Shown in pieces: positions 1-64,000 of a DNA stretch of 64,000 nucleotides (position 1 is its first letter; the number at the start of each line of letters is the position of its first letter). The notes under the pieces are model-generated. The model was not told the origin of the DNA. It saw only the letters and a list, made by a program, of their open reading frames with translations, and did not search any database. Position numbers and translations under genes: made by a program. Where the stretch lies: NCBI GenBank assembly GCA_964585425.1, contig CAZPDI010000001.1:4804-68803 (forward strand). The letters are read 5' to 3'. Origin of the DNA: an uncultured Candidatus Saccharibacteria bacterium (GTDB lineage: Bacteria > Patescibacteriota > Saccharimonadia > UBA4664 > CAYXHD01).

Positions 1-200
1 AGTGGAGCTCCAACATTAGGGGTATGATCACCTTTGCCGACAGTAGTGAAGTTGAGTCTAAGCTACCGGCGGTTAAGCAAATTATTACACAATGGCTTAG
101 TATACCTGCATGATAAACTTGTAATAGATAACATAAGGAGGGTGCGTATGGCTAAATACGTAGATGGATTTGTGCTCGTAGTACCCAAGGGCAAACGAGC

Positions 201-647
201 ATGAGTGATGCAGATATGCGCAAAGACATGACGGTAGAACAATACCTCCAATCGCTTGAGGACGAGTCGCTTCAGGCTGATACCAAGCAGCTCATGGGGA
301 TCATGCAGAAAATCAGTGGCGAACAGCCAATATTTTACGGCTACGGTACTATTGGTTATGGCATATACAAATACGAGTATACTAGCGGCCGTAGGGGCGA
401 AGCTCATACTCTGGCCTTCTATCCGCGCAAGGGCAAGATAACCATTTACCTTATGGACGGCACTAAACGCTACTCAGAGCTACTAGCAAAACTAGGCACA
501 CACACTACCACTGGTTACTGCATTTATCTTAAGCGATTAAGCGATATTGACTTAGAGGTTTTAGAAAAAATTCTGCAGGAATCATACAACCATATACGCG
601 AGTTATCGGCGGCCGGGCCCATAGATCACATCTTGTGGCAAAAATAA
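201..647 (+). CDS. DUF1801 (YdhG-like) domain protein
   Basis: 148-aa ORF; the pattern PIFYGYG..GYG..LAFYPRKGKITIYL resembles the DUF1801 family. Weak AAGGG RBS. Confidence 0.45.
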   Translation: MSDADMRKDMTVEQYLQSLEDESLQADTKQLMGIMQKISGEQPIFYGYGTIGYGIYKYEYTSGRRGEAHTLAFYPRKGKITIYLMDGTKRYSELLAKLGTHTTTGYCIYLKRLSDIDLEVLEKILQESYNHIRELSAAGPIDHILWQK

Positions 648-709
648 GAATCTACATCTTGCACAACAATAGTACTTATGGTAATCTCAAGCTATCAGAC
701 AGGTAAAAA

Positions 710-1390
710 ATGCCATCAAAAAAGAAAAAGACTCAATTTAAGAACATCAAAAAGGGCTGGCTCCCCAGTAGCCGTAAGGCCAGATTTACACTTATCGGCT
801 TATTCGCCTTAATAATTGCCGCTGTCGGTTACGTCGCTATTCGACAAAGTTTTGCCTACTCTGGCTATTTTGTGTACTACAACCAAAAAGACTACCGCTG
901 GGCCAATAAGCCTTACCCTTATATTCCTGGCACTCGAGATCAATCGGACATTGCTATGTCACGCAGCGGCTGTGGGCCAACGGCCATGGCCATGGTAGCC
1001 AGTAGCCTTAGCCGGAGCGCTTCACCGCCCGACGTAGCCCTGTGGTATGGTAAGCGGTTTCACACCAGCGATGGAACCTTGACTAGCGTATATCCAACGT
1101 TCGCTCGAGACTATGGCCTAAAGCAGGCGTATCTGGGTAACTTTGCTAATGGGCAGGGTCGTCAAGCCGTTCAAAATAGACTCAAGATAAGCCGCTCACT
1201 AGTAATCGTTCATGCTGGTCCGGGCCTCTTTACCAGGGGCGGACACATCATCGTGCTGCGCGACTACAACCCCAGGACAAAGCAATACTTAATAGCTGAC
1301 CCTAATAACTCCAACAATAATCGCTGGTTTAGTGATCTTGATCTTATTCGTAACGGAAATCTGAACTACGCCTACGGATTTACCCGCTAA
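710..1390 (+). CDS. Membrane-anchored papain-like cysteine peptidase (Peptidase_C39-like)
   Basis: N-terminal basic stretch plus a TM helix. SGCGPTAMAMV (catalytic Cys) and GGHIIVL (His) resemble the C39_2 family. Confidence 0.45.
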   Translation: MPSKKKKTQFKNIKKGWLPSSRKARFTLIGLFALIIAAVGYVAIRQSFAYSGYFVYYNQKDYRWANKPYPYIPGTRDQSDIAMSRSGCGPTAMAMVASSLSRSASPPDVALWYGKRFHTSDGTLTSVYPTFARDYGLKQAYLGNFANGQGRQAVQNRLKISRSLVIVHAGPGLFTRGGHIIVLRDYNPRTKQYLIADPNNSNNNRWFSDLDLIRNGNLNYAYGFTR

Positions 1391-1402
1391 CAAGTCGAGC
1401 TG

Positions 1403-3034
1403 CTAATTATGCGGCATGTGGTCGTAGAGATGCTCCATGCCGTAAGAATGGCGCAGTAGCTTCTTGGTCTGATCGGTGGTGACGCCAATCTTTTTACCGG
1501 GATTCATGATGTTGTGCGGATCAAAGAGCTTTTTAACTTCTACGAATACCTTATACACATCCTGTCCATACAGGTCTTTAAGATAGGGCGCGCGACTCAA
1601 GCCGTCGTTATGTTCACCGCAGGTACTACCGCCAAGACTGATGACCATTTTGTAATACTCATCAGCTAGCTTAAGAACCTTGGTGCGATCTGTGGCTTTA
1701 CTAACATCCATAAAGGGCTGTAAGTGCAGATTAGCGTCGCCGGCATGCCCCCAAACCGCAATATCCAACTTATACTTTTTAAGAAGTTTGTAGGTCCCCT
1801 CTAGGAGCTTCTTAATATTATGGAGCGGCACCACGCCGTCTTCAATGATTGGTAAGGCTTTTTGTTTGCCTTTGTTCATCCAGATTACGGCAGCAGCCGA
1901 GTGACGTATGCGCCAGAGTTGCTGTTGCTCATCTTTTTTAACCGACATGCGGTGACTACGTGCATAGTTTTCGAGTATCCTAATAGCCCGATGAGCTTTG
2001 GTTTGACGCACAACGCTCGAATGATTATCGAACTCACACAACAAGACAATCTTGGGTGTTGGCGAAGGAACTAAACCACGGATCATACTGGGATGGTTCT
2101 TTTGTAAGAACTCCAACAGATTCTTATCGACAAACTCTAGAGCACTAGGCTCGAGCTTAATGAGTTTACGGCACGCCGCGGCCATATGGTCAAGATCATC
2201 AAAAAAGCCAACGAGCAGCGTAGTGTGCGGGTTATAGATAGGCACACTTAATTGAGCCTCGGTAACGATACCAAGCGTACCTTGCGAACCAACGATCATC
2301 GGCGTCAGGTCAAAACTACCGTACTTACCGCGAACGCCCCATAGGTTGTAACCGGCAGCATTTTTGCTGGTATGAGGACGAGCTTTATTAAGTAATGATT
2401 GGTTCTTGGCAATGAGCTCATCGAGCTCTCGGTAGATTTTACCCTCAAGGTTCTGTTGCTGCTTTTTACGAGCCAGTCCAAGCGGTGTAAGGCGTTTCGT
2501 AGTAATGATTTCGCCATTACTGAGCACCACCTGTAGGCTGCGTACATACTCGCGGGTTGATCCGTACTTAATCGTTTTTTCGCCACAAGCATTATTGCCA
2601 ATGGCCCCGCCAATACTACTAAAGTTAATGCTCGATGGATATGGAGGCATAAAGCGATGATGGCTATGAAGCACCCGCTGCAATGATGCATAGTGGACGC
2701 CCGGCTGAACAATCACCAGGTTCTTATCGATTTCTTTAATATGATGCATGTGGGCCGGGAACACCAGGCTCACCCCTTCGCCCAGAGCACCACCAGATTG
2801 ATCGGTGCCGCGGCCACGAGCTGTAATGCCAATGGTTTTGCGCTTACTGCGGGCTTCTTCGTCTAAAATCTTGACCACTTCGCTCACATCCTTGGTACTT
2901 GTAGGGTATACTACCGCCTGAGGTGTTTGGGTAAAAATACTACCATCAACGGCAAAGTAATCACGAATGTTTTGATCGGTAAAAATATCGGCCTTGGTGG
3001 CTTTTTCGATTTTAGTAATAAGTTCTTTGCGCAT
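1403..3034 (-). CDS. FAD-linked oxidase (GlcD / D-lactate dehydrogenase family)
   Basis: 543 aa with an N-terminal FAD-binding PCMH-type region and a C-terminal FAD-oxidase domain. Overall architecture matches GlcD/Dld. Confidence 0.7.
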   Translation of the reverse strand: MRKELITKIEKATKADIFTDQNIRDYFAVDGSIFTQTPQAVVYPTSTKDVSEVVKILDEEARSKRKTIGITARGRGTDQSGGALGEGVSLVFPAHMHHIKEIDKNLVIVQPGVHYASLQRVLHSHHRFMPPYPSSINFSSIGGAIGNNACGEKTIKYGSTREYVRSLQVVLSNGEIITTKRLTPLGLARKKQQQNLEGKIYRELDELIAKNQSLLNKARPHTSKNAAGYNLWGVRGKYGSFDLTPMIVGSQGTLGIVTEAQLSVPIYNPHTTLLVGFFDDLDHMAAACRKLIKLEPSALEFVDKNLLEFLQKNHPSMIRGLVPSPTPKIVLLCEFDNHSSVVRQTKAHRAIRILENYARSHRMSVKKDEQQQLWRIRHSAAAVIWMNKGKQKALPIIEDGVVPLHNIKKLLEGTYKLLKKYKLDIAVWGHAGDANLHLQPFMDVSKATDRTKVLKLADEYYKMVISLGGSTCGEHNDGLSRAPYLKDLYGQDVYKVFVEVKKLFDPHNIMNPGKKIGVTTDQTKKLLRHSYGMEHLYDHMPHN

Positions 3035-3136
3035 ATGCTTATTGTAGCAATTTGGCGACTGTTATGCGACAGTTCAGGGGAACATTTATACGAAAAATCC
3101 TTTGGGATGATCCTTGTTCAAAAAAACACTTTTTTG

Positions 3137-3191
3137 CTTATTGCAACTTTGTGGCATTAAGGGGGTCTTATCGCAACTAATTCGCAATAAG
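3137..3191. promoter_or_regulatory. Pair of 25-bp palindromic operator-like boxes (Fur/Zur-family-like)
   Basis: CTTATTGCAACTTTGTGGCATTAAG followed by CTTATCGCAACTAATTCGCAATAAG. Near-identical boxes occur at 60255-60308 next to the Fur-family gene. Confidence 0.5.
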
Positions 3192-3279
3192 CAAACAAGC
3201 CGTTTTTTAGATAGAACCCCGCCCCAGCCCCTGGCTTAAAGGCAAAAGATATGCTAGAATCTGCTAGTTACCCAACCAC

Positions 3280-3365
3280 GCGCGAGTGGTGGAATGGTAG
3301 ACACGCTGGCTTCAGGTGCCAGTGGGGGCAACCCCGTGGAGGTTCAAGTCCTCTCTCGCGCACCA
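3280..3365 (+). tRNA. tRNA-Leu (anticodon CAG)
   Basis: 7-bp acceptor stem GCGCGAG/CUCGCGC. Anticodon stem-loop CUGGC-UUCAGGU-GCCAG. Long variable arm UGGGGGCAACCCCGUG, T-arm GGUUCAAGUCC, and an encoded CCA end. Confidence 0.8.
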
Positions 3366-3380
3366 TTTATGAATATTTAG

Positions 3381-5117
3381 TTACATACGCGGGACTAATG
3401 TACTGCGGACCGTCCAGTTTTGAACATTATAAAATCGATCGGCGGCAGTTATGATCTCGCCATCACTAATGCCCTGCACCGTTTCCTCGGTTACATACAG
3501 GTAGTTTGGCGTATAGAGCATAACTGCCGGATCATCGGCACTCCACGTGTCTAGGAAGCTTTTAAGGCGTACTTTGCGTACATTTGGGTCAGTGGTGGCG
3601 CGCGCCGAAACCAGGGCTTTATCGGCCACCGGGCTACTGTATTGTGCAACGTTTAAACCAGGAGCCTTAGCCTGCGAGGAATGCCAGTAGGGATACGGAT
3701 CTAAATCGGCACCGGCATTGAGCCCATACAACAACATGTCGTAATTACGGGGCGTAATATAACTACGCTGCAAGCTGGCGACGTCCAGAACCTCAACATC
3801 CAAAGCAATACCAACAGCAGACAACTGCTTAGTAAGACGCTCGGCGACTGCTTGATAATCATCATTCTGGGCAGTCACCATACTCAAGGTGAGCTGCTTT
3901 CCGTCCTTAGTTCGCACCGAATCGCCACTTTGTGTCCAGCCAGCCGAATCCAACAACTTTTTGGCTTCCTGGATATTCTGTTTAGGTATTTTGTAATCAC
4001 CGGCAGCTGGCAGCTGACTCGTCAAAGCTGGCACAACCAGCGGCTTAGCCTGATCCTGCAAAATAGATGAAATAATTTCTTGACGATCAACGGCCGCAGC
4101 GATGGCTGATCGAACGTTAACGTCGCTCAAAATTGGACTCTGATTCCTCAAGAATAAGGCGACTTCCTCGGGGATCGAAAGGGCATGTAACGTGGTGCCG
4201 CGACCATAGCTGGACCCCGAAGTATTTGCCGAGCGCGCCATACCCATAACTTGATGCTTGCGGAAAGCCGATTGCAGCTCCGCCTGGGTGGCATAGACGC
4301 GCAATACGATACTGTCCAACTTGGGCTTACCACGGAAGTAGTTAGCATTGGCCTGCAAGGTAACTGAGCCGTTTTCGGTATCAAAGTTAGTCACCGCAAA
4401 GGGCCCGCTCCCCACCGGTACCTGGTTAAAGTCGGAGACCCGCAAATCAGCGGCGGCCGTAGTCTTGAGTATGTGTTCCGGCAAAATGCCCACGGTGGTT
4501 GAGTTTAAAAACGCGTCGTAACGTACCGGCAGCGTAACTACCACGGTTGTCGCATTAGGCGTAGCAACCTCAACGCCCTTCCAGGCCGAGGCCATTGGCG
4601 ATCGCGTATCCGGATTTTGAATACGATTAATGGTAAACGCCACGTCGGCCGACGTGACCGGCTGATCATCCTGCCACTTAGCATTGGGCTGGAGCACAAA
4701 CGTATAGGTTCGCCCATCAGGACTTACCGTCCAGGATTTAGCTAGGTCACCCTCAATTTCGGCCTTATGGTTATAGCGAGTCAGGCCAGAGAACACTAGT
4801 CGCGCAGCATCGGCATTGGCGCCGCTATCTGCCAGAATTGGGTTGATGGTAGTAATGCTACCGGTTATACCCTCGGTATAGGTGCCGCCCGGCTGGCCAG
4901 CTAAACGTAAATAAAAACTGCGTAGGGACCTGAGCTGCAAAAAGCTCACGATGCTAATAAGGGCCACGACGCTCAGCCACAACACCGTCACGCGGCGCAC
5001 CGGCTTATTGTTCTTCCAAGGCGTTACGCCCTCATGTTGAACCCGCTCCCAAAAATGTCGAATAGTAAGCGACAAGCGCTCTCTGGTTCTATGTAGGGAT
5101 CGTGGCGTTAGCCCCAT
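3381..5117 (-). CDS. ABC transporter substrate-binding protein, family 5 (peptide/nickel type)
   Basis: 578 aa with an N-terminal TM anchor and SBP_bac_5-like length and motifs. Confidence 0.65.
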   Translation of the reverse strand: MGLTPRSLHRTRERLSLTIRHFWERVQHEGVTPWKNNKPVRRVTVLWLSVVALISIVSFLQLRSLRSFYLRLAGQPGGTYTEGITGSITTINPILADSGANADAARLVFSGLTRYNHKAEIEGDLAKSWTVSPDGRTYTFVLQPNAKWQDDQPVTSADVAFTINRIQNPDTRSPMASAWKGVEVATPNATTVVVTLPVRYDAFLNSTTVGILPEHILKTTAAADLRVSDFNQVPVGSGPFAVTNFDTENGSVTLQANANYFRGKPKLDSIVLRVYATQAELQSAFRKHQVMGMARSANTSGSSYGRGTTLHALSIPEEVALFLRNQSPILSDVNVRSAIAAAVDRQEIISSILQDQAKPLVVPALTSQLPAAGDYKIPKQNIQEAKKLLDSAGWTQSGDSVRTKDGKQLTLSMVTAQNDDYQAVAERLTKQLSAVGIALDVEVLDVASLQRSYITPRNYDMLLYGLNAGADLDPYPYWHSSQAKAPGLNVAQYSSPVADKALVSARATTDPNVRKVRLKSFLDTWSADDPAVMLYTPNYLYVTEETVQGISDGEIITAADRFYNVQNWTVRSTLVPRM

Positions 5118-5136
5118 AACATATCCTATCCGTTAC

Positions 5137-5358
5137 TTACTTCTTAGCCAGTAGACCGAGAATCAGCGACAGCACAAACACGACACCGCTAATGATAGTG
5201 AGGTTAAATACTACCTTTTCGGCTCCTCGTTTGTTTCTAAAATTTCCTGAGCTGCCACCAAAGGCATCACCCAAGCCGCTGCTTTGTTGCTGGAGTAAAA
5301 TCATAATCGTCATGATTATGGCCGATATTACGGTAATAGTGTAAAAGAATGTTTTCAT
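5137..5358 (-). CDS. secG: Preprotein translocase subunit SecG
   Basis: 73 aa, two TM helices, LLQQQSSGLGDAFGG motif. Confidence 0.6.
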   Translation of the reverse strand: MKTFFYTITVISAIIMTIMILLQQQSSGLGDAFGGSSGNFRNKRGAEKVVFNLTIISGVVFVLSLILGLLAKK

Positions 5359-5720
5359 GCTGTTGCCTTCTCCGATCTGTCATCTAATAAATAATTGACG
5401 CCCCAAATAATAATAACTGCCATTATGGCTGAGCGTACCGAGGTAATGGTGAACTTGGGATATAAAAAGGTTACCAGGTAGAGCATCAAGGCGTTAATCA
5501 CCAGCATAAACAGGCCGAGCGTCACGGCGATGAGCGGCAAGGTAAGCACGACGATCAAGGGGCGCAACAAGGCATTCACGATACTGAAGATGAGTGCCGC
5601 CCAGATGAGCACGCGTAATCGACCAGTATAATCAATACCGCTTAGCAGTGTAGCAGCAGCCCACAACCCTAAAAAGTTGACGATCCAGCGGAGTATAAAG
5701 CTTTTTGCGATGTAACTCAT
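5355..5720 (-). CDS. DUF360 / phage-holin-family-4-like membrane protein
   Basis: 121 aa with four hydrophobic segments. ATGA overlap with secG. Confidence 0.45.
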   Translation of the reverse strand: MSYIAKSFILRWIVNFLGLWAAATLLSGIDYTGRLRVLIWAALIFSIVNALLRPLIVVLTLPLIAVTLGLFMLVINALMLYLVTFLYPKFTITSVRSAIMAVIIIWGVNYLLDDRSEKATA

Positions 5721-5728
5721 TTTGCATT

Positions 5729-7228
5729 CTATTTTAGCATATTGGCGTCTAAATAGCCACGGAGAGCCTTGGCTTTGGCGGGGCCAATAACCTCTGCCAA
5801 TTGCTCACGAGTGGCCTCTTGAACACCTCGACCAGACCCAAAAGCCTTGACCAATTTTTTGCGCGTGGCCGGCCCAATGCCCGGCGCATCATCAAGAATT
5901 GATTTGGTCGCCCGCTTGCCACGCAACAGACTATGATACGTCACCGCAAAACGATGAGCTTCATCGCGTACGCGCTGTAGTAATTGTAAAACGTGCGAGC
6001 TTTCGGGTAGCAAAATGACTTCGAAATCAACATTAGCGTACACCCAGGCCTCATCTTCGTAATGTCCACGCCTATCAATAGCTACATCAGCTGTTCGGCG
6101 ACGAATAATTTCTTCTTCACGCTTAGCCAATCCAATGGCCGGGATGGTGATGCCGAGCTCGTCGAGTACGCCCAAGGCGGCACCAAGTTGCCCCTTACCG
6201 CCATCGATAAGTAGTAAATCGGGCTTCGGCCACGCAGTCAGGTTCTTGGCGCTAAAGCGTCGTCGCATAACTTCGCGCATGTGCCCAAAATCATCATTAC
6301 CCTTAAGTTGCATTTTAAAGCGCCGATACTCATCTTTATGCGGCACGCCATCGGTAAACACCACCATACTAGCAACATTGTCGCTACCCTGCATATGCGA
6401 GATATCATAGGCCTCGATACGCCGCGGTGCGCCCTTGAGTTGCAACCTGTCGGCTAACCCCACGAGAGCTTGATCGTTACGCAGATCAAACGCTTCATTT
6501 TCGCCAAAGATCATCTGCTTTTTAAAGCTCAGGAGCAACTGGAGCTTGTCGCGCAGCTGACCGGCCGCTTCGAACTCCTTCTTTTTTGCGGCTCGATCCA
6601 TATCCTTTTTTACCTGATCAATCAGCTTGGTGTGTTCGCCACGAAGATATAACTTGAGCTGACGGACCGTGCGCGCATATTCCGCTGGTGTAATGGCGTT
6701 TTCTTCGGGCCCCGGGCATAAGCCAAGGTGGAACTGCAAACAACCGCGAGCCGGCATGGTGCTATGAGTAACATACGGAAAGGCTTTACGTAGTATTTTA
6801 AGTGCTTGCCGTACACTGTAGCCATCACTAAACGGTCCATAATAGCTAGCACCGTCATCCAGCGGACGACGAACGTAGCTCAATACTGGATATACATCCT
6901 TACTAAGCCGCACATATTGCCAATGTTTGTCATCGCGCAAATCGATATTAAACTTCGGCATGTAGCGTTTTATAAACTCACTCTCTAAAAAGAGTGCTTC
7001 GACTTCACTATCAACCGTTATCCAGTCTGTCATCGCAATGTTCTGCAGCAGAACCAACGTCTTAGGATCACGATCTTTGCGAGTCTGGAAGTATGAGCTG
7101 ACACGGTTCTTAAGATTGGCGGCCTTACCAATATAAATAATCTTGCCCTTGGCGTCTTTGTGGAAGTAGACACCTGGTTGTTGCGGCAAGGTTTTAAGCT
7201 TATCTTTAAGTTTTTGACTAATTTCCAT
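5729..7228 (-). CDS. uvrC: Excinuclease ABC subunit C
   Basis: GIY-YIG N-terminus (GVYFHKDAKGKIIYIGKA..NLKNRVSSYF), UvrC homology region and a C-terminal HhH. Confidence 0.9.
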   Translation of the reverse strand: MEISQKLKDKLKTLPQQPGVYFHKDAKGKIIYIGKAANLKNRVSSYFQTRKDRDPKTLVLLQNIAMTDWITVDSEVEALFLESEFIKRYMPKFNIDLRDDKHWQYVRLSKDVYPVLSYVRRPLDDGASYYGPFSDGYSVRQALKILRKAFPYVTHSTMPARGCLQFHLGLCPGPEENAITPAEYARTVRQLKLYLRGEHTKLIDQVKKDMDRAAKKKEFEAAGQLRDKLQLLLSFKKQMIFGENEAFDLRNDQALVGLADRLQLKGAPRRIEAYDISHMQGSDNVASMVVFTDGVPHKDEYRRFKMQLKGNDDFGHMREVMRRRFSAKNLTAWPKPDLLLIDGGKGQLGAALGVLDELGITIPAIGLAKREEEIIRRRTADVAIDRRGHYEDEAWVYANVDFEVILLPESSHVLQLLQRVRDEAHRFAVTYHSLLRGKRATKSILDDAPGIGPATRKKLVKAFGSGRGVQEATREQLAEVIGPAKAKALRGYLDANMLK

Positions 7229-7260
7229 ATTGCCTATTATAGCTCATTATGATGTAATCT

Positions 7261-7596
7261 ATGCATCCGTCGAAACAGGGTGCGACGCGAAGCACTTTCT
7301 TACATAATCATCCAGGGGGAATGATGAGTATCTCTACGAGTCGAGAAAACGTCATTCGCAGCGTGGCGCAACATTCGGCCGCCGAGCTCGAGCTCAAGGT
7401 ACTCGATGGCGGCGTAGATCAGTCGGGTGTCACCACATATGTACTGAAAAAAGTCACACTCGTCACGCCAAGTCTAGAAGAAGAGGAGCTTCTACTGCTG
7501 CTTATTAATCAGCAGCTTCGATGCGGTCTGTTCGTTACTGAACTCAGAATCTGTTACCCCATGACCTCGATGGTCAAGTTCATCAGCCTCAACTAG
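7261..7596 (+). CDS. Small hypothetical protein, paralog 1 (likely start at ATGATG 7321)
   Basis: GGGGGA RBS before ATGATG. Homologous to the next ORF, with conserved ..AAELE.. and a C-terminal L.NQQL.CGLF.T...YP...V.FI..N. Confidence 0.4.
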   Translation: MHPSKQGATRSTFLHNHPGGMMSISTSRENVIRSVAQHSAAELELKVLDGGVDQSGVTTYVLKKVTLVTPSLEEEELLLLLINQQLRCGLFVTELRICYPMTSMVKFISLN

Positions 7597-7615
7597 TATC
7601 CAGGAGGTATGACAT

Positions 7616-7885
7616 ATGCCCGTTCCTGAAAAACGCGAAAACCTGATCCATACAATGGCTATGAATCTGGCTGCCGAGCTAGAGGAGGCTGCCGAAAGCA
7701 AGGCGGACCGATCAGGCCTAACCAGGCACTTGCTTAAAGGTCCAATGCATCAACCGGCCAATAATGATGAACTCGTGCTATTGAGAGATTCACTCAATCG
7801 ACAACTCCAATATGGTCTTTACATCACCTGTATGTACACCCTCTATCCAAATGGCTACATGGTAGATGTGATTTGCGTAAATTAA
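7616..7885 (+). CDS. Small hypothetical protein, paralog 2
   Basis: AGGAGG RBS 7 nt upstream. 89 aa, clearly alignable to the preceding ORF. Followed by a hairpin and a T6 run. Confidence 0.45.
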   Translation: MPVPEKRENLIHTMAMNLAAELEEAAESKADRSGLTRHLLKGPMHQPANNDELVLLRDSLNRQLQYGLYITCMYTLYPNGYMVDVICVN

Positions 7886-8003
7886 CGCCCTACTGCGCGA
7901 GCCTCCGCCGCCTGGTGGGGCGCTCGTCTTTTTTACAACAGATTATTGGATTTCGTGCGTAGGATTTAAGATAATTTTAAGATTTATTCCTTATTCTTGA
8001 TAT

Positions 8004-8204
8004 GTGAATACACAATTACTAGACGCAATGAGAATCATTATCAGAGAAGAGCTTAAACCGTTTTACTTGAGACTGGATGAACACGACTACAAACTCGATG
8101 CCATACTTGAGGCTTGGCAAATTCAAAAACGACACCAAAGCAAACTCGAAGATCATGAACATCGTATACGGCATATTGAGCATCGACTACCCGCTATCAG
8201 GTAA
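8004..8204 (+). CDS. Small His-rich hypothetical protein
   Basis: 66-aa ORF only. Confidence 0.2.
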   Translation: MNTQLLDAMRIIIREELKPFYLRLDEHDYKLDAILEAWQIQKRHQSKLEDHEHRIRHIEHRLPAIR

Positions 8205-8222
8205 TCTGCTAAACTAATAGAT

Positions 8223-8693
8223 GTGAAACGCATCGGACTACTCTTTGGCTCGTTTAACCCATTGCATAATGGACATCTATTATTATCTGACTCTGCGCAA
8301 AAAAGTACCGAGCTCGATGAGGTCTGGTTTATAGTACAGCCTCAGAACAGCTACAAGCCCATTACGGAGTTATTAGATTATGACACACGTAAAAATCTGA
8401 TTATTACATCCGGTTTATATCTTTTTGAGCCCAAGACGAAAAATTATGCTCATTATATTCTTGAGACACTTAAAGAGATTAAAGGCGCTGACCTGACGCT
8501 CATTCTTGGCGAAGACCTATCGGCAAGCTTCCCCTATTGGGAGGATTACCACGAGATCAAAGAGTTGGCACAAGTGTATGAATCACCGCGCCTGGACGAT
8601 ATCTCATCCGGACTGGTTCGTGATCGCTTACAGGCCGGCCAGCCTATTGACCATCTGGTTCCACGCTCAGTAGCCGATTACCTTCGGCCGTAA
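8223..8693 (+). CDS. nadD: Nicotinate-nucleotide adenylyltransferase
   Basis: GTG start. [10 protein letters not shown] (T/HxGH nucleotidyltransferase motif). C-terminal [22 protein letters not shown] matches the NadD signature. Confidence 0.6.
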
Positions 8694-9879
8694 TGAGCAC
8701 GTCGTCTTCGATGCGGACACCTATCCCCTCTTCGGCGATATAAATACCCGGCTCACATGTCAGCACCATACCGGCTTCGAAGACTGCTTCACGACTGCCC
8801 ACGTCATGAGCGTCAAGACCTAAAAAGTGTTAGGTAATATGTTTAAAATAACGACGATAAGCTGGCCAACCTAGCTCACCTTCTAACTCATCGGCCTTTT
8901 CTAAAGTTTCAAATAATCCAATCTCAACCAACGTATTAGCCATGATCTGAGCCGCTTGGCGTTCAAATTCGTTGAATTTGACTCCTGGTTTCATCAAAGC
9001 TAATGCCTCTTGCTGGACCAATCGGACTGTATCTATAATCTGCTGTTGGCGTTCACTCAACTCATCAATCGAAAACGTTCGCGAGATATCCGCCGCATAA
9101 CCTTCGACTTCGACGCCGACATCAAACAAGACCAGATCACCCTTATTCATTTTAGTCGCATCTGGCTGATGATGAATAATACAGGTATTTTTGCCAAATG
9201 AGATAATAGGCGGGAAGGCTTGCTCATAGCCTCGCGCGCTACAAAATTTAATAAATTCGGCAGCTATTTCTCGCTCAGTAACCCCCACTTTCAACAATGA
9301 TTTGGCGTGAGCTATGGCTAGATGCGTCTCAGATATAGCCTGGGATATCACATCAACTTCTTCATCAGATTTAATCACGCGCAAATTTTCTATTTCGGGA
9401 TTGATCGCCGCCAACTCTACATCTGGATGAGATTCTTTGATCAGGTTCCATAACTGCCAAGCTGCTATCTGACTCACTGCAGTATCTGGCATGTCTATAT
9501 ACACAATTTGTGGCGAATCCTTCAGGAGCTTTGCTATCAGCTCATCTCGCTCTTTATACTCCTGGATCGAATCTATACCGCTCTGAGTCCTCAGTTCAGC
9601 AATCTGATTGCTACGCCCCTCCCAGACTGCCATAAAGGGATGGAGCTGTGTAATGTACAGCTCTTCAATAATACGCTCATCCTGGGTCTTTTTAAGCACC
9701 AAAATCGCATCTGGCTGACTGATACCGGTCAGATACAAAAAATTATTACTCTGCCGGAACGGATAGGTGGCGTCGGCAGTACGCTCAATCTCTGAATTAC
9801 CCGCCAGTATAAGCATACTATCTGGAGCCATAGTGGCCGCTATCTGTTGACGCCGATGTAGATAAGTCGCGCTATTCAT
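8643..9879 (-). pseudogene. Xaa-Pro aminopeptidase (M24B) interrupted by an in-frame TAA
   Basis: Creatinase/M24 N-terminal and catalytic domains. An in-frame TAA at 8830-8832 falls inside the conserved H..GH.LGLD.HD motif ([16 protein letters not shown]). The same frame continues through [25 protein letters not shown] to a stop near 8643 and overlaps the nadD 3' end. Confidence 0.55.
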
Positions 9880-9906
9880 ACCTCTATACTACCATGTCAA
9901 AACCTA

Positions 9907-9935
9907 TTGACATTACTATCACTTGGGAAGATAAT
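9907..9935 (+). promoter_or_regulatory. Predicted sigma70 promoter for cassette 1
   Basis: TTGACA, 17-nt spacer, GATAAT. Confidence 0.45.
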
Positions 9936-9977
9936 ATCACACATGTTTGAGCGTCTCTGACGCTCAGATAGAAACCC

Positions 9978-10011
9978 GACAAAGCCAACCTACTACCCCG
10001 AAAGAGGTCCC
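9978..10011. repeat. 5' box of cassette 1 (GACAAAGCCAAC..CCGAAAGAGGTCCCG)
   Basis: Repeated at 10404-10437 before cassette 2. Its reverse complement is found after each stop codon. Confidence 0.6.
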
Positions 10012-10269
10012 GTGACCAAAATCACGAACCGCAGCATCGCTCCTGCTGGCAGCATCTCCCAGATCGCTCAGCTCCACCAGGACGGAGAGATCGACCGCGA
10101 CCAGACCACTCAGGTGATCGAAGTGGTTGCGGAACATGCCGCAGAGGCGCCAAACACCTGTCCGCGCTGTCAGCGCGCCAACTGCCCAGTGACGAGGGGC
10201 GGCAACTGCCAGTTGCCAGACATGAAGGTGGTGGATCACCTGGTTCGTCAGCTGCAGACCTCCAACTGA
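10012..10269 (+). CDS. High-GC small zinc-ribbon-like protein
   Basis: GTG start 3 nt after AAAGAGG. CPRC-x4-C-x7-C cysteine arrangement. GC3 nearly 100%. Confidence 0.5.
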   Translation: MTKITNRSIAPAGSISQIAQLHQDGEIDRDQTTQVIEVVAEHAAEAPNTCPRCQRANCPVTRGGNCQLPDMKVVDHLVRQLQTSN

Positions 10270-10270
10270 T

Positions 10271-10320
10271 CTCGAGTCGGTCCTATGGGATCGAGGGGCG
10301 ACGAGGCTTGGCTTTGTCAC
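10271..10320. repeat. 3' box of cassette 1 (hairpin GGTCCtatGGGATC plus GGCTTGGCTTTGTCAC)
   Basis: The 11-bp core TTGGCTTTGTC is the reverse complement of GACAAAGCCAA in the 5' box. The extended region is an imperfect inverse of the 5' box. Confidence 0.55.
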
Positions 10321-10335
10321 CCCCTTATAAAATAG

Positions 10336-10364
10336 TTGACTTTACATGATTATTAAAGTATAGT
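10336..10364 (+). promoter_or_regulatory. Predicted sigma70 promoter for cassette 2
   Basis: TTGACT, 17-nt spacer, TATAGT, in an AT-rich spacer. Confidence 0.5.
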
Positions 10365-10403
10365 TATTGTCATGCTTGCATACGAAGTATGCGCGCACCT
10401 TAC

Positions 10404-10437
10404 GACAAAGCCAACAACTACACCGAAAGGGGTCCCG
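10404..10437. repeat. 5' box of cassette 2 (GACAAAGCCAAC..CCGAAAGGGGTCCCG)
   Basis: Copy of the 9978-10011 box, immediately before the ATG. Confidence 0.6.
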
Positions 10438-11169
10438 ATGGGATCTTCTGGAATTCTGGGGTTTCCCAAGGCTGCACACCGCGCCCCCACCATCAGCGAG
10501 GGGTACCAGGAGTACGTCGAGGAGATGACCGGCCTGGCCGTGTGCATGATCTGCGATAGCGGAACATGCCCCGGCGCCAGTGGACGCGCTTGCCCCTATG
10601 AACTCGACGTCTGCACCGTCTGCTGGCAGCTCGACTGCATTAGCGTCTTCGGTCACGACTGCCCTTCGGAGGAACGCTGCAACAACTGCGGTCACCTCCG
10701 GAACGAATTCGGCCATTACAGCAACTGCTCAATGCCCACAATGAAGCTGTGCGACGAGTGCGGGAGCGCAACCTGTCGCGTCAACCCGCCAAAGGAAATG
10801 CGAGAGGAGTACCCGTCGGACTACAATCCGTACTGGGATGACCACCACAGCATCTTCGATACGCTGGGCTGCCTCTTGGGTAGCCCGATCAGCGAGGAAG
10901 AACGGATCGCGGAAGAGATCGCATCGTGTTGGGCTCCGCGCACCGACCAGATGTCCCGAGATCGAGTACGGCAACAGATGCTGAGAACATGGATTGATCG
11001 TGATCTGGACAAAGCAGCTGAGGAAGCTCAGCAGCGCGCCGACCAGATGTCCCAGTCCATGCATCAGCTCACCGAGCTTGCGGACGACTACGACGACGGA
11101 CTGATCTCCGAGAACGTGGTTCTGATGCTCCTCCGGGCTGATCATCGCGGTGTACGGCTCTCCGGGTGA
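10438..11169 (+). CDS. High-GC cysteine-rich (multi-CxxC) protein with an acidic helical C-terminal half
   Basis: Start chosen at ATG 10438 right after the conserved 5' box. The longer 10372 start lies inside the AT-rich promoter. About 18 Cys in the first ~110 aa, in CxxC pairs. GC3 very high. Confidence 0.5.
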   Translation: MGSSGILGFPKAAHRAPTISEGYQEYVEEMTGLAVCMICDSGTCPGASGRACPYELDVCTVCWQLDCISVFGHDCPSEERCNNCGHLRNEFGHYSNCSMPTMKLCDECGSATCRVNPPKEMREEYPSDYNPYWDDHHSIFDTLGCLLGSPISEEERIAEEIASCWAPRTDQMSRDRVRQQMLRTWIDRDLDKAAEEAQQRADQMSQSMHQLTELADDYDDGLISENVVLMLLRADHRGVRLSG

Positions 11170-11209
11170 CCTTTGAGGGTCGGTGAGCGTCAAGGCTTGG
11201 CTTTGTCAC
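11168..11209. repeat. 3' box of cassette 2 (hairpin GACCtttgagGGTC plus GGCTTGGCTTTGTCAC)
   Basis: Same 16-nt core as 10305-10320, inverse of the 5' box. Confidence 0.55.
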
Positions 11210-11275
11210 TCACCTAAGTGTATATACACGATAAATACATTTAGGTGAGTATTATTAAGATAAACACAACTTCTA

Positions 11276-11304
11276 TTGACAAATAGGGTTTAGTTTGCTA
11301 TACT
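11276..11304 (+). promoter_or_regulatory. Predicted sigma70 promoter for cassette 3
   Basis: TTGACA, 17-nt spacer, TATACT. Confidence 0.5.
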
Positions 11305-11365
11305 TATGCGCAATCTGGTGGAACACCCATCCGATAGAACACAGACCACAACCCAAGGAAAGCCC

Positions 11366-12103
11366 ATGTCTCAGCTCGTCATCGTCCAGGGCCCCAAGCC
11401 CCGCACGTCCGCGGTGTCCGACAAGGATGCCCACAACCTCCGCCTCCAGGCGGACAAGGTGCTGGCCAGGCACCGCGGTGATCTCCCCCAGGAGATCGTC
11501 ACGCAGCTGACCAGCCCGATGCCCGGCATCGTGGGCATGGGACTGCACGACGCGGCCTCCTGGATCAAGCAGCGCACCGCCAACCTCAAGCTGCAGTACG
11601 TGCAGCAGCACCCCGACTGCGAGGCGGCCATGGCCCTCAAGACCCGAGTCGACAACGTCCTCAACGGCGAGTTCGGCGACAAGGTCAAAAAGAGCCTCGA
11701 CATGCGTGGTCAGCGCATCCTCGAGCTGGACCTGTACCAGATCTTGAGCACCGACCAGCTGAAGAGCTTCGCCCACTTCGTCAAGAAGGCCGAGGCAGTC
11801 GAGGGTCGCTTGCAGACCGAGAAGGCACGCAAGGCGGTGCCGGCCCAATCGCTCCAGATGCTGTTCCCGTCCAAGGAGAAGCGCGAGCGCAAGCCGAAGA
11901 AGGTCAAGCCGGCCTACGCCGGTCTCCCCGCACCGTCCACCGGGATCGTCACCGACTGGAAGAGCGACGTCGGCAGCGTCGGTGCCCCGAACCCCCAGGG
12001 TCCGGCGCCGGCACGCGGCGTCACCCTCCGCAAGTCCGACAAGGCTCGCGCCAAGGGAGTGAAGGGTGGTGGCGTCAAGACCCGTCCGGGGCGACGCAAC
12101 TGA
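11366..12103 (+). CDS. High-GC hypothetical protein with a lysine/arginine-rich C-terminal tail
   Basis: AAGGAAAG RBS. GC3 about 95% in this frame. The antisense ORF 11273..12130 is rejected as a GC artefact. C-terminal tail reads KEKRERKPKKVK...KARAKGVKGGGVKTRPGRRN. Confidence 0.5.
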   Translation: MSQLVIVQGPKPRTSAVSDKDAHNLRLQADKVLARHRGDLPQEIVTQLTSPMPGIVGMGLHDAASWIKQRTANLKLQYVQQHPDCEAAMALKTRVDNVLNGEFGDKVKKSLDMRGQRILELDLYQILSTDQLKSFAHFVKKAEAVEGRLQTEKARKAVPAQSLQMLFPSKEKRERKPKKVKPAYAGLPAPSTGIVTDWKSDVGSVGAPNPQGPAPARGVTLRKSDKARAKGVKGGGVKTRPGRRN

Positions 12104-12119
12104 CCAGTTGATCTGCGTT

Positions 12120-12154
12120 CCCCGAGTCATGACATCGTCGTCATGGCTCGGGGG
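12120..12154. terminator. Hairpin between convergent cassette 3 and uvrA
   Basis: CCCCGAGTCATGA ... TCATGGCTCGGGG inverted repeat. Confidence 0.35.
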
Positions 12155-12163
12155 ATCAACACT

Positions 12164-15016
12164 TTATGACTTATTAGAAAATATACGATTCAAGTAAATA
12201 CCGGTATGGCTGCCTTTTACTTTGGCGACTTTTTCGGGGGTACCTTCGGCTATAACGGTACCGCCACCAGCACCACCTTCGGGGCCCATGTCGACGAGCC
12301 AGTCGCTGGATTTGATGATGTCCAGATTATGTTCGATAATCAGCACTGAGTTACCAGTATCGACGAGACGGTTGAGAACCTGCAGGAGACGTCGGACGTC
12401 TTCGAAGTGCAGACCGGTAGTCGGTTCGTCGAGGATGTAGAGAGTTTTACCGGTGCTACGGCGGCTTAGCTCGGAGGCGAGTTTAATACGCTGAGCTTCG
12501 CCACCACTAAAGGTTGTGGCTGATTGACCGAGGTGAATATAGCCCAGGCCGACATCATTAAGGGTTTCGAACTTGCGGCGAATGGCTGGAATGTTTTCGA
12601 AGAACGCCACCGCTTCTTCGACAGTCATGTCCAAGACTTCGCTAATGTTTTTACCTTTATAACGAATTTCTAAGGCTTCACGGTTATAACGTTTGCCCTT
12701 ACATTCGTCGCAGGTTACATAAACGTCTGGCAAGAAGTGCATTTCGATCTTGATAATACCGTCACCACGGCAGACTTCGCAGCGCCCACCCTTGACGTTA
12801 AAACTAAAGCGCCCGGCTTTATACCCACGAATCTTGGCTTCGGGCGTGGATGCAAATAATTCACGAATGTTGCTAAAGACGCCAGTGTAGGTAGCCGGAT
12901 TAGATCGCGGTGTGCGACCGATTGGCGATTGATCAATACTGATGACTTTGTCCAGATTCTTGAGGCCTTCAATGTCATCGTGTTTGCCAGGAACATCGCC
13001 GGCTCGATGATATACTTGCGCGAGTTTCTTGGAAAGAATGTCGTTAATCAGGCTTGACTTACCAGAGCCCGACACACCGGTAACCGTCGTCATCATGCCC
13101 AGAGGCAATGATACATCGATGCCTTTAAGATTATGCTCGCGGGCATTTTTAATAACTAAGTGCTTGCCATTGCCTGGTCGGCGCTTTTTAGGTATCTCAA
13201 TTTTACGAGCACCACTAATGTACTGGCCGGTTAAACTTTCTTTAACTTTGGCAACTTCGTCTGGCGTACCGGCAGCCACCACGTTACCGCCGTGTTTACC
13301 AGCAGCTGGGCCGATATCGATCACGTAATCGGCCGTGCGGATAGTGTCTTCGTCGTGTTCGACGATAATGACGGTATTACCAAGATTGCGTAGACGCTCC
13401 ATGGTGACGATCAACCGATCATTGTCGCGTTGGTGCAGACCAATGCTTGGTTCGTCCAGGATGTAGAGTACGCCCATCAGACTGGAGCCAATTTGCGTAG
13501 CCAAACGAATACGCTGAGCCTCGCCACCAGCTAGGGTGTTAGCACTGCGATCAAGCGTAAGGTATTGCAGGCCAACATCCTGCAAAAAGCTCAGACGCGC
13601 GCAAATCTCTTTCATGATTTGTTTGGCAATCACTTGATCTTTTTCGCTAAGTTCCAAGCCATCGAAGAACTCTACAGCGTCGCCAATACTATAGGTTGTC
13701 ACATCCGCGATGTTTTTACCGTTGACGGTAACGGCCAACACTTCGGGCTTGAGGCGCTTGCCTTCACACACCGGACAAGGACGTTCGGCCATGTACTTTT
13801 CGATTTCCTTGCGCACAAAGTCACTATCGGTGTCATGATATCGTCGCTCCATATTGGGAATGACGCCCTCAAATGTTGACTGATAGGTACGGCCGCCTGG
13901 ACCGCGTACTGGAATCTTCTCGTCCCCTGTTCCGTACAAAATCGTCTTGAGGTCGTTGGGTTTCATGGCGTTTACGGGCGTATCAATACTAAATCTAAAC
14001 TTATTAGCCACACCATTGAGTAGTTTGGTATACCACGTCATCCGACTCGTAGTACGACTCCATGGGCGAATAGCTCCTTCGTTAATGCTGAGGCGACGAT
14101 TTGGGATGACAAGCTCAGGGTCAACTTCTAAGCGTATACCAAGTCCCGTACAGTGCGGGCAGGCACCATGCGGTGAGTTAAAACTAAAGTTACGGGGAGC
14201 AATTTCTGGAAAACTGATCTCGCGGTGCACCGGACAGGCAAAGTGCTCGCTAAAGTCTTTTTCTTCATCAGTATCCACAAAGTGAACCTTAACGATGCCG
14301 TCACCCAGGCCCAACGCTTGTTCCACCGATTCGCTCAATCGCTTAACGACATCTTCGGCAATAACCAATCGATCGACGATGGCCTCTACGGTGTGCTTTT
14401 TTTGTTTATCGAGATCCGGGAATTCATCAATATCATATAGAGTGCCGTTAACCCGCAAGCGCGAATACCCAGCTTTTTTAAGTTCTTGCACGACACCGCG
14501 ATGCTCGCCCTTTTTGTCGCTAACTACTGGCGCAATAATCATGATTTTAGAATCTTGCGGGGATTTCATGATTTGGCTCACAATTTGATCGGCCGATTGT
14601 TTGGTGACTTCGCGACCGCAGACGGGACAATGTGGCACGCCAACGCGCGCGTACAAAAGACGCAAATAATCATAAATTTCCGTAACGGTACCAACCGTAC
14701 TGCGCGGATTACGGCTCGACGATTTTTGATCAATAGAAATCGCTGGGCTCAGACCGTCAATTTGATCGACGTCTGGTTTTTCCATAAGACCCAAAAACTG
14801 CCGGGCGTAGGCACTTAGGCTCTCGACGTAACGGCGCTGACCTTCGGCATAAATGGTATCGAATGCCAAGCTAGACTTGCCTGATCCAGAAAGGCCAGTA
14901 ATAACGACCAGCTTATCGCGTGGAATCTCCACGTTAATATTTTTGAGATTATGCTCCCGGGCACCACGAACTACGATTTTGTCATGCATAACAGACGGTT
15001 CTCCACGGTGACTCAC
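12164..15016 (-). CDS. uvrA: Excinuclease ABC subunit A
   Basis: 950 aa. Two ABC ATPase modules with a Walker A (GLSGSGKSS and GVSGSGKSS) and zinc-finger CxxC pairs. Confidence 0.95.
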
Positions 15017-15131
15017 ATGTCACGTTAGGCTCAAATTATACACAGTTTAGACGAACTTTACAAGTCTCTACAAGCGCTTTCAACAGATATAACTATGTCA
15101 AAAGTGTTCATTATGAATGACAATTTAGTTA

Positions 15132-15938
15132 TTACTTATTTGTAGCAAACTTTTCGTTATAGATGGCGCTGGCTCTATTCCCCATACGGTCTTGGATAGT
15201 TCGTAATTCTGTCCGAACGTCATCATTAACCTGTCGAATTTGTCGACGCACACCCTCGACCACATTCTGTCGTAGGTCCTGAGCAGATATGTCAAAACTG
15301 CTCCTATTACCAGCGTCAGTAATATCCAATGACCCCTGTTGAATTGCGGACAGTTGACTTGCGATAGCATCAATATCTTGTTCATACGAGTCAGCCGCAG
15401 AAGAAACTACAAATCGTAAATTATCTAATGCGCCGAACAATTGCGAATCATTATTACGATACGCTTGAGTATCGGTAGCTCGCAATAACGTGTCTGCACT
15501 GTCGCTGCCAAGTGTTTCGGTGACAAACAATTGTTTACGGACTTCTACGCTACCTGCCCTGGTATCCTTTGAAGGCTGATCTTTGTCAGGCTCCTCCATG
15601 TCTTTGACGGCGGTCTGAATTCGAGTAATTAAGCCTTTAATACTCGTTTCCAGTGAGGTACCATCTGCTAATTCTTGTAGTCGTGGCAATTCTTCGGCAG
15701 CTAACTTATGCAATGTGACGGCTTGCGCGGCGATCACCTCAGTAAACTGATTTACGTCATCTATTACTTGATTAAAATCATTTTGATACTCTCTGAGTAA
15801 GTCTTGGATCTTTTCTTCACTAAACTGGGTTACTTCTTCTGGGGCGGATTCAACAATAAGTTCGCTAGCGTCTACCGCTGGCGTTATTGCTTCGGAATGA
15901 TCTTCGTTTTCTGGTCCATTTGCTCCTTGTTCTGGCAT
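15132..15938 (-). CDS. Acidic coiled-coil hypothetical protein, translationally coupled to uvrB
   Basis: 268 aa, D/E/Q-rich. Start lies 4 nt after the uvrB stop, with an AAGGAG RBS inside the uvrB 3' end. Confidence 0.45.
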   Translation of the reverse strand: MPEQGANGPENEDHSEAITPAVDASELIVESAPEEVTQFSEEKIQDLLREYQNDFNQVIDDVNQFTEVIAAQAVTLHKLAAEELPRLQELADGTSLETSIKGLITRIQTAVKDMEEPDKDQPSKDTRAGSVEVRKQLFVTETLGSDSADTLLRATDTQAYRNNDSQLFGALDNLRFVVSSAADSYEQDIDAIASQLSAIQQGSLDITDAGNRSSFDISAQDLRQNVVEGVRRQIRQVNDDVRTELRTIQDRMGNRASAIYNEKFATNK

Positions 15939-15941
15939 CTT

Positions 15942-17921
15942 CTATCTCCTTTTGGCTTTCTTTAATTCTTTTAAATCGGCAATTTGATCGCGCAACGCAG
16001 CAGCTTTTTCGAACTGTAAATTTTCTGCCGCAAGATCCATTTGAGCGGTCAGTTCTTTAATAAGGCGACCACGCTCTTCCTGAGGTATTTCTTTAGTGTT
16101 GAGCTTTTGAATATCTTCGACCTCAGCTTCTTTTTCGGCCTGCATACGTTCGGCCAATGCCTTCTTGATTCCAGCTGGCGTGATGCCATGCTCTTTATTA
16201 TAAGCCTCTTGTCGCTCACGACGTTCACGAGTAGTGGTGATGGCTCGGTCCATAGATCCGGTAATGTTATCGGCATACATAATTACGCGACCTTCGACGT
16301 GACGTGCCGCACGCCCCATGGTCTGGATCAAGGCTGATTCACTACGCAGGAAACCTTCTTTATCGGCATCCATAATAGCGACGAGTGACACTTCGGGCAG
16401 ATCAAGCCCTTCTCGGAGAAGGTTAATACCGACTAGGACGTCGTATACGCCTAGTCGCAGATCATGAAGAATATCAGTTCGATCCAAGGTATGTACTTCG
16501 CTGTGGAGGTACTGAACTTTAATACCTGCTTCTTTGAGGTACTCGGTTAAATCCTCGGCCATGCGCTTAGTAAGGGTAGTCACTAATACGCGCTCGTGTT
16601 TGGCGATTGTGTCGCGGATCTCGCCCATAAGGTCATCAATCTGGCCTTTGATTGGGCGGACATCGATTATCGGATCAAGAAGGCCGGTGGGGCGAATTTC
16701 TTGCTTGGCGATTTGTTTACTGACGCTCAGTTCGTAATCACTAGGCGTGGCCGATACATAGATAGCCTTGTTGATATGACGATCGAATTCGGCAAAGTTC
16801 AGTGGGCGGTTATCCAGGGCACTGGGCAGGCGGAAGCCATAATCAACCAAGGTAGTTTTACGAGCCCGATCACCATTAAACATACCGCGGACCTGCGGAA
16901 TCGTGATGTGACTTTCATCCACAAACATTAAAAAGTCGTCCGGGAAATAATCGAGCAAAGTTGCTGGCTGCTCACCGGCTTCGCGATCGCTTAAGTAACG
17001 CGAGTAGTTTTCGATACCACTCACAAAGCCAGTTTGCTCCAGCATCTCCACATCAAAATTAGTGCGCTGTTCAATGCGCTGGGCTTCGATCAGTTTACCT
17101 TCTTGTTTGAACTTAGCAACTTGAATCTCGAGATCAGCCTTAATATTGGTAATGGCATTACGCAGCTTTTCCTGGGGCGTTACAAAGTGTTTACCCGGAA
17201 AGACCTTGAGGTTATCGAGCTTCTTAACTACTTCGCCGGTGAGGGGGTCAACTTGTTTGATGTCGTCAACTTCATCGCCGAAGAACTCGACGCGATAAGC
17301 TGTTTCCTCGCCAATCGGAAAAATGTCGACATTGTCGCCACGTACGCGGAAGGTACCACGATGAAAGTCGGTATCGTTGCGCGTATATTGAATATCCGTC
17401 AGTTGGCGGAGCATTTTGTCACGCTTACGGGCAGTCCCTTTTTGGATATCCATGGTTAGAGCGGTATAGTCGGCTACATTTCCTAGACCATAAATACAAC
17501 TCACACTGGCGATAATAATGACATCCTTACGAGTCAACAAGCTCATGGTTGCGGCGTGACGCAGTCGATCAATTTCTTCGTTAATCGACGAATCTTTTTC
17601 GATAAAGGTATCACTACGAGCAATGTACGCTTCCGGCTGGTAGTAATCGTAGTAGCTCACAAAGTACTGTACAGCGTTATCTGGGAAGAATTGCTTAAAT
17701 TCGCTATACAGTTGGGCTGCCAATGTTTTATTGTGACACAGGACCAACGTGGGCTTTTGTTGATCTTGAATAATATTAGCCATCGTAAACGTCTTACCCG
17801 AGCCAGTTACACCGAGTAAGGTTTGGTCGCGATAATTCTTTTGCAAACCATCTACCAGCTCGCCGATCGCTCGGGGCTGATCACCAGTCGGTTTGTAATC
17901 ACTTTTAAGGGTAAACTTCAT
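15942..17921 (-). CDS. uvrB: Excinuclease ABC subunit B
   Basis: 659 aa. Helicase motifs (GVTGSGKT), a beta-hairpin region and a C-terminal UVR domain. Confidence 0.95.
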
Positions 17922-17944
17922 ACCCTAAGTATAGCACTGTCCAG

Positions 17945-19036
17945 TTAGTCTTTACCTATACCCTTGAGCACTACAGCGGTTTTGATTCCATCCGGTAATG
18001 GTTCTCCCTCGTGTCCCATTTCTGCCCAACGCAGTTGCATTCTTTCCTCAATATGACTAAGTCTTTCAGTTTTATCTTGATATATATTTCTAAACGATTC
18101 AGGGTCAGGATCCATTTTTGAACGCAAAAAAGGTGATACCACCTCTACTGCCAGCACGACTTTTATATAGGATTTTTCAGTAACGAGCTGTAATAGCTTC
18201 TTTAAGTAAACAGTTTCAGTTGCATCGACGCGCAATGTATATGTTAAATCAGGATATTGAAGATGAAGCTGATCAATTTGCTGCAAAGTTTCGTCATAGG
18301 TTAAAGAGTTAACGTCATCATAAACAATCGTCTCTGCATCGCGTAGCCCGACCTCGTCTAGTATTAAAGCCTCAGCATAACCTCGGTAACTGTCGTTTTC
18401 ACCGGTTTGTCTACGTTGACTCTGTAATTCCCTGCTGCGTAAGGCACTCATCATGTCAACCGGAGGTTCGCCAGTTTGCAAGCTATCCCCAGTAGTATAA
18501 ACTGATCTGTTACTCACATCTTCTTTAAAAACAATTTCAACTGGCCCATAACTTTGTGCCAGATCCTGCTCCCCCAGTAGATCTACATCTTCTAAAAAAC
18601 CATGGATGATTTCTGATCCGTCCTCCTGTCGTAATCCATATTTTTCCTCATAATCTCGACGAACTTTTTGATATGAGTCCATATTGGTACGCGCTCCGCC
18701 CTGGGTTATACCGGTATCGAAGAAAGATTTGAGATCACCACCTGAGTCAATTAATTTGTTAAAATTTTCTCTCGAGATACGGTGTGCCACACGCACAAAC
18801 GGCTCACGCTCTTGAGCTCTTTCGATGATCGTTTTAGCTACTTCAGAATCTTTTATTCCCCACTGTCGAGAAAACCCTGCAACATCATCAGGATATGGCC
18901 GTTGGATTTCTTGAGCCCGCTTTTCGGCACGCTCATGTCGGCCAACAATGAGCATGCCGTGTAGCTCTTGATTAAAATCCGGATTAGCAGAATCTTGATC
19001 ACCAAGCAGATTGTTATCTTGAAGTGTCTCAACCAT
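17945..19036 (-). CDS. Hypothetical protein
   Basis: 363-aa ORF in the uvrB operon context. No family recognised. Confidence 0.45.
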   Translation of the reverse strand: MVETLQDNNLLGDQDSANPDFNQELHGMLIVGRHERAEKRAQEIQRPYPDDVAGFSRQWGIKDSEVAKTIIERAQEREPFVRVAHRISRENFNKLIDSGGDLKSFFDTGITQGGARTNMDSYQKVRRDYEEKYGLRQEDGSEIIHGFLEDVDLLGEQDLAQSYGPVEIVFKEDVSNRSVYTTGDSLQTGEPPVDMMSALRSRELQSQRRQTGENDSYRGYAEALILDEVGLRDAETIVYDDVNSLTYDETLQQIDQLHLQYPDLTYTLRVDATETVYLKKLLQLVTEKSYIKVVLAVEVVSPFLRSKMDPDPESFRNIYQDKTERLSHIEERMQLRWAEMGHEGEPLPDGIKTAVVLKGIGKD

Positions 19037-19048
19037 ACGTCAAGTATA

Positions 19049-19615
19049 TCACTTCAGTTTTCGGTAGCGGTGATCGACCATTTGTGTGAGGCGGGAAACG
19101 AGGGTAGCCGGGTCATCGTCAAAGATGATTCCGGAGCGATTCCGTTTAGCTGCCTTGAGTACGGTTTCGACGGCGTCAGTCATGCCGCCAGACCCGACAA
19201 GCACACCCACTGGTGTTTTTTCTTCCAACGCGATCATGAGTTCGTTGAGGGTTCCAAGCCGTCCGCCGACCATTATTAAGGCGTCGCTAGATCGGACCAG
19301 CAATACATCGCGCCCCATGTAGCCAAAGCCCGTGTAAATGATGCTGCCATAAGCATCGGTTGGTAACTTATATTTATTGCGATGATCAATGCGGCTGGTA
19401 GCCGGCGAAAAGCCCAGACTGGTGACATAGTTGCTATCCTGATCATGGGCGGCTTTGGCGGCATAGTACGGTAAGCCGGTGGTAGCACCAGTTACAACTA
19501 CATGGCCCTGCTGAACAATTTGTACGCCCACAGCCTTGGCCAAGCCTTTGGCCAAATTAACACCATCACCCTTGGCTGCGCCTGACACGCAAATATTGTA
19601 TTTAAGTTTGGCCAT
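19049..19615 (-). CDS. TIGR00725 / LOG-like Rossmann-fold protein
   Basis: GAAKGDG..VVTGATTG..GGRLGTLNE pattern typical of the LOG/DprA-like SLOG fold. Confidence 0.55.
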   Translation of the reverse strand: MAKLKYNICVSGAAKGDGVNLAKGLAKAVGVQIVQQGHVVVTGATTGLPYYAAKAAHDQDSNYVTSLGFSPATSRIDHRNKYKLPTDAYGSIIYTGFGYMGRDVLLVRSSDALIMVGGRLGTLNELMIALEEKTPVGVLVGSGGMTDAVETVLKAAKRNRSGIIFDDDPATLVSRLTQMVDHRYRKLK

Positions 19616-20841
19616 TATAGTTCCTCCGGTTTAATAATTTCGTTATCTAGGCGCTCCAGAATCTGTTGCCGTAATACATCTGAGCCCATGTAGCGCGCAA
19701 AGACCTCGTTCCACAGACTTTCGCGAAAATGATAGCTATAGCGATCCTCAAAACTAACGCCGTTAGAGTAACCAAAGGCATTGTCTATAAGGTTAAAGCT
19801 AATGATACCGCCCTCCAGCTGCGTACCAATAAAATCCAGTCCTTGCCAAAATTTGAGCTGTGGATCGATATCAAACAATGCCTCATCTGCGGCCCGCCAA
19901 TGTAAGTCCTCGGGCTGAACATGCGGTTCAAAAATCTCGGGGTGCTGTTCGTCGCCGAGCTTGGCGAAGTAGCGCTGGATTACGCGCCAATGGACATGAT
20001 GATTGGCATGGATGGAGACCTTTGGCGTACCAGCGATCAAGGTCTTACTGAGTACCTCGCCAAAATTTTTCTTAGCCGAAATGAGCTTAAAGTAGGCGCT
20101 ATAGAGGCGAATCTCGTTATGATAATGCAGCAACATCGACAGTATCTTGAGTGGTGCGCCGGGCATGCGCTCCACCGTCATTGGCACCACACCAACTACC
20201 CCCATTTCTTTACTATGCGTTAAGTTATGAAGTTTTTTAGTTACAAAATGCTCGGCGACATCACCCCACTTGTGCGGATCAAAGACAATTACCTTAATCT
20301 GGCGCTCTTCAAAGTCGTCCGGCGTCATATGGTTATATATTTCGTTAAATTTATTAAGCCAGTCGGGAGTTTCGGCAAAGCGTAAGGCTACGAACAGCTC
20401 GGCAACATCCTCGTGTCGCAACAGGGTCTCGATGGAGTCGTACCCGAGTCGTCGCATGATTGTTGTGGGCGTAAACTCCGTAAGCAGCGTTTGAGCCACA
20501 GACTCCTTAAGCGCAAAACAAGTCCGCTCAATATTAGCCTGTTGCACCGTCTCGATGAGCTTTGGAATTAAGGTGGCCAACGTCTCGTCGTCTGGAGCCC
20601 CAACCACCTGCGCCAGTCGACGGTTATCATCTTTGGACCGCTGCATTAACGCCGCAAAGGCTTCTTGTGCAGTCGCTTGGGTAGTAAGGCCAAGTTCGGT
20701 CAAAACAGCGGCCGAGCGCGTGGCCAACTCCGCCAACAATTGTACGTCGGCACCAATGTGACCGCTGCGCTGCTCAAGCTCTTTGATGCTTTCGGTAAAT
20801 AACGGTTCTTTAGCTAGTAATAAATCTGCAAGCTTACTCAA
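19615..20841 (-). CDS. Hypothetical protein
   Basis: 408-aa ORF. No family recognised. Confidence 0.45.
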   Translation of the reverse strand: MSKLADLLLAKEPLFTESIKELEQRSGHIGADVQLLAELATRSAAVLTELGLTTQATAQEAFAALMQRSKDDNRRLAQVVGAPDDETLATLIPKLIETVQQANIERTCFALKESVAQTLLTEFTPTTIMRRLGYDSIETLLRHEDVAELFVALRFAETPDWLNKFNEIYNHMTPDDFEERQIKVIVFDPHKWGDVAEHFVTKKLHNLTHSKEMGVVGVVPMTVERMPGAPLKILSMLLHYHNEIRLYSAYFKLISAKKNFGEVLSKTLIAGTPKVSIHANHHVHWRVIQRYFAKLGDEQHPEIFEPHVQPEDLHWRAADEALFDIDPQLKFWQGLDFIGTQLEGGIISFNLIDNAFGYSNGVSFEDRYSYHFRESLWNEVFARYMGSDVLRQQILERLDNEIIKPEEL

Positions 20842-20848
20842 CGCAACC

Positions 20849-21817
20849 TCACAAACGAATGGTAGTTAGCTCAATGGGCTTGAGTTTTTGGGGCTTTAAA
20901 ATTCCCGCCTTAGCGCCATAGTGCTGCACCACCGACGTGGCGTTGGCGCTTGCAAAGGTTACCGCCTCGGCCAGACTACCGCCAGCTGCCAGAACCGCAA
21001 CGAATCCAGACCCAAAGGCATCGCCGGCGCCGGTTCTATCAATAACGTTAACTTTTTTATAGGCGCCAGCCTTATAAATTTTGTCGCTGTCGCTTACGTA
21101 CACGCCGCGAGGACCATCGGTAACCACTACGTAATGACAGGCGCCTATAGTGTTCAGCATCAATTCTTTCGTATCACGTATACCAAACAGTTCCTGTATC
21201 TCTTGGGCGTTACCAAGCAATACATCAATATCTGGCAATACGGCCCTAAGCTTTTTGGGCTTAGCTAGCTCCGCGCTACCCGGCGCCAAGGCAATCTTGA
21301 TGCTGCGGGTTTTGGCTTGCTTAATAAGTTGCTTTAGTACATCAAAGTTTCCGGCCAAGGAGGTGATGTACACCCAATCACCCTTAAAGCGATCCCATTT
21401 TATTTCTTTAGCCGACAGGTTGTGCGACGCCCCGCGGTAATTTAACACAACTCGTTCGCCGCTAGGAGCCACCAGTATTGTGGAGTACGACGTACCGTAC
21501 TTTTGATCCTGCATAGCCAGATCAACATTCACCCCTTCGCGCCGCAATACACGCACTATCTCGGCTCCAGCCGCATCGCTACCAATCTTGCCTAAAAAAC
21601 TCACATTAAATCCCTGGCGAGCAAAGGTTACCGCGGCATTGGTAGCACCACCCCCGGTGCTATGATACACATTATCAACCTCGACCTTAGCGCCTAGAGG
21701 GAACTGCTCAACCGTGGCTTTAGTGCGAACATCGCGCTTGGCGGTCAAAGACTTACCCGTTAAATAAACGTCCTGAACCGCCGCACCAACACAAATAATT
21801 TTAGATGCTGGCTTCAT
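20849..21817 (-). CDS. PfkB-family carbohydrate/nucleoside kinase
   Basis: GGGATN..GAGDAFGSGF ribokinase-family motifs. Confidence 0.7.
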   Translation of the reverse strand: MKPASKIICVGAAVQDVYLTGKSLTAKRDVRTKATVEQFPLGAKVEVDNVYHSTGGGATNAAVTFARQGFNVSFLGKIGSDAAGAEIVRVLRREGVNVDLAMQDQKYGTSYSTILVAPSGERVVLNYRGASHNLSAKEIKWDRFKGDWVYITSLAGNFDVLKQLIKQAKTRSIKIALAPGSAELAKPKKLRAVLPDIDVLLGNAQEIQELFGIRDTKELMLNTIGACHYVVVTDGPRGVYVSDSDKIYKAGAYKKVNVIDRTGAGDAFGSGFVAVLAAGGSLAEAVTFASANATSVVQHYGAKAGILKPQKLKPIELTTIRL

Positions 21818-22833
21818 GAGCTGCTCTTTTCGGTATTAATTAACCACCGCCCCGATGATGATACATACACCACGGTATAGGTAAAGCTGGTGGTGTACTG
21901 ATCGGTGGTATTGGTTTCGCTGTTTTTATACTTATTAAGTACATTGACCTGCACCACGTATCCGGCATCACCAGACTTAGTGTTACTTACTACGCGATAA
22001 CTGGCTGGATAGGTATATTTTCGGCTATCGGCACTGATCTGGGAAAAGTTGTACTCACTGGCAAAGGCCGGCGTCATATAACGCTTCATTTTCGTTGCAT
22101 CACCCGAGATATAGCCGTCCATAAAGCCAGTGATACTTGACTCAACAAGCTGCTTGTCTAAAACGTCTTGTTCGGCCTGCTGCTTCTTAGTCTTTATTTC
22201 GGCAGCCGCTTTAGCCTTGGCTTCATCACTTAGTTTCTTAAGTGATTCCAAATACTCATCAACGTTAAACAGTGCCTGATTTACATCTTCGGTAAGGTAG
22301 GTTAAGTCTTTTTTAGTCTTGGCGGTTTGATCAGCAGCTTCATTCGATAACTTCTGGGCCTTTGCCAGATCATCTTCGGTAATAGCGGTGATGTCATCGC
22401 TCATACCAGCTATTTGTGAGGAATATGAACCCATTTTAGTAACGAAGGCGCCGTAGGAGTCGATGGCTCGTTTATCGTTAAGGAGTAATGGGATGAGGGA
22501 CAAACTAATTTTCTGATCCTTCATCGTGCTATCGAGTTTTCGCAGACTTGTGGCCAATACGCTAGTTTTTTCGAGGCTAGCATCGCCCTTAGTTATGCCG
22601 GCAATTTCATCAGATTGCACGGTTACGTCGTGCCAACCCTCGATAGTAAATTGCTTAGTGTAGCTCATGCGACGATTACGCCAGAATAAAAGACCCCCGA
22701 TGATAAGCAGTAAAATCAATCCGCCAGCAATCCAGGCATTGCGTTTATTAATATGCCGTTTAAGACCCGGCTTGGACGCTTGAGGCTCGACGGTACTTTC
22801 GACTTCTACCGCAGGATTTTCAGATTGTTCCAT
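21814..22833 (-). CDS. Membrane-anchored hypothetical protein
   Basis: One N-terminal TM helix, then a Lys/Ser/Thr-rich extracellular domain. Confidence 0.4.
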   Translation of the reverse strand: MEQSENPAVEVESTVEPQASKPGLKRHINKRNAWIAGGLILLLIIGGLLFWRNRRMSYTKQFTIEGWHDVTVQSDEIAGITKGDASLEKTSVLATSLRKLDSTMKDQKISLSLIPLLLNDKRAIDSYGAFVTKMGSYSSQIAGMSDDITAITEDDLAKAQKLSNEAADQTAKTKKDLTYLTEDVNQALFNVDEYLESLKKLSDEAKAKAAAEIKTKKQQAEQDVLDKQLVESSITGFMDGYISGDATKMKRYMTPAFASEYNFSQISADSRKYTYPASYRVVSNTKSGDAGYVVQVNVLNKYKNSETNTTDQYTTSFTYTVVYVSSSGRWLINTEKSSS

Positions 22834-22857
22834 GGTGTTCCTTATTTGTTATGCTTA

Positions 22858-23745
22858 TCATACCTTAGCTTGGCCAGTACTGCCAAATACGTCCATATGG
22901 GACTCTACGATATGCTGTATCGAGTCCTCAACGGGACCCATGAGCTTCATAACAGCGTACTCGTCGGGATTGGCCTTTAGCTGCTCTTCCAGTGTCGCCC
23001 GGAAGGCTCGACGCATCTCGGAGTTTATATTTATTTTGGTGACACCGATCTTGGCCGCATCCCGGAAGAAATGCGGTGGCGTGCCAGAACCACCGTGCAG
23101 TGAAATGTAGCAATCAATGCTATCGCGAATGGCTTGAAGCAATTGCAAATCAAGCTTTTTTGGCACGGGGTACAGGCCATGGAGATTACCAATACTGGCT
23201 GCTAACGTATCAATACCTGTAGCACGAACAAAAGCGGCTGCCTCCTCTGGTTTTGTAAATGTCTGCTTGACCTCATCATAGTTAATGGCTTCGGTGTGCA
23301 CATTAGAGCTGCCAGCAAAATAATGCATCTCGCTCTCCACCAGCGCACCAGTCTTGGTGGCATAATTAACGACTTGTTTTGTTTCTTTAACAATCTCATC
23401 ATACGTCGCATTGTGTCGCTCTTGAGAAATATCAATATGAATAAATTCAAAGCCGGCATCCACCGCCGCCATGGACGCTTCGACACTGGGCGAATGGTCC
23501 AAGTTAAGATACATTTCTATCTTGTATTCCTGCTTGTAGTTATCGACCATGTCACAAATATTTTGCAAGCCTATGGCCTGTACTTCGCCATGACTGACCT
23601 CAACTAAACAAGGAGCATTTTTGGCTTTGGCAGCTCGAGCAATCGCGACCAAAGTTTCTTGATTATCAATGTTAAACGCACCAAGAGCGTAATGATTAGC
23701 GCGTGCCCGTTTAAATGCCGCTCGAGCCTTATGTTGATTGGTCAT
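22858..23745 (-). CDS. Class II fructose/tagatose-bisphosphate aldolase
   Basis: AFNIDN..LVEVSHGE, a Zn-dependent class II aldolase family signature. Confidence 0.8.
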   Translation of the reverse strand: MTNQHKARAAFKRARANHYALGAFNIDNQETLVAIARAAKAKNAPCLVEVSHGEVQAIGLQNICDMVDNYKQEYKIEMYLNLDHSPSVEASMAAVDAGFEFIHIDISQERHNATYDEIVKETKQVVNYATKTGALVESEMHYFAGSSNVHTEAINYDEVKQTFTKPEEAAAFVRATGIDTLAASIGNLHGLYPVPKKLDLQLLQAIRDSIDCYISLHGGSGTPPHFFRDAAKIGVTKININSEMRRAFRATLEEQLKANPDEYAVMKLMGPVEDSIQHIVESHMDVFGSTGQAKV

Positions 23746-24725
23746 GAATTCTTCCTCTTGATTACTTCTTTGGCTGCCTGGGCAATATCAGCACTAGTTA
23801 ACTTATAATGTTTAAGGAGTTCTGTCGGTGCACCCGATTGTCCGAATTCGTCCTGCACACCAATACGGGTCAGTGGTGTTGGACGCTGCTCACCTAACAC
23901 CTCGGCCACGGCCCCGCCCAAACCCCCAGTTATCTGCGCTTCTTCGGCCGTAACCACCGCACCTGTTTTTCGAGCACTAGCAATAACCGTATGGCCATCT
24001 AACGGTTTGATGACGGCTGCATTTATTACCTCGGCTTCAATACCATCTTTGCTTAACTTGTCTGCTGCAACTAGTGCCTGATACACCATGGTTCCAGTAG
24101 CCACGATGGTCACATCTGTTCCTTGGCGATATACTTCGGCCTTACCAAACGTAAAAGGCGTGTCGGCAGTAGTTACGATAGGTGTAGCTTCGCGTGCCAA
24201 GCGGAGATAGGCCGGCTTAGCTGATTTGGCCAGTAGTTCTGTAGCCTTTTGAGCCTGAACCGAATCACAAGGAATAATCACCTGCATATTTGGTAAGGAT
24301 CGCATCAGCGCGATATCCTCGAGCATTTGATGCGTAGCGCCATCCGGACCAACACTAACACCAGCGTGAGAACCGACGATCTTAACGTTTACGTCATTCA
24401 ATGCAACGGTGGTACGAATCTGCTCCCAATTACGCCCCGGGCTAAAAGCAGCATAACTTGAAGTAAAGGGAATTTTACCCATAGCTGCCATACCGGCCGC
24501 CACGGTGACTAAGTTCTGCTCGGCAACTCCGACCTCAATAAAACGCTCAGGAAATTCTTTCGCGAAAGCATCCATTTTGGTACTTTCCGTTAAGTCTGCG
24601 CATAAGGCTACAACCTGCTTATTGTGCCTGGCGGCTTCGACTAAACCACGACCGAAACCCGCACGAATCGGTTCATACTTGAGTTCTGGCTGGAACAATT
24701 GAGGATTGAGATACATAGTACTCAT
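23742..24725 (-). CDS. Transketolase, C-terminal (pyrimidine-binding) subunit
   Basis: Split transketolase. Pyr-binding and C-terminal domains. ATGA overlap with the N-terminal subunit. Confidence 0.85.
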   Translation of the reverse strand: MSTMYLNPQLFQPELKYEPIRAGFGRGLVEAARHNKQVVALCADLTESTKMDAFAKEFPERFIEVGVAEQNLVTVAAGMAAMGKIPFTSSYAAFSPGRNWEQIRTTVALNDVNVKIVGSHAGVSVGPDGATHQMLEDIALMRSLPNMQVIIPCDSVQAQKATELLAKSAKPAYLRLAREATPIVTTADTPFTFGKAEVYRQGTDVTIVATGTMVYQALVAADKLSKDGIEAEVINAAVIKPLDGHTVIASARKTGAVVTAEEAQITGGLGGAVAEVLGEQRPTPLTRIGVQDEFGQSGAPTELLKHYKLTSADIAQAAKEVIKRKNS

Positions 24726-25567
24726 TACTGGTGCTCCGATCTGATTTTACCGCCCAGGGTGCGCAGTTCATGAAGGGCTTTTTTGGCTTCATCAGCTACT
24801 GGCGGCTTACCATGCCAATGGAAATCATTTTCCATAAAGTCCACGCCTTTGCCCGGTACGGTATGTGCGATGATGACAGTCGGTCGAAGCGAGATACGCG
24901 CTGCAGTACAAGCATCGATGACAGATTGAACGTCATTGCCATCAATCTCTTGCACCGCCCAACCATTGGCCTTCCATTTATCAGCTAAGTTTTCGAGTGG
25001 CATGACTTGCTCGGTCGGGCCATCAATTTGGATATTATTACGATCGATTATGACCGTTACATTTTTAAGCTGGTATTTGCCGACGAACATAGCGGCTTCC
25101 CATACGTTGCCTTCGTCAAGCTCACCGTCGCCCATAATACAAAATACATGCCGCTTCGTGTTACAGTCGATGCGCAAGGCGGTTGCCATGCCGGCCGCCT
25201 GACTGAGGCCAGAACCCAGCGGGCCGCTGGTCGTCTCCAGGCCTGGCAGCTTCGTACGTTCCGGATGACCTTGCAAGCGACTGCCAAATTTACGCAATGT
25301 TTTTAACTCTTTTCGATCAAAATAGCCCGCTCGAGCCATAGCCGCATAACGCACTGGAGCCGTATGGCCATTACTTGTAATCAATAAATCGCGCTCTTCC
25401 CAGTCTGGCTTTTTTGGGTCATGATGGAGTACCTTAAAGTACAATGCAGCATAGATATCGGCCAATCCCAATGGTCCAGCGGAGTGGCCACTGCCAGCCT
25501 CGAGCAGCATAGTAATAATATCTTCCCGGATCCCATTGGCAGCTAGTTCGAGTTCCTGAATGCTCAT
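24725..25567 (-). CDS. Transketolase, N-terminal (TPP-binding) subunit
   Basis: GHSAGPLG..GDGELDEGNVWEA TPP-binding motifs. Confidence 0.85.
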   Translation of the reverse strand: MSIQELELAANGIREDIITMLLEAGSGHSAGPLGLADIYAALYFKVLHHDPKKPDWEERDLLITSNGHTAPVRYAAMARAGYFDRKELKTLRKFGSRLQGHPERTKLPGLETTSGPLGSGLSQAAGMATALRIDCNTKRHVFCIMGDGELDEGNVWEAAMFVGKYQLKNVTVIIDRNNIQIDGPTEQVMPLENLADKWKANGWAVQEIDGNDVQSVIDACTAARISLRPTVIIAHTVPGKGVDFMENDFHWHGKPPVADEAKKALHELRTLGGKIRSEHQ

Positions 25568-26139
25568 TCGCCCACCATCGATAAATACGCCGATCCAACG
25601 TACAGGACATCGGCATTCAACTCACCGACATTTTCGGGTGCTACGCCGCCATCGATCGAAACTTCGAGATCCGGATTAATAGCCCGAGCAGCCTCAATCT
25701 TAGGTAACTGAGCTTTATCCATCACCCCGCCGTAATGACCGAGTTTGCCAGTAAAGATCAGGGCGTGATCAGCTTGCTGTAATAAATTATCAGGCTGGCT
25801 TTCGGGCAAATAGGCCACGCCGGCATCAACGCCAAAAGACTGAATTTCCTCAATACATTTTGCGTGATCACCATCGGCTTCGGCATGAACAATCACGAGA
25901 TTAGGTTTTAAAGCTAATGCAGATTCGAGATGACTCAAAGGATCTTTAACCATTAAATGAAGATCTAACGCTACATCCTCGGGGACGTAGACTTGTGCAA
26001 GATTGATAGTTTTGGTCGGCGCAAAAACTCCATCACAGATGTCAACATGAATGCGTTTTGTATGAGGGATGAGCTTTTCCAGCCGATCATGGTACTCGCC
26101 CGGAGTCGTAGCCAGAATAGTTGGTACGATCTCAGCCAT
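25564..26139 (-). CDS. Ribulose-phosphate 3-epimerase-like protein
   Basis: PTILA..HVDICDG resembles Rpe PSILSADF..HxDVMDG. Shorter than canonical Rpe. Confidence 0.5.
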   Translation of the reverse strand: MAEIVPTILATTPGEYHDRLEKLIPHTKRIHVDICDGVFAPTKTINLAQVYVPEDVALDLHLMVKDPLSHLESALALKPNLVIVHAEADGDHAKCIEEIQSFGVDAGVAYLPESQPDNLLQQADHALIFTGKLGHYGGVMDKAQLPKIEAARAINPDLEVSIDGGVAPENVGELNADVLYVGSAYLSMVGE

Positions 26140-26626
26140 ATATGTCCTCGATCTCCTTGAGTCGTCGTTCGTATTTTGGATTGGTGCTGAATTCTTCTTC
26201 TAGCCACGCTTCGGCCACATCAAAGGCTTCTTGCCGCGTTAAAAAACGGGCCGGGATACACAGCACATTGCTATTGTTGTCCTGGCGAGTCTCGCGAGCT
26301 ACGGCAACATTCCAACATACTGCGGCGCGAATACCACGAACCCGATTTGCAGCTATGGCCATACCCTCGCCTGATCCACAGAGCAAGATGGCCCGTGCAT
26401 CATCGTCATCGCCAATTACTTGAGTAGCTGCGGCAAAAGCATATTGGGGGTAATCGTCTTGATCATCAAAGGTATCGGCGCCCAAATCTTTTACCTGGTA
26501 TCCGTTATGATGCAGGTGTTCGAGCAAAGCGTTCTTGTACTCAAAACCACCGTGATCGGCTGCTAAATAAATTGTTGATACTCCCATATACCCCCTACGA
26601 TTTAAGACTTTGACCAGCCAGCGCAA
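26132..26626 (-). CDS. rpiB: Ribose-5-phosphate isomerase B
   Basis: LAADHGGF..LCGSGEGMAIAANRV RpiB/LacAB signature. Confidence 0.85.
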   Translation of the reverse strand: MRWLVKVLNRRGYMGVSTIYLAADHGGFEYKNALLEHLHHNGYQVKDLGADTFDDQDDYPQYAFAAATQVIGDDDDARAILLCGSGEGMAIAANRVRGIRAAVCWNVAVARETRQDNNSNVLCIPARFLTRQEAFDVAEAWLEEEFSTNPKYERRLKEIEDIYG

Positions 26627-27611
26627 CCATCTCGACTAAGCGGTTAGAATATCCCCATTCATTGTCGTACCAAGCCACAACCTTTACGAGATTTCCACCG
26701 ACCACTTTGGTAAGTCCAAGGTCGACAATCGAAGAATGACTGTCACCAATAAGATCACTGGAGACCAATGGCTCGTTAGTCACGGCCAGGATGCCTTTAT
26801 AGCGATGTTCTTTGCTGGCAGCAATCAAGATTTCATTAACTTGCTCAACAGTAGTGTTCTTTTTTGACACCAAAGTAATGTCGCTCAAGCTCACTACTGG
26901 GGTTGGCACGCGAATACTTAACCCGTCAAATAAATCTTGGAGCTCGGGCACGGTCAGCGCGGCAGCCTTAGCGGCACCCGTAGTGGTTGGTACGATGTTT
27001 TCGGCAGCATTGCGACCCTCGCGCAGATCTTTGCTTGGACCGTCCTGCAGCGACTGGCTGGCAGTATAACTATGTACGGTGGTCATCATGGATTTTTCAA
27101 TACCGAGTTTCTCGCTTAATACCGCCATAACTGGCGCGATACAGTTAGTGGTACACGAGGCATTCGAAATGATTGCCTGATCATGACCAAGCTTGTCTTC
27201 GTTGGCGCCAAACACGAAGGTATCGTGGCTATGCTCGGTCTTTTCGGGCGCGCTCAATACCACCTTTTTAGCACCAGCATCAAGATGTAACTGCAAGTCC
27301 TCAGGCGTAGTAAAGCGACCGGAGCTCTCGATGACGACATCGATGCCAAGATCGGCCCACGGTAACTTGTTCGGCTCCTTCTCAGCTAAGACCTTAACGG
27401 GATGCTTATCGACGATCAGATGATCCTCGTCAAAGCTGACGTCATGACCATACGTTCCATAGTTTGAATCGTGCTTAAGTAGGTAAGCAAGAGTTTTAGT
27501 TTCACCTAAGTCGTTGATGGCAATAACTTGCATATCATCACGCGCGGCGGCGATTTTAAAGGCGTTGCGCCCAATGCGACCAAACCCATTTATAGCAATT
27601 TTTAGTTTCAT
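26595..27611 (-). CDS. gap: Glyceraldehyde-3-phosphate dehydrogenase
   Basis: INGFGRIGR N-terminus and SNASCTTNCIAP active-site motif. Confidence 0.9.
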   Translation of the reverse strand: MKLKIAINGFGRIGRNAFKIAAARDDMQVIAINDLGETKTLAYLLKHDSNYGTYGHDVSFDEDHLIVDKHPVKVLAEKEPNKLPWADLGIDVVIESSGRFTTPEDLQLHLDAGAKKVVLSAPEKTEHSHDTFVFGANEDKLGHDQAIISNASCTTNCIAPVMAVLSEKLGIEKSMMTTVHSYTASQSLQDGPSKDLREGRNAAENIVPTTTGAAKAAALTVPELQDLFDGLSIRVPTPVVSLSDITLVSKKNTTVEQVNEILIAASKEHRYKGILAVTNEPLVSSDLIGDSHSSIVDLGLTKVVGGNLVKVVAWYDNEWGYSNRLVEMVALAGQSLKS

Positions 27612-27704
27612 AGAAGCGTCTTTCTTATGCTTCTATTGTACCCCGCTTATGGTTATTTTCTCAAGAGATACCAAAGCATGTTATACGGATTCGAGATGCG
27701 GTAT

Positions 27705-28223
27705 TTATCTAAGATTATCTACTGATTGAGACTGAACCCATATCGGTCCACCAGGGTACTTGTTGAATATATTCCCGTACACTAAATAACTAGCCTTAGT
27801 TGCGGTGAATTCTGCACTGCAATGTAGCTCAGTAGAAGTTCCGTATGTTTTAGTCGAAACGGCCCTCTTGCCAACATACTTGTAATTTAAATCGTACATT
27901 CGCATACTCAATTCTACCGTGGCCCGTCTGCCGCCCGACGCATAAGCACGCACACAGTATCTATATGTGCCACCCTTAGCTATTTTGACAAGCTTTGGCT
28001 CAAAGTCACTACTCTGCACTTCCTTACCCTCTGATATAGACATTTGCCGCTGCGTGCGCCAAAGGGAAACCCATGAGCTAGCGCTACTAAAGCGCACCAC
28101 CAGGGCACCAATGATTGCGACAGCCGCAATGCCGCCAACAATAAGCCATTTATTAACTTTCTTTTTTTGACCGGCTTTAAGTTTTGACTTAGTTACTGGT
28201 TTCTTTGTTGCCTTCGCAGCCAT
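27705..28223 (-). CDS. Membrane-anchored hypothetical protein
   Basis: Lys-rich N-terminus, one TM helix, then an extracytoplasmic domain. Confidence 0.35.
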   Translation of the reverse strand: MAAKATKKPVTKSKLKAGQKKKVNKWLIVGGIAAVAIIGALVVRFSSASSWVSLWRTQRQMSISEGKEVQSSDFEPKLVKIAKGGTYRYCVRAYASGGRRATVELSMRMYDLNYKYVGKRAVSTKTYGTSTELHCSAEFTATKASYLVYGNIFNKYPGGPIWVQSQSVDNLR

Positions 28224-28315
28224 AAGTGTTCCTTTGTTTTTATTTGATAAACCTTATGGTTACTTTATAGCGCGTTAACAGCACAGCGTCAAGTTTTTTA
28301 TTATCATTACGAAAG

Positions 28316-28915
28316 CTATTTGCGGACTAAATACTCAGGAATAACATCGGCTGCAAACTCTGGCAGTAAGTTTTTTCCGTAAAATAATCGACTAAAAGCT
28401 TCGGCCTCCCACTTGGCGCCGGTCAGAGCGTTGTGTGGATCAACTTCGTTGGGCAAACCTACATATTGGCAAATATAATGAGAATTAACCGCGCTCATAT
28501 TATTGTTTACCGGAATTCCTATGCCGCGTGCCATCATGTGTGCATAGACCACGCTATGCAGATCCAAGATGCGGTGACCAAGGTCCCAATCGATCTGGTT
28601 GCGACTAAAGGCGGCGTTAAGCATGGCCCAGTCGTTCCAAACGTTCTGACCAGCTAGCGTACGATCTTTGGCTTGATTGGCCCATTCTATAAATTGTTTA
28701 GCAAGCTCACCGAGTGTCGGTTTATTGGAATCTTTGATTTCTTCTTGGCTGAAGCCGTTGATCTGCATCGCGATCGGATCGGTGGTGGCCCAATCGGGCA
28801 ACTGACATTCACCATAAAACTCACGACTCGGATCATTCATATCTATTGCACCCAAGCTCAAAATGGCGTGCTTATTTGGATCTAAACCGCTAAATTCTCC
28901 ATCAACAACTATCAT
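28316..28915 (-). CDS. DEDD-family 3'-5' exonuclease (DnaQ/RNase T-like)
   Basis: VVDGEFSGLDP (Exo I) and later H/D motifs. Confidence 0.5.
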   Translation of the reverse strand: MIVVDGEFSGLDPNKHAILSLGAIDMNDPSREFYGECQLPDWATTDPIAMQINGFSQEEIKDSNKPTLGELAKQFIEWANQAKDRTLAGQNVWNDWAMLNAAFSRNQIDWDLGHRILDLHSVVYAHMMARGIGIPVNNNMSAVNSHYICQYVGLPNEVDPHNALTGAKWEAEAFSRLFYGKNLLPEFAADVIPEYLVRK

Positions 28916-29496
28916 ACTTCTAGTTCCTTTCCTCTGAACTCGGGCAGCTGCATAAGTTCTTCGATCGAGTTTGCATTTTTAAATATGTCTGAATAATAAC
29001 GTAAACGCTGCTTAGCTCCAAGTGATTTGAACTCATCAAGGGTCATATATTCTACAACTATCTTCTCACCATTATCCATATTTTGATCAATTTGCTCATC
29101 AAAATCAGTTGCGACAAACGTATATACAAGCCAATCCACCTTATGAACCGGCGCCGATACGGTAACAAGTTTCCAGCTCTTAAATCGTAAGCCAGTCTCT
29201 TCGGCGAGCTCACGTTGCGCGGCCTGAAGTTCAGTTTCGGCCTCAACGTCGTGACGACCCGCCGGAATATCATAGAACTCTTTTGTGCCGGGCTGCTGCT
29301 CATGCACTACTACCAACTTATCGTCCTTAATAGCTATTACTTCAACGGTGTCAGGGCGCTTAAGCATCTCAAAGGTTTCGACGCTGCCATCAAACATGGT
29401 TTGTTGCCAGTGATATACATCAAAAATAACTCCATCAAAAACTTTCTGCGCCTTGTCCGGCAGGAGCTGTGCGTTCTCAGGAACAACCGTTCGCAT
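28912..29496 (-). CDS. NUDIX hydrolase
   Basis: Nudix box GRHDVEAETELQAAQRELAEETGL. Confidence 0.7.
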   Translation of the reverse strand: MRTVVPENAQLLPDKAQKVFDGVIFDVYHWQQTMFDGSVETFEMLKRPDTVEVIAIKDDKLVVVHEQQPGTKEFYDIPAGRHDVEAETELQAAQRELAEETGLRFKSWKLVTVSAPVHKVDWLVYTFVATDFDEQIDQNMDNGEKIVVEYMTLDEFKSLGAKQRLRYYSDIFKNANSIEELMQLPEFRGKELEV

Positions 29497-29500
29497 AGGT

Positions 29501-30028
29501 CTACTGTGCGGCTTCGATTGATTTCTTAATTACTTCGCGAGCTTCGGCGGCGTTGCCCCAGCCGTTAAAGCTAACTGGCGTACCTGCCCAATCCTTCTTC
29601 CAATCCTTGTAGTGAGTATAGAAATGCTCCACAACTTTTTTAAATTCTGGGCCAAGATCTTCTACTTCTTGTATGTGGCTCTTGCTAACATCATCTGCGG
29701 CTACACAAATGAGTTTTTCGTCACCTTCGCCATCATCAATCATATTAAGCACGCCAATGGCGCGAGCCGGAACAACGATACCGGCTGGAACAGATTCGTC
29801 AATTATCACTAAGGCGTCGAGTGGATCGCCGTCATCACAAAGCGTTTCTGGCACATACCCATAATCGGCCGGATAGCCAAGAACTGTTCCGTTTACACGA
29901 TCAAGCGTGATCATGCCCGTTTCTTTATCCATTTCGTATTTGTTGCGACTACCTTTTTGAATTTCGATAATAACGTTGATTTCGTCTGGGGCGTTTTTGC
30001 CCGGACCAATGTGGGTGTGATGACTCAT
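29501..30028 (-). CDS. ppa: Inorganic pyrophosphatase
   Basis: Family I PPase motifs (DGDPLDALV, EIQKGSRNKYE). Confidence 0.9.
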   Translation of the reverse strand: MSHHTHIGPGKNAPDEINVIIEIQKGSRNKYEMDKETGMITLDRVNGTVLGYPADYGYVPETLCDDGDPLDALVIIDESVPAGIVVPARAIGVLNMIDDGEGDEKLICVAADDVSKSHIQEVEDLGPEFKKVVEHFYTHYKDWKKDWAGTPVSFNGWGNAAEAREVIKKSIEAAQ

Positions 30029-30088
30029 ATAAGCTTCCTTTTATCTGGTTAGATTATAGCAAAGCCGGCACATTTGCACCACAATTAC

Positions 30089-30117
30089 TTGATTAAATAT
30101 TACTTTTATAGTAGAGT
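30089..30117 (+). promoter_or_regulatory. Predicted sigma70 promoter for the 30.2-kb cassette
   Basis: TTGATT, 17-nt spacer, TAGAGT. Confidence 0.4.
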
Positions 30118-30135
30118 TTGCTTATTCTTTTACAA

Positions 30136-30150
30136 TCTAGCTAATCAGCC
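30136..30150. repeat. Left inverted repeat TCTAGCTAATCAGCC
   Basis: 14 of 15 positions match the reverse complement of 30607-30621. Confidence 0.55.
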
Positions 30151-30181
30151 CACCACAACCAAACAAACAAAGGAGCGAGCG

Positions 30182-30556
30182 ATGATCACATGTGAAGTGC
30201 AGGACCAGGCTGGCGGGAAGTCCACGAGCGTCATCACCCTCGGTGATGCCCTGGCTGCCGTTGCCTACCTGATCGGCATCAGCGGGAACTCCCAGCTTGA
30301 GTACCACGAGCTGATCGAGGGCCAGTCGTTGACCATCATCTCGGAAGGACATGCCCTCGTTGGGCAGATCGAGATGCCGGACTTCGAGGAGGAGGAGCCC
30401 TACTTCGGCCTGATGTACACCTTCTCCAGCAACGGCGATCGCGACTTCGAGCTGTTCAGCCTGCTGGTTCTGCCGGCAATGTTGCTGAACCTGCAGCAAT
30501 GCGAACCGCAGGTGATCATCGAGCTCGAGCGGATGCGCCAACCGGTGACCGCCTGA
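30182..30556 (+). CDS. High-GC hypothetical acidic protein (124 aa)
   Basis: AAGGAG RBS 7 nt upstream. GC3 high. No family recognised. Confidence 0.5.
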   Translation: MITCEVQDQAGGKSTSVITLGDALAAVAYLIGISGNSQLEYHELIEGQSLTIISEGHALVGQIEMPDFEEEEPYFGLMYTFSSNGDRDFELFSLLVLPAMLLNLQQCEPQVIIELERMRQPVTA

Positions 30557-30575
30557 GGTTGCGGTGAGTAGGCCA

Positions 30576-30593
30576 GGTTCCCTCCGGGGAATC
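30576..30593 (+). terminator. Hairpin GGTTCCC-TCCG-GGGAATC
   Basis: Same hairpin type as the GGTCCC..GGGATC family. No immediate T-run. Confidence 0.35.
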
Positions 30594-30606
30594 TGTGCCG
30601 ACCACC

Positions 30607-30621
30607 GGCTGATTGGCTAGA
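30607..30621. repeat. Right inverted repeat GGCTGATTGGCTAGA
   Basis: Reverse complement of the left repeat at 30136-30150. Confidence 0.55.
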
Positions 30622-30630
30622 TAAAAAGAT

Positions 30631-31191
30631 TTATGATAAAAGTTTTTGAACTTGCGAGATCGAGGTATACAGCTCGGCTTGTAAGCCGGCTCGCAGGGCG
30701 CCGTCGACGTTGGCTTGGCGATCATCAAAGAATATAACATCTTGAGCCTCAAAACCTAATTGCTGTACAGCATACTGGTAAATACGAGCATCGGGCTTCA
30801 TCATATTTAATTCACCCGAAATAAAGATTTGATCAAAATGCCGAGTAATACCATGACCTTCCATATACGGCCGTAAGCTTGAGCCATCATTAGAAAGCAC
30901 GGCGGTTTTTATTCCCTTTTGTCGCAACTGATCAATGACTGCCAGCAAGGGGTGGTTGATAGCTACTTCGTTTTTAAGCTCCTGCTTAACAACCGAAACG
31001 GGACGTCCCACCCCGGCGGCTAATGCTTCGAAATACTGGTCTAGGCTAATCTCGTCCAGATCAATTTTGCGAGATGCCTCTTTTACCACATCATGGATGT
31101 CAGGATGTTGCGCTACTTGGTTTTCGGCCCAAATAATAACTTCGTCCGTTTGGATAACGCCATAAAAATCAAAGATGGCCGCTTTAATCAT
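30631..31191 (-). CDS. HAD-superfamily hydrolase
   Basis: N-terminal FDFYGVI (DxD-type motif I). Confidence 0.65.
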   Translation of the reverse strand: MIKAAIFDFYGVIQTDEVIIWAENQVAQHPDIHDVVKEASRKIDLDEISLDQYFEALAAGVGRPVSVVKQELKNEVAINHPLLAVIDQLRQKGIKTAVLSNDGSSLRPYMEGHGITRHFDQIFISGELNMMKPDARIYQYAVQQLGFEAQDVIFFDDRQANVDGALRAGLQAELYTSISQVQKLLS

Positions 31192-32144
31192 GAGATATGA
31201 TGCGAGGCCAACCAGCGCTCGGCGTCAATGGCCGCCATGCAACCCGAACCGGCCGAAGTAACTGCCTGACGATATTCGTGGTCTTGCACGTCGCCAGCAG
31301 CAAATACACCCTCGACGTTCGTCATGGTGCCGTGATGCGTTTTGATATAGCCATTTTCCAGCAGATGAATCTGATCGGCAAAGAGCTCGGTATTTGGTCG
31401 ATGGCCAATAGAATAAAAGAGTCCTTGGAGCGGCATCTCCGTGTATTCATTGGTGTGATTATTGTGGAGCTTGGCCGCGGTGAGCTCAGGCTTACCAATA
31501 AGTTCTTTGACTTCGGTATTCCAATGGAATTCTATCTTTTCATTGGCTTTGGCGCGATCCTGCATAATCTGGCTGGCGCGCAAGTGGTTGCCGCGCACGA
31601 AAACATTTACCTTAGTGGCAAATTTGGTAAGGAATACTGCCTCCTCCATGGCGGCGTCACCACCACCAACAATACCAACTTCTTTACCAGTAAAGAAGAA
31701 CCCGTCGCAGGTGGCACAAGTACTCAAGCCGTGACCAATCATCTCGTCTTCGCGGTCCAGACCAAGCATAATAGACTTGGCACCAGTCGAGATGATAATA
31801 GCTTCGGATTGAAACTCTTTATCGCCCACCCATACCCTAAACGGACGCTTGCTAAAGTCGACCTTGGTAACATCTTCGGTTAAGAAGTCGACATCAAAGC
31901 GTTGAGCTTGCTTACGCATAGTACTCATAAGCTCGGGGCCAAGAATACCATTTTCGAAACCCGGATAATTTTCTACTTCCGTCGTCCACATTAACTGACC
32001 GCCCGGCAAATTGCCTTGTGGGCCAGCGCCACCACCCTCGATAACCAAGGGCTTGAGCGCTGCTCGACCGGTATAAATGGCAGCTGTCAGACCGGCAGGG
32101 CCGGAACCTATGATTATTACTTTGCGGGTGGTGTTGCCTGTCAC
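31188..32144 (-). CDS. trxB: Thioredoxin-disulfide reductase
   Basis: GSGPAG FAD site, CATCDG redox-active motif, GGGDAAMEEA NADPH site. Confidence 0.9.
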   Translation of the reverse strand: MTGNTTRKVIIIGSGPAGLTAAIYTGRAALKPLVIEGGGAGPQGNLPGGQLMWTTEVENYPGFENGILGPELMSTMRKQAQRFDVDFLTEDVTKVDFSKRPFRVWVGDKEFQSEAIIISTGAKSIMLGLDREDEMIGHGLSTCATCDGFFFTGKEVGIVGGGDAAMEEAVFLTKFATKVNVFVRGNHLRASQIMQDRAKANEKIEFHWNTEVKELIGKPELTAAKLHNNHTNEYTEMPLQGLFYSIGHRPNTELFADQIHLLENGYIKTHHGTMTNVEGVFAAGDVQDHEYRQAVTSAGSGCMAAIDAERWLASHHIS

Positions 32145-32401
32145 TACGCCAGACCTAGTGCTGCATCAATTTTAGGCTTATCGAAGCCAAGGATGTGAAC
32201 ATCGTCTTTACCATCCTGGGCAATAACAGTAAAGGGTACACCCATTTGGCCACTGAGTTCAATCATCTCTTTGGCTTTGTCCTGATCAAGGTCGACCATG
32301 ACGTCCTCAAAAGCAATGCCCTTCTCGGCCAAATACTCTTTTTCCTTCTTGCAGAAACCGCACCAAGTTGTGCTGTAAATTGTGATTTTTGGCTTACTCA
32401 T
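32144..32401 (-). CDS. Glutaredoxin-like protein (NrdH/YruB-like)
   Basis: 85 aa with a WCGFC active site. Confidence 0.7.
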   Translation of the reverse strand: MSKPKITIYSTTWCGFCKKEKEYLAEKGIAFEDVMVDLDQDKAKEMIELSGQMGVPFTVIAQDGKDDVHILGFDKPKIDAALGLA

Positions 32402-32638
32402 AATTGTTTTCCTCCTATTCCCATTGTAGCAAACATGTCAAATAATGTAAGTGGCTAACATATTGCTTTGTGGTTATTTTGAGCGGCGAACAACCAGCCA
32501 TGTATGACTACCTACCCCCGCGGGTAACCATCTACGGCTGGCAGCTCGCACCTCAAACACTCACCTGTTTCTAGAATAACAAATTTAGTGACGCGGGGCT
32601 AGGAGTGGTATACAATACATGCATAACGAGGATGGAAG

Positions 32639-33031
32639 ATGCTCAAAGATTTTAAAAAGTTTTTACTCCGTGGCAATGTAGTTGATCTAGCTGTTGGTAT
32701 TGTCGTTGGTGCCGCCTTTACGGCCGTAGTTAACAGTTTTGTAACCGCCTTTATTAACCCACTGCTTGGTATATTCTTGGGTAAAACTGATTTCTCTAAG
32801 GTCGTGTTTACCCTTGGGAAAACCACCTTCCCCATCGGCGTGTTTATTAGTTCGCTGATTTCGTTTGTAATTATCGCCAGCGTCATCTTCTTCTTTGTCA
32901 TTACCCCAATTAATAAACTGATGATGGCAGCGCAGCGCAAAGAAGACAAAAAAGAAGCCGAGGAAATCAAGACTGATGCCGCAATACTAGAAGAGTTAAA
33001 ACAGATCAACAAAACGCTAGCTAAAAAGTAG
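32639..33031 (+). CDS. mscL: Large-conductance mechanosensitive channel
   Basis: FKKFLLRGNVVDLAVGIVVGAAF N-terminus. Confidence 0.85.
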   Translation: MLKDFKKFLLRGNVVDLAVGIVVGAAFTAVVNSFVTAFINPLLGIFLGKTDFSKVVFTLGKTTFPIGVFISSLISFVIIASVIFFFVITPINKLMMAAQRKEDKKEAEEIKTDAAILEELKQINKTLAKK

Positions 33032-33034
33032 CTG

Positions 33035-34966
33035 TTATTTAATTAGATTCAGCGCGTCGCCGCGAACAACCAGATCAGAGACCTTGGCCAAGGCTGATTG
33101 CTCATCATACACAATCTTGCAGGCCGATAGCGCAGTTACCCTGTGGTCATCTGCCTTATAGCAGGTGCCGCTTTCGAACTTACCGTCGCCAGGGTTAGTA
33201 TAGAGTACATCGTTAGTCTCGATTATTTCTATAGACCCAGCGGTATTGCGTCGTATTGCTACTGGCTTACGTGGACTTAAGAGGTCCTGACCAAGCATGG
33301 TCCGTGGCGTTTTGATGCCTAATAACCCCAGGATTGTTGGGGCGTAATCCAAATGACTGGCCGGTGCATCATCCTGAACAATAATGCTACTACCTGGAAC
33401 ATGCACGATCAGCGGAACATTTTCGCCATTGGTAAAGAACGTTTTTTGATCAAAGGCGTCGAGACCGCGGAACTTAGCAAAACCCTTGTCGTTTTCGCTA
33501 CTCATAAAAGCACGGTGATCGCCGTAGAGTGCAAAGATGCTGCTGTCGTACAGGCCGTTGGCTTTGAGTTTATCGATCAACAGACCCACCTGCTTATCGA
33601 CGTAGGCCAGACTTTGAATGTAGTTGATCTGGAACTGACTTAAACCTTCGGTACCCTTAATGCCGAGCACTTGCTCATCTTTAGGTATATCAAACGGCGT
33701 ATGCGAGGTAAGCATGGTTAGCTGGGCGTAGAATGGCTGCGGTAACTTGGTAAGGTACGGCACGCTCTGTTCCACGAACTCTTTGTCGCTCAAGCCCCAA
33801 CCAATAGGCTTGGTGACTTTATAAGAATTTATATCGTAATACTTTTGCCATCCAAGATAAGGATAGGCTACATTGCGATTCCAAAACGTAGCAGCGTCGC
33901 CATGGAAGACATTCGTGCTATAACCGGCATCACGCAGGAGCTCAGGCAAGCCAGCATAATCGTGCGTAGGATACTCAAAGAAGGCGACTCGATCCATGGT
34001 AGGTAAGAGTGAGTTCTGCGTCTCAAACTCACCATCAGCGGTGCGGCCGGTGCTCACTTGATCATGATATTTAGAATAATAGGCACTTTCTTTAACCAGC
34101 TTATTGAGGTTTGGCGTGATCTCTTGACCCTGGATGCTTCGACCAATCGCAAAGGCCTCGTATGATTCGAGCTGGACGGCGATCACGTTTTTACCCTTGG
34201 CGATACCAAAATTTGGACCAGGCTGCTGCTCGGGCGATCGACCCTTAGCCCACTGGGTAATATAGGTTTTATCGGCCTCGCTAATGCCGCGGGAGCTGGT
34301 GAAGTAGCGATAGGTATCGAGCACCGAGTACATATGCACGCCGACTTTAGCTACCATAGTACTGTTGTCGTATGGCACCTCCAGCAACTCGCGCAAACCG
34401 CCGTGCTTGCGCCGCTCTAGGCTCAGCATGCCGCCAAAGGCTATTACAAAAACAAGACCCACGCCCACCAAGGCGATGAGTCGGGTGCGCAAACGATAGC
34501 GCGGCTGTGGCTTTTTGCGATCAATGAACCAATACCACAGCGCAATTATTGGAAGCATGGCCACAAACACTAGTAGAATGGGTGATATTTTTACCTTAAT
34601 CGAATCGCCAACCGAACCAACATACATTACGTACCGGAGTGCCGAACCACGAATAAAGGTGTTAAACGAAAGGAAGTAAATAAATTGGGCAACAAATAAT
34701 AACTCAGCCAGAAATGCGGCAACACTCAGCCAAACATAGCGCCCGCGTCGATACAAGACGACGGCCGGACCAAATAAAAAGATACCAATGGCCAAGGCAG
34801 CAATAGTTCGTTGCCGCGATACCAAACCAGATATGTCCAGCCAACTATTAAATAAATGAGTCTGAACCACAAACACAAATATAAGAATAACCGGCAGCGA
34901 CCATTGCTGACGGGCAGCCCAAACTTTAATGGCGAGCCTTTTTGCCCCCCGAACGATATTTGTCAT
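33035..34966 (-). CDS. LTA-synthase-family sulfatase (phosphoglycerol transferase-like)
   Basis: Multi-TM N-terminal region plus an extracellular sulfatase/alkaline-phosphatase-type domain. Confidence 0.7.
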   Translation of the reverse strand: MTNIVRGAKRLAIKVWAARQQWSLPVILIFVFVVQTHLFNSWLDISGLVSRQRTIAALAIGIFLFGPAVVLYRRGRYVWLSVAAFLAELLFVAQFIYFLSFNTFIRGSALRYVMYVGSVGDSIKVKISPILLVFVAMLPIIALWYWFIDRKKPQPRYRLRTRLIALVGVGLVFVIAFGGMLSLERRKHGGLRELLEVPYDNSTMVAKVGVHMYSVLDTYRYFTSSRGISEADKTYITQWAKGRSPEQQPGPNFGIAKGKNVIAVQLESYEAFAIGRSIQGQEITPNLNKLVKESAYYSKYHDQVSTGRTADGEFETQNSLLPTMDRVAFFEYPTHDYAGLPELLRDAGYSTNVFHGDAATFWNRNVAYPYLGWQKYYDINSYKVTKPIGWGLSDKEFVEQSVPYLTKLPQPFYAQLTMLTSHTPFDIPKDEQVLGIKGTEGLSQFQINYIQSLAYVDKQVGLLIDKLKANGLYDSSIFALYGDHRAFMSSENDKGFAKFRGLDAFDQKTFFTNGENVPLIVHVPGSSIIVQDDAPASHLDYAPTILGLLGIKTPRTMLGQDLLSPRKPVAIRRNTAGSIEIIETNDVLYTNPGDGKFESGTCYKADDHRVTALSACKIVYDEQSALAKVSDLVVRGDALNLIK

Positions 34967-34968
34967 GC

Positions 34969-36009
34969 TTATAGCTTATCCTGTTCGGGTGGGTTAGTAA
35001 ATATTGTGGCAGCCTGCTCTTGTATCGCTCGGTAGCTACGACCCACTGGCACGAGGTTACCGTTGGCGCCGCTGGTAAGCAATCCACCGGGTGCCGTGGA
35101 TAATACCCATCGTATAGGTTCGCCAGTTTTTTGCGACCACATCCAGGCCAAACGCACCATATTAGGGCCGCTAATATCAGTATCCATGCCAGTGCGCAGA
35201 GCATTGCTGACGGCCGCCGCACTTACCGGATTGAGCCAAACACGCGGCTGAACGAGCTTGGCCATTAATAAGGAAATCACTTCTTGCTGACGCGCCGCTC
35301 GACCAAAATCATTACCACACGTCCCCTTACGGCAGCGGGTGTACTCCAGGGCGCGGGCGCCATCCATGTGTTGCAAACCGGGCTGAATATTTATGCCGCA
35401 CGAACGATATTCATTATCGGCACACGGATATTCGTTATCGATCAAGGCCTCTTTAACATCGACGTCTATGCCACCGACAGCATCAACCAGTTTACTCAAT
35501 CCACTAAAGTTAGTTACTACCGTGTAATCAATCGGTAGATCTAAAAATTCACTAACGGTTTGTGTTGCCAACTTACTCCCGCCCAGCGCGTTAGCATTGT
35601 TAATCTTACGATAACCATAACCCGGGATATTCGCCTCGGTGTCGCGTGGGATACTAATAGTCGCCACTTGTTTAGTAGCCTTATTAAAACTCACAACCAT
35701 AATGCTGTCGCTTAATTCTTGGCCGGCATGGCCAGGATCACCTTTACCGAGAATAAGTACATTAGTGCGTCCGTTGTTATCGGCTGATAATCCGGCCGGA
35801 TCAAACGGCTTACTACTGACGCCCCGCAGAGTATGGATACCAAACCAACCCAGGGCAACGGCCGAAAGTATAATAATAGCCAAGAGCGCCAGGAAAAATC
35901 GTTTTACCCAGCGCCACGGCGAACTGCCTGCCGACTGCAATTTGCGTCGGTTTTCCTCTTCTTCTATCTGTCGTAAGTAATCATCGGGGCTCTGCATATG
36001 TGCTGCCAT
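34969..36009 (-). CDS. LytR-CpsA-Psr (LCP) family protein
   Basis: N-terminal TM helix. LCP core with ILGKGD..GHAGQELSDSIMVVS. Confidence 0.75.
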   Translation of the reverse strand: MAAHMQSPDDYLRQIEEEENRRKLQSAGSSPWRWVKRFFLALLAIIILSAVALGWFGIHTLRGVSSKPFDPAGLSADNNGRTNVLILGKGDPGHAGQELSDSIMVVSFNKATKQVATISIPRDTEANIPGYGYRKINNANALGGSKLATQTVSEFLDLPIDYTVVTNFSGLSKLVDAVGGIDVDVKEALIDNEYPCADNEYRSCGINIQPGLQHMDGARALEYTRCRKGTCGNDFGRAARQQEVISLLMAKLVQPRVWLNPVSAAAVSNALRTGMDTDISGPNMVRLAWMWSQKTGEPIRWVLSTAPGGLLTSGANGNLVPVGRSYRAIQEQAATIFTNPPEQDKL

Positions 36010-36034
36010 ACCCCCATTATACTCCTATTAACGG

Positions 36035-36457
36035 TTATTTGTGGCTATGCTTCTCCCAGCGCTGCTCACGGCGATCTTGGAACTTATCGAGCTTAGCGAG
36101 TCGAGCGGCGATCTCTTTTTCGCCAACACCATCGGCCTTCCAGGTGGCAATTAATTCATCTTTAACCTTCTGGCTAAACTGAATGGGCGTTAAACCGGCA
36201 TCTTTGACCAGCTGATCAAGCTTCTTGGTACCACGCGCCTCTTTAAACTGCTCGATGGTCATCCCCAGAGCCTTAGCCTCGGCAGCTTTAAGCCCCACTC
36301 GCCAGGCCGGAGCCTTACGTTGGATGCTGGCATGACGATGCGTGGGCGCGCCATCAGCCGCACTGGCCATAGCTGGCGTCATTACCATACCTACGGCGAC
36401 AGCCGAGGTAACGATTCCGGTGGCTATTCGTTTGTAACGCTTGCGTTGTTTCTTCAT
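36035..36457 (-). CDS. Secreted hypothetical protein
   Basis: Signal-peptide-like N-terminus ending AMASA. Confidence 0.4.
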   Translation of the reverse strand: MKKQRKRYKRIATGIVTSAVAVGMVMTPAMASAADGAPTHRHASIQRKAPAWRVGLKAAEAKALGMTIEQFKEARGTKKLDQLVKDAGLTPIQFSQKVKDELIATWKADGVGEKEIAARLAKLDKFQDRREQRWEKHSHK

Positions 36458-36483
36458 TGGGCAACCTCCTTGTTACCTCTGTA

Positions 36484-36996
36484 CTACAACGCTGGCGGTA
36501 AGTTTCTTTCGTTTTGAATCGACCTTGGTATAGGTTGCTCGTAAAAAGGACGGAACGGTCCTTGGCGCTGCAAATCGCGATTAATTGAGCTACGCGACAG
36601 ACCGGATCCTAGGCAAATCACAAAGACGATTACCCCTAAGACAATGCTCCACTCTGGCAAATTTCTGGCATAATGCGAGCGATGGCGGAGCAGGTAAATC
36701 ACCCCGGCGATAGATAAAGCAGCGATAAGCAAGAAGCCCAGCGGCAAATGATGCACATCAAAATAATAGCGGCCAAGCAGCCACGGCTTAAGTCCGCTGC
36801 GCGCAATCTCAAAACGTAGTACAGCCAAGTTAACTGCATAAATGCCAACTACCAGCGTAAAGGCTAATGCCGCCGCAAAGCCGGTACTAAGCAAGGCAAA
36901 ATACCAGTCGGCATGCATGCGCACCTGTCCGTCCTTGATCTGGTCGAGAACCTGATTGCTAATGGTTGGTTGTTTACTTGTTCTTTTATTACTCAT
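36484..36996 (-). CDS. Membrane protein downstream of an ECF sigma gene (possible anti-sigma factor)
   Basis: Four hydrophobic segments. Overlaps the sigma-gene stop. Function inferred from position only. Confidence 0.3.
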   Translation of the reverse strand: MSNKRTSKQPTISNQVLDQIKDGQVRMHADWYFALLSTGFAAALAFTLVVGIYAVNLAVLRFEIARSGLKPWLLGRYYFDVHHLPLGFLLIAALSIAGVIYLLRHRSHYARNLPEWSIVLGVIVFVICLGSGLSRSSINRDLQRQGPFRPFYEQPIPRSIQNERNLPPAL

Positions 36997-37580
36997 GGCG
37001 ACACTCCCTGCGATGACAATAATGTTCTCATCTGCTCCTTAGCTCGACGGATGCGAGTAGCAACGGTATTGATTGGTAATTCTAGAATATCAGCAATTTC
37101 TTGGTAGCCATAGCCTTCTACCAGATTCAATAATAATGGCTCACGATACTTCGGCTGCAGTTCTTTAAACGATAATCGCAAGTTTTCGCCGAGTAGCTTC
37201 TGATCAGCCTCATCGGCCAGCGTATCGGGTACCGAAAACTCTGGCAGCGAATCAATCACCTGATCATCGGGTATGGCCACATAGCGCTTATTCTTTTTGG
37301 CGACGTTAATGGCCGTGTTATGAGCAATACGGTATATCCAGGCACTAAAGCTGTACTTGGGTTTATAGCTACGCAAGTTGGTGTAGGCCTTAATAAACGT
37401 CTCTTGTACCACGTCGGCACTGGCGTAATCCCCGCCCAATACGTAGGTCACATAGCGCAATAACTTGGCCTCATAGCGCTGCATAAGCTCTCCGTACACC
37501 TCAAGATCCCCGGCGATAACCTGGGCTACAAGATCGGCATCGCTGGCGGTCTGATGTTTGCTCATACGCCTATTATACAA
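36993..37580 (-). CDS. ECF-type RNA polymerase sigma-70 factor
   Basis: Sigma-70 regions 2 and 4 (ETFIKAY; GYGYQEIADILELPINTVATRIRRA). Confidence 0.8.
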   Translation of the reverse strand: MYNRRMSKHQTASDADLVAQVIAGDLEVYGELMQRYEAKLLRYVTYVLGGDYASADVVQETFIKAYTNLRSYKPKYSFSAWIYRIAHNTAINVAKKNKRYVAIPDDQVIDSLPEFSVPDTLADEADQKLLGENLRLSFKELQPKYREPLLLNLVEGYGYQEIADILELPINTVATRIRRAKEQMRTLLSSQGVSP

Positions 37581-37606
37581 CCGTGGACGACAAAAACTTT
37601 CAGAAA

Positions 37607-38416
37607 TTAGGCGCTGGCAATATTGCGGCGAGCAAAGACTATGCCACCAATAATGAGCAGAACAATTGATGCAGCCACCATTATTGCGACGTGACTGTAA
37701 TTTAACCCTTTGATCAGTACGTTCTCGGAACCATAGTAATAATAGACCGAAAGTTTATCATACGGTTTGAGGGCTTCGACGCCAGCGGCCATAGCGTTTA
37801 AGAAATATCCGGAAACCGCCAATATGCTGCTGACGGCAATGGCGATGCTACGCTTACCGAATATCGCGGCCACGGCATAGGTTAAGGAGAGGAAGAAGAC
37901 GAGGAAGAGCCAGACGTTAGCGGTGGCGGCAATAACCTTAAATACATCGAGGCTTAGGCCTTGTTGCCAGAGGCTGATACCTAAACCAATACACAAGCCC
38001 ACCATCAGTAAGGCAAAGATAATAACGGGGGCGATCCACTTACTAAGATACACTCGGGTGCGACTAACTGGTGCAGCCAGGAGGGTTTGCAGGGTGCCAT
38101 CTTCTTCTTCGGTAGCCAAACCAATACCCAGCATAATGCCCAGCACGGCGGCAATCATTGGCATGGTTTTACCAAAGATTTGTGAGCCAAAATACCCGGG
38201 CACGGTATTAAAGTCGCCACTCAAGCCGGCAATACTCTTGAGTGCCGGTGGCAGCGTCTGGAACTGCTGGTTGATAACGTCGCTACTGCCAAAGGTGCTG
38301 TAAAACACGCCGACAAACCAGGCGAGGAAGGCGAAGCCCAGGAACCAGCCGAGCAAGAACCAGCGTCGATCATATAGGGTTTTAGTAATTACACCGTGTG
38401 GCTTATACTTACTCAT
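37607..38416 (-). CDS. ABC-2 type transporter permease
   Basis: Six TM segments. Co-directional with the ATPase, with a 4-nt overlap. Confidence 0.6.
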   Translation of the reverse strand: MSKYKPHGVITKTLYDRRWFLLGWFLGFAFLAWFVGVFYSTFGSSDVINQQFQTLPPALKSIAGLSGDFNTVPGYFGSQIFGKTMPMIAAVLGIMLGIGLATEEEDGTLQTLLAAPVSRTRVYLSKWIAPVIIFALLMVGLCIGLGISLWQQGLSLDVFKVIAATANVWLFLVFFLSLTYAVAAIFGKRSIAIAVSSILAVSGYFLNAMAAGVEALKPYDKLSVYYYYGSENVLIKGLNYSHVAIMVAASIVLLIIGGIVFARRNIASA

Positions 38417-39303
38417 TTGATTTCTCCGTACAGCTTCATAAATACTTCTTCGAGCTCCAGCTCACGGTTGGATATGCTAACAACTTCATACTTACTGAGT
38501 GCTTTTAAGAATTCGCTAACATTGCCAGTAACGGTGCACGTCATGACATTGTCTTCAAAATGTATATCCTTCATACTCTTAAACGATTTAAAGGCGTCAT
38601 GGGCTGGCTCTTTGGCAAAACGCACTTCGAATTCCTGTAATGAAGATTGGCGAAGCTTATTAACGGTGCTGACTTCGGCCAATTCGCCGCCCCGGATAAA
38701 GCCGACGCGATCACAAACCTTTTGGACCTCACTTAAGTTATGACTACTCATAAAGGTGGTGCCGCCATTAGCTTGATGATCGGCCAGTAACTCATAAAAT
38801 GCCTCTTGCATCAATGGGTCTAGCCCAGTAGTTGGCTCATCCATAATAAGCAGCTGCGGTTTGTGCATCATGGCAGCAATCAAACCAATCTTTTGTTTGT
38901 TGCCGCGCGAGAGGTGCTTGATGCGCGGTCGCAAATCGGCCTGTAGCTTACTGGCCAAGATGGCAATCTGACCACTCTCCACATCGCCATGGAGGTTTGC
39001 CATGTAGCCGATGTATTGCTCAGCCCGCAAATTATCGTACATACTCATATCCCCGGCCAAGTAGCCGATGTGCTTGTGGAGCTCTTTATAATCTTGTACC
39101 GAATCATATCCCAAGATTTTAATCGAGCCGGAAGTAGGATGTATCAAATTCAACATGGCGCGTATAGCAGTAGTTTTACCAGCACCGTTTGGCCCTAAAA
39201 ACCCGAAAATCTCTTTTTCTTTAAAGGTCAGGTTTATGTCTTTAAGCGCAGTCAGGTTACCGAATTGCTTGCATAAATCCTTAATTTCTACCGCATACTT
39301 CAT
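38413..39303 (-). CDS. ABC transporter ATP-binding protein
   Basis: Walker A GPNGAGKTT, signature LSRGNKQKIG, Walker B LLIMDEPT. Confidence 0.85.
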   Translation of the reverse strand: MKYAVEIKDLCKQFGNLTALKDINLTFKEKEIFGFLGPNGAGKTTAIRAMLNLIHPTSGSIKILGYDSVQDYKELHKHIGYLAGDMSMYDNLRAEQYIGYMANLHGDVESGQIAILASKLQADLRPRIKHLSRGNKQKIGLIAAMMHKPQLLIMDEPTTGLDPLMQEAFYELLADHQANGGTTFMSSHNLSEVQKVCDRVGFIRGGELAEVSTVNKLRQSSLQEFEVRFAKEPAHDAFKSFKSMKDIHFEDNVMTCTVTGNVSEFLKALSKYEVVSISNRELELEEVFMKLYGEIK

Positions 39304-39315
39304 ATGCTTATTGTA

Positions 39316-39942
39316 CTACCAGTCGAAGTATTTCTCAATTTCGGCATGCAGTACGGCTAACGGATCTTGATCATCCGTATGCTTAGCATCTTCCGGGGCA
39401 GCAGCATCGGCTTTATTCTTTGGCTTAGCCTTGGGTCGCTTCTTTTTATAGGCCAAGGTGCTTTTGAGGTTGTTCATAAAATGGAGGTAAGGCTCAAACA
39501 TTTCTTCTTTATACAGGGCCGAGTATTTATTTCGATTCGGTATGATGAGCGTTTCAAGCTTGTCTTGTTCTATAAAGTACTTCACCAAGCACTGGAAGTC
39601 GCCGTCACCGCTTATCACAATTGCTTTATCGTATTTGTCATAATCTATCATGGCCTGCAGCACCAGCTCGGCGTCACAGTTACCCTTGGTGGTGCCGTCT
39701 TTATGCTCGATAGTCGGTTTATAAATACATACAAAACCGGCCGCCTCCAAGGTGTTATAGAGGTCTTCGTGCCCCTCAATAAAACCCACAAAAATATAGG
39801 CCTTCACCACGTTGTAATTTTCGGCTAGATAGGCTCGGAAACGCTTATGATCAAGCGGCCAGCCCATTTCGCGAATGGAGAGGTTGAGGTTTTGACTATC
39901 GATAAATGCATAATTGCCGAGCTGGTCGGTCTTGGGTTCCAT
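39316..39942 (-). CDS. NYN-domain (LabA-like PIN-fold) protein
   Basis: FIDSQN...GNCDAEL...SGDGDF motifs of the NYN/LabA nuclease fold. Confidence 0.65.
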   Translation of the reverse strand: MEPKTDQLGNYAFIDSQNLNLSIREMGWPLDHKRFRAYLAENYNVVKAYIFVGFIEGHEDLYNTLEAAGFVCIYKPTIEHKDGTTKGNCDAELVLQAMIDYDKYDKAIVISGDGDFQCLVKYFIEQDKLETLIIPNRNKYSALYKEEMFEPYLHFMNNLKSTLAYKKKRPKAKPKNKADAAAPEDAKHTDDQDPLAVLHAEIEKYFDW

Positions 39943-39977
39943 GCAAAGATTGTATCACATACAGCCCCTCATTGCTA

Positions 39978-40006
39978 TTGCATTATGTCGCAAAATATGA
40001 TTAAAT
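39978..40006 (+). promoter_or_regulatory. Predicted promoter of module 1
   Basis: TTGCAT, 17-nt spacer, TTAAAT. The TGATTAAAT block recurs in the 40688 promoter. Confidence 0.35.
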
Positions 40007-40040
40007 AGTATGGTTCTGCTACCTATCCCTAAGGATTCCA

Positions 40041-40415
40041 ATGAATGCACCTGCCCGTCCCATGCCCGACATCACCGATGTGGAGCTGACCAAGAAGATC
40101 ATCGATGAACGTGTGAAGCACCACAACCTGCGCCATGAAGATGGTGAAGCGATCTGGATGGTAGTCACGGCCATCGGTCATGCCATCAAGATCGGTGATC
40201 CTCAGTACAGCCCGATGATCGACCGCAACGTCACGGGGCTGCGCAACGAGGCGAGGCCAGGCGAAGTTCCGGTCATCTTGCTGTCCGACCTGAACCGCAT
40301 CTTCTGTGACGACACGTTGATACGCGAGCTGCAGCGGGTGTTCCCGAGCATCGTCAATGATGCGGCGCGCGTTGCCTGCTGGAAGTTCCGCAACTGCATG
40401 TACGGATGCGACTGA
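40041..40415 (+). CDS. High-GC hypothetical protein (124 aa), module 1 gene A
   Basis: TAAGGAT RBS. GC3 high. No family recognised. Confidence 0.45.
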   Translation: MNAPARPMPDITDVELTKKIIDERVKHHNLRHEDGEAIWMVVTAIGHAIKIGDPQYSPMIDRNVTGLRNEARPGEVPVILLSDLNRIFCDDTLIRELQRVFPSIVNDAARVACWKFRNCMYGCD

Positions 40416-40417
40416 TC

Positions 40418-40627
40418 ATGCGCCTTCGGATCCCCTGGCGCAAGCAAACCGTGCCGCCGCCACCCGCGACTGTCGCGATGAAGGCTGCGCCCCTGGTGCC
40501 GCCACCTCATCGCCGGATGACGGCCGAAGAACGCGCTGCGTGCTGCCAAGATCAGAGGAAGATCAAGCTGCGTGCTGCCAAGCGTTGTCGGCGCAAGGCC
40601 CGAAAGCGCCGACTGCGCAACAAGTAA
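40418..40627 (+). CDS. Pro-rich/basic small protein, paralog 1 (alternative start 40406)
   Basis: GACTGATCATG junction with the upstream gene is conserved in paralog 42234..42467. Differences between the paralogs are often synonymous in this frame. Confidence 0.5.
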   Translation: MRLRIPWRKQTVPPPPATVAMKAAPLVPPPHRRMTAEERAACCQDQRKIKLRAAKRCRRKARKRRLRNK

Positions 40628-40645
40628 CCCCCGTGAGGCGGATCG

Positions 40646-40680
40646 CCGAAAGGTCCCTCTTGCGGGGGATCTTTCGTTAT
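40646..40680 (+). terminator. Family hairpin GAAAGGTCCC-tcttgcg-GGGGATCTTTC plus GTTAT
   Basis: 9-bp stem including G-U pairs, with a U-rich tail. Confidence 0.5.
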
Positions 40681-40687
40681 GGTGATA

Positions 40688-40716
40688 TTGATTTATACCT
40701 GTAAATGTGATTAAAT
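40688..40716 (+). promoter_or_regulatory. Predicted promoter of unit 2
   Basis: TTGATT, 17-nt spacer, TTAAAT. AAAGGAGAG RBS follows. Confidence 0.35.
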
Positions 40717-40750
40717 TTCCCTATTCCGTTTCGAGTCCAAAGGAGAGACC

Positions 40751-40984
40751 ATGACGGACGCACATGCCACGGCCGTCTCCACGGTCTATTTTTGGCTCGA
40801 GTACGAGTTGGGTATCGATAATCCTGATCACGTTGAACTGACCATGATTATCGAGAATGGCTGGCTGCGCTATCGGTGCCCGGCCCACGACATCACCCCG
40901 CTTGAAATCGCCCGCCTCGAAGCTGCCTGCCGGCACCACGCCCATTCTCTTGAAGTGCACCTGAACCTGGAGGTTCAATCATGA
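40751..40984 (+). CDS. High-GC small hypothetical protein (77 aa)
   Basis: AAGGAGAG RBS. ATGA overlap with the next gene. Confidence 0.4.
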   Translation: MTDAHATAVSTVYFWLEYELGIDNPDHVELTMIIENGWLRYRCPAHDITPLEIARLEAACRHHAHSLEVHLNLEVQS

Positions 40985-41733
40985 TTGTCCACAAGCACGA
41001 CATCGATACCGCAGCTCGTCTGGCCGCCAAAGAGCGGTTCATGAACGAGTCATGGCTGGATGATCGCAAGGTGCGATCATGGTTCGCTTGGCTCGGTATC
41101 CGTCCTGACGGTCATCAAGCATTGCGCATCTTGCGCGCTGTGCATGCCACGGCTGCCACCGTGCGTGAGTACAAGATCCACCATCGCCACACGCGCTTCG
41201 GTCGAACGATGCGCCTGCAGCGCCGGCTCCCACCGTGGCCCGCCAAGTACGCGGATACCCCGGTCATCAATGCCGCGCAGATGCTGCTGGTGACTCAGCG
41301 CACGGACTACATCCACCTCACGGAGCTGACGCGACCAATTACGGGTACCAGTTATCGGCACGGCGACAATCGACGCGTCGATATGGAAACGTGCAAGATG
41401 TTCCTGGAGAACGTGCAGAGCAAGTTCATGCGCGAAGCCGTTTGGTCAGATGAGTTGGTATGTATCGAGAGCTTTGCGCGGCTCGGCCTGACGCCCGATG
41501 AGCTGCTGGTGGCCGAGATGGCTCTGATCCGTCTGATGAGTAGGTATCGGCACGAAAAGGGGCTTACCTGGTATCTGATGCCGACCTATGGCAGCCGGAG
41601 CCGCCGCTTGCACACCCTCACCATGGGTGATTTCTTGAACATCACCCGATTTCTCCAACCCAACTATGGCGACACCGACATGGAGTTTCTCATGACGCTG
41701 GCCGATCGTCTGCGTTCGCGACTTGCGACCTGA
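40981..41733 (+). CDS. High-GC hypothetical protein (250 aa)
   Basis: GC3 high. Translationally coupled to the preceding ORF. No family recognised. Confidence 0.45.
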   Translation: MIVHKHDIDTAARLAAKERFMNESWLDDRKVRSWFAWLGIRPDGHQALRILRAVHATAATVREYKIHHRHTRFGRTMRLQRRLPPWPAKYADTPVINAAQMLLVTQRTDYIHLTELTRPITGTSYRHGDNRRVDMETCKMFLENVQSKFMREAVWSDELVCIESFARLGLTPDELLVAEMALIRLMSRYRHEKGLTWYLMPTYGSRSRRLHTLTMGDFLNITRFLQPNYGDTDMEFLMTLADRLRSRLAT

Positions 41734-41764
41734 TCTCGACACATACCCTCGCGGGGGCTTTTCT

Positions 41765-41798
41765 ACGGAAAGGTCCCTGCGGGGGATCTTTCGTTTAT
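41765..41798 (+). terminator. Family hairpin ACGGAAAGGTCCC-TGCGG-GGGATCTTTCG plus TTTAT
   Basis: Near-identical copy at 42492-42525. Confidence 0.55.
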
Positions 41799-41801
41799 AG
41801 C

Positions 41802-41830
41802 TTGCAATATCAATACTTTAAATGTATAAT
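41802..41830 (+). promoter_or_regulatory. Predicted sigma70 promoter of module 2
   Basis: TTGCAA, 17-nt spacer, TATAAT. AAGGAG RBS at 41849. Confidence 0.5.
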
Positions 41831-41859
41831 TTGTAAATCCGTACGACCAAGGAGTACCC

Positions 41860-42231
41860 TTGACCGAAGCCAATACCCTACCCAAGGCCGATGCCAGCGT
41901 CAAGCTGTCCGACGACATCATCGCAAGCTGCTACGAGGGCTGCGATCCCCGTGAGTCCGATCGAGCTCGCGGCTGCATCGCCGCCCTCAAGGACCTGCTA
42001 CGGCTCGCCGAGAAGACGCCGAACGACGCGCGCTACCAGGAGATCCGGGAGTTCGACGCCGACACCCTGACCGTTGGCCAGTTCATCACCCTGATGTACC
42101 TGCCGGCGATGTCGCCGAATCAGCCCCGCCAGCTGATGCGCAACGTGCGTAGCAACTGGGGGCGACTCAACCAGCGAGTTCTCATCGAGCTGCGAGACAA
42201 GCTGGATGAGCGCTACGAGCCCCAGGACTGA
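41860..42231 (+). CDS. High-GC hypothetical protein (123 aa), module 2 gene A
   Basis: TTG start 6 nt after AAGGAG. GC3 high. Not similar to 40041..40415. Confidence 0.45.
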   Translation: MTEANTLPKADASVKLSDDIIASCYEGCDPRESDRARGCIAALKDLLRLAEKTPNDARYQEIREFDADTLTVGQFITLMYLPAMSPNQPRQLMRNVRSNWGRLNQRVLIELRDKLDERYEPQD

Positions 42232-42233
42232 TC

Positions 42234-42467
42234 ATGGGCATCTGGAACTCTCGGCGCAAGAAGACGACACCACCGCCACCTCCTCCTGCACCTCCTCCGC
42301 CGCCCGCGGCTGTCGCGATGAAGACTGCACCACTGGCGCCGCCACCGCGTCGCCGAATGACGGCCGAAGAACGCGCCGCTCTCAAGCTGCCCAAAGTGAA
42401 GGCCCGGCAGCGCCTGGCCAAGAACCGACGCGCCAAGGTCAGGAAGCGCAAGCACAAGAAGTCCTGA
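42234..42467 (+). CDS. Pro-rich/basic small protein, paralog 2
   Basis: PPPPPPAPPPPPAAVAMKTAPLAPPPRRRMTAEERAA plus a K/R-rich tail. About 85% nucleotide identity to the 40418 paralog in the central part. Confidence 0.5.
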   Translation: MGIWNSRRKKTTPPPPPPAPPPPPAAVAMKTAPLAPPPRRRMTAEERAALKLPKVKARQRLAKNRRAKVRKRKHKKS

Positions 42468-42491
42468 TCGCGCCCCTGTGGGGACTTTTCT

Positions 42492-42525
42492 ACGGAAAGG
42501 TCCCTGCGGGGGATCTTTCGTTTTT
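42492..42525 (+). terminator. Family hairpin plus T5
   Basis: ACGGAAAGGTCCCTGCGGGGGATCTTTCGTTTTT. Confidence 0.55.
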
Positions 42526-42603
42526 AAATGAGAAAGACCCAGGATTTCTCCTAGGTCTAGGGGCCAGGGATTCGACTACCCTGCACCCCCATCCACAACC
42601 TGT

Positions 42604-43035
42604 TCACGCCTGCATATCAGGCGGCAAGGTGAAGGCGTCAGGGTACGAGATGACCAGATCATTATCGTTCAACGGATAGATCGCGCCCCAGTCCGTAAGC
42701 ACGAACCGTTCGCAGAACGTCTGATCCACAGCACGAGCATACGCTGGTATATCACGCAGATCGTCTTTCGTCAGCTCTTGCCCCCAGTAAAAGGTCCCTT
42801 TGTCATGAGAGTTGTGAGTAACGACCTTGTCATCAGGACATATGAATGTGTAGATCTCTGTGAAATCAAAGCCGATAGCCCCTTGCTGGTGCTTAACCCC
42901 GAGAGGGTCACGGCCTGCCGTGACGATGGCATCAACTCGAGACAACACGCCAGTCGGGTATATGTAGCGAGCCACCAACAACTTGGTGGCGACCACGTCG
43001 ATGTGCTTGGTCTGGCTTTCACCCTCGGTATCCAT
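42604..43035 (-). CDS. Hypothetical protein
   Basis: 143-aa ORF. No family recognised. Confidence 0.3.
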   Translation of the reverse strand: MDTEGESQTKHIDVVATKLLVARYIYPTGVLSRVDAIVTAGRDPLGVKHQQGAIGFDFTEIYTFICPDDKVVTHNSHDKGTFYWGQELTKDDLRDIPAYARAVDQTFCERFVLTDWGAIYPLNDNDLVISYPDAFTLPPDMQA

Positions 43036-43119
43036 GATGCGCCCCTTCGTTGGTTGGACTTGAAAAGGATAGTTGCATAATACTCCCGGCAGTTCACTGC
43101 CGCAAGAGTAAGCGGTTTA

Positions 43120-43545
43120 CTAGAGCCCCTCTATAAATGTCTCGATAAAGCTATTCAGCTTGCTGCCAACTCGAGTAATGATCGAGTCTCGCTCCAAAAT
43201 CTTGGGCTTAGCTATTAATGTAGCGGCAATCTCATTGCGGCGTGGCTTGCGGCCAGTGAATAAGTAATCGTTAATCAGTTTTTGCAATTCATCGGTCATT
43301 AGACCTTCTTCAACACACATGGCCTCAAAAGCTTTAGCGCGCTCGACATTCCAGAACGAATCAAACTCACCAGCTACATCTTCAGGATTCTCGATCTTGG
43401 GTAGCGATCGGGCAATAAATTTCTCAATCAGCTCGCGCTTGCTACGCAGCACGGCATTGCCCATAAGCGTGTTATTAAGATTATCGATTATCTGAGCTTT
43501 TTTTGATCTTCCGACATAACCCCTCGCTTTGTGTCTATTGTACAC
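43120..43545 (-). CDS. Stand-alone fragment resembling the C-terminal helical domain of a type I restriction enzyme R subunit (possible remnant)
   Basis: 141 aa. The ..FW..E.AKAFE..C.EE.L....L.K.I..YLFT.RKP.R.EI...L..KPK.LER..I..R.. pattern is recalled from HsdR C-termini. No helicase or nuclease part and no hsdM/hsdS nearby. Confidence 0.3.
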   Translation of the reverse strand: MYNRHKARGYVGRSKKAQIIDNLNNTLMGNAVLRSKRELIEKFIARSLPKIENPEDVAGEFDSFWNVERAKAFEAMCVEEGLMTDELQKLINDYLFTGRKPRRNEIAATLIAKPKILERDSIITRVGSKLNSFIETFIEGL

Positions 43546-43680
43546 GTTTTCTTCTAATGTTTATATCTGTCGCCATCTTGACATATCGCTTGTGCTAGCA
43601 TATTATACGTATATCCAATGGTTGTACCATTCAACTGTCGGGGAATTACATCCGAGAGCGACCTTCTTTAAAGAGGGTCG

Positions 43681-44283
43681 TTATTTTTTTGCGCGGTACA
43701 CCAGCGGCTTGCCCCAAATATCCTCACTTATTCTCAAAATATCAATGTAGCCATCGCCCCCTGTAAGAAGTTCACTAGATACATTATTTTTAGATGATAC
43801 AATATATACTTTTTTATCACGATTGCGGATAAAACTCACAAGTTCGAGGAAGTCTGAGTCGCCACTAAACAGGACGGCCACATCGTACGAATTGACTAGG
43901 GCTACAGCATCAATGGTAAGCTCAACATCCATATTACCCTTTTCAATAATTAATCCACTACCAGTTTTTATCTGCTTGAGTGGTTTTTTGCGGACTATAT
44001 ATCCCATTCTTTTTTGCAGTGCAGTGTAGAAAGAATGCTTATTCGAAACACTATACTCTCGAGTACCAACCTCGGGATAGGCATCATAATAGTAAATCTC
44101 TAATACACTTGCATGGTATTTTACTTTCAGATAGTTTTTGAGTTTTTTCATATCTAAAAGAACCCCTTTGGTCTTTTGGGCCTGCCAGAGATTAGAGGCA
44201 TCAATAAAAACGTGAACTCTTTTATTCATATCATTAATTATACGGTATTTGTTCGGTATTAGTCGAGGCCGTAATGTCCCCAC
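43681..44283 (-). CDS. NYN-domain (LabA-like) protein
   Basis: VFIDASN...GNMDVEL...SGDSDF motifs. Paralogous in fold to 39316..39942. Confidence 0.65.
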   Translation of the reverse strand: MGTLRPRLIPNKYRIINDMNKRVHVFIDASNLWQAQKTKGVLLDMKKLKNYLKVKYHASVLEIYYYDAYPEVGTREYSVSNKHSFYTALQKRMGYIVRKKPLKQIKTGSGLIIEKGNMDVELTIDAVALVNSYDVAVLFSGDSDFLELVSFIRNRDKKVYIVSSKNNVSSELLTGGDGYIDILRISEDIWGKPLVYRAKK

Positions 44284-44393
44284 CGTGTCCGTTCTTCAAA
44301 GTGGGGTTTTTGAGCTCGAGAAAGTCGATGATGGGTTGGATACCTACCTTGGCCGAAGTAGTAACTTCTAGGCCTTTATCATTTATGTAGTGC

Positions 44394-44422
44394 TTGCTTT
44401 TTTATAAGTTTTATGCTAGTAT
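44394..44422 (+). promoter_or_regulatory. Predicted sigma70 promoter
   Basis: TTGCTT, 17-nt spacer, TAGTAT. AAAGGAAA RBS before ATG 44458. Confidence 0.4.
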
Positions 44423-44457
44423 ATACGCATCTTGGCCGTCTAGCAAAAGGAAACATC

Positions 44458-44868
44458 ATGCCAAGCGCACAGACCATCCTCCCTCTGACCGCCGAACAGG
44501 TGGCCATGCCCGTGACCGCTGCCATCCTCACCACGGAGGACATCATCGGCGACCACGGGAGGTACCCGAAGGACATCGCTCACAGCTTGTCCACCATCTG
44601 CGAGTTCCTGCAGGAGGTCAAGCGGGAGGTCAAGCAGAGTCCAAGGGCCTACCTCGGCTGGTTGGAGTTGGCGGATGAGAACGGGGTGCGCTTCAGCGAG
44701 CGCGATTACCCCAGCATCACCGCAGGGTTCCTCCTGGCCGTGATGGAATCCAGCGCCGCCTGGGGCACCGTGATGAAGCACGGTCCGGAGGACTACTGCT
44801 TCGAGCAGCTGAACATGCTGAGGACGGCGGTCTACGCCCTCCTCTTCAAGCGGTCGCTGGCTGGCTGA
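44458..44868 (+). CDS. High-GC hypothetical protein (136 aa)
   Basis: Start at the first ATG after the RBS. GC3 high. Confidence 0.5.
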   Translation: MPSAQTILPLTAEQVAMPVTAAILTTEDIIGDHGRYPKDIAHSLSTICEFLQEVKREVKQSPRAYLGWLELADENGVRFSERDYPSITAGFLLAVMESSAAWGTVMKHGPEDYCFEQLNMLRTAVYALLFKRSLAG

Positions 44869-44894
44869 GGTTCTTCCTCCGCCAGCACCACGCC

Positions 44895-44934
44895 CCACTC
44901 GGGGTCTTCTACGGAAGACTCCGAGTGGGTTTTT
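44895..44934 (+). terminator. Hairpin CCACTCGGGGTCTTC-TACG-GAAGACTCCGAGTGG plus T5 and CGTTTAT
   Basis: 15-bp near-perfect stem. The CTACGGAAG and TTTCGTTTAT tail is shared with the hairpin family. Confidence 0.55.
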
Positions 44935-44944
44935 CGTTTATGCC

Positions 44945-46777
44945 TTACTTTTTGTTATTAGCGGCGCGCTTGCGCATGGAGGGGTTGAGTTCGCGTTTGC
45001 GGAGGCGGAGACTCTTGGGTGTGACTTCCAATAGCTCGTCGTTTTCCAGGAAGTCGATGCATTGTTCGAGGCTAAAAATAGTGTGTGGCGTGAGGCGGAC
45101 AGTGCCGTCACTGGATGAGCTACGCATGTTAGTGAGGTGTTTTTCTTTACAGACATTCATTTCCATATCGTCACCGCGGCTGTTGAGACCGACGATCTGA
45201 CCAGCGTAGACTTTGACGCCAGGACCAACGTACATGGTGCCGCGTTCTTCGGCCATTTGCAGGGCGTACGGCGTGGTCGTGCCAGTTTCGAAGGCAATCA
45301 GGGCACCGTTACGAAGTTGCTGCAGGGCGGGACCTTGCGGTTCGTAACCAACCATCAAGCTGTTCATGATAATTGTGCCCTTAGTGGCAGTTACTAAGAC
45401 GTTTCGAAGACCAAGTAAGGCTCGGGTTGGGAGTTCGTACACCAGTTTAGTGACGCCAGCGGCGTTGGCGAACTGCTCTTTAACGGTGGCGCGGCGTTGG
45501 CCAAGCTCCATTTGGACGGCACCGACGTATTCGGCCGGAACTTCGATGATGAGCTCTTCGATTGGCTCCATGGTCTTGCCGTTTTCTTGCTTGGTAACAA
45601 CTTGCGGGCGGCCAACTTCTAGCTCGTATCCTTCGCGGCGCATAGTTTCGATGAGCACCGACAGGTGTAGTTCGCCACGACCACTAACTAAATTGCCAAT
45701 TCCGCTGGGCTCGACACGCAGGCCAATATTGGTCTCCAGTTCTTTTTCGAGCCGTTCACCGATTTGACGGCTGGTAGTAAACTCACCTTCTAGACCCTTG
45801 AATGGACTAGTGTTTGGTCCTAGGTAAATCTGCAATGTTGGAGCTTCGATTTCCAGCACTGGTAGAGCTTCGGGCTGTTCGGCATCAGCAATGGTTTCAC
45901 CAATCTTGGCGTTAGCAATACCAGTAAGCTGGATAATCTCACCAGCAATGGCGCTGTCCACCGGATACTTGCTCACGCCTTGGCTGGCAAACACGCCATC
46001 AACTTTGGCTTTAGATTGCTTACCGTCTTTATCGATAAGGGTAACAGCATCACCAGTTTTAACACTACCGCGGGTAATGCGACCAACAGCGTATTTACCC
46101 TTAAATGAATCATACGAGAGAGCAGTGACAAGCATCTGGAAAGGCTTATCGAGCTCTACGTCTGGCGCAGGAATATCGTTCTTAATGGCAGTAAAGATTA
46201 CCTCCAGGTTAGCATCTTCTTCGGGATTAGCTGGCACCCCGGCCCAAGCTTTACCGGCGCGACCAATGGCGTAATAAATTGGGTAAAAGAGTTGATCTTC
46301 GTGCACGGCCAGCTCGAGGAAGAGGTCAGCTAATTCTTCTTCGACTTCGGCAATACGACTACCTGGCTTATCAATTTTGTTAATAACAACGATAGGCTTG
46401 AGACCCATGGCAAGTGCCTTAGAAAGCACAAACTTAGTTTGTGGCATCGGACCTTCTTGGGCGTCGACTATCAGTAAACAGCCGTCTGCCATATTAAGGG
46501 TTCGCTCTACCTCACCACCAAAGTCGGCGTGTCCAGGCGTATCGATAATATTAATGCGGATATCATCGTGCTGCACGGCCGTAACTTTAGCGGTAATAGT
46601 AATACCGCGCTCGCGCTCTTGGTCGCCACTATCCATGATCAGTTCTTGACCCATCTCGGCCTGGTTATCACGAAAGATTTTTGACTGCTTTAACAGGCCA
46701 TCTACCAGGGTAGTTTTACCGTGATCGACGTGAGCAATAATAGCAATATTACGAATGTTTTTTGGATCTTGTTGCAT
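44945..46777 (-). CDS. typA: Translational GTPase TypA/BipA
   Basis: [23 protein letters not shown]-motifs. 610-aa BipA architecture. Confidence 0.95.
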
Positions 46778-46883
46778 TAAAAAACGCCTCCCCGGCGTGC
46801 TAGGTATTATTAGAGTAATTATAGCATAAATATCCTAAATATCATACAATTAGACAGTTCGCCCATCTACTAAAGGGGAAGTA

Positions 46884-47258
46884 GTGCACCTCACTAATCC
46901 AAGTCGCCGCCGAACTGATTCTGACGTGGTCATGCTGGTTCGTACGCCAGGTGGCCACCTGGCTGTGCTGGTCTTTACTGCTACAGCCCGTGGACAACGC
47001 CTTCGTCTGGATAGTCAAACATGGAATGGTGTGACGTTTGACGATATGGATGACGCCATCAAAGCGCTCCAGGAAACGGCCGACGCTCACTTGATTACCG
47101 AGAACAACCGTGTGACGGACACGTTGCTTCATGCCAATCCATTGGATTCGCACTTCTTCTTGATGGAGCCCTGGGATCACAAACGCTTCATCGAAGCGAT
47201 CAAACGGGATGGTCTGTTCGATTGTCAGCGTCCGGTGTTCACACCCGTCACCCGCTGA
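46884..47258 (+). CDS. Hypothetical protein (124 aa, moderately GC-elevated)
   Basis: GTG start after AAAGGGGA. Followed by a hairpin plus CGTCGTTTATAAGG, resembling the cassette terminator tail. Confidence 0.35.
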   Translation: MHLTNPSRRRTDSDVVMLVRTPGGHLAVLVFTATARGQRLRLDSQTWNGVTFDDMDDAIKALQETADAHLITENNRVTDTLLHANPLDSHFFLMEPWDHKRFIEAIKRDGLFDCQRPVFTPVTR

Positions 47259-47326
47259 TTTCAGTAGCACCCACCTACGACAAGCCCACCGCTGGTTGTA
47301 GGTGGGCTTCGTCGTTTATAAGGTTA

Positions 47327-48412
47327 TTAGATGTTGTAGACAGGTTTGCCGAGAGCACGACCAACGGCTTGCGTAAGAGCACCCATGCCCATAATGTACA
47401 CCGCCATACCGGCAAAGATATTTAGCACCGGTACGAGATAAACCAGCAAGACTACGAGTGAACCGACGGCCATGATTACTAGCGGCTGATGCGAGTCTTG
47501 CAGTAATTTTCGACCGACAACGTAGGCTACCACCGGCCCAGACAAAATGCCAGCTCCTGCCCATACTATTCCAAGCAACAGAGCTAATGGAATGCCGACT
47601 ATTGTTACCAGGAGCAAGACCAAGACAAAAGGAAGTAAAAAGGTGGTTATGAGGCCAATGGCCAAGGTTTTGCTAGGTTTGGTTAGCACCAACTCCGCTA
47701 ACCCATTAAAGCGACGAGGAGCTACTATCACCAGCAGCATAGCAGTAATGAACATCATTAAATTAATGAAGAACAAGAAGCCCAGCCCAGCTTTAGGCGC
47801 GCTCTCTTTTGCTGATTCCTTGGCTTTGTTGTCTGGCGATTTGACCTGATTTACGGTTCCGTCCACCGAACCGGCGGAGACTGTTAAGTCATCGGTGCGG
47901 GCATCGAAATTACGAGCAACGTTGCCGGTAACTGTAACGGTAGCCCCGGCAGCATAAGCATCACGCGCTAGATTACCGGCTACCAAAACACTGGATCCGG
48001 CCAGTGTGGCGTCACCGCCAATTTTGGCATCTGGTTCAACGCTAACACTCTGGCCGGCTAGACTAATGGCACGCTGCACAGTGCCCGCTATACTCACGCT
48101 TTGGCCCGCAGCTCTGACACTGCCGTTAACCGTACCGCCGATTCTCACCTCTTGACCGGCGCACATCACATCGCCGTTAACCGTGCCGGTAACAAATACC
48201 GTTTTACCTGCACAAAATACATCGCCGTTAACTGTGCCCGCAATAGTAACGGTACTACCGGTAACAAATAAACTATGATCCACCACTTCCGTCGGTGATA
48301 CGACTGTATTGGTTCCAGATCGATATGGTTGATTGGCTGCTACAGCTACGCCGCCAAAGACAAAAATAGCCAACACCGCTGTAAGTGTCGACGTGAATGC
48401 TAATCGCTTCAT
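47327..48412 (-). CDS. Secreted/membrane protein with bactofilin-like repeats and a C-terminal multi-TM domain
   Basis: Signal peptide. Repeated (V/I)xGTVNGDV / AGQSVSIAGTV units. About five C-terminal TM helices. Confidence 0.45.
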   Translation of the reverse strand: MKRLAFTSTLTAVLAIFVFGGVAVAANQPYRSGTNTVVSPTEVVDHSLFVTGSTVTIAGTVNGDVFCAGKTVFVTGTVNGDVMCAGQEVRIGGTVNGSVRAAGQSVSIAGTVQRAISLAGQSVSVEPDAKIGGDATLAGSSVLVAGNLARDAYAAGATVTVTGNVARNFDARTDDLTVSAGSVDGTVNQVKSPDNKAKESAKESAPKAGLGFLFFINLMMFITAMLLVIVAPRRFNGLAELVLTKPSKTLAIGLITTFLLPFVLVLLLVTIVGIPLALLLGIVWAGAGILSGPVVAYVVGRKLLQDSHQPLVIMAVGSLVVLLVYLVPVLNIFAGMAVYIMGMGALTQAVGRALGKPVYNI

Positions 48413-48436
48413 AATGCTCCTGCCCTTATAGTTGTA

Positions 48437-49159
48437 TCATACGCCCGCATTACGGCGCTTGGCAAGCCACATTTTTCGCTCTTGGGAGTTAAAATGTTCA
48501 ATGGCATAACGCAAGGTTGTTCGTGGCATAGTCGCAGCATGTTTTTGTAAAAAATCACGTAACAAATTGGGGTCGACTCGCTTACCCATTTCGCGTAACA
48601 TCCAACCGACGGCTTTATGCATTAAGTCTTGTTTATCATTGATGAGCAGTTCGGCAATTTCGAGGGTTGGACCAGGCTCACCCTTAGTGAGGTAATAATG
48701 GGTGGCGATCATGGCGATGCGCCGCTCCCACATATTTGAAGAGGCGGCGAGGTCCGGCAGTACTTTCGAGTTGGGATACGCAAAGAGATATCCCCCAACG
48801 ATTTGCCGGGCGCTACTATCGACGATATCCCAGTTATTTATATGCGCGGTATTTGCCAAATAGAAATCATATATAATTTTTTGTTGCTGGGTGGCGCCGC
48901 GTTCAAATTGCTTAACGAGTATGATGACGGCTAATAATCGATCTTCGTGCCAAGTACTTTGCAGCAATTTCTTTATCTCAGACAATGACAAATCTTTTCC
49001 AGTTTTGGCCACCTTACGAATATTCGGTACCGTCACGCCAATAAATTCATCGCCTTCGCCATACTCACCCGGTCCAGTCTTAAAAAAATGTGGAAAAAAG
49101 GCGGCCTTTTCTGGGTTAACATAGTCGAGCAATAATTGATGTAAAGACTCGGCGCTCAT
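48437..49159 (-). CDS. DNA alkylation repair protein (AlkD/AlkC-like HEAT-repeat glycosylase family)
   Basis: 240 aa. The AAFFPHFFKTGPGEYGEGDEFIGV N-terminus is typical of the family. Confidence 0.6.
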   Translation of the reverse strand: MSAESLHQLLLDYVNPEKAAFFPHFFKTGPGEYGEGDEFIGVTVPNIRKVAKTGKDLSLSEIKKLLQSTWHEDRLLAVIILVKQFERGATQQQKIIYDFYLANTAHINNWDIVDSSARQIVGGYLFAYPNSKVLPDLAASSNMWERRIAMIATHYYLTKGEPGPTLEIAELLINDKQDLMHKAVGWMLREMGKRVDPNLLRDFLQKHAATMPRTTLRYAIEHFNSQERKMWLAKRRNAGV

Positions 49160-49188
49160 ACTACACTCTTAATACGTTAAAAATCATT

Positions 49189-50709
49189 TTAGCTAAACAA
49201 ACTCGGTTGCGTGCCGGCAGTTCCCCTGGTTATTTCATCGAGCACTTCGTAAATGCGCACCATGGCCAAGGTATCGAGCGCACAATAGACCAGCAAATCA
49301 TCGAAAACCTTTTGCGCCTCATCGGCCGGCATGTCGCCAAACACCGCACGCATGTATGAACCTTGGGCATCACCACCATTTTGAATACCAAGTTCTTTAT
49401 AGCTTAAATCAGGTGCCAACACTGGTAGGACATTTTTAATACTGGCACTGCCCATAAAACGGGAGTCAACATAGAGCTGTTGCTGGAAGGGATCGATGAG
49501 ATCAACCACACGAGCATTTAGATCAAGCAAGAAGTCGGCGTGCTCCGGGAACATCTCGGCCATTTCGCTGTGGCGCCCGCATTCGAACGCTTTATACCAT
49601 ACGGCGATACTACCAGTAGGGCCAATATCGCGCTTGAGCTGCTCAATGAGTGGCGGCATGGGATTACTCTGCTCCGTCCATAAAAATTCGGTGTGACGCA
49701 ACTCTTGGCCCGGCGCATCAAGAATATGCAAACTGTACTGCATAGGAATTTGCTGATACGGCTTGGTGCCGTCGTATAGTGGCACCGCATCGGCCGCCGT
49801 TTCGTAATCTAAAAAGTAAATTGGGAATTGGATGGTTTGCATAAATTTAGCGATGGCTGGGGCGTCGATGCGCACCTCTCCACTCTTGGTGGTAGCGATT
49901 TGCATTTGCTGAGCCGGCGCCAGCGTACTAATAATCTCCGCGGGTACGTCTTGGATTTTAGTAACTCCGGCGGCCTCCAGCTGCTCAATAAGTTTTGGAT
50001 TCAACCGAGCGAGATTAAGGATGCTGTCAGTCGGCACTTCGCCTTTGAGTTTCTTGTAAATAGGCATCCAATCAAAATAGCCACCATAACTTGCCAGTCG
50101 CGGTGACAAGCTTGGACAATCCGGACTTAGAATCACGTCAAAGGCTTCTTGGACTTTAGCGTCCATGGCCAACATTGTATTATGTACGTCATCAGTCACA
50201 TCGGTGATGCTAGTGAGAGCCATAACATCGATATCACCATTCCGCACATACTGACCATTAACATGGACCACGGCAGTTTTGCGCACCCGATAGCCGCAAG
50301 CCTCTATGGTACGCTTTTGGAATGCCAGATCCCAGGTGTGATCCGGCTTGGCTTTGGTACTAACTTTAATTTCATAAATATCAAACTCATCACCGCCGAC
50401 GCGAACCATGACATCGGTTAAGCAAGCCGTGTTATCAGGCGCCGTGAATTTGGCCTGAAATAATGTTTGAGCGCCAGTCGCCAATAAACGCGCCGTGACT
50501 CGATCCTTTTCGAAGTAATCACCAGTGATGCGTTGACCATCACTAAACAGTTGCTCGGCAAGAGCTTCGAAGCGAAAGCCCATATCAAAAAGAGCTTGGG
50601 TATTAGCATCAATCGGCGGCAGCTTATTGGGCTCAAACTTTTTAAGCCACAACCAAGCCGGGTGTTTTAAAAATACCATAAAGTCAGATTTAGAAAGTTG
50701 ACGTGCCAT
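49189..50709 (-). CDS. DUF2779-like predicted nuclease (PD-(D/E)xK plus RNase-H-like exonuclease domains)
   Basis: DIYEIKVSTK (D..E.K motif). C-terminal FLDYETA...CALDTLAMVRIYEVL. Confidence 0.5.
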   Translation of the reverse strand: MARQLSKSDFMVFLKHPAWLWLKKFEPNKLPPIDANTQALFDMGFRFEALAEQLFSDGQRITGDYFEKDRVTARLLATGAQTLFQAKFTAPDNTACLTDVMVRVGGDEFDIYEIKVSTKAKPDHTWDLAFQKRTIEACGYRVRKTAVVHVNGQYVRNGDIDVMALTSITDVTDDVHNTMLAMDAKVQEAFDVILSPDCPSLSPRLASYGGYFDWMPIYKKLKGEVPTDSILNLARLNPKLIEQLEAAGVTKIQDVPAEIISTLAPAQQMQIATTKSGEVRIDAPAIAKFMQTIQFPIYFLDYETAADAVPLYDGTKPYQQIPMQYSLHILDAPGQELRHTEFLWTEQSNPMPPLIEQLKRDIGPTGSIAVWYKAFECGRHSEMAEMFPEHADFLLDLNARVVDLIDPFQQQLYVDSRFMGSASIKNVLPVLAPDLSYKELGIQNGGDAQGSYMRAVFGDMPADEAQKVFDDLLVYCALDTLAMVRIYEVLDEITRGTAGTQPSLFS

Positions 50710-50789
50710 GTTATTAGTATAGCAGTGGGAGCACCTAGGTTAAAAACAACTTTTCTGGTTATTGCGACTAATTCGCAGTAAGTAAAAAT

Positions 50790-51470
50790 CTACTTTTTTA
50801 GAGTCCTCTGGAACAAACGATGCCAGCGCCAAAACGCACCAATACCCTTAATGGTGGTAGCCGTATGATTACCAACATTGTAGCGATGCACCTTCATGCC
50901 AGGTAAAGCCGTAATAAGTAACTCGGTATTAGTAGGCGGAATAACAGTGTCTTTTTGTGAATAGATCAGATACACCGGACGCCCATCAAGCAACCCCATA
51001 TCTTTGAGCGGTTCGACCGGACTTAGCTCTTGTGAAAGCTGCGTGAAATCATAACCATTCTTTGTATATGCTGGTTTAAAAGATTTGCCGGCCGGGCTCT
51101 TCCAGATAAATCGCGCAATTGAACCACGAGCTGTCACTAAGGCGGCGGCTCGCAATTGTGGCGTATGCTTGAGCGCGTACAGTGCACTCTCGGAGCCTAA
51201 CGAGTTCCCCATCGTGTAGGACGGAATATCTTTTGGCAAGGTTGCAAGCGTAGCGGCGATATCGCGCTGAACAGCCTCAATCTGCCCAACGTAGGCCATA
51301 ATGTTAGAGGATACTACCGTTTGCGAATCCAGCACATAGGCATAGACTCGGTAGCCGAGCAGTCGCATCATCCAGTAGGCTGGCAGATAGGTGCCAATCC
51401 TCGTACGGTAGCCACCGATAAAAAAGATGACGCGACGCCTGGACAAACCAAACTGGCGCCGCTCAAACAT
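50790..51470 (-). CDS. Alpha/beta hydrolase
   Basis: GNSLG nucleophile elbow. Confidence 0.45.
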   Translation of the reverse strand: MFERRQFGLSRRRVIFFIGGYRTRIGTYLPAYWMMRLLGYRVYAYVLDSQTVVSSNIMAYVGQIEAVQRDIAATLATLPKDIPSYTMGNSLGSESALYALKHTPQLRAAALVTARGSIARFIWKSPAGKSFKPAYTKNGYDFTQLSQELSPVEPLKDMGLLDGRPVYLIYSQKDTVIPPTNTELLITALPGMKVHRYNVGNHTATTIKGIGAFWRWHRLFQRTLKK

Positions 51471-53113
51471 TAGTGACCGGCCATGGCTTTCTCATCTTTT
51501 TCGAGGTTCTGGACGTTGGGCAATTGTGTCGAGAGACCAAGGGCAATCAGCACAAATACCGACATCAAAGCAAGGGCCGTCTTGTTGGCATCAACAGTTG
51601 CCTGATGAGCAATAGTAACCATTTCTTTAGCAATTATCGGGTTGGTTTTACTGCTCTGCTTTTCGGTCCCAAACTGAATTTCGCCAGCATGACCAGCGAC
51701 AGCCTGAACTACAGCAGCTTTGGCTGGATCGGGAATGACCTTACTATCCTTAATACCGGTGGTGAGATTGGTAGCGATGCTGCTTAAAACTACAGCGCCA
51801 ATAATAGCCGAGCCCAGCGTTGAGCCGACATTACGCAGAGTATTATTAACACCCGAAGCTTCACCAGATTGCTGGACGCTCACGGCAGACAACGTGAGGT
51901 TAGAAATCATACCCATCACAAAGCCCATACCAATGCCATAGACGAAGAGCATGGGGGCCATGTCCATAACACCAACCGAAGGTGTCAAAGTAGCCCGCAA
52001 CCACAAGGTACTAGCGATACTAATCGCCAAACCAATCTGAATAATGCGCTTTGGCGTAAGTTTTTTACGTAATGCGATTGAACCAGGCGCGCCTAAGAAA
52101 ATACCCAGTGGTAAGGGCAAGAGAGCCAAGCCAGTATGGAAGGCATCCAAACCGAGAACACCCTGCAAGAAGACCGGCAGCGCAAAGAACAACCCGACTT
52201 GACCAAGCGAAAGTACCGAAACTACTACGCTACCACTCACAAACTGCTTGTTTTTAAACAAACTCATGCTCACTAACGGCGTCTTACCAATTTTTTCCTG
52301 ATGGAACTGCCAACGCACGAACAAGAACAGGACGAATAAACCAAAGGCAATAGCGAGCGGAACTGGCGATAATCCAAACGGTGTGGCGCTGTTACCAAAG
52401 ATCGCAAAGTTCTGCGTTGCCCTCCACCAGCCATAGGTACTGGTTTCGATAAAGCCATAGACCAACCAGAATAAACCGACGGCCGAAAGCAATACGCCAA
52501 GTATATCTAACTCGGCTTTTTCCTCGGTGTCGCGTGATTCTTTAACAAAGAGAACGGTACCCACAACTAATACGGCGGCGACAAAAATATTAATCAGGAA
52601 CGCCCAGCGCCAGGTGTAATTGGTGCCGAGCCAGCCCCCAAGGATTGGCCCAATGGCGGCACTGGCAGCAGCCATGCTCCCCCACACACCAAACGCAATG
52701 GCGCGATCTTTGCCTTTATAGGTAGCTACTAATAGCGAGGCGGTGGCTGGCATCATTAGGGCTGCACCAATACCCTCGATGATCGACTCGCCGGCTAGCA
52801 ACATCGGGAATCCATTGGCGGCTGCTGCCATGCCAGAACCAATGGCAAACAAAATTGCGCCCAGCATAAACATCTTTTTACGGCCGTAGAGATCGCCCAA
52901 ACGGCCACCAGTAATGGTAAAGGCTGCCAAGGTTAAAGAATATGCAGCGATTACCCACTGCAAGTTTTGAACCGTTGTATTAAGATCACTAATAATAGCC
53001 TTAATCGATACGTTCAAAATAGTGGTATCAATAATAATAATGGACAGCGCCAGCGCTAAGACGACAAGTGGTATCCACTTGCGCACGCCGGACATAATTC
53101 TACTTTTTGTCAT
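51470..53113 (-). CDS. MFS transporter, DHA2 (14-TM drug:H+ antiporter) family
   Basis: 547 aa, about 14 TM helices. GRLGDLYGRKKMF motif. Confidence 0.8.
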   Translation of the reverse strand: MTKSRIMSGVRKWIPLVVLALALSIIIIDTTILNVSIKAIISDLNTTVQNLQWVIAAYSLTLAAFTITGGRLGDLYGRKKMFMLGAILFAIGSGMAAAANGFPMLLAGESIIEGIGAALMMPATASLLVATYKGKDRAIAFGVWGSMAAASAAIGPILGGWLGTNYTWRWAFLINIFVAAVLVVGTVLFVKESRDTEEKAELDILGVLLSAVGLFWLVYGFIETSTYGWWRATQNFAIFGNSATPFGLSPVPLAIAFGLFVLFLFVRWQFHQEKIGKTPLVSMSLFKNKQFVSGSVVVSVLSLGQVGLFFALPVFLQGVLGLDAFHTGLALLPLPLGIFLGAPGSIALRKKLTPKRIIQIGLAISIASTLWLRATLTPSVGVMDMAPMLFVYGIGMGFVMGMISNLTLSAVSVQQSGEASGVNNTLRNVGSTLGSAIIGAVVLSSIATNLTTGIKDSKVIPDPAKAAVVQAVAGHAGEIQFGTEKQSSKTNPIIAKEMVTIAHQATVDANKTALALMSVFVLIALGLSTQLPNVQNLEKDEKAMAGH

Positions 53114-53136
53114 AAAACTACCTCGTTTTATTTACG

Positions 53137-53586
53137 TTATTTACAGTCTTTGTCGGCGCCACAACTGTGAGCCAACTTTTTGAGCAGCACCAAGAGCTCG
53201 GTAATGTCTTGGTCACTTAAACCGGCCAGTAACTCTACAATGTGACCGTGTGCAGCCAATCGCAAACCCTCGACCTTCTTTTTACCGGCTACCGTTAAAC
53301 GCACATCGACGACTCGACGGTCCTCGGTTGAAGCCTCACGACTCACAAGCTCCATTTGTACCAAACCTTCGGTTAGCTGGGTAGCGGCACTGCTGCTAAT
53401 ACCCAACAGCTCGGCCATCAGCTTAATGGTAGCTGACTCGCGGCAACTCAAAAGATGCAGGGCTTCGGCTTGAGGGCGGCTCAAGCCTTGCGACGCTGCC
53501 GAGCTAGCCTTAATCGGCAGCACCTGGCGTTGCACCATGGCCATGACTTGCATGTATTCTTTTACGAGTTCTTCGCGCTTGGTCAT
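53137..53586 (-). CDS. MarR-family transcriptional regulator
   Basis: Winged HTH. Directly upstream of the MFS pump. Confidence 0.75.
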   Translation of the reverse strand: MTKREELVKEYMQVMAMVQRQVLPIKASSAASQGLSRPQAEALHLLSCRESATIKLMAELLGISSSAATQLTEGLVQMELVSREASTEDRRVVDVRLTVAGKKKVEGLRLAAHGHIVELLAGLSDQDITELLVLLKKLAHSCGADKDCK

Positions 53587-53646
53587 GTAATTATGTTAGT
53601 TTCTTAATTAATTACTGTCAAGCGCATGAGGGTGCAAAACGCCCTA

Positions 53647-54582
53647 TTATTTAGTAAAGTAGGTGGTCTTTACCAGGGTATAGACTTTTGATCCCAGCGG
53701 GATAAGCAACAATACGATGCCGAGCCCAAGCAAGTAATAGGTTTGGCTGTTAAAGGTGGCAATGAAGGCGTTGTAGACATTTTCTACGACGATACGCAAG
53801 TTCTGCTGGTTGACCTGAGCCAATACTGGCGGCTTAAACAATGGACCGACCAAGAGTGCCAGCAAGCCTGCGGTTGAGACAGCGATACCCTGCCCGACCA
53901 GTAACTTGTTAGTTGGATAGCGTTTTTTCACATGTGGCCAGACCAGCAAGAAGAGCGCCAACAGGAAGGCTAATGGTGCTACAAAGGTCAGCACTACACC
54001 AGCCTGATAGAATGATGGGATCTTATCGATATTTTTAAAGATAGTAATAGTGTCAGGTACTTGATCAACCTTAACTACCGCTTCATCCTTATTAGCCAAG
54101 GTCAGCAACTTGGTAATGGTGGTTTTGATACCGCTTAGATCATAGGTGATTGGCTCTGGTCGCTTAGAGGTAAACAAGATCTGCACTTTACCCACTACGG
54201 CATTCAGAGCATTCTGCGCTTGCTGAGTATTAAGCAATCCAGCAATAAAGTTGGTGGCTGGCTCGGCCACTACGGCACGAGCGGCTGGCTGGCTTTGCAA
54301 AGCGGTATCGACAATTTCGCCAGCTAGCGCATTACGGCTGCTTTGCGAGAGTAGTGCTTGACTGGTTACCGTAGTAAACTCCTTGGTATCAAACATCGTA
54401 CGGTTCACCCAAATAGCTGAGTTCGCCACTACTAAAAGCAGCGCAGCCAAGATGGTACTTAGAATAAAATTACGCTTCTTATGTGATTTCTTAGTTGGCG
54501 CAGCAACCGTCTGGCTGGCAACGGACTGAGTTTTTTTCTTTACAGGTGTTTTTGTTGTCTTCTTAGGTGCGGTCCTTGCCAT
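53647..54582 (-). CDS. Membrane hypothetical protein
   Basis: N-terminal K/T-rich region, then two or three TM segments. Confidence 0.4.
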   Translation of the reverse strand: MARTAPKKTTKTPVKKKTQSVASQTVAAPTKKSHKKRNFILSTILAALLLVVANSAIWVNRTMFDTKEFTTVTSQALLSQSSRNALAGEIVDTALQSQPAARAVVAEPATNFIAGLLNTQQAQNALNAVVGKVQILFTSKRPEPITYDLSGIKTTITKLLTLANKDEAVVKVDQVPDTITIFKNIDKIPSFYQAGVVLTFVAPLAFLLALFLLVWPHVKKRYPTNKLLVGQGIAVSTAGLLALLVGPLFKPPVLAQVNQQNLRIVVENVYNAFIATFNSQTYYLLGLGIVLLLIPLGSKVYTLVKTTYFTK

Positions 54583-54641
54583 AACAAATCCTTTTCTTGC
54601 TTTATAGCGCTATTATACATCTATTTTCATAAATTGCGAGC

Positions 54642-54673
54642 TGGCGCCGAGCGAGTCTTCCCGCCCGGCGCCA
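54642..54673 (-). terminator. Hairpin downstream of pyrC, followed by GCTCGCAATTTATGAA
   Basis: TGGCGCCG ... CGGCGCCA inverted repeat. The TTCATAAATTGCGAGC motif recurs at 55855-55870. Confidence 0.45.
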
Positions 54674-54688
54674 ATCTCATGCTGCTGG

Positions 54689-55771
54689 CTACCCTGTCCA
54701 GCGCTGACGCTGCAGATCCTCTACCTGCCAACGCAACGTTTGTCCCGCCCGGAATGGCACCACCCCGCCGATCTCTTCAGGCACAGCCCAGGGGATCCTC
54801 GACAACAACACATAATTGTCGTCTTGTGGGGGCTCGACGCCGTAGAACTTGCAACCAGCAATGGAGACAAACTGCTCCAGCCTCTCCGGCCAGTCCTCCA
54901 GACCACTGTCCTCGAACAGTTCCGCCAGCACCGGCAGAGCAACTGGTCCGGAATACACGCCGTTGTTAGGCTTTGCCTTCAGCTTGTCCTCGATTCGATG
55001 AGGCGCCGAGTCGCTACCGAAGAAGATCTTGGGCGGATCACCCGGCTTGACACTGAGCATCGCAGCCAAGATGGCTTGACGATCTTCCTCGGTCTTGGCT
55101 CGCGGCAAACAGGCATGATGCGGCTGATCGATGACACCATCGTGCTCAACGTCATTAATGGTCAAGCATGGATGATGAGCCGTGATGGTGGCAGCGACGT
55201 TGGCCGGCAGCTCCATGATGAGGTTGATGGCATCGGCAGAAGAGACGTGCTCGAAGACGATTCGCAGACCCGGGAATGCCTCATGCACCTCCATGAACAG
55301 CTCGAGGAACATCTGCTCAGCATGAGCGAGATCGTCGGTTGAGACTTCGCCGTGCACGTTAAGCACGACATCAAGCTCCTGCATCACTTCAAATACTGGC
55401 CACCCGTCGTGGATATCCCGCAAACCAAAACCCGAATGAGTCGTGGTGTTGTACGGATAATACTTGACCGAACAGAATCCGTTGCGACGTTCGTACATCA
55501 GACGGATGATCGCTTCATCAGTGTCTGGCGTGAGGTACAAGGTCGGCCACAAGTTCACCATGTTCAGGCCTTTCAGCCCTGCCTGCACCTCTTGCAGATA
55601 GTGGAACGCATGCATAGCGTCACTTACTGGCACCGGGTTGAGGTTTGGCATGAGCAAGGCGTAATGGAGATGACCAATGCTGGGACGAACAACATCTTTC
55701 AGCAGACGTCCTTGACGAACATGAACGTGCCAATCGCTCGGACGACGCATCTTGAGTGCCAAGTAGGGCAT
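54689..55771 (-). CDS. pyrC: Dihydroorotase, type II (E. coli-like homodimeric form)
   Basis: LKMRRPSDWHVHVRQG, LMPNLNPVPV, KYYPYNTTTHSGFG, VHGEV, RIVFEHVSS, AATITAHH, FFGSDSAPH, VVPFRAGQTLRWQV all align with E. coli PyrC. High GC. Confidence 0.85.
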   Translation of the reverse strand: MPYLALKMRRPSDWHVHVRQGRLLKDVVRPSIGHLHYALLMPNLNPVPVSDAMHAFHYLQEVQAGLKGLNMVNLWPTLYLTPDTDEAIIRLMYERRNGFCSVKYYPYNTTTHSGFGLRDIHDGWPVFEVMQELDVVLNVHGEVSTDDLAHAEQMFLELFMEVHEAFPGLRIVFEHVSSADAINLIMELPANVAATITAHHPCLTINDVEHDGVIDQPHHACLPRAKTEEDRQAILAAMLSVKPGDPPKIFFGSDSAPHRIEDKLKAKPNNGVYSGPVALPVLAELFEDSGLEDWPERLEQFVSIAGCKFYGVEPPQDDNYVLLSRIPWAVPEEIGGVVPFRAGQTLRWQVEDLQRQRWTG

Positions 55772-55807
55772 GGTGAGTCCTTTCGGGACGTTGTGAGTGA
55801 ACGAACA

Positions 55808-55827
55808 AAGGTGTGCCTAAGCACACC
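55808..55827. promoter_or_regulatory. Perfect palindrome AGGTGTGC-CTAA-GCACACCT in the pyrC leader
   Basis: 8-bp arms. Lies between the pyrC start and the pyrE terminator. Confidence 0.3.
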
Positions 55828-55871
55828 TCCATAACCATTACTATACACTATTATTCATAAATTGCGAGCGT

Positions 55872-55901
55872 CTGGGCCAGGGGAACTCTCCCCCGGCCCA
55901 G
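55872..55901 (-). terminator. Hairpin downstream of pyrE, preceded on the plus strand by TTCATAAATTGCGAGC
   Basis: CTGGGCCAGGGG ... CCCCGGCCCAG inverted repeat. Confidence 0.45.
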
Positions 55902-55923
55902 CGCGAACCGTTGAATACGGGGC

Positions 55924-56583
55924 TCAGGCTGCGAGTAACTGGACCCAGCCACCCTCGTACTGCGGGTTGACCTCATCGCGGTAGTGGGCACCGTGACCCA
56001 GCGCACCATCGACAACAATGGGCTTGCCAGCTTCACAGAGCGGACAAGCTTCGGCGTCGTAGGACGCGAAGTCCACGTGCGTCAGCTGCTCCAACCGGGG
56101 AACTCCGATGGCGTCAGCCTCCACACCGCCTCGGTTGCAGACGGCACTGATGCCGATCACCTCACCACCACAGGCTTCGATGGCCGCGCAGGTGCCCTGA
56201 ACCGAACTGCCAGTGGTCAGCAGATCCTCGATCACGAGAACGCGTTTGTTCTGCAGGTGCTGCGGGAAGCTCAGGCGATCGACCACGAAGTTGTTGCCCT
56301 CCTTGTCGGCCCACAGGCCAGGCACACGAAGACCCTTCTTGTGCAGTAGCCAGTTCGAGGCAGTGCTGGTGAGCGCCACGCCACCGGTTGCCGGTGATGC
56401 GACAACATCGAAACCGCCGTCGAATGGTCTGAGGAGATCCGAGACGATCTGGCTGAGCATCACTGGATCAGCGAAGATCGGGTCCATGCAGATGTAGCCC
56501 TCACCGTGTCCACCCTTCTTGTACACGAAGTGGTTGTCGAGAAAGACGGCTCCGACCTTCTGGAGGTACTCGAGAATGTCCAT
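55924..56583 (-). CDS. pyrE: Orotate phosphoribosyltransferase
   Basis: Start taken at MDILEY (TAGGAACG RBS). PRPP-binding motif VLVIEDLLTTGSS. High GC. Confidence 0.7.
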   Translation of the reverse strand: MDILEYLQKVGAVFLDNHFVYKKGGHGEGYICMDPIFADPVMLSQIVSDLLRPFDGGFDVVASPATGGVALTSTASNWLLHKKGLRVPGLWADKEGNNFVVDRLSFPQHLQNKRVLVIEDLLTTGSSVQGTCAAIEACGGEVIGISAVCNRGGVEADAIGVPRLEQLTHVDFASYDAEACPLCEAGKPIVVDGALGHGAHYRDEVNPQYEGGWVQLLAA

Positions 56584-56666
56584 GTGCGTTCCTAACGTGA
56601 GACGAATGCGCCAACTGGTCACATCCGAATTATTATCCTATTCATAAAAGTTATTTACAAGCATAA

Positions 56667-56734
56667 GTGTGTCGCCGGACGGGTGGGCAAAAAGTTTACA
56701 GTCCGAAGACCTTCTTCCTCCTCGCCCACCCGTC
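56667..56734 (-). terminator. Long-loop hairpin downstream of pyrF
   Basis: GGACGGGTGGGC ... GCCCACCCGTCC 12-bp arms. Confidence 0.35.
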
Positions 56735-56742
56735 CGAGCATG

Positions 56743-57675
56743 TCAGGCCGCCAGGCGAACTCGCTCGATGGTCTCGTGCATGTTGGAGGCCTCAGCTTCC
56801 GACGCCTCAGCCGGAGCCAGACCCTCGTACTGCTGGTTGTCGTGAGCATGGGTGATGCCGCTCGAGGAGTTGATGGCGATGCCAGCCTGCTGGCTGTTGT
56901 GTCCGTTCTGGTAGGCGGCTGCAGCGTCACCGCCCTGCTTGTTTCCTACCCCAGGGATCAGGATCGGAACCTGCTCGCCAACACAACGACGAACGTTGGC
57001 AAGGTCGTCGATGGACTCGGGACTTGCGCCGGCCACCACACCGACGTTGCCTCGCTTGTTCCAGCCCTCCAGGCTGGCGACGTTCTGTGCGACTCGCTCG
57101 TACAGGAAGCCCTCCATAGTCACGCCCATGAGGGTTGACGAGCAGGTATCAAGCTTCTGGAACTCCTCGGCGCCAGGGTTGGATGTACGAGTCAGTACGA
57201 AGACCCCCTTGTCGCCACGGTCCAGCCACGGGGCCATGGCCTGTGCACCCATGTAGTTGTGGACGGTGACTGCATCAGCTCCGCAGACGTCGTAGGCGAA
57301 CGAGGCGTAGGTGTCATTGGTCGCTCCGATGTCGCCGGCCTTGAGGTCAAGGATCTTGACGACATCTGGCGCGTGGGTACGCATGTGCTTGAAGAGCAAC
57401 TCCAATGCCTGGATGCCTTCATGGCCATGCTTGAGGTAGAACCCCAAGTTGGGTTTCATCCAGCCGACTTTGCCGGCCAGGGCCTCGACGATCGGGAACA
57501 AGAAGGTGGTGAGCGTACCGCAGATGCTGGCCCGCTGGAAGCCCTCCGGGATGCGTGTGATCACCGGATCATCCTCGCGATAGGTGCTCTTGAGCGTTGG
57601 GTCGAGACCGGCGCAGACTGCACGGTGCTGCCCGGCGTTCAAGGCCACGAGCTCCGAAAAGCTGAGGTCGGACAT
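56743..57675 (-). CDS. pyrF: Orotidine-5'-phosphate decarboxylase, type 2 (long form)
   Basis: Start taken at MSDLSF after GGAGAGGAG. VCAGLDP and DLKAGDIGATN (type-2 D.K.GDIG.T motif). High GC. Confidence 0.7.
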   Translation of the reverse strand: MSDLSFSELVALNAGQHRAVCAGLDPTLKSTYREDDPVITRIPEGFQRASICGTLTTFLFPIVEALAGKVGWMKPNLGFYLKHGHEGIQALELLFKHMRTHAPDVVKILDLKAGDIGATNDTYASFAYDVCGADAVTVHNYMGAQAMAPWLDRGDKGVFVLTRTSNPGAEEFQKLDTCSSTLMGVTMEGFLYERVAQNVASLEGWNKRGNVGVVAGASPESIDDLANVRRCVGEQVPILIPGVGNKQGGDAAAAYQNGHNSQQAGIAINSSSGITHAHDNQQYEGLAPAEASEAEASNMHETIERVRLAA

Positions 57676-57778
57676 GTCAGACTCCTCTCCCATCTGACGA
57701 TGAGATAGATTCGTGCGACCGAATTAGCCACATCCATATTAGTATGGTTTCTGGGACGCTTAAGAGCAAGCGTAAGAG

Positions 57779-58597
57779 TTATTTACTGCGCAACCGTGCG
57801 ATGACAAAGCGAGCGAGGAAGTAAATGAGGAAGCTAAGGAATGTTACAAAAACACTTGGCTTAATAGTTCCGCTGGCTAAGCTCAGGAGTACACCCCCAG
57901 CTCCGGCAACGAAGGCAAAGCCAACGGAAAGACTAGCGACCATGGCGGGTCTGGCCGATAAACGCATAGCGGCAGCGGCTGGTGTAATGGCTAAACTTAA
58001 GACGAGTAGGGTGCCGACGATTTGGGCCGCGGCAGTTACGGTCAGCGCCAAGAGGATCAAGAACGCTATACCAAGCGCACGAACTGGCACGCCACGAGCA
58101 GCGGCGACCTGCGGGTCAATCGAAGCAAACTGTAATGGTCGATACATAATAATGAGGCCCACGATGACGAGCACACAAATTCCTATTAAGAATCCGAGTT
58201 GCGTGGCACTTACGCCATATACATTACCAAAGAGGATGTTGGTCGCCGCGGTGGCGAAGCCACGATAATAACTCAGGAACAACACGCCAAGCCCAAGCCC
58301 AAAGGCCAAGATGACGCCAATGGATGAATCACGTTCTTTTTCACGCACGCCAAGTAAACCGATTGATACGGCGACGATAAGTGCGCCAATAATTGAGCCA
58401 AGCGGCGCATTATTGAGGAACAATAGTCCGGCGGCCGCACCAGTAAAGGCCAGTTCGCTAATGCCATGCACCGCAAACGCCATGCTGCGACGAATCACAA
58501 AAGGGCCCACCAGACCACAAATCATGGCAATGATGGTTGCCGCCAATAAAGCGTGTTGCGCAAAGGGCTGACCTAAATAGAATAGGAAGTTATTCAT
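57779..58597 (-). CDS. Metal (Zn/Mn) ABC transporter permease (ABC-3 / ZnuB-TroCD family)
   Basis: Start taken at MNNFLF, which overlaps the ATPase stop. About 8 TM helices. Confidence 0.7.
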   Translation of the reverse strand: MNNFLFYLGQPFAQHALLAATIIAMICGLVGPFVIRRSMAFAVHGISELAFTGAAAGLLFLNNAPLGSIIGALIVAVSIGLLGVREKERDSSIGVILAFGLGLGVLFLSYYRGFATAATNILFGNVYGVSATQLGFLIGICVLVIVGLIIMYRPLQFASIDPQVAAARGVPVRALGIAFLILLALTVTAAAQIVGTLLVLSLAITPAAAAMRLSARPAMVASLSVGFAFVAGAGGVLLSLASGTIKPSVFVTFLSFLIYFLARFVIARLRSK

Positions 58598-59330
58598 GAT
58601 GCCCTCCCAGTGCCTCGGCGTGTAAACTATCTTCGGCGCCAAGCACCACCATGCGACCGTGGATATTGAGCACTTCGACGGGTGAGCCATACAGCTTACT
58701 CAGGGTCTTAGTTGTCAGGATTTCCTCAGGCGTGCCTAGCAACCACTTCTGCCCCACTAAATATAAAACCTTATCAACCATTGGCAGAATCGGATTAATG
58801 TCGTGCGTCACAAATACCACCGCCGTATTATGTTTGGTACGACGTTCATTAATGAGATTGCTGACGATTTGCTGTTGCGTTAAATCGAGCGAAAGCAGCG
58901 GCTCGTCACATAGCAAAATACTTGGATCTTCAACTAAGGCCTGGGCCACACGCAATCGCTGTTGCTGACCACCACTCAGGGTGCCGAGCGGTTTGTGCGC
59001 AAACTCTTCGGCACCGACGGCTTTAATTGCCTTATCGACGGCCGTCTTCTTGCCTAAGCCTACACCATACTTATGGCCATCTAAACCAAATCGCACTAAG
59101 TCGTAGCCGCGAATGGCGGTGTCATCATCAAAGCCACGGTGCTGCGGAATGTAGCCAATACACTGATCGGCGTGATTTTCTAACAGGCGTTTTAACAAGC
59201 TCGTCTTGCCCGACCCGTTTGGCCCCAGCACCACCAAAAACTCACCGGGCTCTATATTAAGATTAAGATTTTGCCAAAGCTTATGCTCGCCAAATTGCAA
59301 GCTAACGTTCTTTAAGGAAATGAGACTCAT
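58590..59330 (-). CDS. Metal ABC transporter ATP-binding protein
   Basis: Walker A GPNGSGKTS, signature LSGGQQQR, Walker B LLCDEP. Confidence 0.85.
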   Translation of the reverse strand: MSLISLKNVSLQFGEHKLWQNLNLNIEPGEFLVVLGPNGSGKTSLLKRLLENHADQCIGYIPQHRGFDDDTAIRGYDLVRFGLDGHKYGVGLGKKTAVDKAIKAVGAEEFAHKPLGTLSGGQQQRLRVAQALVEDPSILLCDEPLLSLDLTQQQIVSNLINERRTKHNTAVVFVTHDINPILPMVDKVLYLVGQKWLLGTPEEILTTKTLSKLYGSPVEVLNIHGRMVVLGAEDSLHAEALGGHHE

Positions 59331-60244
59331 AATGCCCCTAGTATGGCACTAAGTTGTTGCATTTGCCAGGTCTGAAAGTTCTTAACCTTGGGAATCGTTT
59401 CGCTGACCCCTACTACCGCTACGCCGGCTTGCTGGGCAGTCTTTTGCAACTGCTCCGTGACATCATTTACCGCCTGATTGTTATAGAGGAGTACTTTTAC
59501 CTGCCCCGACTTTAATACTGCTTCGAATGCTTGTATTTGCTGTGGGGTTGGCTCACTGCCGTTTTCGACCGATTGCGAAAAGCCAGTCGGAGTTTTGTCG
59601 GTCAAACCAAGATCCTCGATCAAATAGCCGGCCACTCGTTCGGTATAGGCCACGCCGCCATTCACCTGAGTAATTTTGCTGGTTAATTTTTGCATATCGG
59701 CAATAAAGTTTTGAGTGTTTGCCTTATAGCTGATCTCGTGCTCTGGGTCAATTGCAATCAGGTCATTCTGGATGGCTAAGGCCACCTCCTGGATGCGCGG
59801 CAGATCATACCAGAGATGCGGGTTATCATCCTGGTTGGATTTAAGAACTTCGCTGACATTGAGTATTGTTTTATCATTTTGTGGAGCCGCCTCTAAGAGC
59901 TTGTCCATAAACTCGTCGTAGCCCAGACCATTAACTATGATGAGCTGGGCAGATCCTAGCTGCGAGGCAGTTTTAGCGTCGGACTCAAATAAGTGCGGAT
60001 CAGCTTCGGGGTCGCTTAATATAGAAGTAACTTCGACATGCTCGCCACCTACCTGGGCCGCAATATCACCCCAAACGTTGGTGCTCGCAACGATTTGAAC
60101 TTTATTACTATCGTGCGCAACTTGATTCTTTGACTGCAAATATACCACCCCCCATATAAAGAATAGGGCCGATATAAGCATGGCGGCGCCGAGAGCAAAT
60201 GTTCGTTTTTTCGATATATGTGACATGTCTTTAAAATAAAACAC
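59327..60244 (-). CDS. Metal ABC transporter substrate-binding protein (TroA/ZnuA cluster-9 family)
   Basis: N-terminal TM/signal region. TroA-like fold length. ATGA overlap with the ATPase. Confidence 0.7.
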   Translation of the reverse strand: MFYFKDMSHISKKRTFALGAAMLISALFFIWGVVYLQSKNQVAHDSNKVQIVASTNVWGDIAAQVGGEHVEVTSILSDPEADPHLFESDAKTASQLGSAQLIIVNGLGYDEFMDKLLEAAPQNDKTILNVSEVLKSNQDDNPHLWYDLPRIQEVALAIQNDLIAIDPEHEISYKANTQNFIADMQKLTSKITQVNGGVAYTERVAGYLIEDLGLTDKTPTGFSQSVENGSEPTPQQIQAFEAVLKSGQVKVLLYNNQAVNDVTEQLQKTAQQAGVAVVGVSETIPKVKNFQTWQMQQLSAILGAL

Positions 60245-60254
60245 CTTTTTGCTT

Positions 60255-60308
60255 ATTGCAAATTTGTCGCATTAGTGATATCTTATTGCAACAAAGTCGC
60301 ATTAACGA
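60255..60308. promoter_or_regulatory. Pair of palindromic operator-like boxes in the divergent intergenic region
   Basis: CTTATTGCAAATTTGTCGCATTAG and CTTATTGCAACAAAGTCGCATTAA. Consensus CTTATTGCAAnnnnGTnGCATTA is shared with 3137-3191. Confidence 0.5.
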
Positions 60309-60321
60309 AAGATTAATAAAA

Positions 60322-60765
60322 ATGAAGTCGGACCTACACGTCTACCTCTTAAATCATAAAAAACGCTTAACTCCCTCTAAGGAGCTCGTTTTTGAGCTAC
60401 TCAATAATCACCAGGCAATTACAATCAATGAGCTCTATTCCAAAGTTTCGAAGCAGATGGACAGGGCGACCATGTACCGTATCCTGCAACAATTTTATGA
60501 GCTTAAAGTTATTAAGGACGTAGTTATAAATGGCGTACGCAAGATTGAGTTAGCCGACTACTTTAACAGCCATCACCATCATTTAATTTGCGGCAGATGT
60601 GGCAACGTAGTAAACATTAACGACATGAAACTTGAGCAATACCTTAAGCGGCTTGCTCTCGTTAATAAATTTGTGCATGTATCACATAGTTTTGAAATTG
60701 TCGGTCTATGCCCCACTTGCCGACCACAACCTACCGCTGACTTGCCTTGGGCGGGCGTAGAATAA
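60322..60765 (+). CDS. Fur-family metal-responsive regulator (likely Zur)
   Basis: Start taken at MKSDLH. HHHLICGRCG and CPTC metal-site motifs. Winged helix. Confidence 0.7.
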   Translation: MKSDLHVYLLNHKKRLTPSKELVFELLNNHQAITINELYSKVSKQMDRATMYRILQQFYELKVIKDVVINGVRKIELADYFNSHHHHLICGRCGNVVNINDMKLEQYLKRLALVNKFVHVSHSFEIVGLCPTCRPQPTADLPWAGVE

Positions 60766-61513
60766 GTATACTAGTACGCTTCTTGTATTCTTTATAAGCA
60801 GGGTTACTTCCCCACTTTTTATCGGCGGATTTCTCTAATATGGGTATCCCCGAAGCAAAGATAAGTGTGCCGGCAATGGCCAGGGGGCTGATTAAACCTA
60901 TGAGTCTTTCAAGATTTGTAAGCGATACGAAGAGCGTGATGTACATACCAACCCATACCGTGATTTCACCAAAATAGTTTGGATGACGTGACCAGCTCCA
61001 CAAGCCCTCTTGGATCCATTTGCCTTTATTCTTTGCGTTCTGGGTAAACCGAAACTTTTGTATGTCGGCTACCGCTTCTACAACAAAGCCAAAGGCCCAG
61101 ATTAAGAATCCGAGGACTGCCACGTAACCCAAGGTGACATTGGTTTTTTGGAGCGCAAACAATAATGGCAGCAAGACCACCCAGGCAACGATGGCCTGGA
61201 GCACCCAAAAGCGGCCGAGTAACCAAAAGCTATTGCGCCAGGCATCAAAGCGCTGATCACGGCCAGTTTTTTGGATGCGATACAGCAAGAAGCCACCCAG
61301 TCGGAATGCCCAAACAGCCACCATACCGGTCACCAATAAACGCTGCAAGGTTGCATCACCGCTCAAGTAACCAAACATAGCTAAGACAAAAAAGCTCAGA
61401 GCGTAAGCCGCGTCGGTCAATTTATCGGTCTTAAATGTATAGGCGATTAAAAATAAAACAATGTTGATTCCGAGCGAATAAAGCAGGGCATTGAGTAAAT
61501 AGTATGATGTCAT
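60731..61513 (-). CDS. DUF1295 membrane protein (steroid 5-alpha-reductase / ICMT-like)
   Basis: Multi-TM. WSWSRHPNYFGE motif. Confidence 0.6.
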   Translation of the reverse strand: MTSYYLLNALLYSLGINIVLFLIAYTFKTDKLTDAAYALSFFVLAMFGYLSGDATLQRLLVTGMVAVWAFRLGGFLLYRIQKTGRDQRFDAWRNSFWLLGRFWVLQAIVAWVVLLPLLFALQKTNVTLGYVAVLGFLIWAFGFVVEAVADIQKFRFTQNAKNKGKWIQEGLWSWSRHPNYFGEITVWVGMYITLFVSLTNLERLIGLISPLAIAGTLIFASGIPILEKSADKKWGSNPAYKEYKKRTSILILRPPKASQR

Positions 61514-61549
61514 AATTGCAGTTTACCATAAGTAGGTTACAATGAAGAT

Positions 61550-61948
61550 ATGGAATTTATAAAACTCTACGTACTAAGCTTTTTGTGCTTCTTGGGCCTC
61601 GACTCGTTATGGCTAACTAAGGTTTCGCCAAAACTCTATAAAGAACAAATTGGCCACCTGATGGCCGACAAGCCTAACCTAGGAGCGGCTGGACTTTTTT
61701 ATCTGATCTATATTACCGGGCTGGTTGTTTTTGTAGTGCAGCCAGCCGTACAAAAAGAATCAATTATGTATGCCGCCAGCCGCGGCGCATTGTTTGGGTT
61801 GGTCGCCTATGCCACCTTTGACCTTACAAGTTTAGCGGTTCTTAAAAACTGGCCGGTCAAGATAACGGTAATTGACCTCATTTGGGGATCGGTACTAACT
61901 GCCAGCGTCTGTGCCCTGGCCAGCTTCTTAGCCTTACGCGTTAAATAG
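61550..61948 (+). CDS. DUF2177-like small membrane protein
   Basis: Four TM helices. Weak family recollection. Confidence 0.35.
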   Translation: MEFIKLYVLSFLCFLGLDSLWLTKVSPKLYKEQIGHLMADKPNLGAAGLFYLIYITGLVVFVVQPAVQKESIMYAASRGALFGLVAYATFDLTSLAVLKNWPVKITVIDLIWGSVLTASVCALASFLALRVK

Positions 61949-61956
61949 GACCAACT

Positions 61957-62445
61957 ATGGAGATTGCCAAGAACCAATATATCCGCACCATCATCTTTGC
62001 GGTCGAAGACAGCTTGGTTTCGACCACCGGCCTGATTGCCGGTATTAGCGTCGGCGTCAACAACAAGGCCGTGGTCATCGTGAGCGGTATCGTGGCTATT
62101 GCCGTAGAGGCCATCAGTATGGGTGCCAGTCAGTATATTAGCGATGACGCCATCGAGCAAGCCATTAAAAAGCGTGGTGACAGCCAAGCGTTTAAGGATG
62201 GGCTTCTTATGCTGGCCTCGTACTTTGCAGCCGGCCTCATCCCGCTCCTGCCAGTGGTGTTCTTTACCTATCCAACATCCCTTTACTTTTCGGTGCTCTT
62301 CGCCCTGGTGGGCTTAATAATTCTGGGTTATGTAAAAAGCAGGGTGCTACGCACCAACCCCCTACGTGGTGCCGTAAAAGTCGTCGTAGTTGGTGGTTTA
62401 GCCACCATACTCGGCATCATCGTTGGGCTTATCTTTAAGATTTAA
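61957..62445 (+). CDS. VIT1/CCC1-family membrane protein
   Basis: FAVEDSLVSTTGLIAGIS N-terminus typical of short bacterial VIT proteins. Confidence 0.55.
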   Translation: MEIAKNQYIRTIIFAVEDSLVSTTGLIAGISVGVNNKAVVIVSGIVAIAVEAISMGASQYISDDAIEQAIKKRGDSQAFKDGLLMLASYFAAGLIPLLPVVFFTYPTSLYFSVLFALVGLIILGYVKSRVLRTNPLRGAVKVVVVGGLATILGIIVGLIFKI

Positions 62446-63458
62446 GCTTCTAGATTGCGGTGTTTAAGAAGAACATTAATGGTTTCTTTGCACGTGGCCG
62501 CCACCGGAATAGCCAGCAGCGTACCTAGCACACCAGCAATCGCCGCGCCAATTAAAACTGCAATTAGCACCGTTAGTGGCGAAATATCAACTTTTTTAGA
62601 GTAGACAAGTGGATTCAGTACGGCATTTTCGAGCTGGACGTAGACGATGGTGAAGGCCACAAAAATAGCAGCCACCCAGGCTTGCCCAGAAAGCAAGGCT
62701 ACGACGGCGATCAAGATGGCGGCCATAGTCGAGCCAACCAGCGGGATCAAATCCAGCAACGCAGCAATGAGGCCTAAAATCAAGAAATAAGGATTGCCCA
62801 ATATCCAGAGAAGCAAGCCACTAGCCACGCCGTACATCATGCTTAGTAAAAAGTTGCCGACGACATAGCCGTTAATAATGCCGTAGACTTTACTGCCAAG
62901 CTCACTCACATCCTTGCGCATAGCAAGGGGCGTCAGCCGAGCTACCGTTTGTTTGATGCTCTTGCCCTCAAGGGTCATAAAGAACATTAGGGCAATAATG
63001 GTCACAAAGGCTACCACAATTTGCACGGTGCTACTCACCAGCGAGACCACCACGCCGCTCAACTGACCAAAGGAGTTGGCAATTTGATTGGCATTAGTCT
63101 TAATGGTATCTGCCCACGGCAAACCAGCAATCACCTGCTCGGCTTTGGCGGTAAGCTCCGGAAGATTAGCGGCAAGATTAGCAGCCTGCTGCGCTACTGG
63201 CGTAAACAGCGCCCAAGCCAAAGCAAAACTAGCTCCACAAAAAACAACTAACAGTAAAAAGGTGGCCAGGCCAATACTCTTTTTGGGCATAAATCGCTGC
63301 AACCAATGAACAATTGGGTTAATGGCAACCGCTAAAAACGCCGCAATGCCAACCCATACCAGGGGCGTACGAGCCAGAAATGCTAAATACAATACGATGG
63401 CTAGCCCTAGCGTAACACCAACTTTTTTTACAAAGGGAGCAATTGATTGATCAGTCAT
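62442..63458 (-). CDS. AI-2E family transporter (PerM/TqsA-like)
   Basis: 338 aa, about 8 TM helices, with AI-2E family sequence features. Confidence 0.7.
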   Translation of the reverse strand: MTDQSIAPFVKKVGVTLGLAIVLYLAFLARTPLVWVGIAAFLAVAINPIVHWLQRFMPKKSIGLATFLLLVVFCGASFALAWALFTPVAQQAANLAANLPELTAKAEQVIAGLPWADTIKTNANQIANSFGQLSGVVVSLVSSTVQIVVAFVTIIALMFFMTLEGKSIKQTVARLTPLAMRKDVSELGSKVYGIINGYVVGNFLLSMMYGVASGLLLWILGNPYFLILGLIAALLDLIPLVGSTMAAILIAVVALLSGQAWVAAIFVAFTIVYVQLENAVLNPLVYSKKVDISPLTVLIAVLIGAAIAGVLGTLLAIPVAATCKETINVLLKHRNLEA

Positions 63459-63471
63459 GCCGAATCCTCAT

Positions 63472-63963
63472 TTAAAATAATATCTTAACTTTAGCATTTG
63501 CTACCAAAATACCAACCATAACGGCACTAAATCCGACCATAAAACTCAGGTTCGAGACCGCCAATTGCGCAAAGGCTACTGCCACGCTGGCCGCAAAGAC
63601 ACTCGGAAACACCAATCCACCACGATACCCAAGCGCCTTACTCCAGGCAATAGCTAAAATTTTGATGCCAAATATCCAGGCCAGACCAACATAGCCCAAT
63701 GATGCAGCTTGTTGAATCATGGGTGCTATGGCTTGATTTCCGGTAAACTGCACCAGCGGGCCGCCAAATAGGTAAAGTGCCGACAAACCAGTCCCAGCCA
63801 AAAGTGCCCTGCCCCACCAGGAGCCACTCGTCACAAACTCAAAGTCATTAACGAATACCCGATGAGCAATGGCTATAAGATGCGTTATCGCAAAACCTAC
63901 CGCCACCAACAAGACGCAAGCCAAGACAGCTGCCGAATCGGGACTTGCTACATGGCTGGGCAA
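63472..63963 (-). CDS. Membrane hypothetical protein (may extend beyond the window end)
   Basis: Hydrophobic 163-aa ORF. Confidence 0.3.
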   Translation of the reverse strand: MPSHVASPDSAAVLACVLLVAVGFAITHLIAIAHRVFVNDFEFVTSGSWWGRALLAGTGLSALYLFGGPLVQFTGNQAIAPMIQQAASLGYVGLAWIFGIKILAIAWSKALGYRGGLVFPSVFAASVAVAFAQLAVSNLSFMVGFSAVMVGILVANAKVKILF

Positions 63964-64000
63964 GCTTACGTAGGCTGATCCATCGATCAGCTGCAGCGTA

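Follow-up and report, generated by a model that had tools for sequence, protein, structure and literature searches.

The window, as the whole 64-kb stretch of DNA analyzed here will be called, includes a gene for a FAD-linked D-2-hydroxyacid dehydrogenase/oxidase (1403..3034, minus strand; 543 aa, PF01565 + PF02913) and a gene for tRNA-Leu(CAG) (3280..3365, plus strand), with a spacer between them (locus A) that contains two 25-bp imperfect palindromes: Box A1 (3137..3161; CTTATTGCAACTTTGTGGCATTAAG; 33.4 bits) and Box A2 (3167..3191; CTTATCGCAACTAATTCGCAATAAG; 33.5 bits), each with 9 of 12 symmetric pairs. Both genes are transcribed away from the boxes. The initial annotation placed these 25-mers exactly, but gave their spacing as ~6 bp; they are 30 bp apart start to start, leaving a gap of 5 bp. 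With its flanks, the whole locus-A module runs from 3120 to 3208: a 17-nt A-run/T-run flank, a box, the 5-bp spacer, a second box, and an inverted flank. No credible ORF was found in the locus-A spacer (all are <80 aa, and most have TTG starts or overlap the oxidase or tRNA genes), and an Rfam search matched only the tRNA.

Extended -10 sequences for both flanking genes were read by eye: TGCTACAAT for the oxidase (3041..3049, minus strand), 6 nt before the ATG, for which a strict consensus scanner made no call, and TGCTAGAAT for tRNA-Leu (3252..3260, plus strand). In every relative, with boxes or without, the oxidase has the TAnAAT hexamer at the same distance from the ATG, although the TG motif is not always kept. 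The tRNA-Leu extended -10 is likewise kept, with minor variation, in genus-level relatives of both kinds; the L063 spacer differs. With the -10 just 6 nt before the ATG, the oxidase mRNA looks leaderless. The promoters of the oxidase, tRNA-Leu, and a DUF2779 gene described below (50716-50724, minus strand) all look like extended -10 promoters (TGnTAnnnT), and the placement of the oxidase and DUF2779 start codons 6 nt past the -10 suggests that leaderless mRNAs are common in this organism.

A near-identical second pair of boxes is indeed present elsewhere in the window, as originally claimed, although ~3 nt from the position first given (60255-60308): Box B1 is at 60252..60276 and Box B2 at 60282..60306 (locus B), again 30 bp start to start. 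The conserved region, put at ~70 bp in the initial annotation, measures 76 nt (3120-3195 vs. 60235-60310) at 80% identity, beyond which loci A and B are unrelated; the flank AAAACAC(T/C)TTTTTGCTTATT matches at both, also as claimed. A consensus scan allowing up to three mismatches returned four matches, the A and B boxes, against none in 100 shuffles, and a weight-matrix scan of the 64 kb found five boxes at 29–34 bits and no other site above 11 bits. Chance recurrence of the boxes is excluded. Only the full 25-mer suffices for discrimination from background: the loose core pattern alone, with one mismatch, had 10 matches vs. 4.4 expected, which is not significant.

Dyad symmetry in the five window boxes ranges from 6 to 9 of 12 pairs, and reaches 12 of 12 in the related genome L002. 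The A boxes (9/12 each) do not fall short of the B boxes (6/12 and 8/12) in symmetry. The two flanks of module A are reverse complements of each other, which makes the whole an 89-nt imperfect palindrome, with arms of 42 nt each (3120-3161 and 3167-3208) that are 76% complementary. It also folds well as a single strand (z-scores of -4.1 and -6.3), while the folds of modules B and C (the latter described below) are not significant. The symmetric A/T-tract flanks of module A have DNA bending, extended contacts, or copy history as candidate roles.

Locus B lies between a gene for a Fur-family regulator (60322..60765, plus strand; 147 aa, PF01475), the presumed binder of the boxes, and a divergent metal ABC importer operon (57779..60226, minus strand) encoding a ZnuA-family binding protein (59327-60226), an ABC ATPase (58590-59330), and an ABC-3 permease (57779-58690). 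By eye, the TTGCAA within Box B1 (60256-60261) probably serves both divergent promoters as a -35. For the regulator gene, reading rightwards, it is followed after 17 nt by TATCTT (60279-60284), so that Box B2 covers the likely -10 and transcript start; for the importer, it is followed after 17 nt by TATTTT (60233-60238 on the plus strand), then 6 nt, then the ATG. These promoters are kept in L002, L008, and L009; they match just 8 of 12 consensus positions, which is why the strict promoter scanner is silent here. Four genomes conserve the TTGCAA, 17 nt, TAnnTT pattern read for the regulator gene, and three relatives have -10 equivalents in the same place (TACCTT, TACACT, TATATT). L002, L008, L009, and L014 all have the box pair itself in their ZnuA/Fur spacer, with the 30-bp phasing unchanged. 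Boxes covering the likely -35, spacer, and -10 in this way have the classic layout for metal-dependent repression and autoregulation, which is the likely arrangement at this locus.

The fifth box stands alone. Box C (50758..50782; GTTATTGCGACTAATTCGCAGTAAG; 32.7 bits) is flanked on one side by the stop codon of a hydrolase gene (50790-51470, minus strand) and on the other by a DUF2779/UU173-like gene (49189..50709, minus strand; 506 aa), its center being ~61 bp upstream of the start of the latter. The DUF2779 promoter (TTAACC-16-TATACT) is the sole one called by the strict scanner. Box C shares its 5′ flank with both pairs and its 3′ flank with locus A; it looks like a pair minus one 30-bp unit, and the multiple alignment agrees. 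It has orthologues in L002, L008, and L014. The DUF2779 gene is the most widely kept target after the transporter/regulator pair. L002 also has a weaker box-like site (17022-17046; CTTATTGACTATAATAGACAGTATG; 15.6 bits by that genome's own matrix) directly upstream of a 151-aa ORF, which may be a further regulon member in that genome. At 10418-11975 it has heliorhodopsin and short-chain dehydrogenase genes between its Fur-family and DUF1295 genes, which the window does not have at that place.

From their sequence and distribution, the boxes are very probably operators, and the best candidate to bind them is the Fur-family regulator encoded at 60322-60765, which matches PF01475 (E = 4.7e-18). 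The core TTGCAA-N5-TYGCAA is found within 150 nt upstream of 16 of 17 regulator homologues from Saccharibacteria and Patescibacteria, although their neighboring genes differ, usually between a -35 and a TATAAT-like -10. These homologues are 25–56% identical; the genome-collection scan gave L014 as the only close relative, the rest being 24–39% identical. Elsewhere in the 266 kb searched there are only four other matches, one of them the locus-C site of L014. Autoregulation typically leaves this kind of trace, a motif that tracks the gene of the regulator. At two distant Saccharibacteria loci a second match to the core is found at or just past the 3′ end of the Fur-family gene (L022, ~2932; L028, ~10337).

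Box sequence varies between related genomes, but is matched among the loci inside each of them; there are at least three flavors among genomes whose housekeeping proteins are 85–90% identical. In the genome represented by contig k141_609583 (L002 + L010), the box sequence is CTTAATGACAAT-A-ATTGTCATTAAG. The 7-1-7 core of these boxes, TGACAAT-A-ATTGTCA, departs by one base in each half-site from the classical Fur consensus, AATGATAATnATTATCATT (as quoted in PMC1698941). The locus-A box of this genome is identical to its own locus-B box at 24 of 25 positions, and to its window orthologue at 14 of 25. Another flavor, TAATGAGAAT-A-ATTCCCATTA, is found in L061. The regulator and the binding protein diverge faster than most of their syntenic neighbors: identity to relatives is 56–70% for the regulator and 63–75% for the binding protein, against 87–93% for the ATPase, 82–89% for the permease, 91% for UvrC, and 89% for the oxidase. 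Its predicted recognition helix is RATMYRILQQF in the window and EATLYRTIRQF in the TGACAAT-type genome; that the helix differs where the boxes differ is suggestive, as a single contrast. Taken with the inverted repeats over the likely regulator and transporter promoters and the association of the motif with regulator homologues, this co-variation argues for the putative Fur-family control of the box pair that was originally proposed, and the locus-A site very probably binds the same protein.

The Zur alternative in that proposal fared less well. The regulator scores far under the cut-offs of all curated (NCBIfam) Fur, Zur, PerR, and Irr models. The Zur model NF008646 gives 32 bits vs. a 167-bit cut-off, with Fur and PerR models scoring higher, and matches to Zur, Fur, and PerR structures in the PDB are all near 1e-11, that is, equally distant. 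The label was therefore rejected, and the gene should not be annotated as Zur. The protein has a CxxC…CxxC pair and an invariant His run. Near this run, it has Tyr or Phe where the alignment with Mycobacterium tuberculosis Zur has a Cys that we take to have a role in zinc sensing. In the importer binding protein, DPH and NPH motifs are present, and the Glu of ..YTERVAGY.. aligns with that of ..TSEGAFKY.. in Staphylococcus aureus MntC, presumably the Mn-type third ligand (Glu189), a position held by His in zinc-type binding proteins; a fourth ligand was not placed by the alignment. Its best NCBIfam match is AztC, far under cut-off. With low certainty, these features suggest that the metal sensed is more likely to be Mn or Fe than Zn.

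The window boxes resemble known Fur-family operators (Fur, Zur, PerR, and Mur boxes, 7-1-7 inverted repeats) in being inverted repeats, often in tandem, and, at locus B, in lying over the likely -35/-10 of a metal ABC importer gene and of the regulator's own gene. They differ in their core (TTGCrA-N5-TyGCAA), in belonging with a regulator outside the curated subfamilies, in the marked shift of box flavor within one genus, and in the position of module A, far from any promoter. Mur, the manganese-responsive Fur homologue controlling sitABCD/mntH in alpha-proteobacteria, is likewise a Fur-family protein linked in some species to a metal ABC importer gene, with a ~19 bp palindromic operator (PMC1698941); the Mn-type Glu aligned at the third ligand position of the window binding protein adds to the likeness, but the window organism belongs to an unrelated phylum. 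As in Zur regulons (znuABC and zinc-independent paralogues), a ZnuA-family (PF01297) importer adjoins a Fur-family gene; however, there are no zinc-independent paralogue genes near the window boxes, and the oxidase is predicted to be metal-using.

This prediction comes from comparison with FAD-linked D-2-hydroxyacid dehydrogenases (LDHD, D2HGDH, GlcD, LctD), with which the window oxidase shares FAD_binding_4 and FAD-oxidase_C domains and a His-His-Glu triad, although it is longer (543 aa) and falls below all equivalog cut-offs. Among solved structures, it is closest to LctD, glycolate oxidase, and mouse LDHD. In the mouse enzyme, His398, His405, and Glu442 coordinate Mn2+ and His443 is catalytic (PMC10589216). 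The corresponding residues are all conserved here, in the motifs GHAGDANLH (429-437) and GEHNDG (473-478, containing the Glu-His), which align with GHVGDGNFH and GEH of LDHD. The oxidase thereby shows the combination typical of metal-dependent members of this group, a VAO-type FAD domain and a C-terminal domain with a His-x6-His…Glu-His site for metal and substrate. Related D2HGDH enzymes are reported to need Zn2+. The oxidase is accordingly predicted to need Mn2+ or Zn2+. Since the Mn/Zn triad is kept, it looks like a metal user and not a metal-independent substitute, contrary to the metal-independent paralogue role that the initial annotation had raised as a point to check; a metal user would be more in keeping with metal sparing or metal-replete activation than with classical Zur paralogue logic.

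Whether module A controls the oxidase is a separate matter from what binds it. The box centers are at ~-115/-145 from the oxidase start and ~-88/-118 from the tRNA start; the boxes overlap neither promoter, and there is no recognizable promoter beneath them. The promoter-like hexamers of locus B are degraded at locus A (GGTCTT for TATCTT, TTTTGA for TATTTT). In four genomes, the distance from the boxes to the oxidase ATG is 102, 85, 109, and 76 nt, showing no helical phasing, and their distance to the tRNA promoter also varies.

The oxidase/tRNA-Leu spacer could be compared in eight close genomes, including the window. Boxes are present in four (the window, L010, L012/L013, and L061), each in its own genome's flavor, and absent from three (L011, L056-059, and L060), where the spacer is just ~25–55 nt and the oxidase and tRNA keep their own promoters; readable states are limited, as several of the short-read L056-L060 assemblies break inside tRNA-Leu(CAG), ~110–160 nt upstream of the oxidase. 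The eighth, L062, has no boxes, but at ~2200-2440 in the same spacer there is a different palindrome, TTAACCATTTGGTTAA, with a partial copy ~77 bp away; this spacer may be used by a different regulator. L063 (59% identical) has the oxidase/tRNA adjacency without boxes. A DNA-pattern scan of metagenomes with the oxidase promoter and start gave one match, in L055, which is unrelated and due to chance. Outside the boxes the spacer is not conserved among relatives. A neighbor-joining tree of the oxidase requires at least two gain/loss events, although as a single-gene tree it is not robust. Judging from these genomes, the locus-A site is lineage-restricted and, since relatives manage without it, the module looks dispensable.

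The claim that the oxidase belongs to the same regulon thus stands in part. The boxes are kept in three other relatives, but they overlap no promoter, lie at a varying distance from the gene, and are absent from three of eight relatives. Control of the oxidase by the boxes is putative, partly supported by these comparisons, and the gene should not be annotated as an established regulon member. The secure part of the predicted regulon is DUF2779 together with the two divergent units of locus B, the metal importer and the regulator gene.

On balance, we lean toward interpreting the box pair at 3137-3191 as a tandem operator for the regulator encoded at 60322-60765, with the oxidase its most likely target. 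One dimer would bind each 25-bp imperfect palindrome (core TTGCrA-N5-TyGCAA), and with 30-bp phasing two dimers would come to lie on about the same side of the helix. The window regulon would then comprise locus B (regulator gene and importer), locus C (DUF2779, with its box near -61), and the oxidase/tRNA-Leu module at locus A. The last would have arisen as a copy of an existing module, as the sharing of flanks outside the boxes indicates, and would later have been kept matched to the changing specificity of the regulator, which argues that the regulator still binds it. The level of the oxidase would in this way be coupled to metal supply, a sensible arrangement for an enzyme predicted to need Mn2+ or Zn2+. 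What is observed are the features of the sequence, how they are conserved, and how they co-vary; from these we infer that the regulator binds, which metal it senses, which gene it targets, and in which direction it acts.

Other explanations differ mainly in what they make of the isolation of module A. It could be a neutral or decoy copy, still binding the regulator or kept by gene conversion, with no change in expression of its neighbors. The placement of the boxes off both promoters, the degraded locus-B hexamers, and flanks beyond the boxes that are common within a genome would all be expected of such a copy, as would absence of the module from three of eight close relatives and the two or more gain/loss events in the single-gene tree. 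Yet the A boxes equal or exceed the B boxes in symmetry and have tracked the change of flavor in four genomes, as neutrally decaying sequences would not unless gene conversion were frequent, and on these grounds we regard a decoy as unlikely, though deserving some weight. It is more doubtful still that the module controls tRNA-Leu(CAG) instead of the oxidase. The boxes are somewhat nearer to the tRNA promoter (~-88/-118) than to that of the oxidase, and in the window they are oriented to the tRNA as the B boxes are to the regulator gene, but this is still too far for promoter occlusion, and the tRNA promoter is unchanged in box-less genus-level relatives. No tRNA gene controlled by metal is known to us.

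Two further readings would remove the regulator from the picture altogether, and both seem very improbable. The modules might be MITE- or REP-like, copies of some short palindromic element that is mobile or repetitive, and not protein-binding operators; in favor of this, the inverted flanks of module A make it an 89-nt imperfect palindrome, it folds well single-stranded, and it is present in some relatives and absent in others. The 64 kb, however, hold just three such loci, each of them upstream of a gene and in a promoter region; four to five genomes have loci B and C in orthologous places; comparison of filled and empty sites reveals neither a clean insertion boundary nor a target duplication, the rest of the filled spacer not being conserved; and the core motif follows regulator homologues across the phylum. 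The boxes might instead be bound by another regulator, for example the MarR-family protein encoded at 53137-53586 in the conserved block between loci C and B, or act as RNA hairpins or terminators, as palindromes flanked by T-runs can form hairpins. The first of these is scarcely compatible with a motif tied to the Fur-family gene at 16 of 17 distant loci with differing neighbors. As to the second, at both A and B transcription of the neighboring genes leads away from the boxes, where a terminator would have no transcript to end, and a terminator or RNA-structure reading was rejected from gene orientation; in addition, the scanner calls no terminators at the modules, the folds of modules B and C are not significant, and the tRNA is the only Rfam match.

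The operator interpretation does not exclude duplication, which the initial annotation had set against it in the form of a mobile fragment with more extensive similarity. A 17-nt flank, AAAAAAACACTTTTTTG, is common to modules A, B, and C in the window, and the 3′ flank of A and C is its reverse complement. The k141_609583 genome has other flanks, yet its A and C modules share theirs (CC…CGATGG). Copying or gene conversion accounts better than any conserved function for flanks that differ between genomes and agree within them, and the sharing within a genome could reflect these processes, not selection for binding. The suspicion of copying was in this respect apt, since the flanks outside the boxes are shared; the mobile part was not, as similarity ends at 76 nt and no mobile-element machinery is evident. 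No mobile-element features were found at the modules: there are no defined ends or target duplications, only three copies, and no transposase evident beside them. Module A is likely to be an operator module that spread by copying, and so both a duplicated fragment and a regulatory site.

A more ambitious scheme can be sketched for the genus as a whole, though we think it rather improbable in full. A fast-evolving regulator and its operators would change specificity together, and palindromic operator cassettes of ~60–90 nt, each a box between two flanks, copied into intergenic spacers, would recruit new regulon members; the oxidase/tRNA-Leu copy would act from a distance, by activation or metal sparing, on a Mn/Zn flavoenzyme or even on a tRNA gene.

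The names on homologues and related genome records place the organism in the Saccharibacteria (Patescibacteria). Gene regulation in these and other Patescibacteria is hardly known; they have very few regulators and are mostly uncultivated. A literature search found no described Fur regulon for Saccharibacteria. The kind of system is well known, and the novelty is modest, lying in the phylum, the TTGCAA-type motif, and the apparent rapid joint drift with module copying. The comparisons attach a motif, TTGCAA-N5-TYGCAA, to a clade of Fur-family regulators found throughout the phylum. They also yield a minimal predicted regulon of metal importer, regulator, and DUF2779 gene, plus a variable site in the oxidase/tRNA spacer, and what may be a compact case, in nature, of joint drift in a regulator and the operators it binds while operator modules spread by copying.

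Some other features of the window were seen in passing. There are GC-rich patches at 10000-12000, 40000-42000, and 56000-58000 (0.58–0.59 vs. ~0.47–0.49 elsewhere). The patch at 40–42.5 kb has internal direct repeats, and that at 56–58 kb includes an OMP-decarboxylase-like gene only 32–50% identical to its relatives, against 82–93% for its neighbors. Finally, a 31-nt direct repeat, TATTATACATCTATTTTCATAAATTGCGAGC, occurs at 54611-54641 and 55839-55869, with 81% identity between copies 1228 nt apart; it may be a repeated promoter or operator of the neighboring genes.

What the first reader, a model, noticed from the sequence alone, without database searches (positions are those of the whole stretch)
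9907..12160. Tandem array of three high-GC single-gene cassettes between pepP and uvrA, two of them bracketed by about 35-50-bp imperfect inverted repeats
Three GC-rich ORFs lie in tandem on the plus strand: a zinc-ribbon-like 85-aa protein, a 243-aa multi-CxxC protein, and a 245-aa protein with a histone-like K/R tail. Their GC3 is close to 100%. Each is preceded by an AT-rich leader with a near-consensus promoter: TTGACA-17-GATAAT, TTGACT-17-TATAGT and TTGACA-17-TATACT.

Cassettes 1 and 2 start exactly after a conserved box, GACAAAGCCAAC..CCGAAAG(A/G)GGTCCCG(G/A)TG. Each ends, right after its stop codon, with a small GGTCC/GACC hairpin plus GGCTTGGCTTTGTCAC. That sequence is the reverse complement of the 5' box core (11 of 11 bp) and an imperfect inverse of its extension.

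Each ORF is therefore flanked by terminal inverted repeats, which is also an mRNA 5'-3' panhandle. The AT-rich promoter spacers sit between an outward-facing TTGGCTTTGTC and GACAAAGCCAA. This looks like a gene-capture cassette array (integron-like or MITE-like) inside a ~50% GC genome. No recombinase is visible.
Basis: partly seen in the sequence, partly recalled or inferred. Interest (0 to 1): 0.8.

Follow-up and report, generated by a model that had tools for sequence, protein, structure and literature searches.

The report
Conserved hypervariable high-GC locus, end-pairing mRNAs
Three GC-rich orphan genes between pepP and uvrA are an old, fast-evolving locus kept in at least eight related lineages, not captured mobile cassettes, and the repeated boxes look like mRNA elements that pair the two ends of each transcript.

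Summary
Three plus-strand ORFs have GC3 of 0.73-0.90 against about 0.5 in neighbours. Each has a near-consensus promoter. Two are bracketed by an 11-bp perfect inverted pair, GACAAAGCCAA / TTGGCTTTGTC. GC3 is not near 100%, and the inverted repeat is 11 bp, not 35-50 bp.

The integron/MITE reading fails. The same layout sits at the same pepP-uvrA junction in at least 8 lineages whose uvrA synonymous sites are saturated. The boxes are invariant there and absent elsewhere: only chance hits in 185,579 genomes and JGI metagenomes. No recombinase, attC, consistent target duplication or dispersed copies were found.

P1 and P2 are diverged tandem paralogues of a Cys-rich family (C-x2-C-x4-C-x7-C). 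They share boxes because a whole transcription unit was duplicated. L004/L005 lost one unit by recombination inside the 3' box.

Each unit reads promoter, covarying 5' stem-loop, box, SD, ORF, box complement, terminator hairpin. Full-transcript folding gives the box duplex probability 0.90-0.997 in 8 of 8 transcripts.

P3 is a helical protein with a disordered basic tail, only 37-47% identical between lineages where UvrA is 94-98%. It keeps GC3 near 0.9 everywhere, so high GC is maintained, not recent import. Protein functions and the taxon remain unknown.

The parts
9907..9935 (+). Promoter of unit 1, TTGACA-17-GATAAT. It is conserved in the first unit of all lineages.
   Evidence: alignment A3
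9943..9970 (+). Invariant CATG (probable transcript start) and the 5'-terminal stem-loop of unit 1
   Evidence: A3 consensus structure. 94% of cells are paired against at most 45% in slid controls, 7 of 10 pairs change on both sides, and 0 of 500 shuffles reach the observed covariation score.
9977..9989 (+). 5' box 1, CGACAAAGCCAAC (core 9978-9988)
   Evidence: It is invariant in 7 of 7 leaders and is the longest invariant run in A3.
10012..10269 (+). P1, an 85-aa Cys-rich ORF with one C-x2-C-x4-C-x7-C module; GC3 0.76
   Evidence: Homologous to the L016 first-unit protein, E = 3e-8.
10288..10327 (+). 3' module 1, containing box complement TTGGCTTTGTC (10308-10318)
   Evidence: The duplex with 5' box 1 has probability 0.997 in the full-transcript fold.
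10336..10364 (+). Promoter of unit 2, TTGACT-17-TATAGT
10372..10397 (+). Conserved ATG (of the invariant CATG) and the 5'-terminal stem-loop of unit 2
10403..10415 (+). 5' box 2, CGACAAAGCCAAC (core 10404-10414)
10438..11169 (+). P2, a 243-aa protein with repeated C-x2-C-x4-C-x7-C modules; GC3 0.73
   Evidence: 39% identical to the L011 homologue, with the Cys positions of the repeated modules conserved.
11177..11216 (+). 3' module 2, containing box complement TTGGCTTTGTC (11197-11207). This is also the descending arm of local hairpin A.
   Evidence: TGGCTTTGTCAC is invariant in 9 of 9 copies. Long-range duplex probability is 0.92.
11208..11250 (+). Hairpin B, the terminator-like stem-loop stacked directly on the long-range helix
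   Evidence: repeat I1. L017 carries compensatory changes.
11276..11304 (+). Promoter of unit 3, TTGACA-17-TATACT, with a TG before the second hexamer
   Evidence: conserved in relatives
11366..12103 (+). P3, 245 aa: helical domain (residues about 19-156) plus a disordered K/R/G/P-rich tail ending in GGGVKTRPGRRN; GC3 0.90
12120..12153 (+). Hairpin downstream of P3 (CCCCGAGTCATGAC...GTCATGGCTCGGGG), a probable terminator
   Evidence: Read from the sequence; also present in L004, L001 and L011

Best explanation
This is a lineage-conserved, rapidly diversifying accessory locus in a small-genome bacterium. It consists of three independent, strongly promoted, monocistronic units that encode orphan proteins.

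Units 1 and 2 are tandem duplicates of one ancestral transcription unit for a Cys-rich protein family, probably metal-binding. That is why both carry the same non-coding modules.

The boxes are cis-acting RNA elements. Each transcript starts with a stem-loop. An invariant 11-nt box in the 5' UTR then pairs with its perfect complement, which lies just before the terminator hairpin. The whole SD-plus-ORF is thereby closed into a loop, and both RNA ends are buried in structure.

I infer that this stabilises the mRNA against 5'- and 3'-end-dependent decay. It may also tie stability to translation, as in B. subtilis hbs.

Unit number changes between lineages by unequal homologous recombination within the repeated 3' modules. 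Alleles are exchanged between lineages. High GC3 is a long-maintained property of these genes, not a sign of recent import.

Shown: conservation, paralogy, local RNA hairpins, invariance and complementarity of the boxes, and maintained GC3. Inferred: that the boxes pair in vivo, and that the pairing stabilises the mRNA. Unknown: what the proteins do.
For: Same junction and layout in relatives:
- L004/L005, L001/L002/L003, L011, L012-L015, L016, L017 and L018.

Boxes invariant while everything around them varies:
- The 12-nt runs CGACAAAGCCAA and TGGCTTTGTCAC are the longest invariant runs in their alignments. The next longest are 4 and 2 nt. The chance is about 1e-8 per start position.

RNA structures:
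- 5' stem-loop: 7 of 10 pairs change on both sides, and 0 of 500 shuffles reach the observed covariation score.
- 3' hairpins: 97% of cells paired against at most 53% when slid. They contain G.U pairs that work only on the sense strand.
- Full-length transcript folds: the box duplex is in the MFE structure (10-11 of 11 bp) with probability 0.90-0.997 in 8 of 8 transcripts of 390-886 nt. The architecture is identical in all of them.
- An unrelated high-GC unit at 30182-30556 has its own 16-bp end pair (15 Watson-Crick pairs plus 1 G.U). 0 of 200 shuffles reach its score, and its pairing probability is 0.99.

Paralogy of the boxed ORFs:
- The C-x2-C-x4-C-x7-C module occurs once in P1 and repeatedly in P2.
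- L016 first-unit protein against P1, E = 3e-8; L015 against L016, E = 2e-13.
- The leaders and 3' modules are shared.

Loss by recombination:
- The single 3' box of L004 overlaps both window alignments by 17 nt inside GGCTTGGCTTTGTCAC.

Divergence and GC3:
- UvrA is 94-98% identical in protein, with four-fold sites 39-50% identical. P3 is 37-47% identical in protein.
- P3-type genes have GC3 of 0.88-0.94 in all lineages, against 0.39-0.53 for flanking genes.
- Window against L004: P3 four-fold sites are 97% identical, uvrA four-fold sites 73%.

Precedent:
- A 14-bp 5'/3'-UTR interaction in B. subtilis hbs mRNA modulates RNase Y cleavage (PMC5737220).
Against: - Both boxes are invariant, so there is no covariation to prove that they pair. 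Invariance fits recognition of a specific sequence at least as well as it fits pairing.
- An 11-nt perfect complement often pairs in silico wherever it is placed. When relocated it frequently still paired in L017 and L004, though rarely in win_c1 and L001.
- The 3' box also forms a conserved local hairpin A when the 3' element is folded alone.
- The first T of the 3' box is C in three lineages, with no compensating change in the 5' box.
- P3 and most other high-GC units lack any end pair.
- There are no expression, transcript-end or half-life data.
- The link between first-unit proteins and P2 is weak at protein level (E = 0.012).
- What maintains the high GC3 is unexplained.
Confidence: 0.5

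Rival explanations
1. Integron-like or MITE-like gene capture. Each boxed ORF would be a mobile cassette, inserted by site-specific recombination or transposition at the inverted repeats, from a high-GC donor.
For: Inverted 11-mers flank single ORFs. Unit number differs between lineages, with breakpoints inside the box. The composition is foreign-looking.
Against: - No tyrosine recombinase, transposase or reverse transcriptase was found among about 45 scanned ORFs of the window, including all neighbours.
- Each unit has its own promoter, unlike promoterless integron cassettes.
- The spacer between a 3' box and the next 5' box does not fold as an attC-like hairpin, as read from the sequence and the unit-2 leader and win_c1 3'-end folds.
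- There is no consistent target-site duplication.
- The box pattern gave only chance hits in coding sequences across 185,579 genomes and JGI metagenomes.
- The layout is ancestral to at least 8 lineages, and the boxed ORFs are paralogues.
- No donor homologues exist.
Confidence: 0.04
2. The inverted 11-mers act at the DNA level. They would be binding sites for a sequence-specific protein, such as a repressor that loops or roadblocks each unit, or an invertase that flips the ORF relative to its promoter (phase variation).
For: Strict invariance of both copies, with no G.U-type drift, is what a protein-recognised site predicts. Inverted repeats of 9-26 bp bracket known invertible switches (background knowledge). 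The locus looks like one engaged in an arms race.
Against: - All 9 independently assembled copies have the same orientation.
- No recombinase or regulator gene is adjacent.
- The unrelated 16-bp end pair of the 30182 unit, with a strand-specific G.U, argues that pairing itself is what is selected in this genome.
- The boxes sit inside the transcribed region, next to RNA hairpins that have covariation support.
Confidence: 0.15
3. The two boxes work separately. The 3' box would matter only as the arm of local hairpin A, a 3' stabiliser or processing site. The 5' box would be an unrelated leader element, such as a translational enhancer, a standby site or an sRNA target. Their complementarity would be a relic of shared origin.
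For: Hairpin A is conserved, with one-sided G.U/A-U/G-C changes on its 5' arm. The 5' box sits in a C/A-rich unstructured stretch 10-25 nt upstream of the SD.
Against: - An 11 of 11 complement in a 3' UTR of about 100 nt is expected by chance about 2e-5 times (my estimate). It has also been kept for longer than uvrA synonymous sites take to saturate.
- If hairpin A were the only constraint, its 3' arm could covary with its variable 5' arm, but it is invariant.
- In full-length folds hairpin A has a probability of about 0.
Confidence: 0.2
4. The high GC reflects recent or repeated horizontal import from a high-GC reservoir (an actinobacterial host, its phages or plasmids), not maintenance within the lineage.
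For: - The codon usage is actinobacterium-like and C-ending, as read from the sequence.
- pyrC, pyrE and pyrF in the same window are also high-GC and look imported.
- An allele was recently exchanged between lineages.
Against: - An exhaustive profile search of 1.84 billion representatives finds only 6 full-length family members, and every one whose context could be read lies at this same locus.
- There are no hits in 50,697 phage records or in IMG/VR.
- The AT-rich spacers, boxes and position are co-inherited with the genes.
Confidence: 0.1

Closest known systems
5'/3'-UTR long-range interaction of Bacillus subtilis hbs mRNA (Braun, Durand and Condon 2017, PMC5737220)
   Same: Both are short, monocistronic mRNAs from strong promoters. 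In both, a structured leader and a 5' UTR segment pair with the 3' UTR (14 bp in hbs; 11-14 bp here), next to the terminator. In hbs the pairing limits endonuclease access.
   Different: The interaction here is only predicted. The sequences are unrelated. Here the duplex is invariant across lineages and is shared by two paralogous units. The nuclease complement of this organism is unknown.
Integron gene-cassette arrays
   Same: Tandem single-gene units in one orientation, repeated boundary sequences that include inverted cores, and a variable unit number between strains.
   Different: There is no integrase, attI or attC structure. Every unit has its own promoter and terminator. The unit contents are paralogues. 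The array is fixed at one chromosomal junction in a narrow lineage, and its boundary motif is found nowhere else.
REP/BIME and MITE repeats
   Same: Short extragenic sequences able to form hairpins, present in inverted orientation.
   Different: Exact box copies: four in this locus, plus one chance copy inside an ordinary coding sequence at 32271; none in other genomes. There is no consistent target duplication and no RAYT or transposase.
Fast-evolving accessory islets at conserved chromosomal hotspots (effector, immunity or defence-type loci)
   Same: A fixed position between housekeeping genes, extreme protein divergence (37-47% against 94-98% for UvrA), a mosaic of alleles, gain and loss of units, and recent inter-lineage exchange.
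   Different: No known defence, toxin or effector domain was found. GC3 is strongly deviant and stably maintained. The non-coding RNA modules are conserved.

Membership tests
Integron cassette array | Adjacent IntI-type tyrosine recombinase with attI | tested here: not met
   Pfam and NCBIfam scans of the flanking ORFs and about 45 ORFs across the window found no recombinase.
Integron cassette array | An attC site (57-141 bp imperfect palindrome with RYYYAAC / GTTRRRY cores) at the 3' end of each cassette | tested here: not met
   The 3' element consists of two conserved RNA-type hairpins with G.U pairs and no GTTRRRY core. The stretch from a 3' box to the next 5' box pairs only over the 11-mer.
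Integron cassette array | Promoterless cassettes expressed from a common Pc promoter | tested here: not met
   Each unit has its own promoter matching 10-11 of 12 consensus positions, conserved in relatives.
MITE / TIR transposon | Terminal inverted repeats with target-site duplications, and multiple dispersed copies | tested here: not met
   An 11-bp inverted pair is present. The 4-nt flanks match in only 2 of 8 units. There are no other copies in the window apart from one chance coding-sequence hit, and none in 596 Gb of genomes.
REP/BIME elements | Tens to hundreds of extragenic copies per genome | tested here: not met
   All four non-chance exact copies in 64 kb are in this locus. The complete genome was not available.
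mRNA with functional 5'/3'-UTR pairing (hbs type) | Complementary segments inside the 5' and 3' UTR of the same transcript | tested here: met
   The 11 of 11 complement lies between the predicted transcript start and the SD, and between the stop codon and the terminator hairpin. This holds for 8 units in 7 lineages. Transcript ends are predicted, not mapped.
mRNA with functional 5'/3'-UTR pairing (hbs type) | Evolutionary support for the pairing (covariation) | tested here: inconclusive
   Both strands are invariant, so no covariation is possible. A different unit in the same genome has a different 16-bp end pair.
mRNA with functional 5'/3'-UTR pairing (hbs type) | Pairing demonstrated in vivo, with an effect on nuclease cleavage or half-life | not testable with these tools
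   This needs structure probing, mutagenesis and decay assays.
Invertible DNA switch | Both orientations present in populations, and a cognate invertase | tested here: not met
   9 of 9 assembled copies have the same orientation, and no invertase is nearby. Read-level data were not available.
Diversity-generating retroelement | Reverse transcriptase plus a template/variable repeat pair | tested here: not met
   No reverse transcriptase was found in the scanned ORFs, and there is no TR/VR-like direct repeat in the locus.

The most novel reading that the evidence does not exclude
These are genes of an episymbiont that selection keeps in the codon and GC style of a high-GC partner organism and packages as unusually stable, end-paired mRNAs. 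The reason would be that the nucleic acid itself, or its expression, operates in or on the host cell. For example, transcripts could be stored for host contact or even delivered. Under this reading the proteins would be translocated effectors, and P3's basic disordered tail would be a secretion signal.
Probability: 0.06. Interest if true: 0.95.

Novelty: new variant of a known kind. Interest (0 to 1): 0.6.

Why it matters
- **mRNA end-pairing.** If the pairing is real, this is a clear natural case of bacterial mRNAs closed by 5'-3' UTR pairing. It would be conserved over long evolutionary distance while the enclosed ORF evolves almost freely. It would also be present in two sequence-unrelated versions in one genome. 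That would make end-pairing look like a reusable design principle for mRNA stability, not a one-off of hbs.
- **Composition and gene transfer.** Genes that hold GC3 near 0.9 in a genome at 0.5, across lineages whose synonymous sites are saturated, challenge the usual reading of deviant composition as recent horizontal transfer. They call for a selective or mechanistic explanation.
- **Candidate genes.** The locus provides three new, fast-evolving protein families at a fixed, easily amplified junction. These are natural candidates for host-interaction or conflict genes in a poorly understood group of bacteria.

Tried and rejected
- **duplexfold on 100-nt flanks.** It was too permissive, so I replaced it with an ungapped helix score with shuffles.
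- **End pairing as a general property of all high-GC units.** Rejected. It holds only for P1, P2 and the 30182 unit. The B2 and B3 scores come from neighbouring terminator palindromes.
- **Box searches in public collections.** The 2 genome hits and 1 metagenome hit were all chance matches.
- **icaR-type sequestration of the SD by the 3' UTR.** Rejected, because the predicted partners are inconsistent between lineages.
- **Terminator/antiterminator switch between hairpins A and B.** Not supported. Hairpin B forms in all folds, even with the 5' box mutated.
- **'Fossil start codon' after the P1 stop.** Not above background.
- **Rfam.** Nothing, even at E = 1.
- **Taxon identification.** It failed. 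Exact look-ups gave no organism names, and accession searches in the literature found nothing. Gene content is only compatible with a Patescibacteria/Saccharibacteria-like organism.
- **Literature.** Papers on Saccharibacteria genetics do not mention such loci.
Full report
**1. What is in the window**

Three plus-strand ORFs lie between a pepP-like gene (8830-9879, minus strand) and uvrA (12164-15016, minus strand):
- P1 at 10012-10269 (85 aa, GTG start);
- P2 at 10438-11169 (243 aa);
- P3 at 11366-12103 (245 aa).

The window averages 49% GC, and this region reaches 0.60-0.72. GC3 is 0.76, 0.73 and 0.90, against 0.34-0.60 for native genes. All three ORFs show the coding-frame signature GC3 > GC1 > GC2.

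Only three sites in 64 kb match TTGACA-17-TATAAT with at most one mismatch, and two of them are here.

The repeats are real:
- CGACAAAGCCAAC at 9977 and 10403.
- A 40-nt 3' module at 10288 and 11177 (78% identical).
- An exact 11-bp inverted relation, GACAAAGCCAA / TTGGCTTTGTC.

The window holds 11 matches to the 11-mer with at most 1 mismatch, against 1.5 expected. The only other exact copy (32271) lies inside an ordinary coding sequence.

The complementarity is 11 bp. The 35-50-bp similarity is direct, between the two units, not inverted. P3 has no such pair.

**2. The locus is conserved, not captured**

P2 and P3 are near-orphans among 5.8 billion clustered proteins, and P1 has no hit at all. 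An exhaustive profile search of 1.84 billion representatives with the P3 family found only six full-length members, plus one protein (P0044) that shares just the basic tail.

Every member whose context could be read sits at the same pepP-uvrA junction. These are L004/L005, L001/L002/L003, L011, L012-L015, L016 and L017; the short L018 contig ends before any flanking gene.

L011 has the full three-unit layout: a Cys-rich ORF, then a P2 homologue, then a P3 homologue, with the same boxes, hairpins and promoters. So unit 2 is ancestral.

L004/L005 lack unit 2. Their single 3' box overlaps both window alignments by 17 nt within GGCTTGGCTTTGTCAC. This is the signature of unequal recombination between the repeated 3' modules.

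**3. The boxes are unique to this locus and invariant**

The 5' pattern CGACAAAGCCAAC-N(7-11)-CGAAAGRGG found only two chance coding-sequence matches in 185,579 species-representative genomes. It found one unrelated contig in the JGI metagenomes. The boxes are therefore not REP-like or widespread.

Within the lineage, GACAAAGCCAA and TGGCTTTGTCAC are invariant in all 7 leaders and all 9 3' elements. They are the longest invariant runs in their alignments: 12 nt against the next-longest 4 and 2, with a chance of about 1e-8 per start position.

**4. The boxed ORFs are paralogues**

- P2 carries repeated C-x2-C-x4-C-x7-C modules. P1 carries one module with exactly that spacing.
- The first-unit protein of L016 matches P1 over this module (E = 3e-8).
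- The L015 and L016 first-unit proteins are homologous (E = 2e-13).
- The L015 protein matches P2 only weakly (E = 0.012).
- Two N-terminal types, V-T-x-I-T and M-(T)-G-S-S, are combined with the same module in different lineages.

Together with the shared leaders and 3' modules, this says units 1 and 2 are tandem duplicates of a whole transcription unit that have since diverged.

**5. RNA architecture**

- **Leaders (alignment A3).** A conserved promoter is followed by an invariant CATG 7 nt after the -10 hexamer, then a 10-bp stem-loop. In this stem 94% of cells are paired, against at most 45% in slid controls. Seven of 10 pairs change on both sides, and 0 of 500 shuffles reach the observed covariation score.
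- **3' elements (alignment A2).** These form hairpin A, whose descending arm is the 3' box, and hairpin B. 97% of cells are paired against at most 53% when slid. Changes are G.U/A-U/G-C on one side only. L017 carries compensatory changes. The G.U pairs work only on the sense strand.
- **Full-length folds.** I folded complete predicted transcripts (390-886 nt). The 5' box:3' box duplex was in the MFE structure with probability 0.90-0.997 in 8 of 8 cases, and it displaced hairpin A.
- **Common layout.** All eight read 5' stem-loop, 5-7 nt, long-range helix, SD plus ORF, the other helix strand, then a directly stacked 16-18-bp hairpin B.
- **Controls are mixed.** A relocated 11-mer often still pairs. 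The folding is therefore supportive, not decisive.
- **Second example.** A separate high-GC unit at 30182-30556 has a different 16-bp end pair, which starts at the predicted 5' end. 0 of 200 shuffles reach its score, and its pairing probability is 0.99. This favours pairing as such over a shared protein site.
- **Rejected sub-models.** I found no consistent SD sequestration and no evidence for a terminator switch.
- **Databases and precedent.** No Rfam family matches. The closest precedent is the 14-bp 5'/3'-UTR interaction of B. subtilis hbs mRNA, which modulates RNase Y cleavage (PMC5737220).

**6. Evolutionary dynamics and the GC puzzle**

| Comparison | Value |
|---|---|
| UvrA protein identity between lineages | 94-98% |
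| uvrA four-fold-site identity between lineages | 39-50% (near saturation) |
| P3 protein identity between lineages | 37-47% |
| GC3 of P3-type genes, all lineages | 0.88-0.94 |
| GC3 of Cys-rich genes | 0.56-0.82 |
| GC3 of flanking genes | 0.39-0.53 |

High GC3 has therefore persisted for longer than neutral sites take to equilibrate. It is maintained, and is not a trace of recent import.

Window versus L004 shows the opposite pattern. uvrA four-fold sites are 73% identical, while P3 four-fold sites are 97% identical. The flanks are 92-93% identical, while the P3 spacer plus N-terminal segment is 98.7% identical. The P1 body and the P3 C-terminus are unalignable. That is recent allele exchange and mosaicism.

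In the exchanged segment, 3-4 differing codons are synonymous and 1 is non-synonymous.

**7. Proteins**

- **The tail motif.** GGGVKTRPGRRN is conserved (window P3, P0003 and P0040; P0002, P0041-P0043 end differently). P0044, which has a different body, carries a similar tail at the same locus.
- **Family scans.** P1-P3 have no significant Pfam or PHROG match, the other ORFans no Pfam match, and none has a PADLOC match.

Function is unknown. An arms-race role (host interaction or conflict) is inferred only from the evolutionary pattern.

**8. Context**

- **Mobile-element genes.** No recombinase, transposase or reverse transcriptase occurs among the scanned ORFs.
- **Gene content.** The native genes include a split transketolase, FBA, GAPDH, LtaS, an LCP-family protein and many transporters. 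Nearly all genes lie on one strand. This is compatible with a Patescibacteria/Saccharibacteria-like organism. The taxon could not be established. Any link to a high-GC actinobacterial host is speculation.
- **Assembly chimera.** This is excluded, because the same junctions occur in more than ten independent assemblies.

**9. Verdict**

The integron/MITE interpretation is not supported. The panhandle idea is the best-supported mechanism for the boxes, but it is unproven.

The finding is a conserved, hypervariable, compositionally deviant orphan-gene locus with structured, probably end-pairing mRNAs. I rate it a new variant of known kinds, of moderate to high interest.

Noticed in passing
window 30135-30622: A separate high-GC ORFan unit (ORF 30182-30556, GC3 0.84). 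Its 16-bp pair, ATCTAGCTAATCAGCC / GGCTGATTGGCTAGAT, joins the predicted 5' end to the 3' UTR. It has 15 Watson-Crick pairs plus 1 G.U and a pairing probability of 0.99.
   Followed up: partly
window 40041-42470 and 44458-44868: More high-GC ORFan units (GC3 0.73-0.89) with AT-rich promoter spacers. Two are two-gene units in which a small Pro/Lys/Arg-rich protein (40418-40626, 42236-42467) follows the first ORF across a TGATCATG junction (stop, 2 nt, then ATG). A terminator, ...ACGGAAAGGTCCCTGCGGGGGATCTTTCGTTT, is repeated three times. There are no Pfam, PADLOC or IMG/VR hits.
   Followed up: partly
window 54689-57693 (minus strand): pyrC, pyrE and pyrF are high-GC (GC3 0.66-0.78), and each has its own terminator and AT-rich promoter. 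The promoter-like sequence GCTCGCAATTTATGAA...TATA(G/A)T occurs before pyrC and again before the native downstream gene (53647-54582), as if the insertion had duplicated the promoter.
   Followed up: partly
window 39316-39942 and 43681-44283 (minus strand): Two NYN-domain (RNase-like) genes flank the 40-kb and 44-kb high-GC islands. A 141-aa ORF matching only the C-terminal part of a type I restriction R subunit (43120-43545) lies between them.
   Followed up: no
window 8830-8832: pepP carries an in-frame TAA where L004 has a Ser codon. This splits it into a 349-aa ORF and a 52-aa ORF. It could be a pseudogene, a sequencing error or read-through.
   Followed up: partly
window 9943-9960 and 10372; L016, L001, L015, L017 leaders: The invariant CATG 7 nt after the -10 hexamer begins a tiny ORF at the probable transcript start. 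It reads MFERL* in the window, L004 and L016 (with synonymous changes that also compensate in the hairpin), MFEPSARA* in L001, MPR* in L015 and MART* in L017. These may be leaderless mini-ORFs.
   Followed up: no
L012 1061-1789 (also L013-L015): In one lineage an additional 242-aa high-GC gene (GC3 0.93) sits between the P3 homologue and uvrA, with its own promoter-like spacer. The locus can therefore hold a fourth unit.
   Followed up: no
L017 2685-3704: P0044 (339 aa) replaces P3 at the same position. It has an unrelated N-terminal body but a P3-like basic C-terminal tail, ...KGHKGGGVKGRPTRKG... (window P3: KGVKGGGVKTRPGRRN). This suggests the tail is a transferable functional module.
   Followed up: partly

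Follow-up and report, generated by a model that had tools for sequence, protein, structure and literature searches.

The window analysed here, 64 kb in length, is a chromosome segment of about 48% GC from a member of the Candidatus Saccharibacteria, in which the native genes lie on the minus strand almost throughout and form a housekeeping backbone that includes uvrA, uvrB, uvrC, bipA and pentose-phosphate genes. Interspersed among these are at least 12 small expression units (cassettes), the ORFs of which have a GC3 of 0.60–0.87, as compared to about 0.5 for the native genes. In each unit, one or two ORFs are preceded by an AT-rich sigma-70 promoter close to the consensus and a Shine-Dalgarno leader, and are closed by a strong GC hairpin, after which an AT-rich tail runs on into native-type promoters. 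The units occupy many chromosomal slots on both strands and also form tandem head-to-tail arrays.

Array A (9907–12103, plus strand) carries the ORFs A1 (10012–10269), A2 (10438–11169) and A3 (11366–12103), with GC3 values of 0.71–0.87 and promoters that were located by sigma-70 scoring at 9907–9935, 10336–10364 and 11276–11304; in a scan of the first 20 kb these were the three best matches (11/12, 10/12 and 11/12, respectively). Array B (39972–42467, plus strand) comprises the two-ORF units B1 (40041–40415 and 40418–40627), B2 (40751–40984 and 40981–41733) and B3 (41860–42231 and 42234–42467), with promoters at 39972–40001 and 41802–41830 and a third one, read by eye, at about 40688–40716. 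Single plus-strand ORFs are present in units C (30182–30556, 124 aa, GC3 0.75), D (44458–44868, 136 aa, GC3 0.84) and E (46884–47258, 124 aa, GC3 about 0.60, a figure for the antisense frame). On the minus strand, at 54689–57693, three single-gene high-GC units, each having a promoter and a hairpin to itself, code for an OMP decarboxylase, a phosphoribosyltransferase and an amidohydrolase, i.e. a pyrF/pyrE/pyrC-like set. Genes for NYN-domain (RNase-like) proteins occur on the flanks of array B, and an HsdR fragment is found at 43120–43545, with restriction-modification genes in the same hot spot.

An initial annotation proposed that a single family of GC hairpins marks the ends of all high-GC cassettes. 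All 12 defined units in the window, including the pyr units at 54.6–57.7 kb, indeed finish with a strong hairpin; the further minus-strand ORF Bx (GC3 0.64) has only a weaker one of 10 pairs (42535–42558). Across seven genomes, a sense-strand hairpin starts 0–33 nt past the stop codon at each of 36 cassette ends, with folding energies of about −19 to −45 kcal/mol. The z-scores range from −2.4 to −6, and 9 of the 11 strong non-coding hairpin sites in the 64 kb are preceded by high-GC ORFs. The notion of one family does not hold, however, since at least five families of unrelated sequence can be distinguished among the hairpins, plus singletons. The motif as such is real: every sequence quoted was found in place, and GGTCCC-N(3-12)-GGGAYC occurs four times (10431, 40652, 41772 and 42499) against 0.04 expected. 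The tail TTTCGTTTAT taken alone is not significant (9 matches with at most one mismatch versus 5.2 expected), with exact copies at 41789 and 44932 only. A short TTTATG/TTTATA tail was detected by regular expression at 11 of the 36 ends, and at more by eye; the A1, A3 and pyr hairpins are among several in which the stem is followed only by UUAU or UUUAU.

A covariance model, R1, recovers only four copies in the window, all on the plus strand: the terminators of B1 (40628–40684; 51.8 bits, E=1e-12), B2 (41746–41802; 63.1 bits), B3 (42473–42529; 62.9 bits) and D (44893–44945; 39.0 bits, E=4.5e-9). The complete terminators proposed at 40646, 41765 and 42492 and the repeated frame noticed at 44895 are thus confirmed as members of one family. 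R1 elements have a GC-rich stem of 16–18 bp, capped in many cases by a UACG tetraloop, with a U-rich tail (nUCUUUCGUUUAU) behind it, and compensatory changes are present at 8 of 14 pairs. The B1 terminator has a long hairpin, CCCCCGTGAGG...CCTCTTGCGGGGG, with tail ATCTTTCGTTATGG, and an alternative short hairpin, GGTCCC..GGGGATC, at 40652–40671. In B2, an 18-bp stem with a C(UACG)G tetraloop and tail ATCTTTCGTTTAT has a folding energy of −34.2 kcal/mol, equalled by none of 200 shuffles. The B3 terminator has a 39-nt identical run in common with that of B2, and its 5' arm differs at four positions where pairing is kept via G-U. That of D (16-bp stem, UACG loop, tail TTTTTCGTTTAT) abuts the opposite-strand bipA stop codon. 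A shared history of the copies, as originally suggested, is borne out by this identical run and by the second ORFs of B1 and B3 (B1b and B3b), which are paralogues (z=18); the likeness among the terminators probably reflects paralogy of entire cassettes or of their 3' parts, which would have arisen by tandem duplication and gene conversion.

The GGTCCC/GGGATC core on which the motif was originally based does pair, but this fold (about −16 kcal/mol) and that of the 18-bp stem with C(UACG)G (about −34 kcal/mol) exclude each other, and the former is the weaker. Each of the 12 R1 members has a 3' arm capable of pairing with the tail to give a second hairpin, which beats tail-shuffled controls in about half of them but not in D, L084 or L165_c. 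Across the family, co-variation links the tail to the beginning of the 3' arm, and the U-tract of the B-type tail (AUCUUUCG...) is interrupted. Beyond the window, R1 copies, some of them outside the training set, occur in five or six related genomes, in every case after high-GC ORFs; the held-out copies at 19142–19206 (41.6 bits) and 12755–12812 (22 bits) of L165 both follow high-GC ORFs. In the seven clade genomes, R1 lies within 120 nt downstream of 9 out of 31 high-GC3 ORFs and of 0 out of 136 native ORFs (Fisher p=9e-8), although native terminators are poorly sampled because only about 140 kb of clade sequence was available. Some 2.3 Mb of sequence from about 155 more distant Saccharibacteria gave no R1 match at E<0.4. 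These results support R1 as a cassette-specific and lineage-specific terminator family rather than the generic terminator of the organism.

The other hairpins belong to A-type, E-type, pyrE/C-type and pyrF-type classes or are singletons, and the R1 model gave no match at 10279, 11168, 12117, 30576 or the pyr hairpins. The sites at 10279, 11168 and 30576, which had been regarded as diverged copies of the motif, are A-type or singleton hairpins. The A1 terminator (10277–10323, plus strand) is an A-type double hairpin of −28.4 kcal/mol, the second of which carries GGCTTGGCTTTGTCAC, and it forms a 40-nt direct repeat with the A2 terminator (11168–11214, plus strand), likewise of the A-type; the latter leads into an inverted repeat of 19 bp, rich in AT, at 11208–11250. 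Two singletons on the plus strand close A3 (12107–12160; 17–21 bp, −35 kcal/mol, z −5.9), where the hairpin lies between the stop codons of A3 (12103) and uvrA (12164) and is conserved in L168 and L170, and unit C (30562–30608; core GGTTCCC-TCCG-GGGAATC, −38.6 kcal/mol, z −4.4). The hairpin of unit E (47270–47318, plus strand; tail CTTCGTCGTTTATAAGG) had been placed in the same family as R1 but scores only 6.7 bits (E=8) with that model; it is of the E-type, with homologous hairpins at the same slot in L001, L081, L085 and L166. On the minus strand, pyrE/C-type terminators close the pyrC-like unit (54622–54676; tail GCTCGCAATTTATGAA, which is present also in L085, L165 and L166) and the pyrE-like unit (55856–55901), and the pyrF-like unit ends with a pyrF-type hairpin (56674–56739; −46.3 kcal/mol) that has homologues in the same three genomes.

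Two 5' half-sites of the motif, at 9998 and 10423, are genuine and non-random, but they are ribosome-binding leaders of the paralogues A1 and A2 and not terminators. The A1 leader block (9977–10014, plus strand; CGACAAAGCCAAC..CCGAAAGAGGTCCCGTG) contains the first site, a Shine-Dalgarno sequence and a GTG start; it is conserved in L168 and L170 and forms a direct repeat with the A2 leader. An 11-nt segment of it, GACAAAGCCAA, shows complementarity to the terminator of the same unit (0/300 shuffles). The A2 leader block (10403–10447, plus strand) covers the Shine-Dalgarno/start-codon region and the second site, with the AUG in the loop of a GGGGUCCC-GAU-GGGAUCUU hairpin, and has a 20-nt composite pattern in common with the B1 terminator (0 expected by chance). 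A1 and A2 are flanked by the 11-nt perfect inverted repeat GACAAAGCCAA/TTGGCTTTGTC, conserved in L170; this repeat also brackets the 85-nt A2 promoter segment (I7).

Comparison of relatives shows that the exchange of some cassettes is much younger than the divergence of the core genome. A3 and its counterpart in L168 share 99.5% identity (dS 0.023), whereas the flanking genes uvrA, pepP and uvrC have dS values of 0.28–0.66; likewise, B2 has a dS of 0.08–0.26 as compared to 0.95 for bipA, and is under purifying selection (dN/dS 0.29). The unit E ORF is kept in L081 with a dN/dS of 0.11. Elsewhere, ORFs are only 32–45% identical between relatives with neighbour genes at 81–91%, while the end modules (promoter and terminator) are conserved; homologous recombination suffices for this pattern only if a diverse allele pool carries the same end modules. 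A2 is missing from L168 and L169, which have a hybrid A1/A2 terminator joined exactly at the 40-nt repeats, and this indel is fully explained by recombination between these direct repeats. The A1 and A3 ORFs are partly replaced, with sharp breakpoints. Cassettes thus turn over by homologous recombination, sometimes at terminator repeats. Several cassette ORFs resemble one another (B3a, L001_c2 and L085_c2a; B2b and L085_c1; L081_E2 and L085_cE). Otherwise, hardly any relatives of the cassette ORFs exist.

As judged from their structure and position, the hairpins most likely serve as ordinary signals for transcription to stop. We consider it probable that they are Rho-independent terminators which close small, accessory, independently transcribed 'moron-like' cassettes located between housekeeping genes and subject to turnover by homologous recombination. 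R1 would close B1, B2, B3 and D, with other families or singletons closing the remaining units, and recombination also exchanges, deletes and rebuilds cassettes, with breaks sometimes inside the conserved end modules. The exchange could run through natural transformation, in agreement with the natural competence of Saccharibacteria that is described in two reports (PMC10633639, PMC10187176). As in known Rho-independent terminators, a sense-strand GC-rich stem-loop lies directly past the stop codon with a U-rich stretch next, a stable UNCG-type tetraloop (UACG) is common and the stem is kept by compensatory changes. Here, however, the stems are unusually long (16–20 bp), the U-tract (AUCUUUCGUUUAU) has an interruption, pairing of the tail with the 3' arm is possible, and the family occurs only in accessory high-GC units within a single genus-level clade. 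The interrupted B-type U-tract, the short UUAU/UUUAU tails and the second hairpin, for which a plain terminator has no need, count against this reading. If it is correct, the interest lies in the cassettes rather than in the hairpins, i.e. in separately switched GC-rich genes that this ultrasmall bacterium and other closely related Saccharibacteria gain, lose and swap.

A donor-specific signature, in which each ORF would have brought along its original terminator from a high-GC donor (an actinobacterium or its phage), is a weak and improbable alternative. Terminators with a long stem and a poor U-tract are frequent in Actinobacteria, hairpin GC matches ORF GC and the hairpins mark the GC boundary. 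Cultivated Saccharibacteria live on actinobacterial hosts (PMC10633639). The pattern CCCCCGAAAGGGGGATCTTTCGTT was found in one viral contig of 68% GC, but a single match does not exceed the rough chance number for an 18-base pattern (about 6e10 viral bases assumed), and the contig has no protein in common with the cassettes. The ORFs lack a detectable donor: searches of 5.8 billion and 1.84 billion proteins yielded essentially no relatives of B2b and B3a outside the clade, and phage records gave no match. Furthermore, the same terminator is found behind unrelated ORFs, the AT-rich tails are continuous with native-type promoters, and the families are slot-conserved across genomes with near-saturated synonymous sites.

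It is quite unlikely that a dedicated capture system (integron-attC-like or IS200/IS605-like, single-strand) uses the hairpin as its recombination site and inserts units beside existing hairpins. As with integron cassettes, there are arrays of short single-gene units, each closed by an imperfect palindrome of which the sequence varies and the shape, here with the short TTTATG/TTTATA tail, is kept, and the content differs between relatives. Gains and losses break at or beside the hairpin or tail, insertion leaves no target-site duplication, as in IS200/IS605 elements and integrons, and the three-segment design with two alternative pairings exceeds what a terminator needs. However, neither the window nor the examined flanks yielded an integrase, a Y1 transposase or any other recombinase, and intI, attI, Pc and the R/L core sites (GTTRRRY) are absent. 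Unlike integron cassettes, each unit has its own promoter, and the units are spread over many slots on both strands; the A2 indel is accounted for by the 40-nt repeats, and other breakpoints lie within ORFs, as is typical of homologous recombination tracts.

There is similarly little chance that the two exclusive hairpins act as an attenuator or as a protein- or RNase-binding site controlling mRNA stability or read-through into the next unit, with the A2 start-codon copy controlling translation. The alternative hairpin of all 12 R1 members, the co-variation of the tail, the enclosure of the A2 AUG by a GGUCCC/GGGAUC hairpin and the NYN-domain genes beside array B would fit such a role. Nevertheless, the long hairpin has an advantage of 15–20 kcal/mol in stability and is the first to form as transcription proceeds, the three members mentioned above do not exceed the shuffled controls, and the same element occurs on array-end single units with nothing downstream to regulate.

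A REP/MITE-like non-autonomous element carrying a terminator and ribosome-binding site and spread by transposition, as suggested initially, is very unlikely and largely refuted: the motif does occur at several loci as a short intergenic palindrome, and the GACAAAGCCAA/TTGGCTTTGTC repeat could be taken for element ends, but 18 of 21 units lack significant 5'/3' complementarity (only A1 and A2 have a terminal inverted repeat), R1 has just four window copies with none beside native genes, the repeated pieces are tied to paralogous ORFs, the E slot, empty in L084, has no target-site duplication in comparison with filled sites, and about 70 window ORFs scanned gave no match to transposase, RAYT or integrase families.

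Terminator-closed cassettes that are exchanged by homologous recombination, the reading preferred here, have two further parallels. Phage morons, promoter-ORF-terminator units that have a deviant GC and are inserted between lambdoid prophage genes, likewise have their own promoter and terminator around one or two ORFs of deviant composition, and lie between conserved genes while varying among close relatives; here, the backbone is a housekeeping chromosome segment instead of a prophage, the units form tandem arrays and the ORFs have no phage homologues. Hypervariable accessory loci, such as capsule and O-antigen loci and defence islands, also combine conserved flanks with mosaic breakpoints, alleles that are near-identical or extremely divergent relative to the core genome, and restriction-modification genes in the same hot spot, but the present units are tiny single-gene transcription units with a GC content far above that of the genome and with standardised promoter and terminator modules. 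In L081, Vsr/Dcm restriction-modification genes occupy this hot spot.

The window has a GC content of about 48%, and according to Pfam its large minus-strand ORFs encode UvrA, UvrB, UvrC, BipA, an MFS transporter, a sulfatase, enzymes of the pentose-phosphate and glycolytic pathways, an ECF-type sigma factor and similar proteins. A search with BipA against one genome per species gave 80 loci, with 93% protein identity for the best relative; nearly all of the loci are from Candidatus Saccharibacteria, Saccharimonadales or Patescibacteria. An exact look-up of UvrB yielded no entry. The window is therefore part of the chromosome of an uncultured Saccharibacterium. Its native ORFs have a third-codon-position GC content (GC3) of about 0.35–0.6, and a second class of ORFs reaches about 0.60–0.87. 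On the plus strand, this class comprises the single ORFs of units A1 (10012-10269), A2 (10438-11169), A3 (11366-12103), C (30182-30556) and D (44458-44868), the two-ORF units B1 (40041-40627), B2 (40751-41733) and B3 (41860-42467), and the ORF of unit E (46884-47258), where GC3 is less extreme than in the other units. Three pyr units on the minus strand (54689-57693), outside the range covered by the initial annotation, are single-gene units for an OMP-decarboxylase-like, a phosphoribosyltransferase-like and an amidohydrolase-like protein, each with its own promoter and hairpin. Every high-GC unit has an AT-rich promoter and a Shine-Dalgarno leader at its start and a strong hairpin just 3' of the stop codon, and the first 20 kb contain no better sigma-70 matches than the promoters of A1 (11/12), A3 (11/12) and A2 (10/12).

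The hairpins fold better than shuffled sequence, with dG values of -24 to -46 kcal/mol and z-scores of -2.4 to -6. The proposal is correct that every high-GC cassette ends in a hairpin, because each unit carries a strong one just past its stop codon. A GC-rich stem-loop is present at 36 of 36 cassette ends from seven genomes, 0–33 nt after the stop codon, in the orientation of the gene itself and outside coding sequence. When the window was scanned for stems with 11 or more base pairs and dG ≤ -18 kcal/mol, nine of the 11 non-coding strong-hairpin sites were located downstream of high-GC ORFs; the other two were a native terminator (7886-7922) and an AT-rich palindrome (11208-11250). Covariance model scores are far higher on the sense than on the antisense strand. 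The tract 3' of the stem is UUUUU or UUUUCUC in D and in units of the relatives L084 and L165 (L165_c), AUCUUUCGUUUAU in B-type units, and only UUAU or UUUAU in A1, A3 and the pyr units. A stable GC-rich stem-loop on the sense strand, 3' of a stop codon, is also what characterizes intrinsic terminators, and the hairpin itself appears to be ordinary, a probable lineage-specific terminator. The palindrome at 11208-11250 is a 19-bp inverted repeat (ACTCACCTAAGTGTATATA / TAAATACATTTAGGTGAGT) directly 3' of the A2 terminator and 5' of the A3 promoter; it is kept in L168 and may be an operator-like site.

All strings quoted in the initial annotation are present where it placed them, and the pattern GGTCCC-N3-12-GGGAYC occurs four times in the window against 0.04 expected. 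The 10-mer tail alone is not significant as a signature (nine matches against 5.2 expected), and the claim that all cassettes end in hairpins of one single family was not borne out. The covariance model R1 was built from 11 aligned terminators, taken from the window and its close relatives, and was searched with filters off; its consensus hairpin has 14 pairs, with compensatory changes in eight. It recognizes only four sites in the window (40628-40684, 41746-41802, 42473-42529 and 44893-44945), which are the hairpins of B1, B2, B3 and D. The hairpin at 47270 scored 6.7 bits (E=8), and the search gave no match at 10279 (A1), 11168 (A2), 12117 (A3), 30576 (C) or the pyr hairpins. By sequence comparison, at least five hairpin families can be distinguished: R1, an A-type family common to A1 and A2 (core AGGCTTGGCTTTGTCAC), an E-type family that five genomes retain in the slot upstream of bipA, a pyrE/C-type family with the tail GCTCGCAATTTATGA, and a pyrF-type family that is separate by sequence; the hairpins of A3 and C are singletons.

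The GGTCCC/GGGATC core, put forward as the defining element, is a real motif, but it forms a weaker second hairpin of about -16 kcal/mol and not the main fold. The main fold of R1 is a stem of 16–18 bp (dG -32 to -34 kcal/mol), which in B2, B3 and D has a C(UACG)G closure; next to the stem on its 3' side comes AUCUUUCGUUUAU or UUUUUCGUUUAU. The second hairpin is composed of the 3' arm and the tail, excludes the long stem and is possible in 12 of 12 R1 members, and the tail varies together with the arm (GAAAGGUCCC/GGGGAUCUUUC, GAGAGUCCC/GGGGCUUUCUC, GGAUCGCCC/GGGCGAUUC). It clearly exceeded tail-shuffled controls in only about half of the members. RNAalifold, applied to a MAFFT alignment of the 3' arm and tail, recovered only the four inner pairs, and the evidence for the second hairpin therefore consists of per-sequence folds. 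We treat the long hairpin with its U-rich tail as the putative working terminator.

The comparison covered six further genomes of the clade, represented by loci L001, L081 with L169, L084, L085, L165, L166 with L170, and L168. In all of them, high-GC units occupy the same slots between genes; they run opposite to bipA and often contain different ORFs, and the R1 family is present in five of the genomes. Matches outside the training set were found in L165 at 19142-19206 (41.6 bits) and 12755-12812 (22 bits), and a marginal one in L166 at 5876-5931, whereas about 2.3 Mb from some 155 more distant Saccharibacteria gave no match at E<0.4. Within roughly 140 kb from the clade, R1 occurs within 120 nt downstream of nine of the 31 high-GC3 ORFs and of none of the 136 other ORFs (p=9e-8). 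By these counts the motif is cassette-specific; it is not equally common after native genes, as a generic terminator of the organism would be. High-GC3 outlier ORFs were also detected in 16 of 138 more distant Saccharibacteria loci. One of these distant relatives, L162, has four consecutive high-GC3 ORFs beside bipA (13037-17171) in the same promoter/hairpin/TTTTATG style. In L054 (8071-8592) and L141 (433-906), as in L162, high-GC3 ORFs lie on the opposite strand and have strong hairpins as well as AT-rich promoters, and a homologous hairpin (GGCGGCGAG...CTCGCCGCC) is common to L054 and L141.

The sites at 9998 and 10423, initially described as a half-site or ribosome-binding site, fall within a 40-nt leader block common to A1 and A2 (CGACAAAGCCAAC...CCGAAAGRGGTCCCG). 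The second part of this description holds, since GAAAGRGG is positioned 5–6 nt upstream of the GTG or ATG start codon, as a ribosome-binding site would be. The A2 leader has a composite 20-nt pattern in common with the B1 terminator, beyond chance expectation, and folds with its AUG inside the hairpin loop. In both A1 and A2, 11 nt of the leader are perfectly complementary to 11 nt of the terminator (GACAAAGCCAA/TTGGCTTTGTC; 0 of 300 shuffles), at 9978-9988 with 10308-10318 in A1 and at 10404-10414 with 11197-11207 in A2. The two arms are unchanged in L170, where native DNA is about 75–80% identical. This complementarity could serve pairing between the 5' and 3' ends of the mRNA or could be a relic of recombination; in 18 of the 21 units examined there is no significant 5'/3' inverted repeat, only A1 and A2 having one. 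The 11-nt pair also brackets the 85-nt A2 promoter, and the A2 ORF contains a 20-nt direct repeat (GCGCRCCGACCAGATGTCCC, at 10938-10957 and 11034-11053) that yields a repeated ...RxDQMS... peptide motif.

The cassette ORFs show the GC3 periodicity typical of coding sequence, and those tested are under purifying selection (dN/dS 0.29 for B2 and 0.11 for E). Pfam gave no match for 10 cassette ORFs, and AlphaFold2 confidence was too low for a fold search with A3 (pLDDT 51) and with B2b, the second ORF of B2 (pLDDT 44). Among 5.8 billion proteins, B2b retrieved itself and one relative, 86% identical, and for B3a the 1.84 billion cluster representatives searched include one true relative (P0161); a second candidate, P0160, is a repetitive protein from a eukaryote, and its match was rejected as spurious. 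For the pyrF-like gene, relatives with 63–66% identity occur only in syntenic clade genomes, and elsewhere identity is about 40–50%. As an alternative to a mobile element, a donor-specific UTR signature had been suggested; no donor of the cassette ORFs could be identified in the protein searches with B2b and B3a or in the phage searches. High GC3 is kept in all clade genomes despite near-saturated core synonymous sites. B1b (40418-40627) and B3b (42234-42467) are paralogous small proteins, proline-rich in the N-terminal half and very basic in the C-terminal tail (RRRMTAEERA...KRKHKK), of which a third, diverged copy is present in L081 (2-310). The pyr enzymes are 32–70% identical between clade genomes, compared to 81–91% for their neighbours, and their promoter and tail modules are conserved; in L085 a 34%-identical OMP decarboxylase occupies the same socket.

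Many cassette proteins are paralogues or positional homologues, as illustrated by the diverged sets B1b~B3b, B3a~L001_c2~L085_c2a, B2b~L085_c1 and L081_E2~L085_cE, so that common promoters and terminators often reflect common descent of whole units. Divergence between relatives is bimodal. Compared with L168, the dS of A3 is 0.023, against 0.53 for uvrA, 0.66 for pepP and 0.28 for uvrC, and compared with L081 the dS of B2 is 0.08–0.26, against 0.95 for bipA. At the other extreme, A3 is 38% identical to its counterpart in L170, where UvrA is 97% identical, and PyrE and PyrC are 32% and 45% identical to those of L166, as compared to 91% for the neighbouring ABC-3 permease. Sharp replacement breakpoints are present inside A1 (10108-10266) and A3 (11931-12107). 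A2 is absent from L168 and L169, and the terminator there is a hybrid with an A1-like start and an A2-like end, as would be expected from recombination between two 40-nt terminator repeats. The E slot is empty in L084, with GCATAAA joined directly to GAATAGG, and the finding of different ORFs between the same flanks at this slot is explained by differential loss. No recombinase or transposase was found among the approximately 70 window ORFs, and the way in which cassettes turn over is consistent with homologous recombination that draws on a varied pool of alleles. Two papers (PMC10633639, PMC10187176) describe cultivated Saccharibacteria as naturally competent and as growing on Actinobacteria.

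It is probable, in our view, that the hairpins are lineage-specific intrinsic terminators, with R1 as one family among them, that close moron-like accessory units spread by duplication and homologous recombination. As with phage morons, a promoter-ORF-terminator unit of deviant GC content is inserted between conserved genes, but the backbone here is not a prophage; its genes are uvrABC, bipA and others for the metabolism of sugar phosphates. A phage origin of the units was rejected since megablast of two window segments against phage DNA, tblastn searches of 50,697 phage records with B2b and A3, PHROGs searches with cassette ORFs and an IMG/VR search with A3 all gave no match. The hairpin pattern itself had one match in IMG/VR, in a phage contig of 68% GC (L164) that has no protein in common with the cassettes; it was discounted as not exceeding a rough chance estimate, which assumes the size of the collection. 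The REP/MITE-like element proposed initially would account for a structured motif repeated beside foreign-looking ORFs, but is not supported. Unlike REP or BIME sequences, the motif has only four copies in 64 kb, with none at 136 native ORF ends; unlike MITEs, 18 of 21 units lack significant terminal inverted repeats. A search of the approximately 70 window ORFs found no RAYT (Y1 transposase). Neither are there target-site duplications flanking the filled sites in L001 and L085 when these are compared with the empty site in L084. An integron attC reading was rejected because the units carry their own near-consensus promoters, no integrase was found among the window ORFs, and the core sites RYYYAAC ... 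GTTRRRY are unmatched, the tails GTTATGG, GTTTATA and GTTTATG having T instead of a purine at position 5. CRISPR repeats were considered and rejected.

A more far-reaching reading, which we consider improbable, is that this clade, and perhaps others such as that of L162, keeps a standardized plug-in system in which high-GC ORFan or metabolic genes are swapped as units in promoter-leader/hairpin-tail sockets, the double-pairing hairpin being part of the exchange or control machinery. The literature searched contained no description of such cassettes. As far as these searches show, standardized, GC-rich ORFan cassettes with rapid exchange are undescribed from a Patescibacterium and of moderate interest. 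The hairpins add little by themselves; their value is that they mark small, strongly promoted, GC-rich genes with fast turnover in an ultrasmall epibiotic bacterium, most of them without relatives in billions of public proteins and some passed from lineage to lineage well after their core genomes had separated. In Patescibacteria, where almost nothing is known, these loci are natural places to look for genes of host interaction, defence or counter-defence. The persistence of a GC3 of 0.60–0.93 despite near-saturated core synonymous sites implies that a hidden pool of high-GC genes feeds the sockets, that a GC-biased process acts in these transcription units only, or that GC-rich coding is selected for, perhaps through a role connected with high-GC actinobacterial hosts. 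This compositional puzzle can be tested with existing metagenomes, and the conserved promoter and terminator modules could provide ready-made expression parts for new genetic tools in Saccharibacteria.

Some other features of the window and its relatives deserve mention. The Xaa-Pro aminopeptidase ORF (8830-9879, minus strand) has 349 amino acids, compared to 391–419 in all homologues, and its M24 match ends at profile position 145 of 208, so that it looks C-terminally truncated or frameshifted. The region between array B and bipA (42604-44283) is a variable hot spot with a lone HsdR C-terminal fragment (43120-43545), an NYN-domain gene and Bx (42604-43035), a moderately GC-rich ORF with its own minus-strand hairpin at 42535-42558; in L081 (2079-4576) it contains instead a set of Vsr, an unknown gene and a Dcm methylase, together with metK and DUF3800. 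A small plus-strand unit at 43576-43692, between two minus-strand genes, has a TTGACA-17-TATTAT promoter and about 80 nt with a 17-codon ORF (MVVPFNCRGITSESDLL), followed by a classical hairpin and T7 terminator. It is 82% identical to L081 5724-5838, where the neighbourhood is different. An Rfam scan of 43540-43720 gave no match, and that of the whole window only one tRNA. The cassette slot upstream of bipA is bordered by some 100 nt of conserved non-coding sequence that looks structured (GAATAGGTTCCGGCCAGAGCGGCG...GCGCTGGCCGGC), seen outside the window in L001 (1700-1800), L084 (2040-2150) and L085 (8470-8560), with no Rfam match at the gathering threshold. Directly upstream of the bipA ATG, and overlapping its Shine-Dalgarno sequence, a short hairpin (ACGCCGGGGAGGCGT) followed by T6 is present on the minus strand (46784-46798); it is kept in L001, L081 and L084, is diverged in L085, and may act as a leader or attenuator. 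Finally, a SAM riboswitch upstream of metK (L001 6634-6746; L084 4930-5029) adjoins the cassette slot downstream of bipA.
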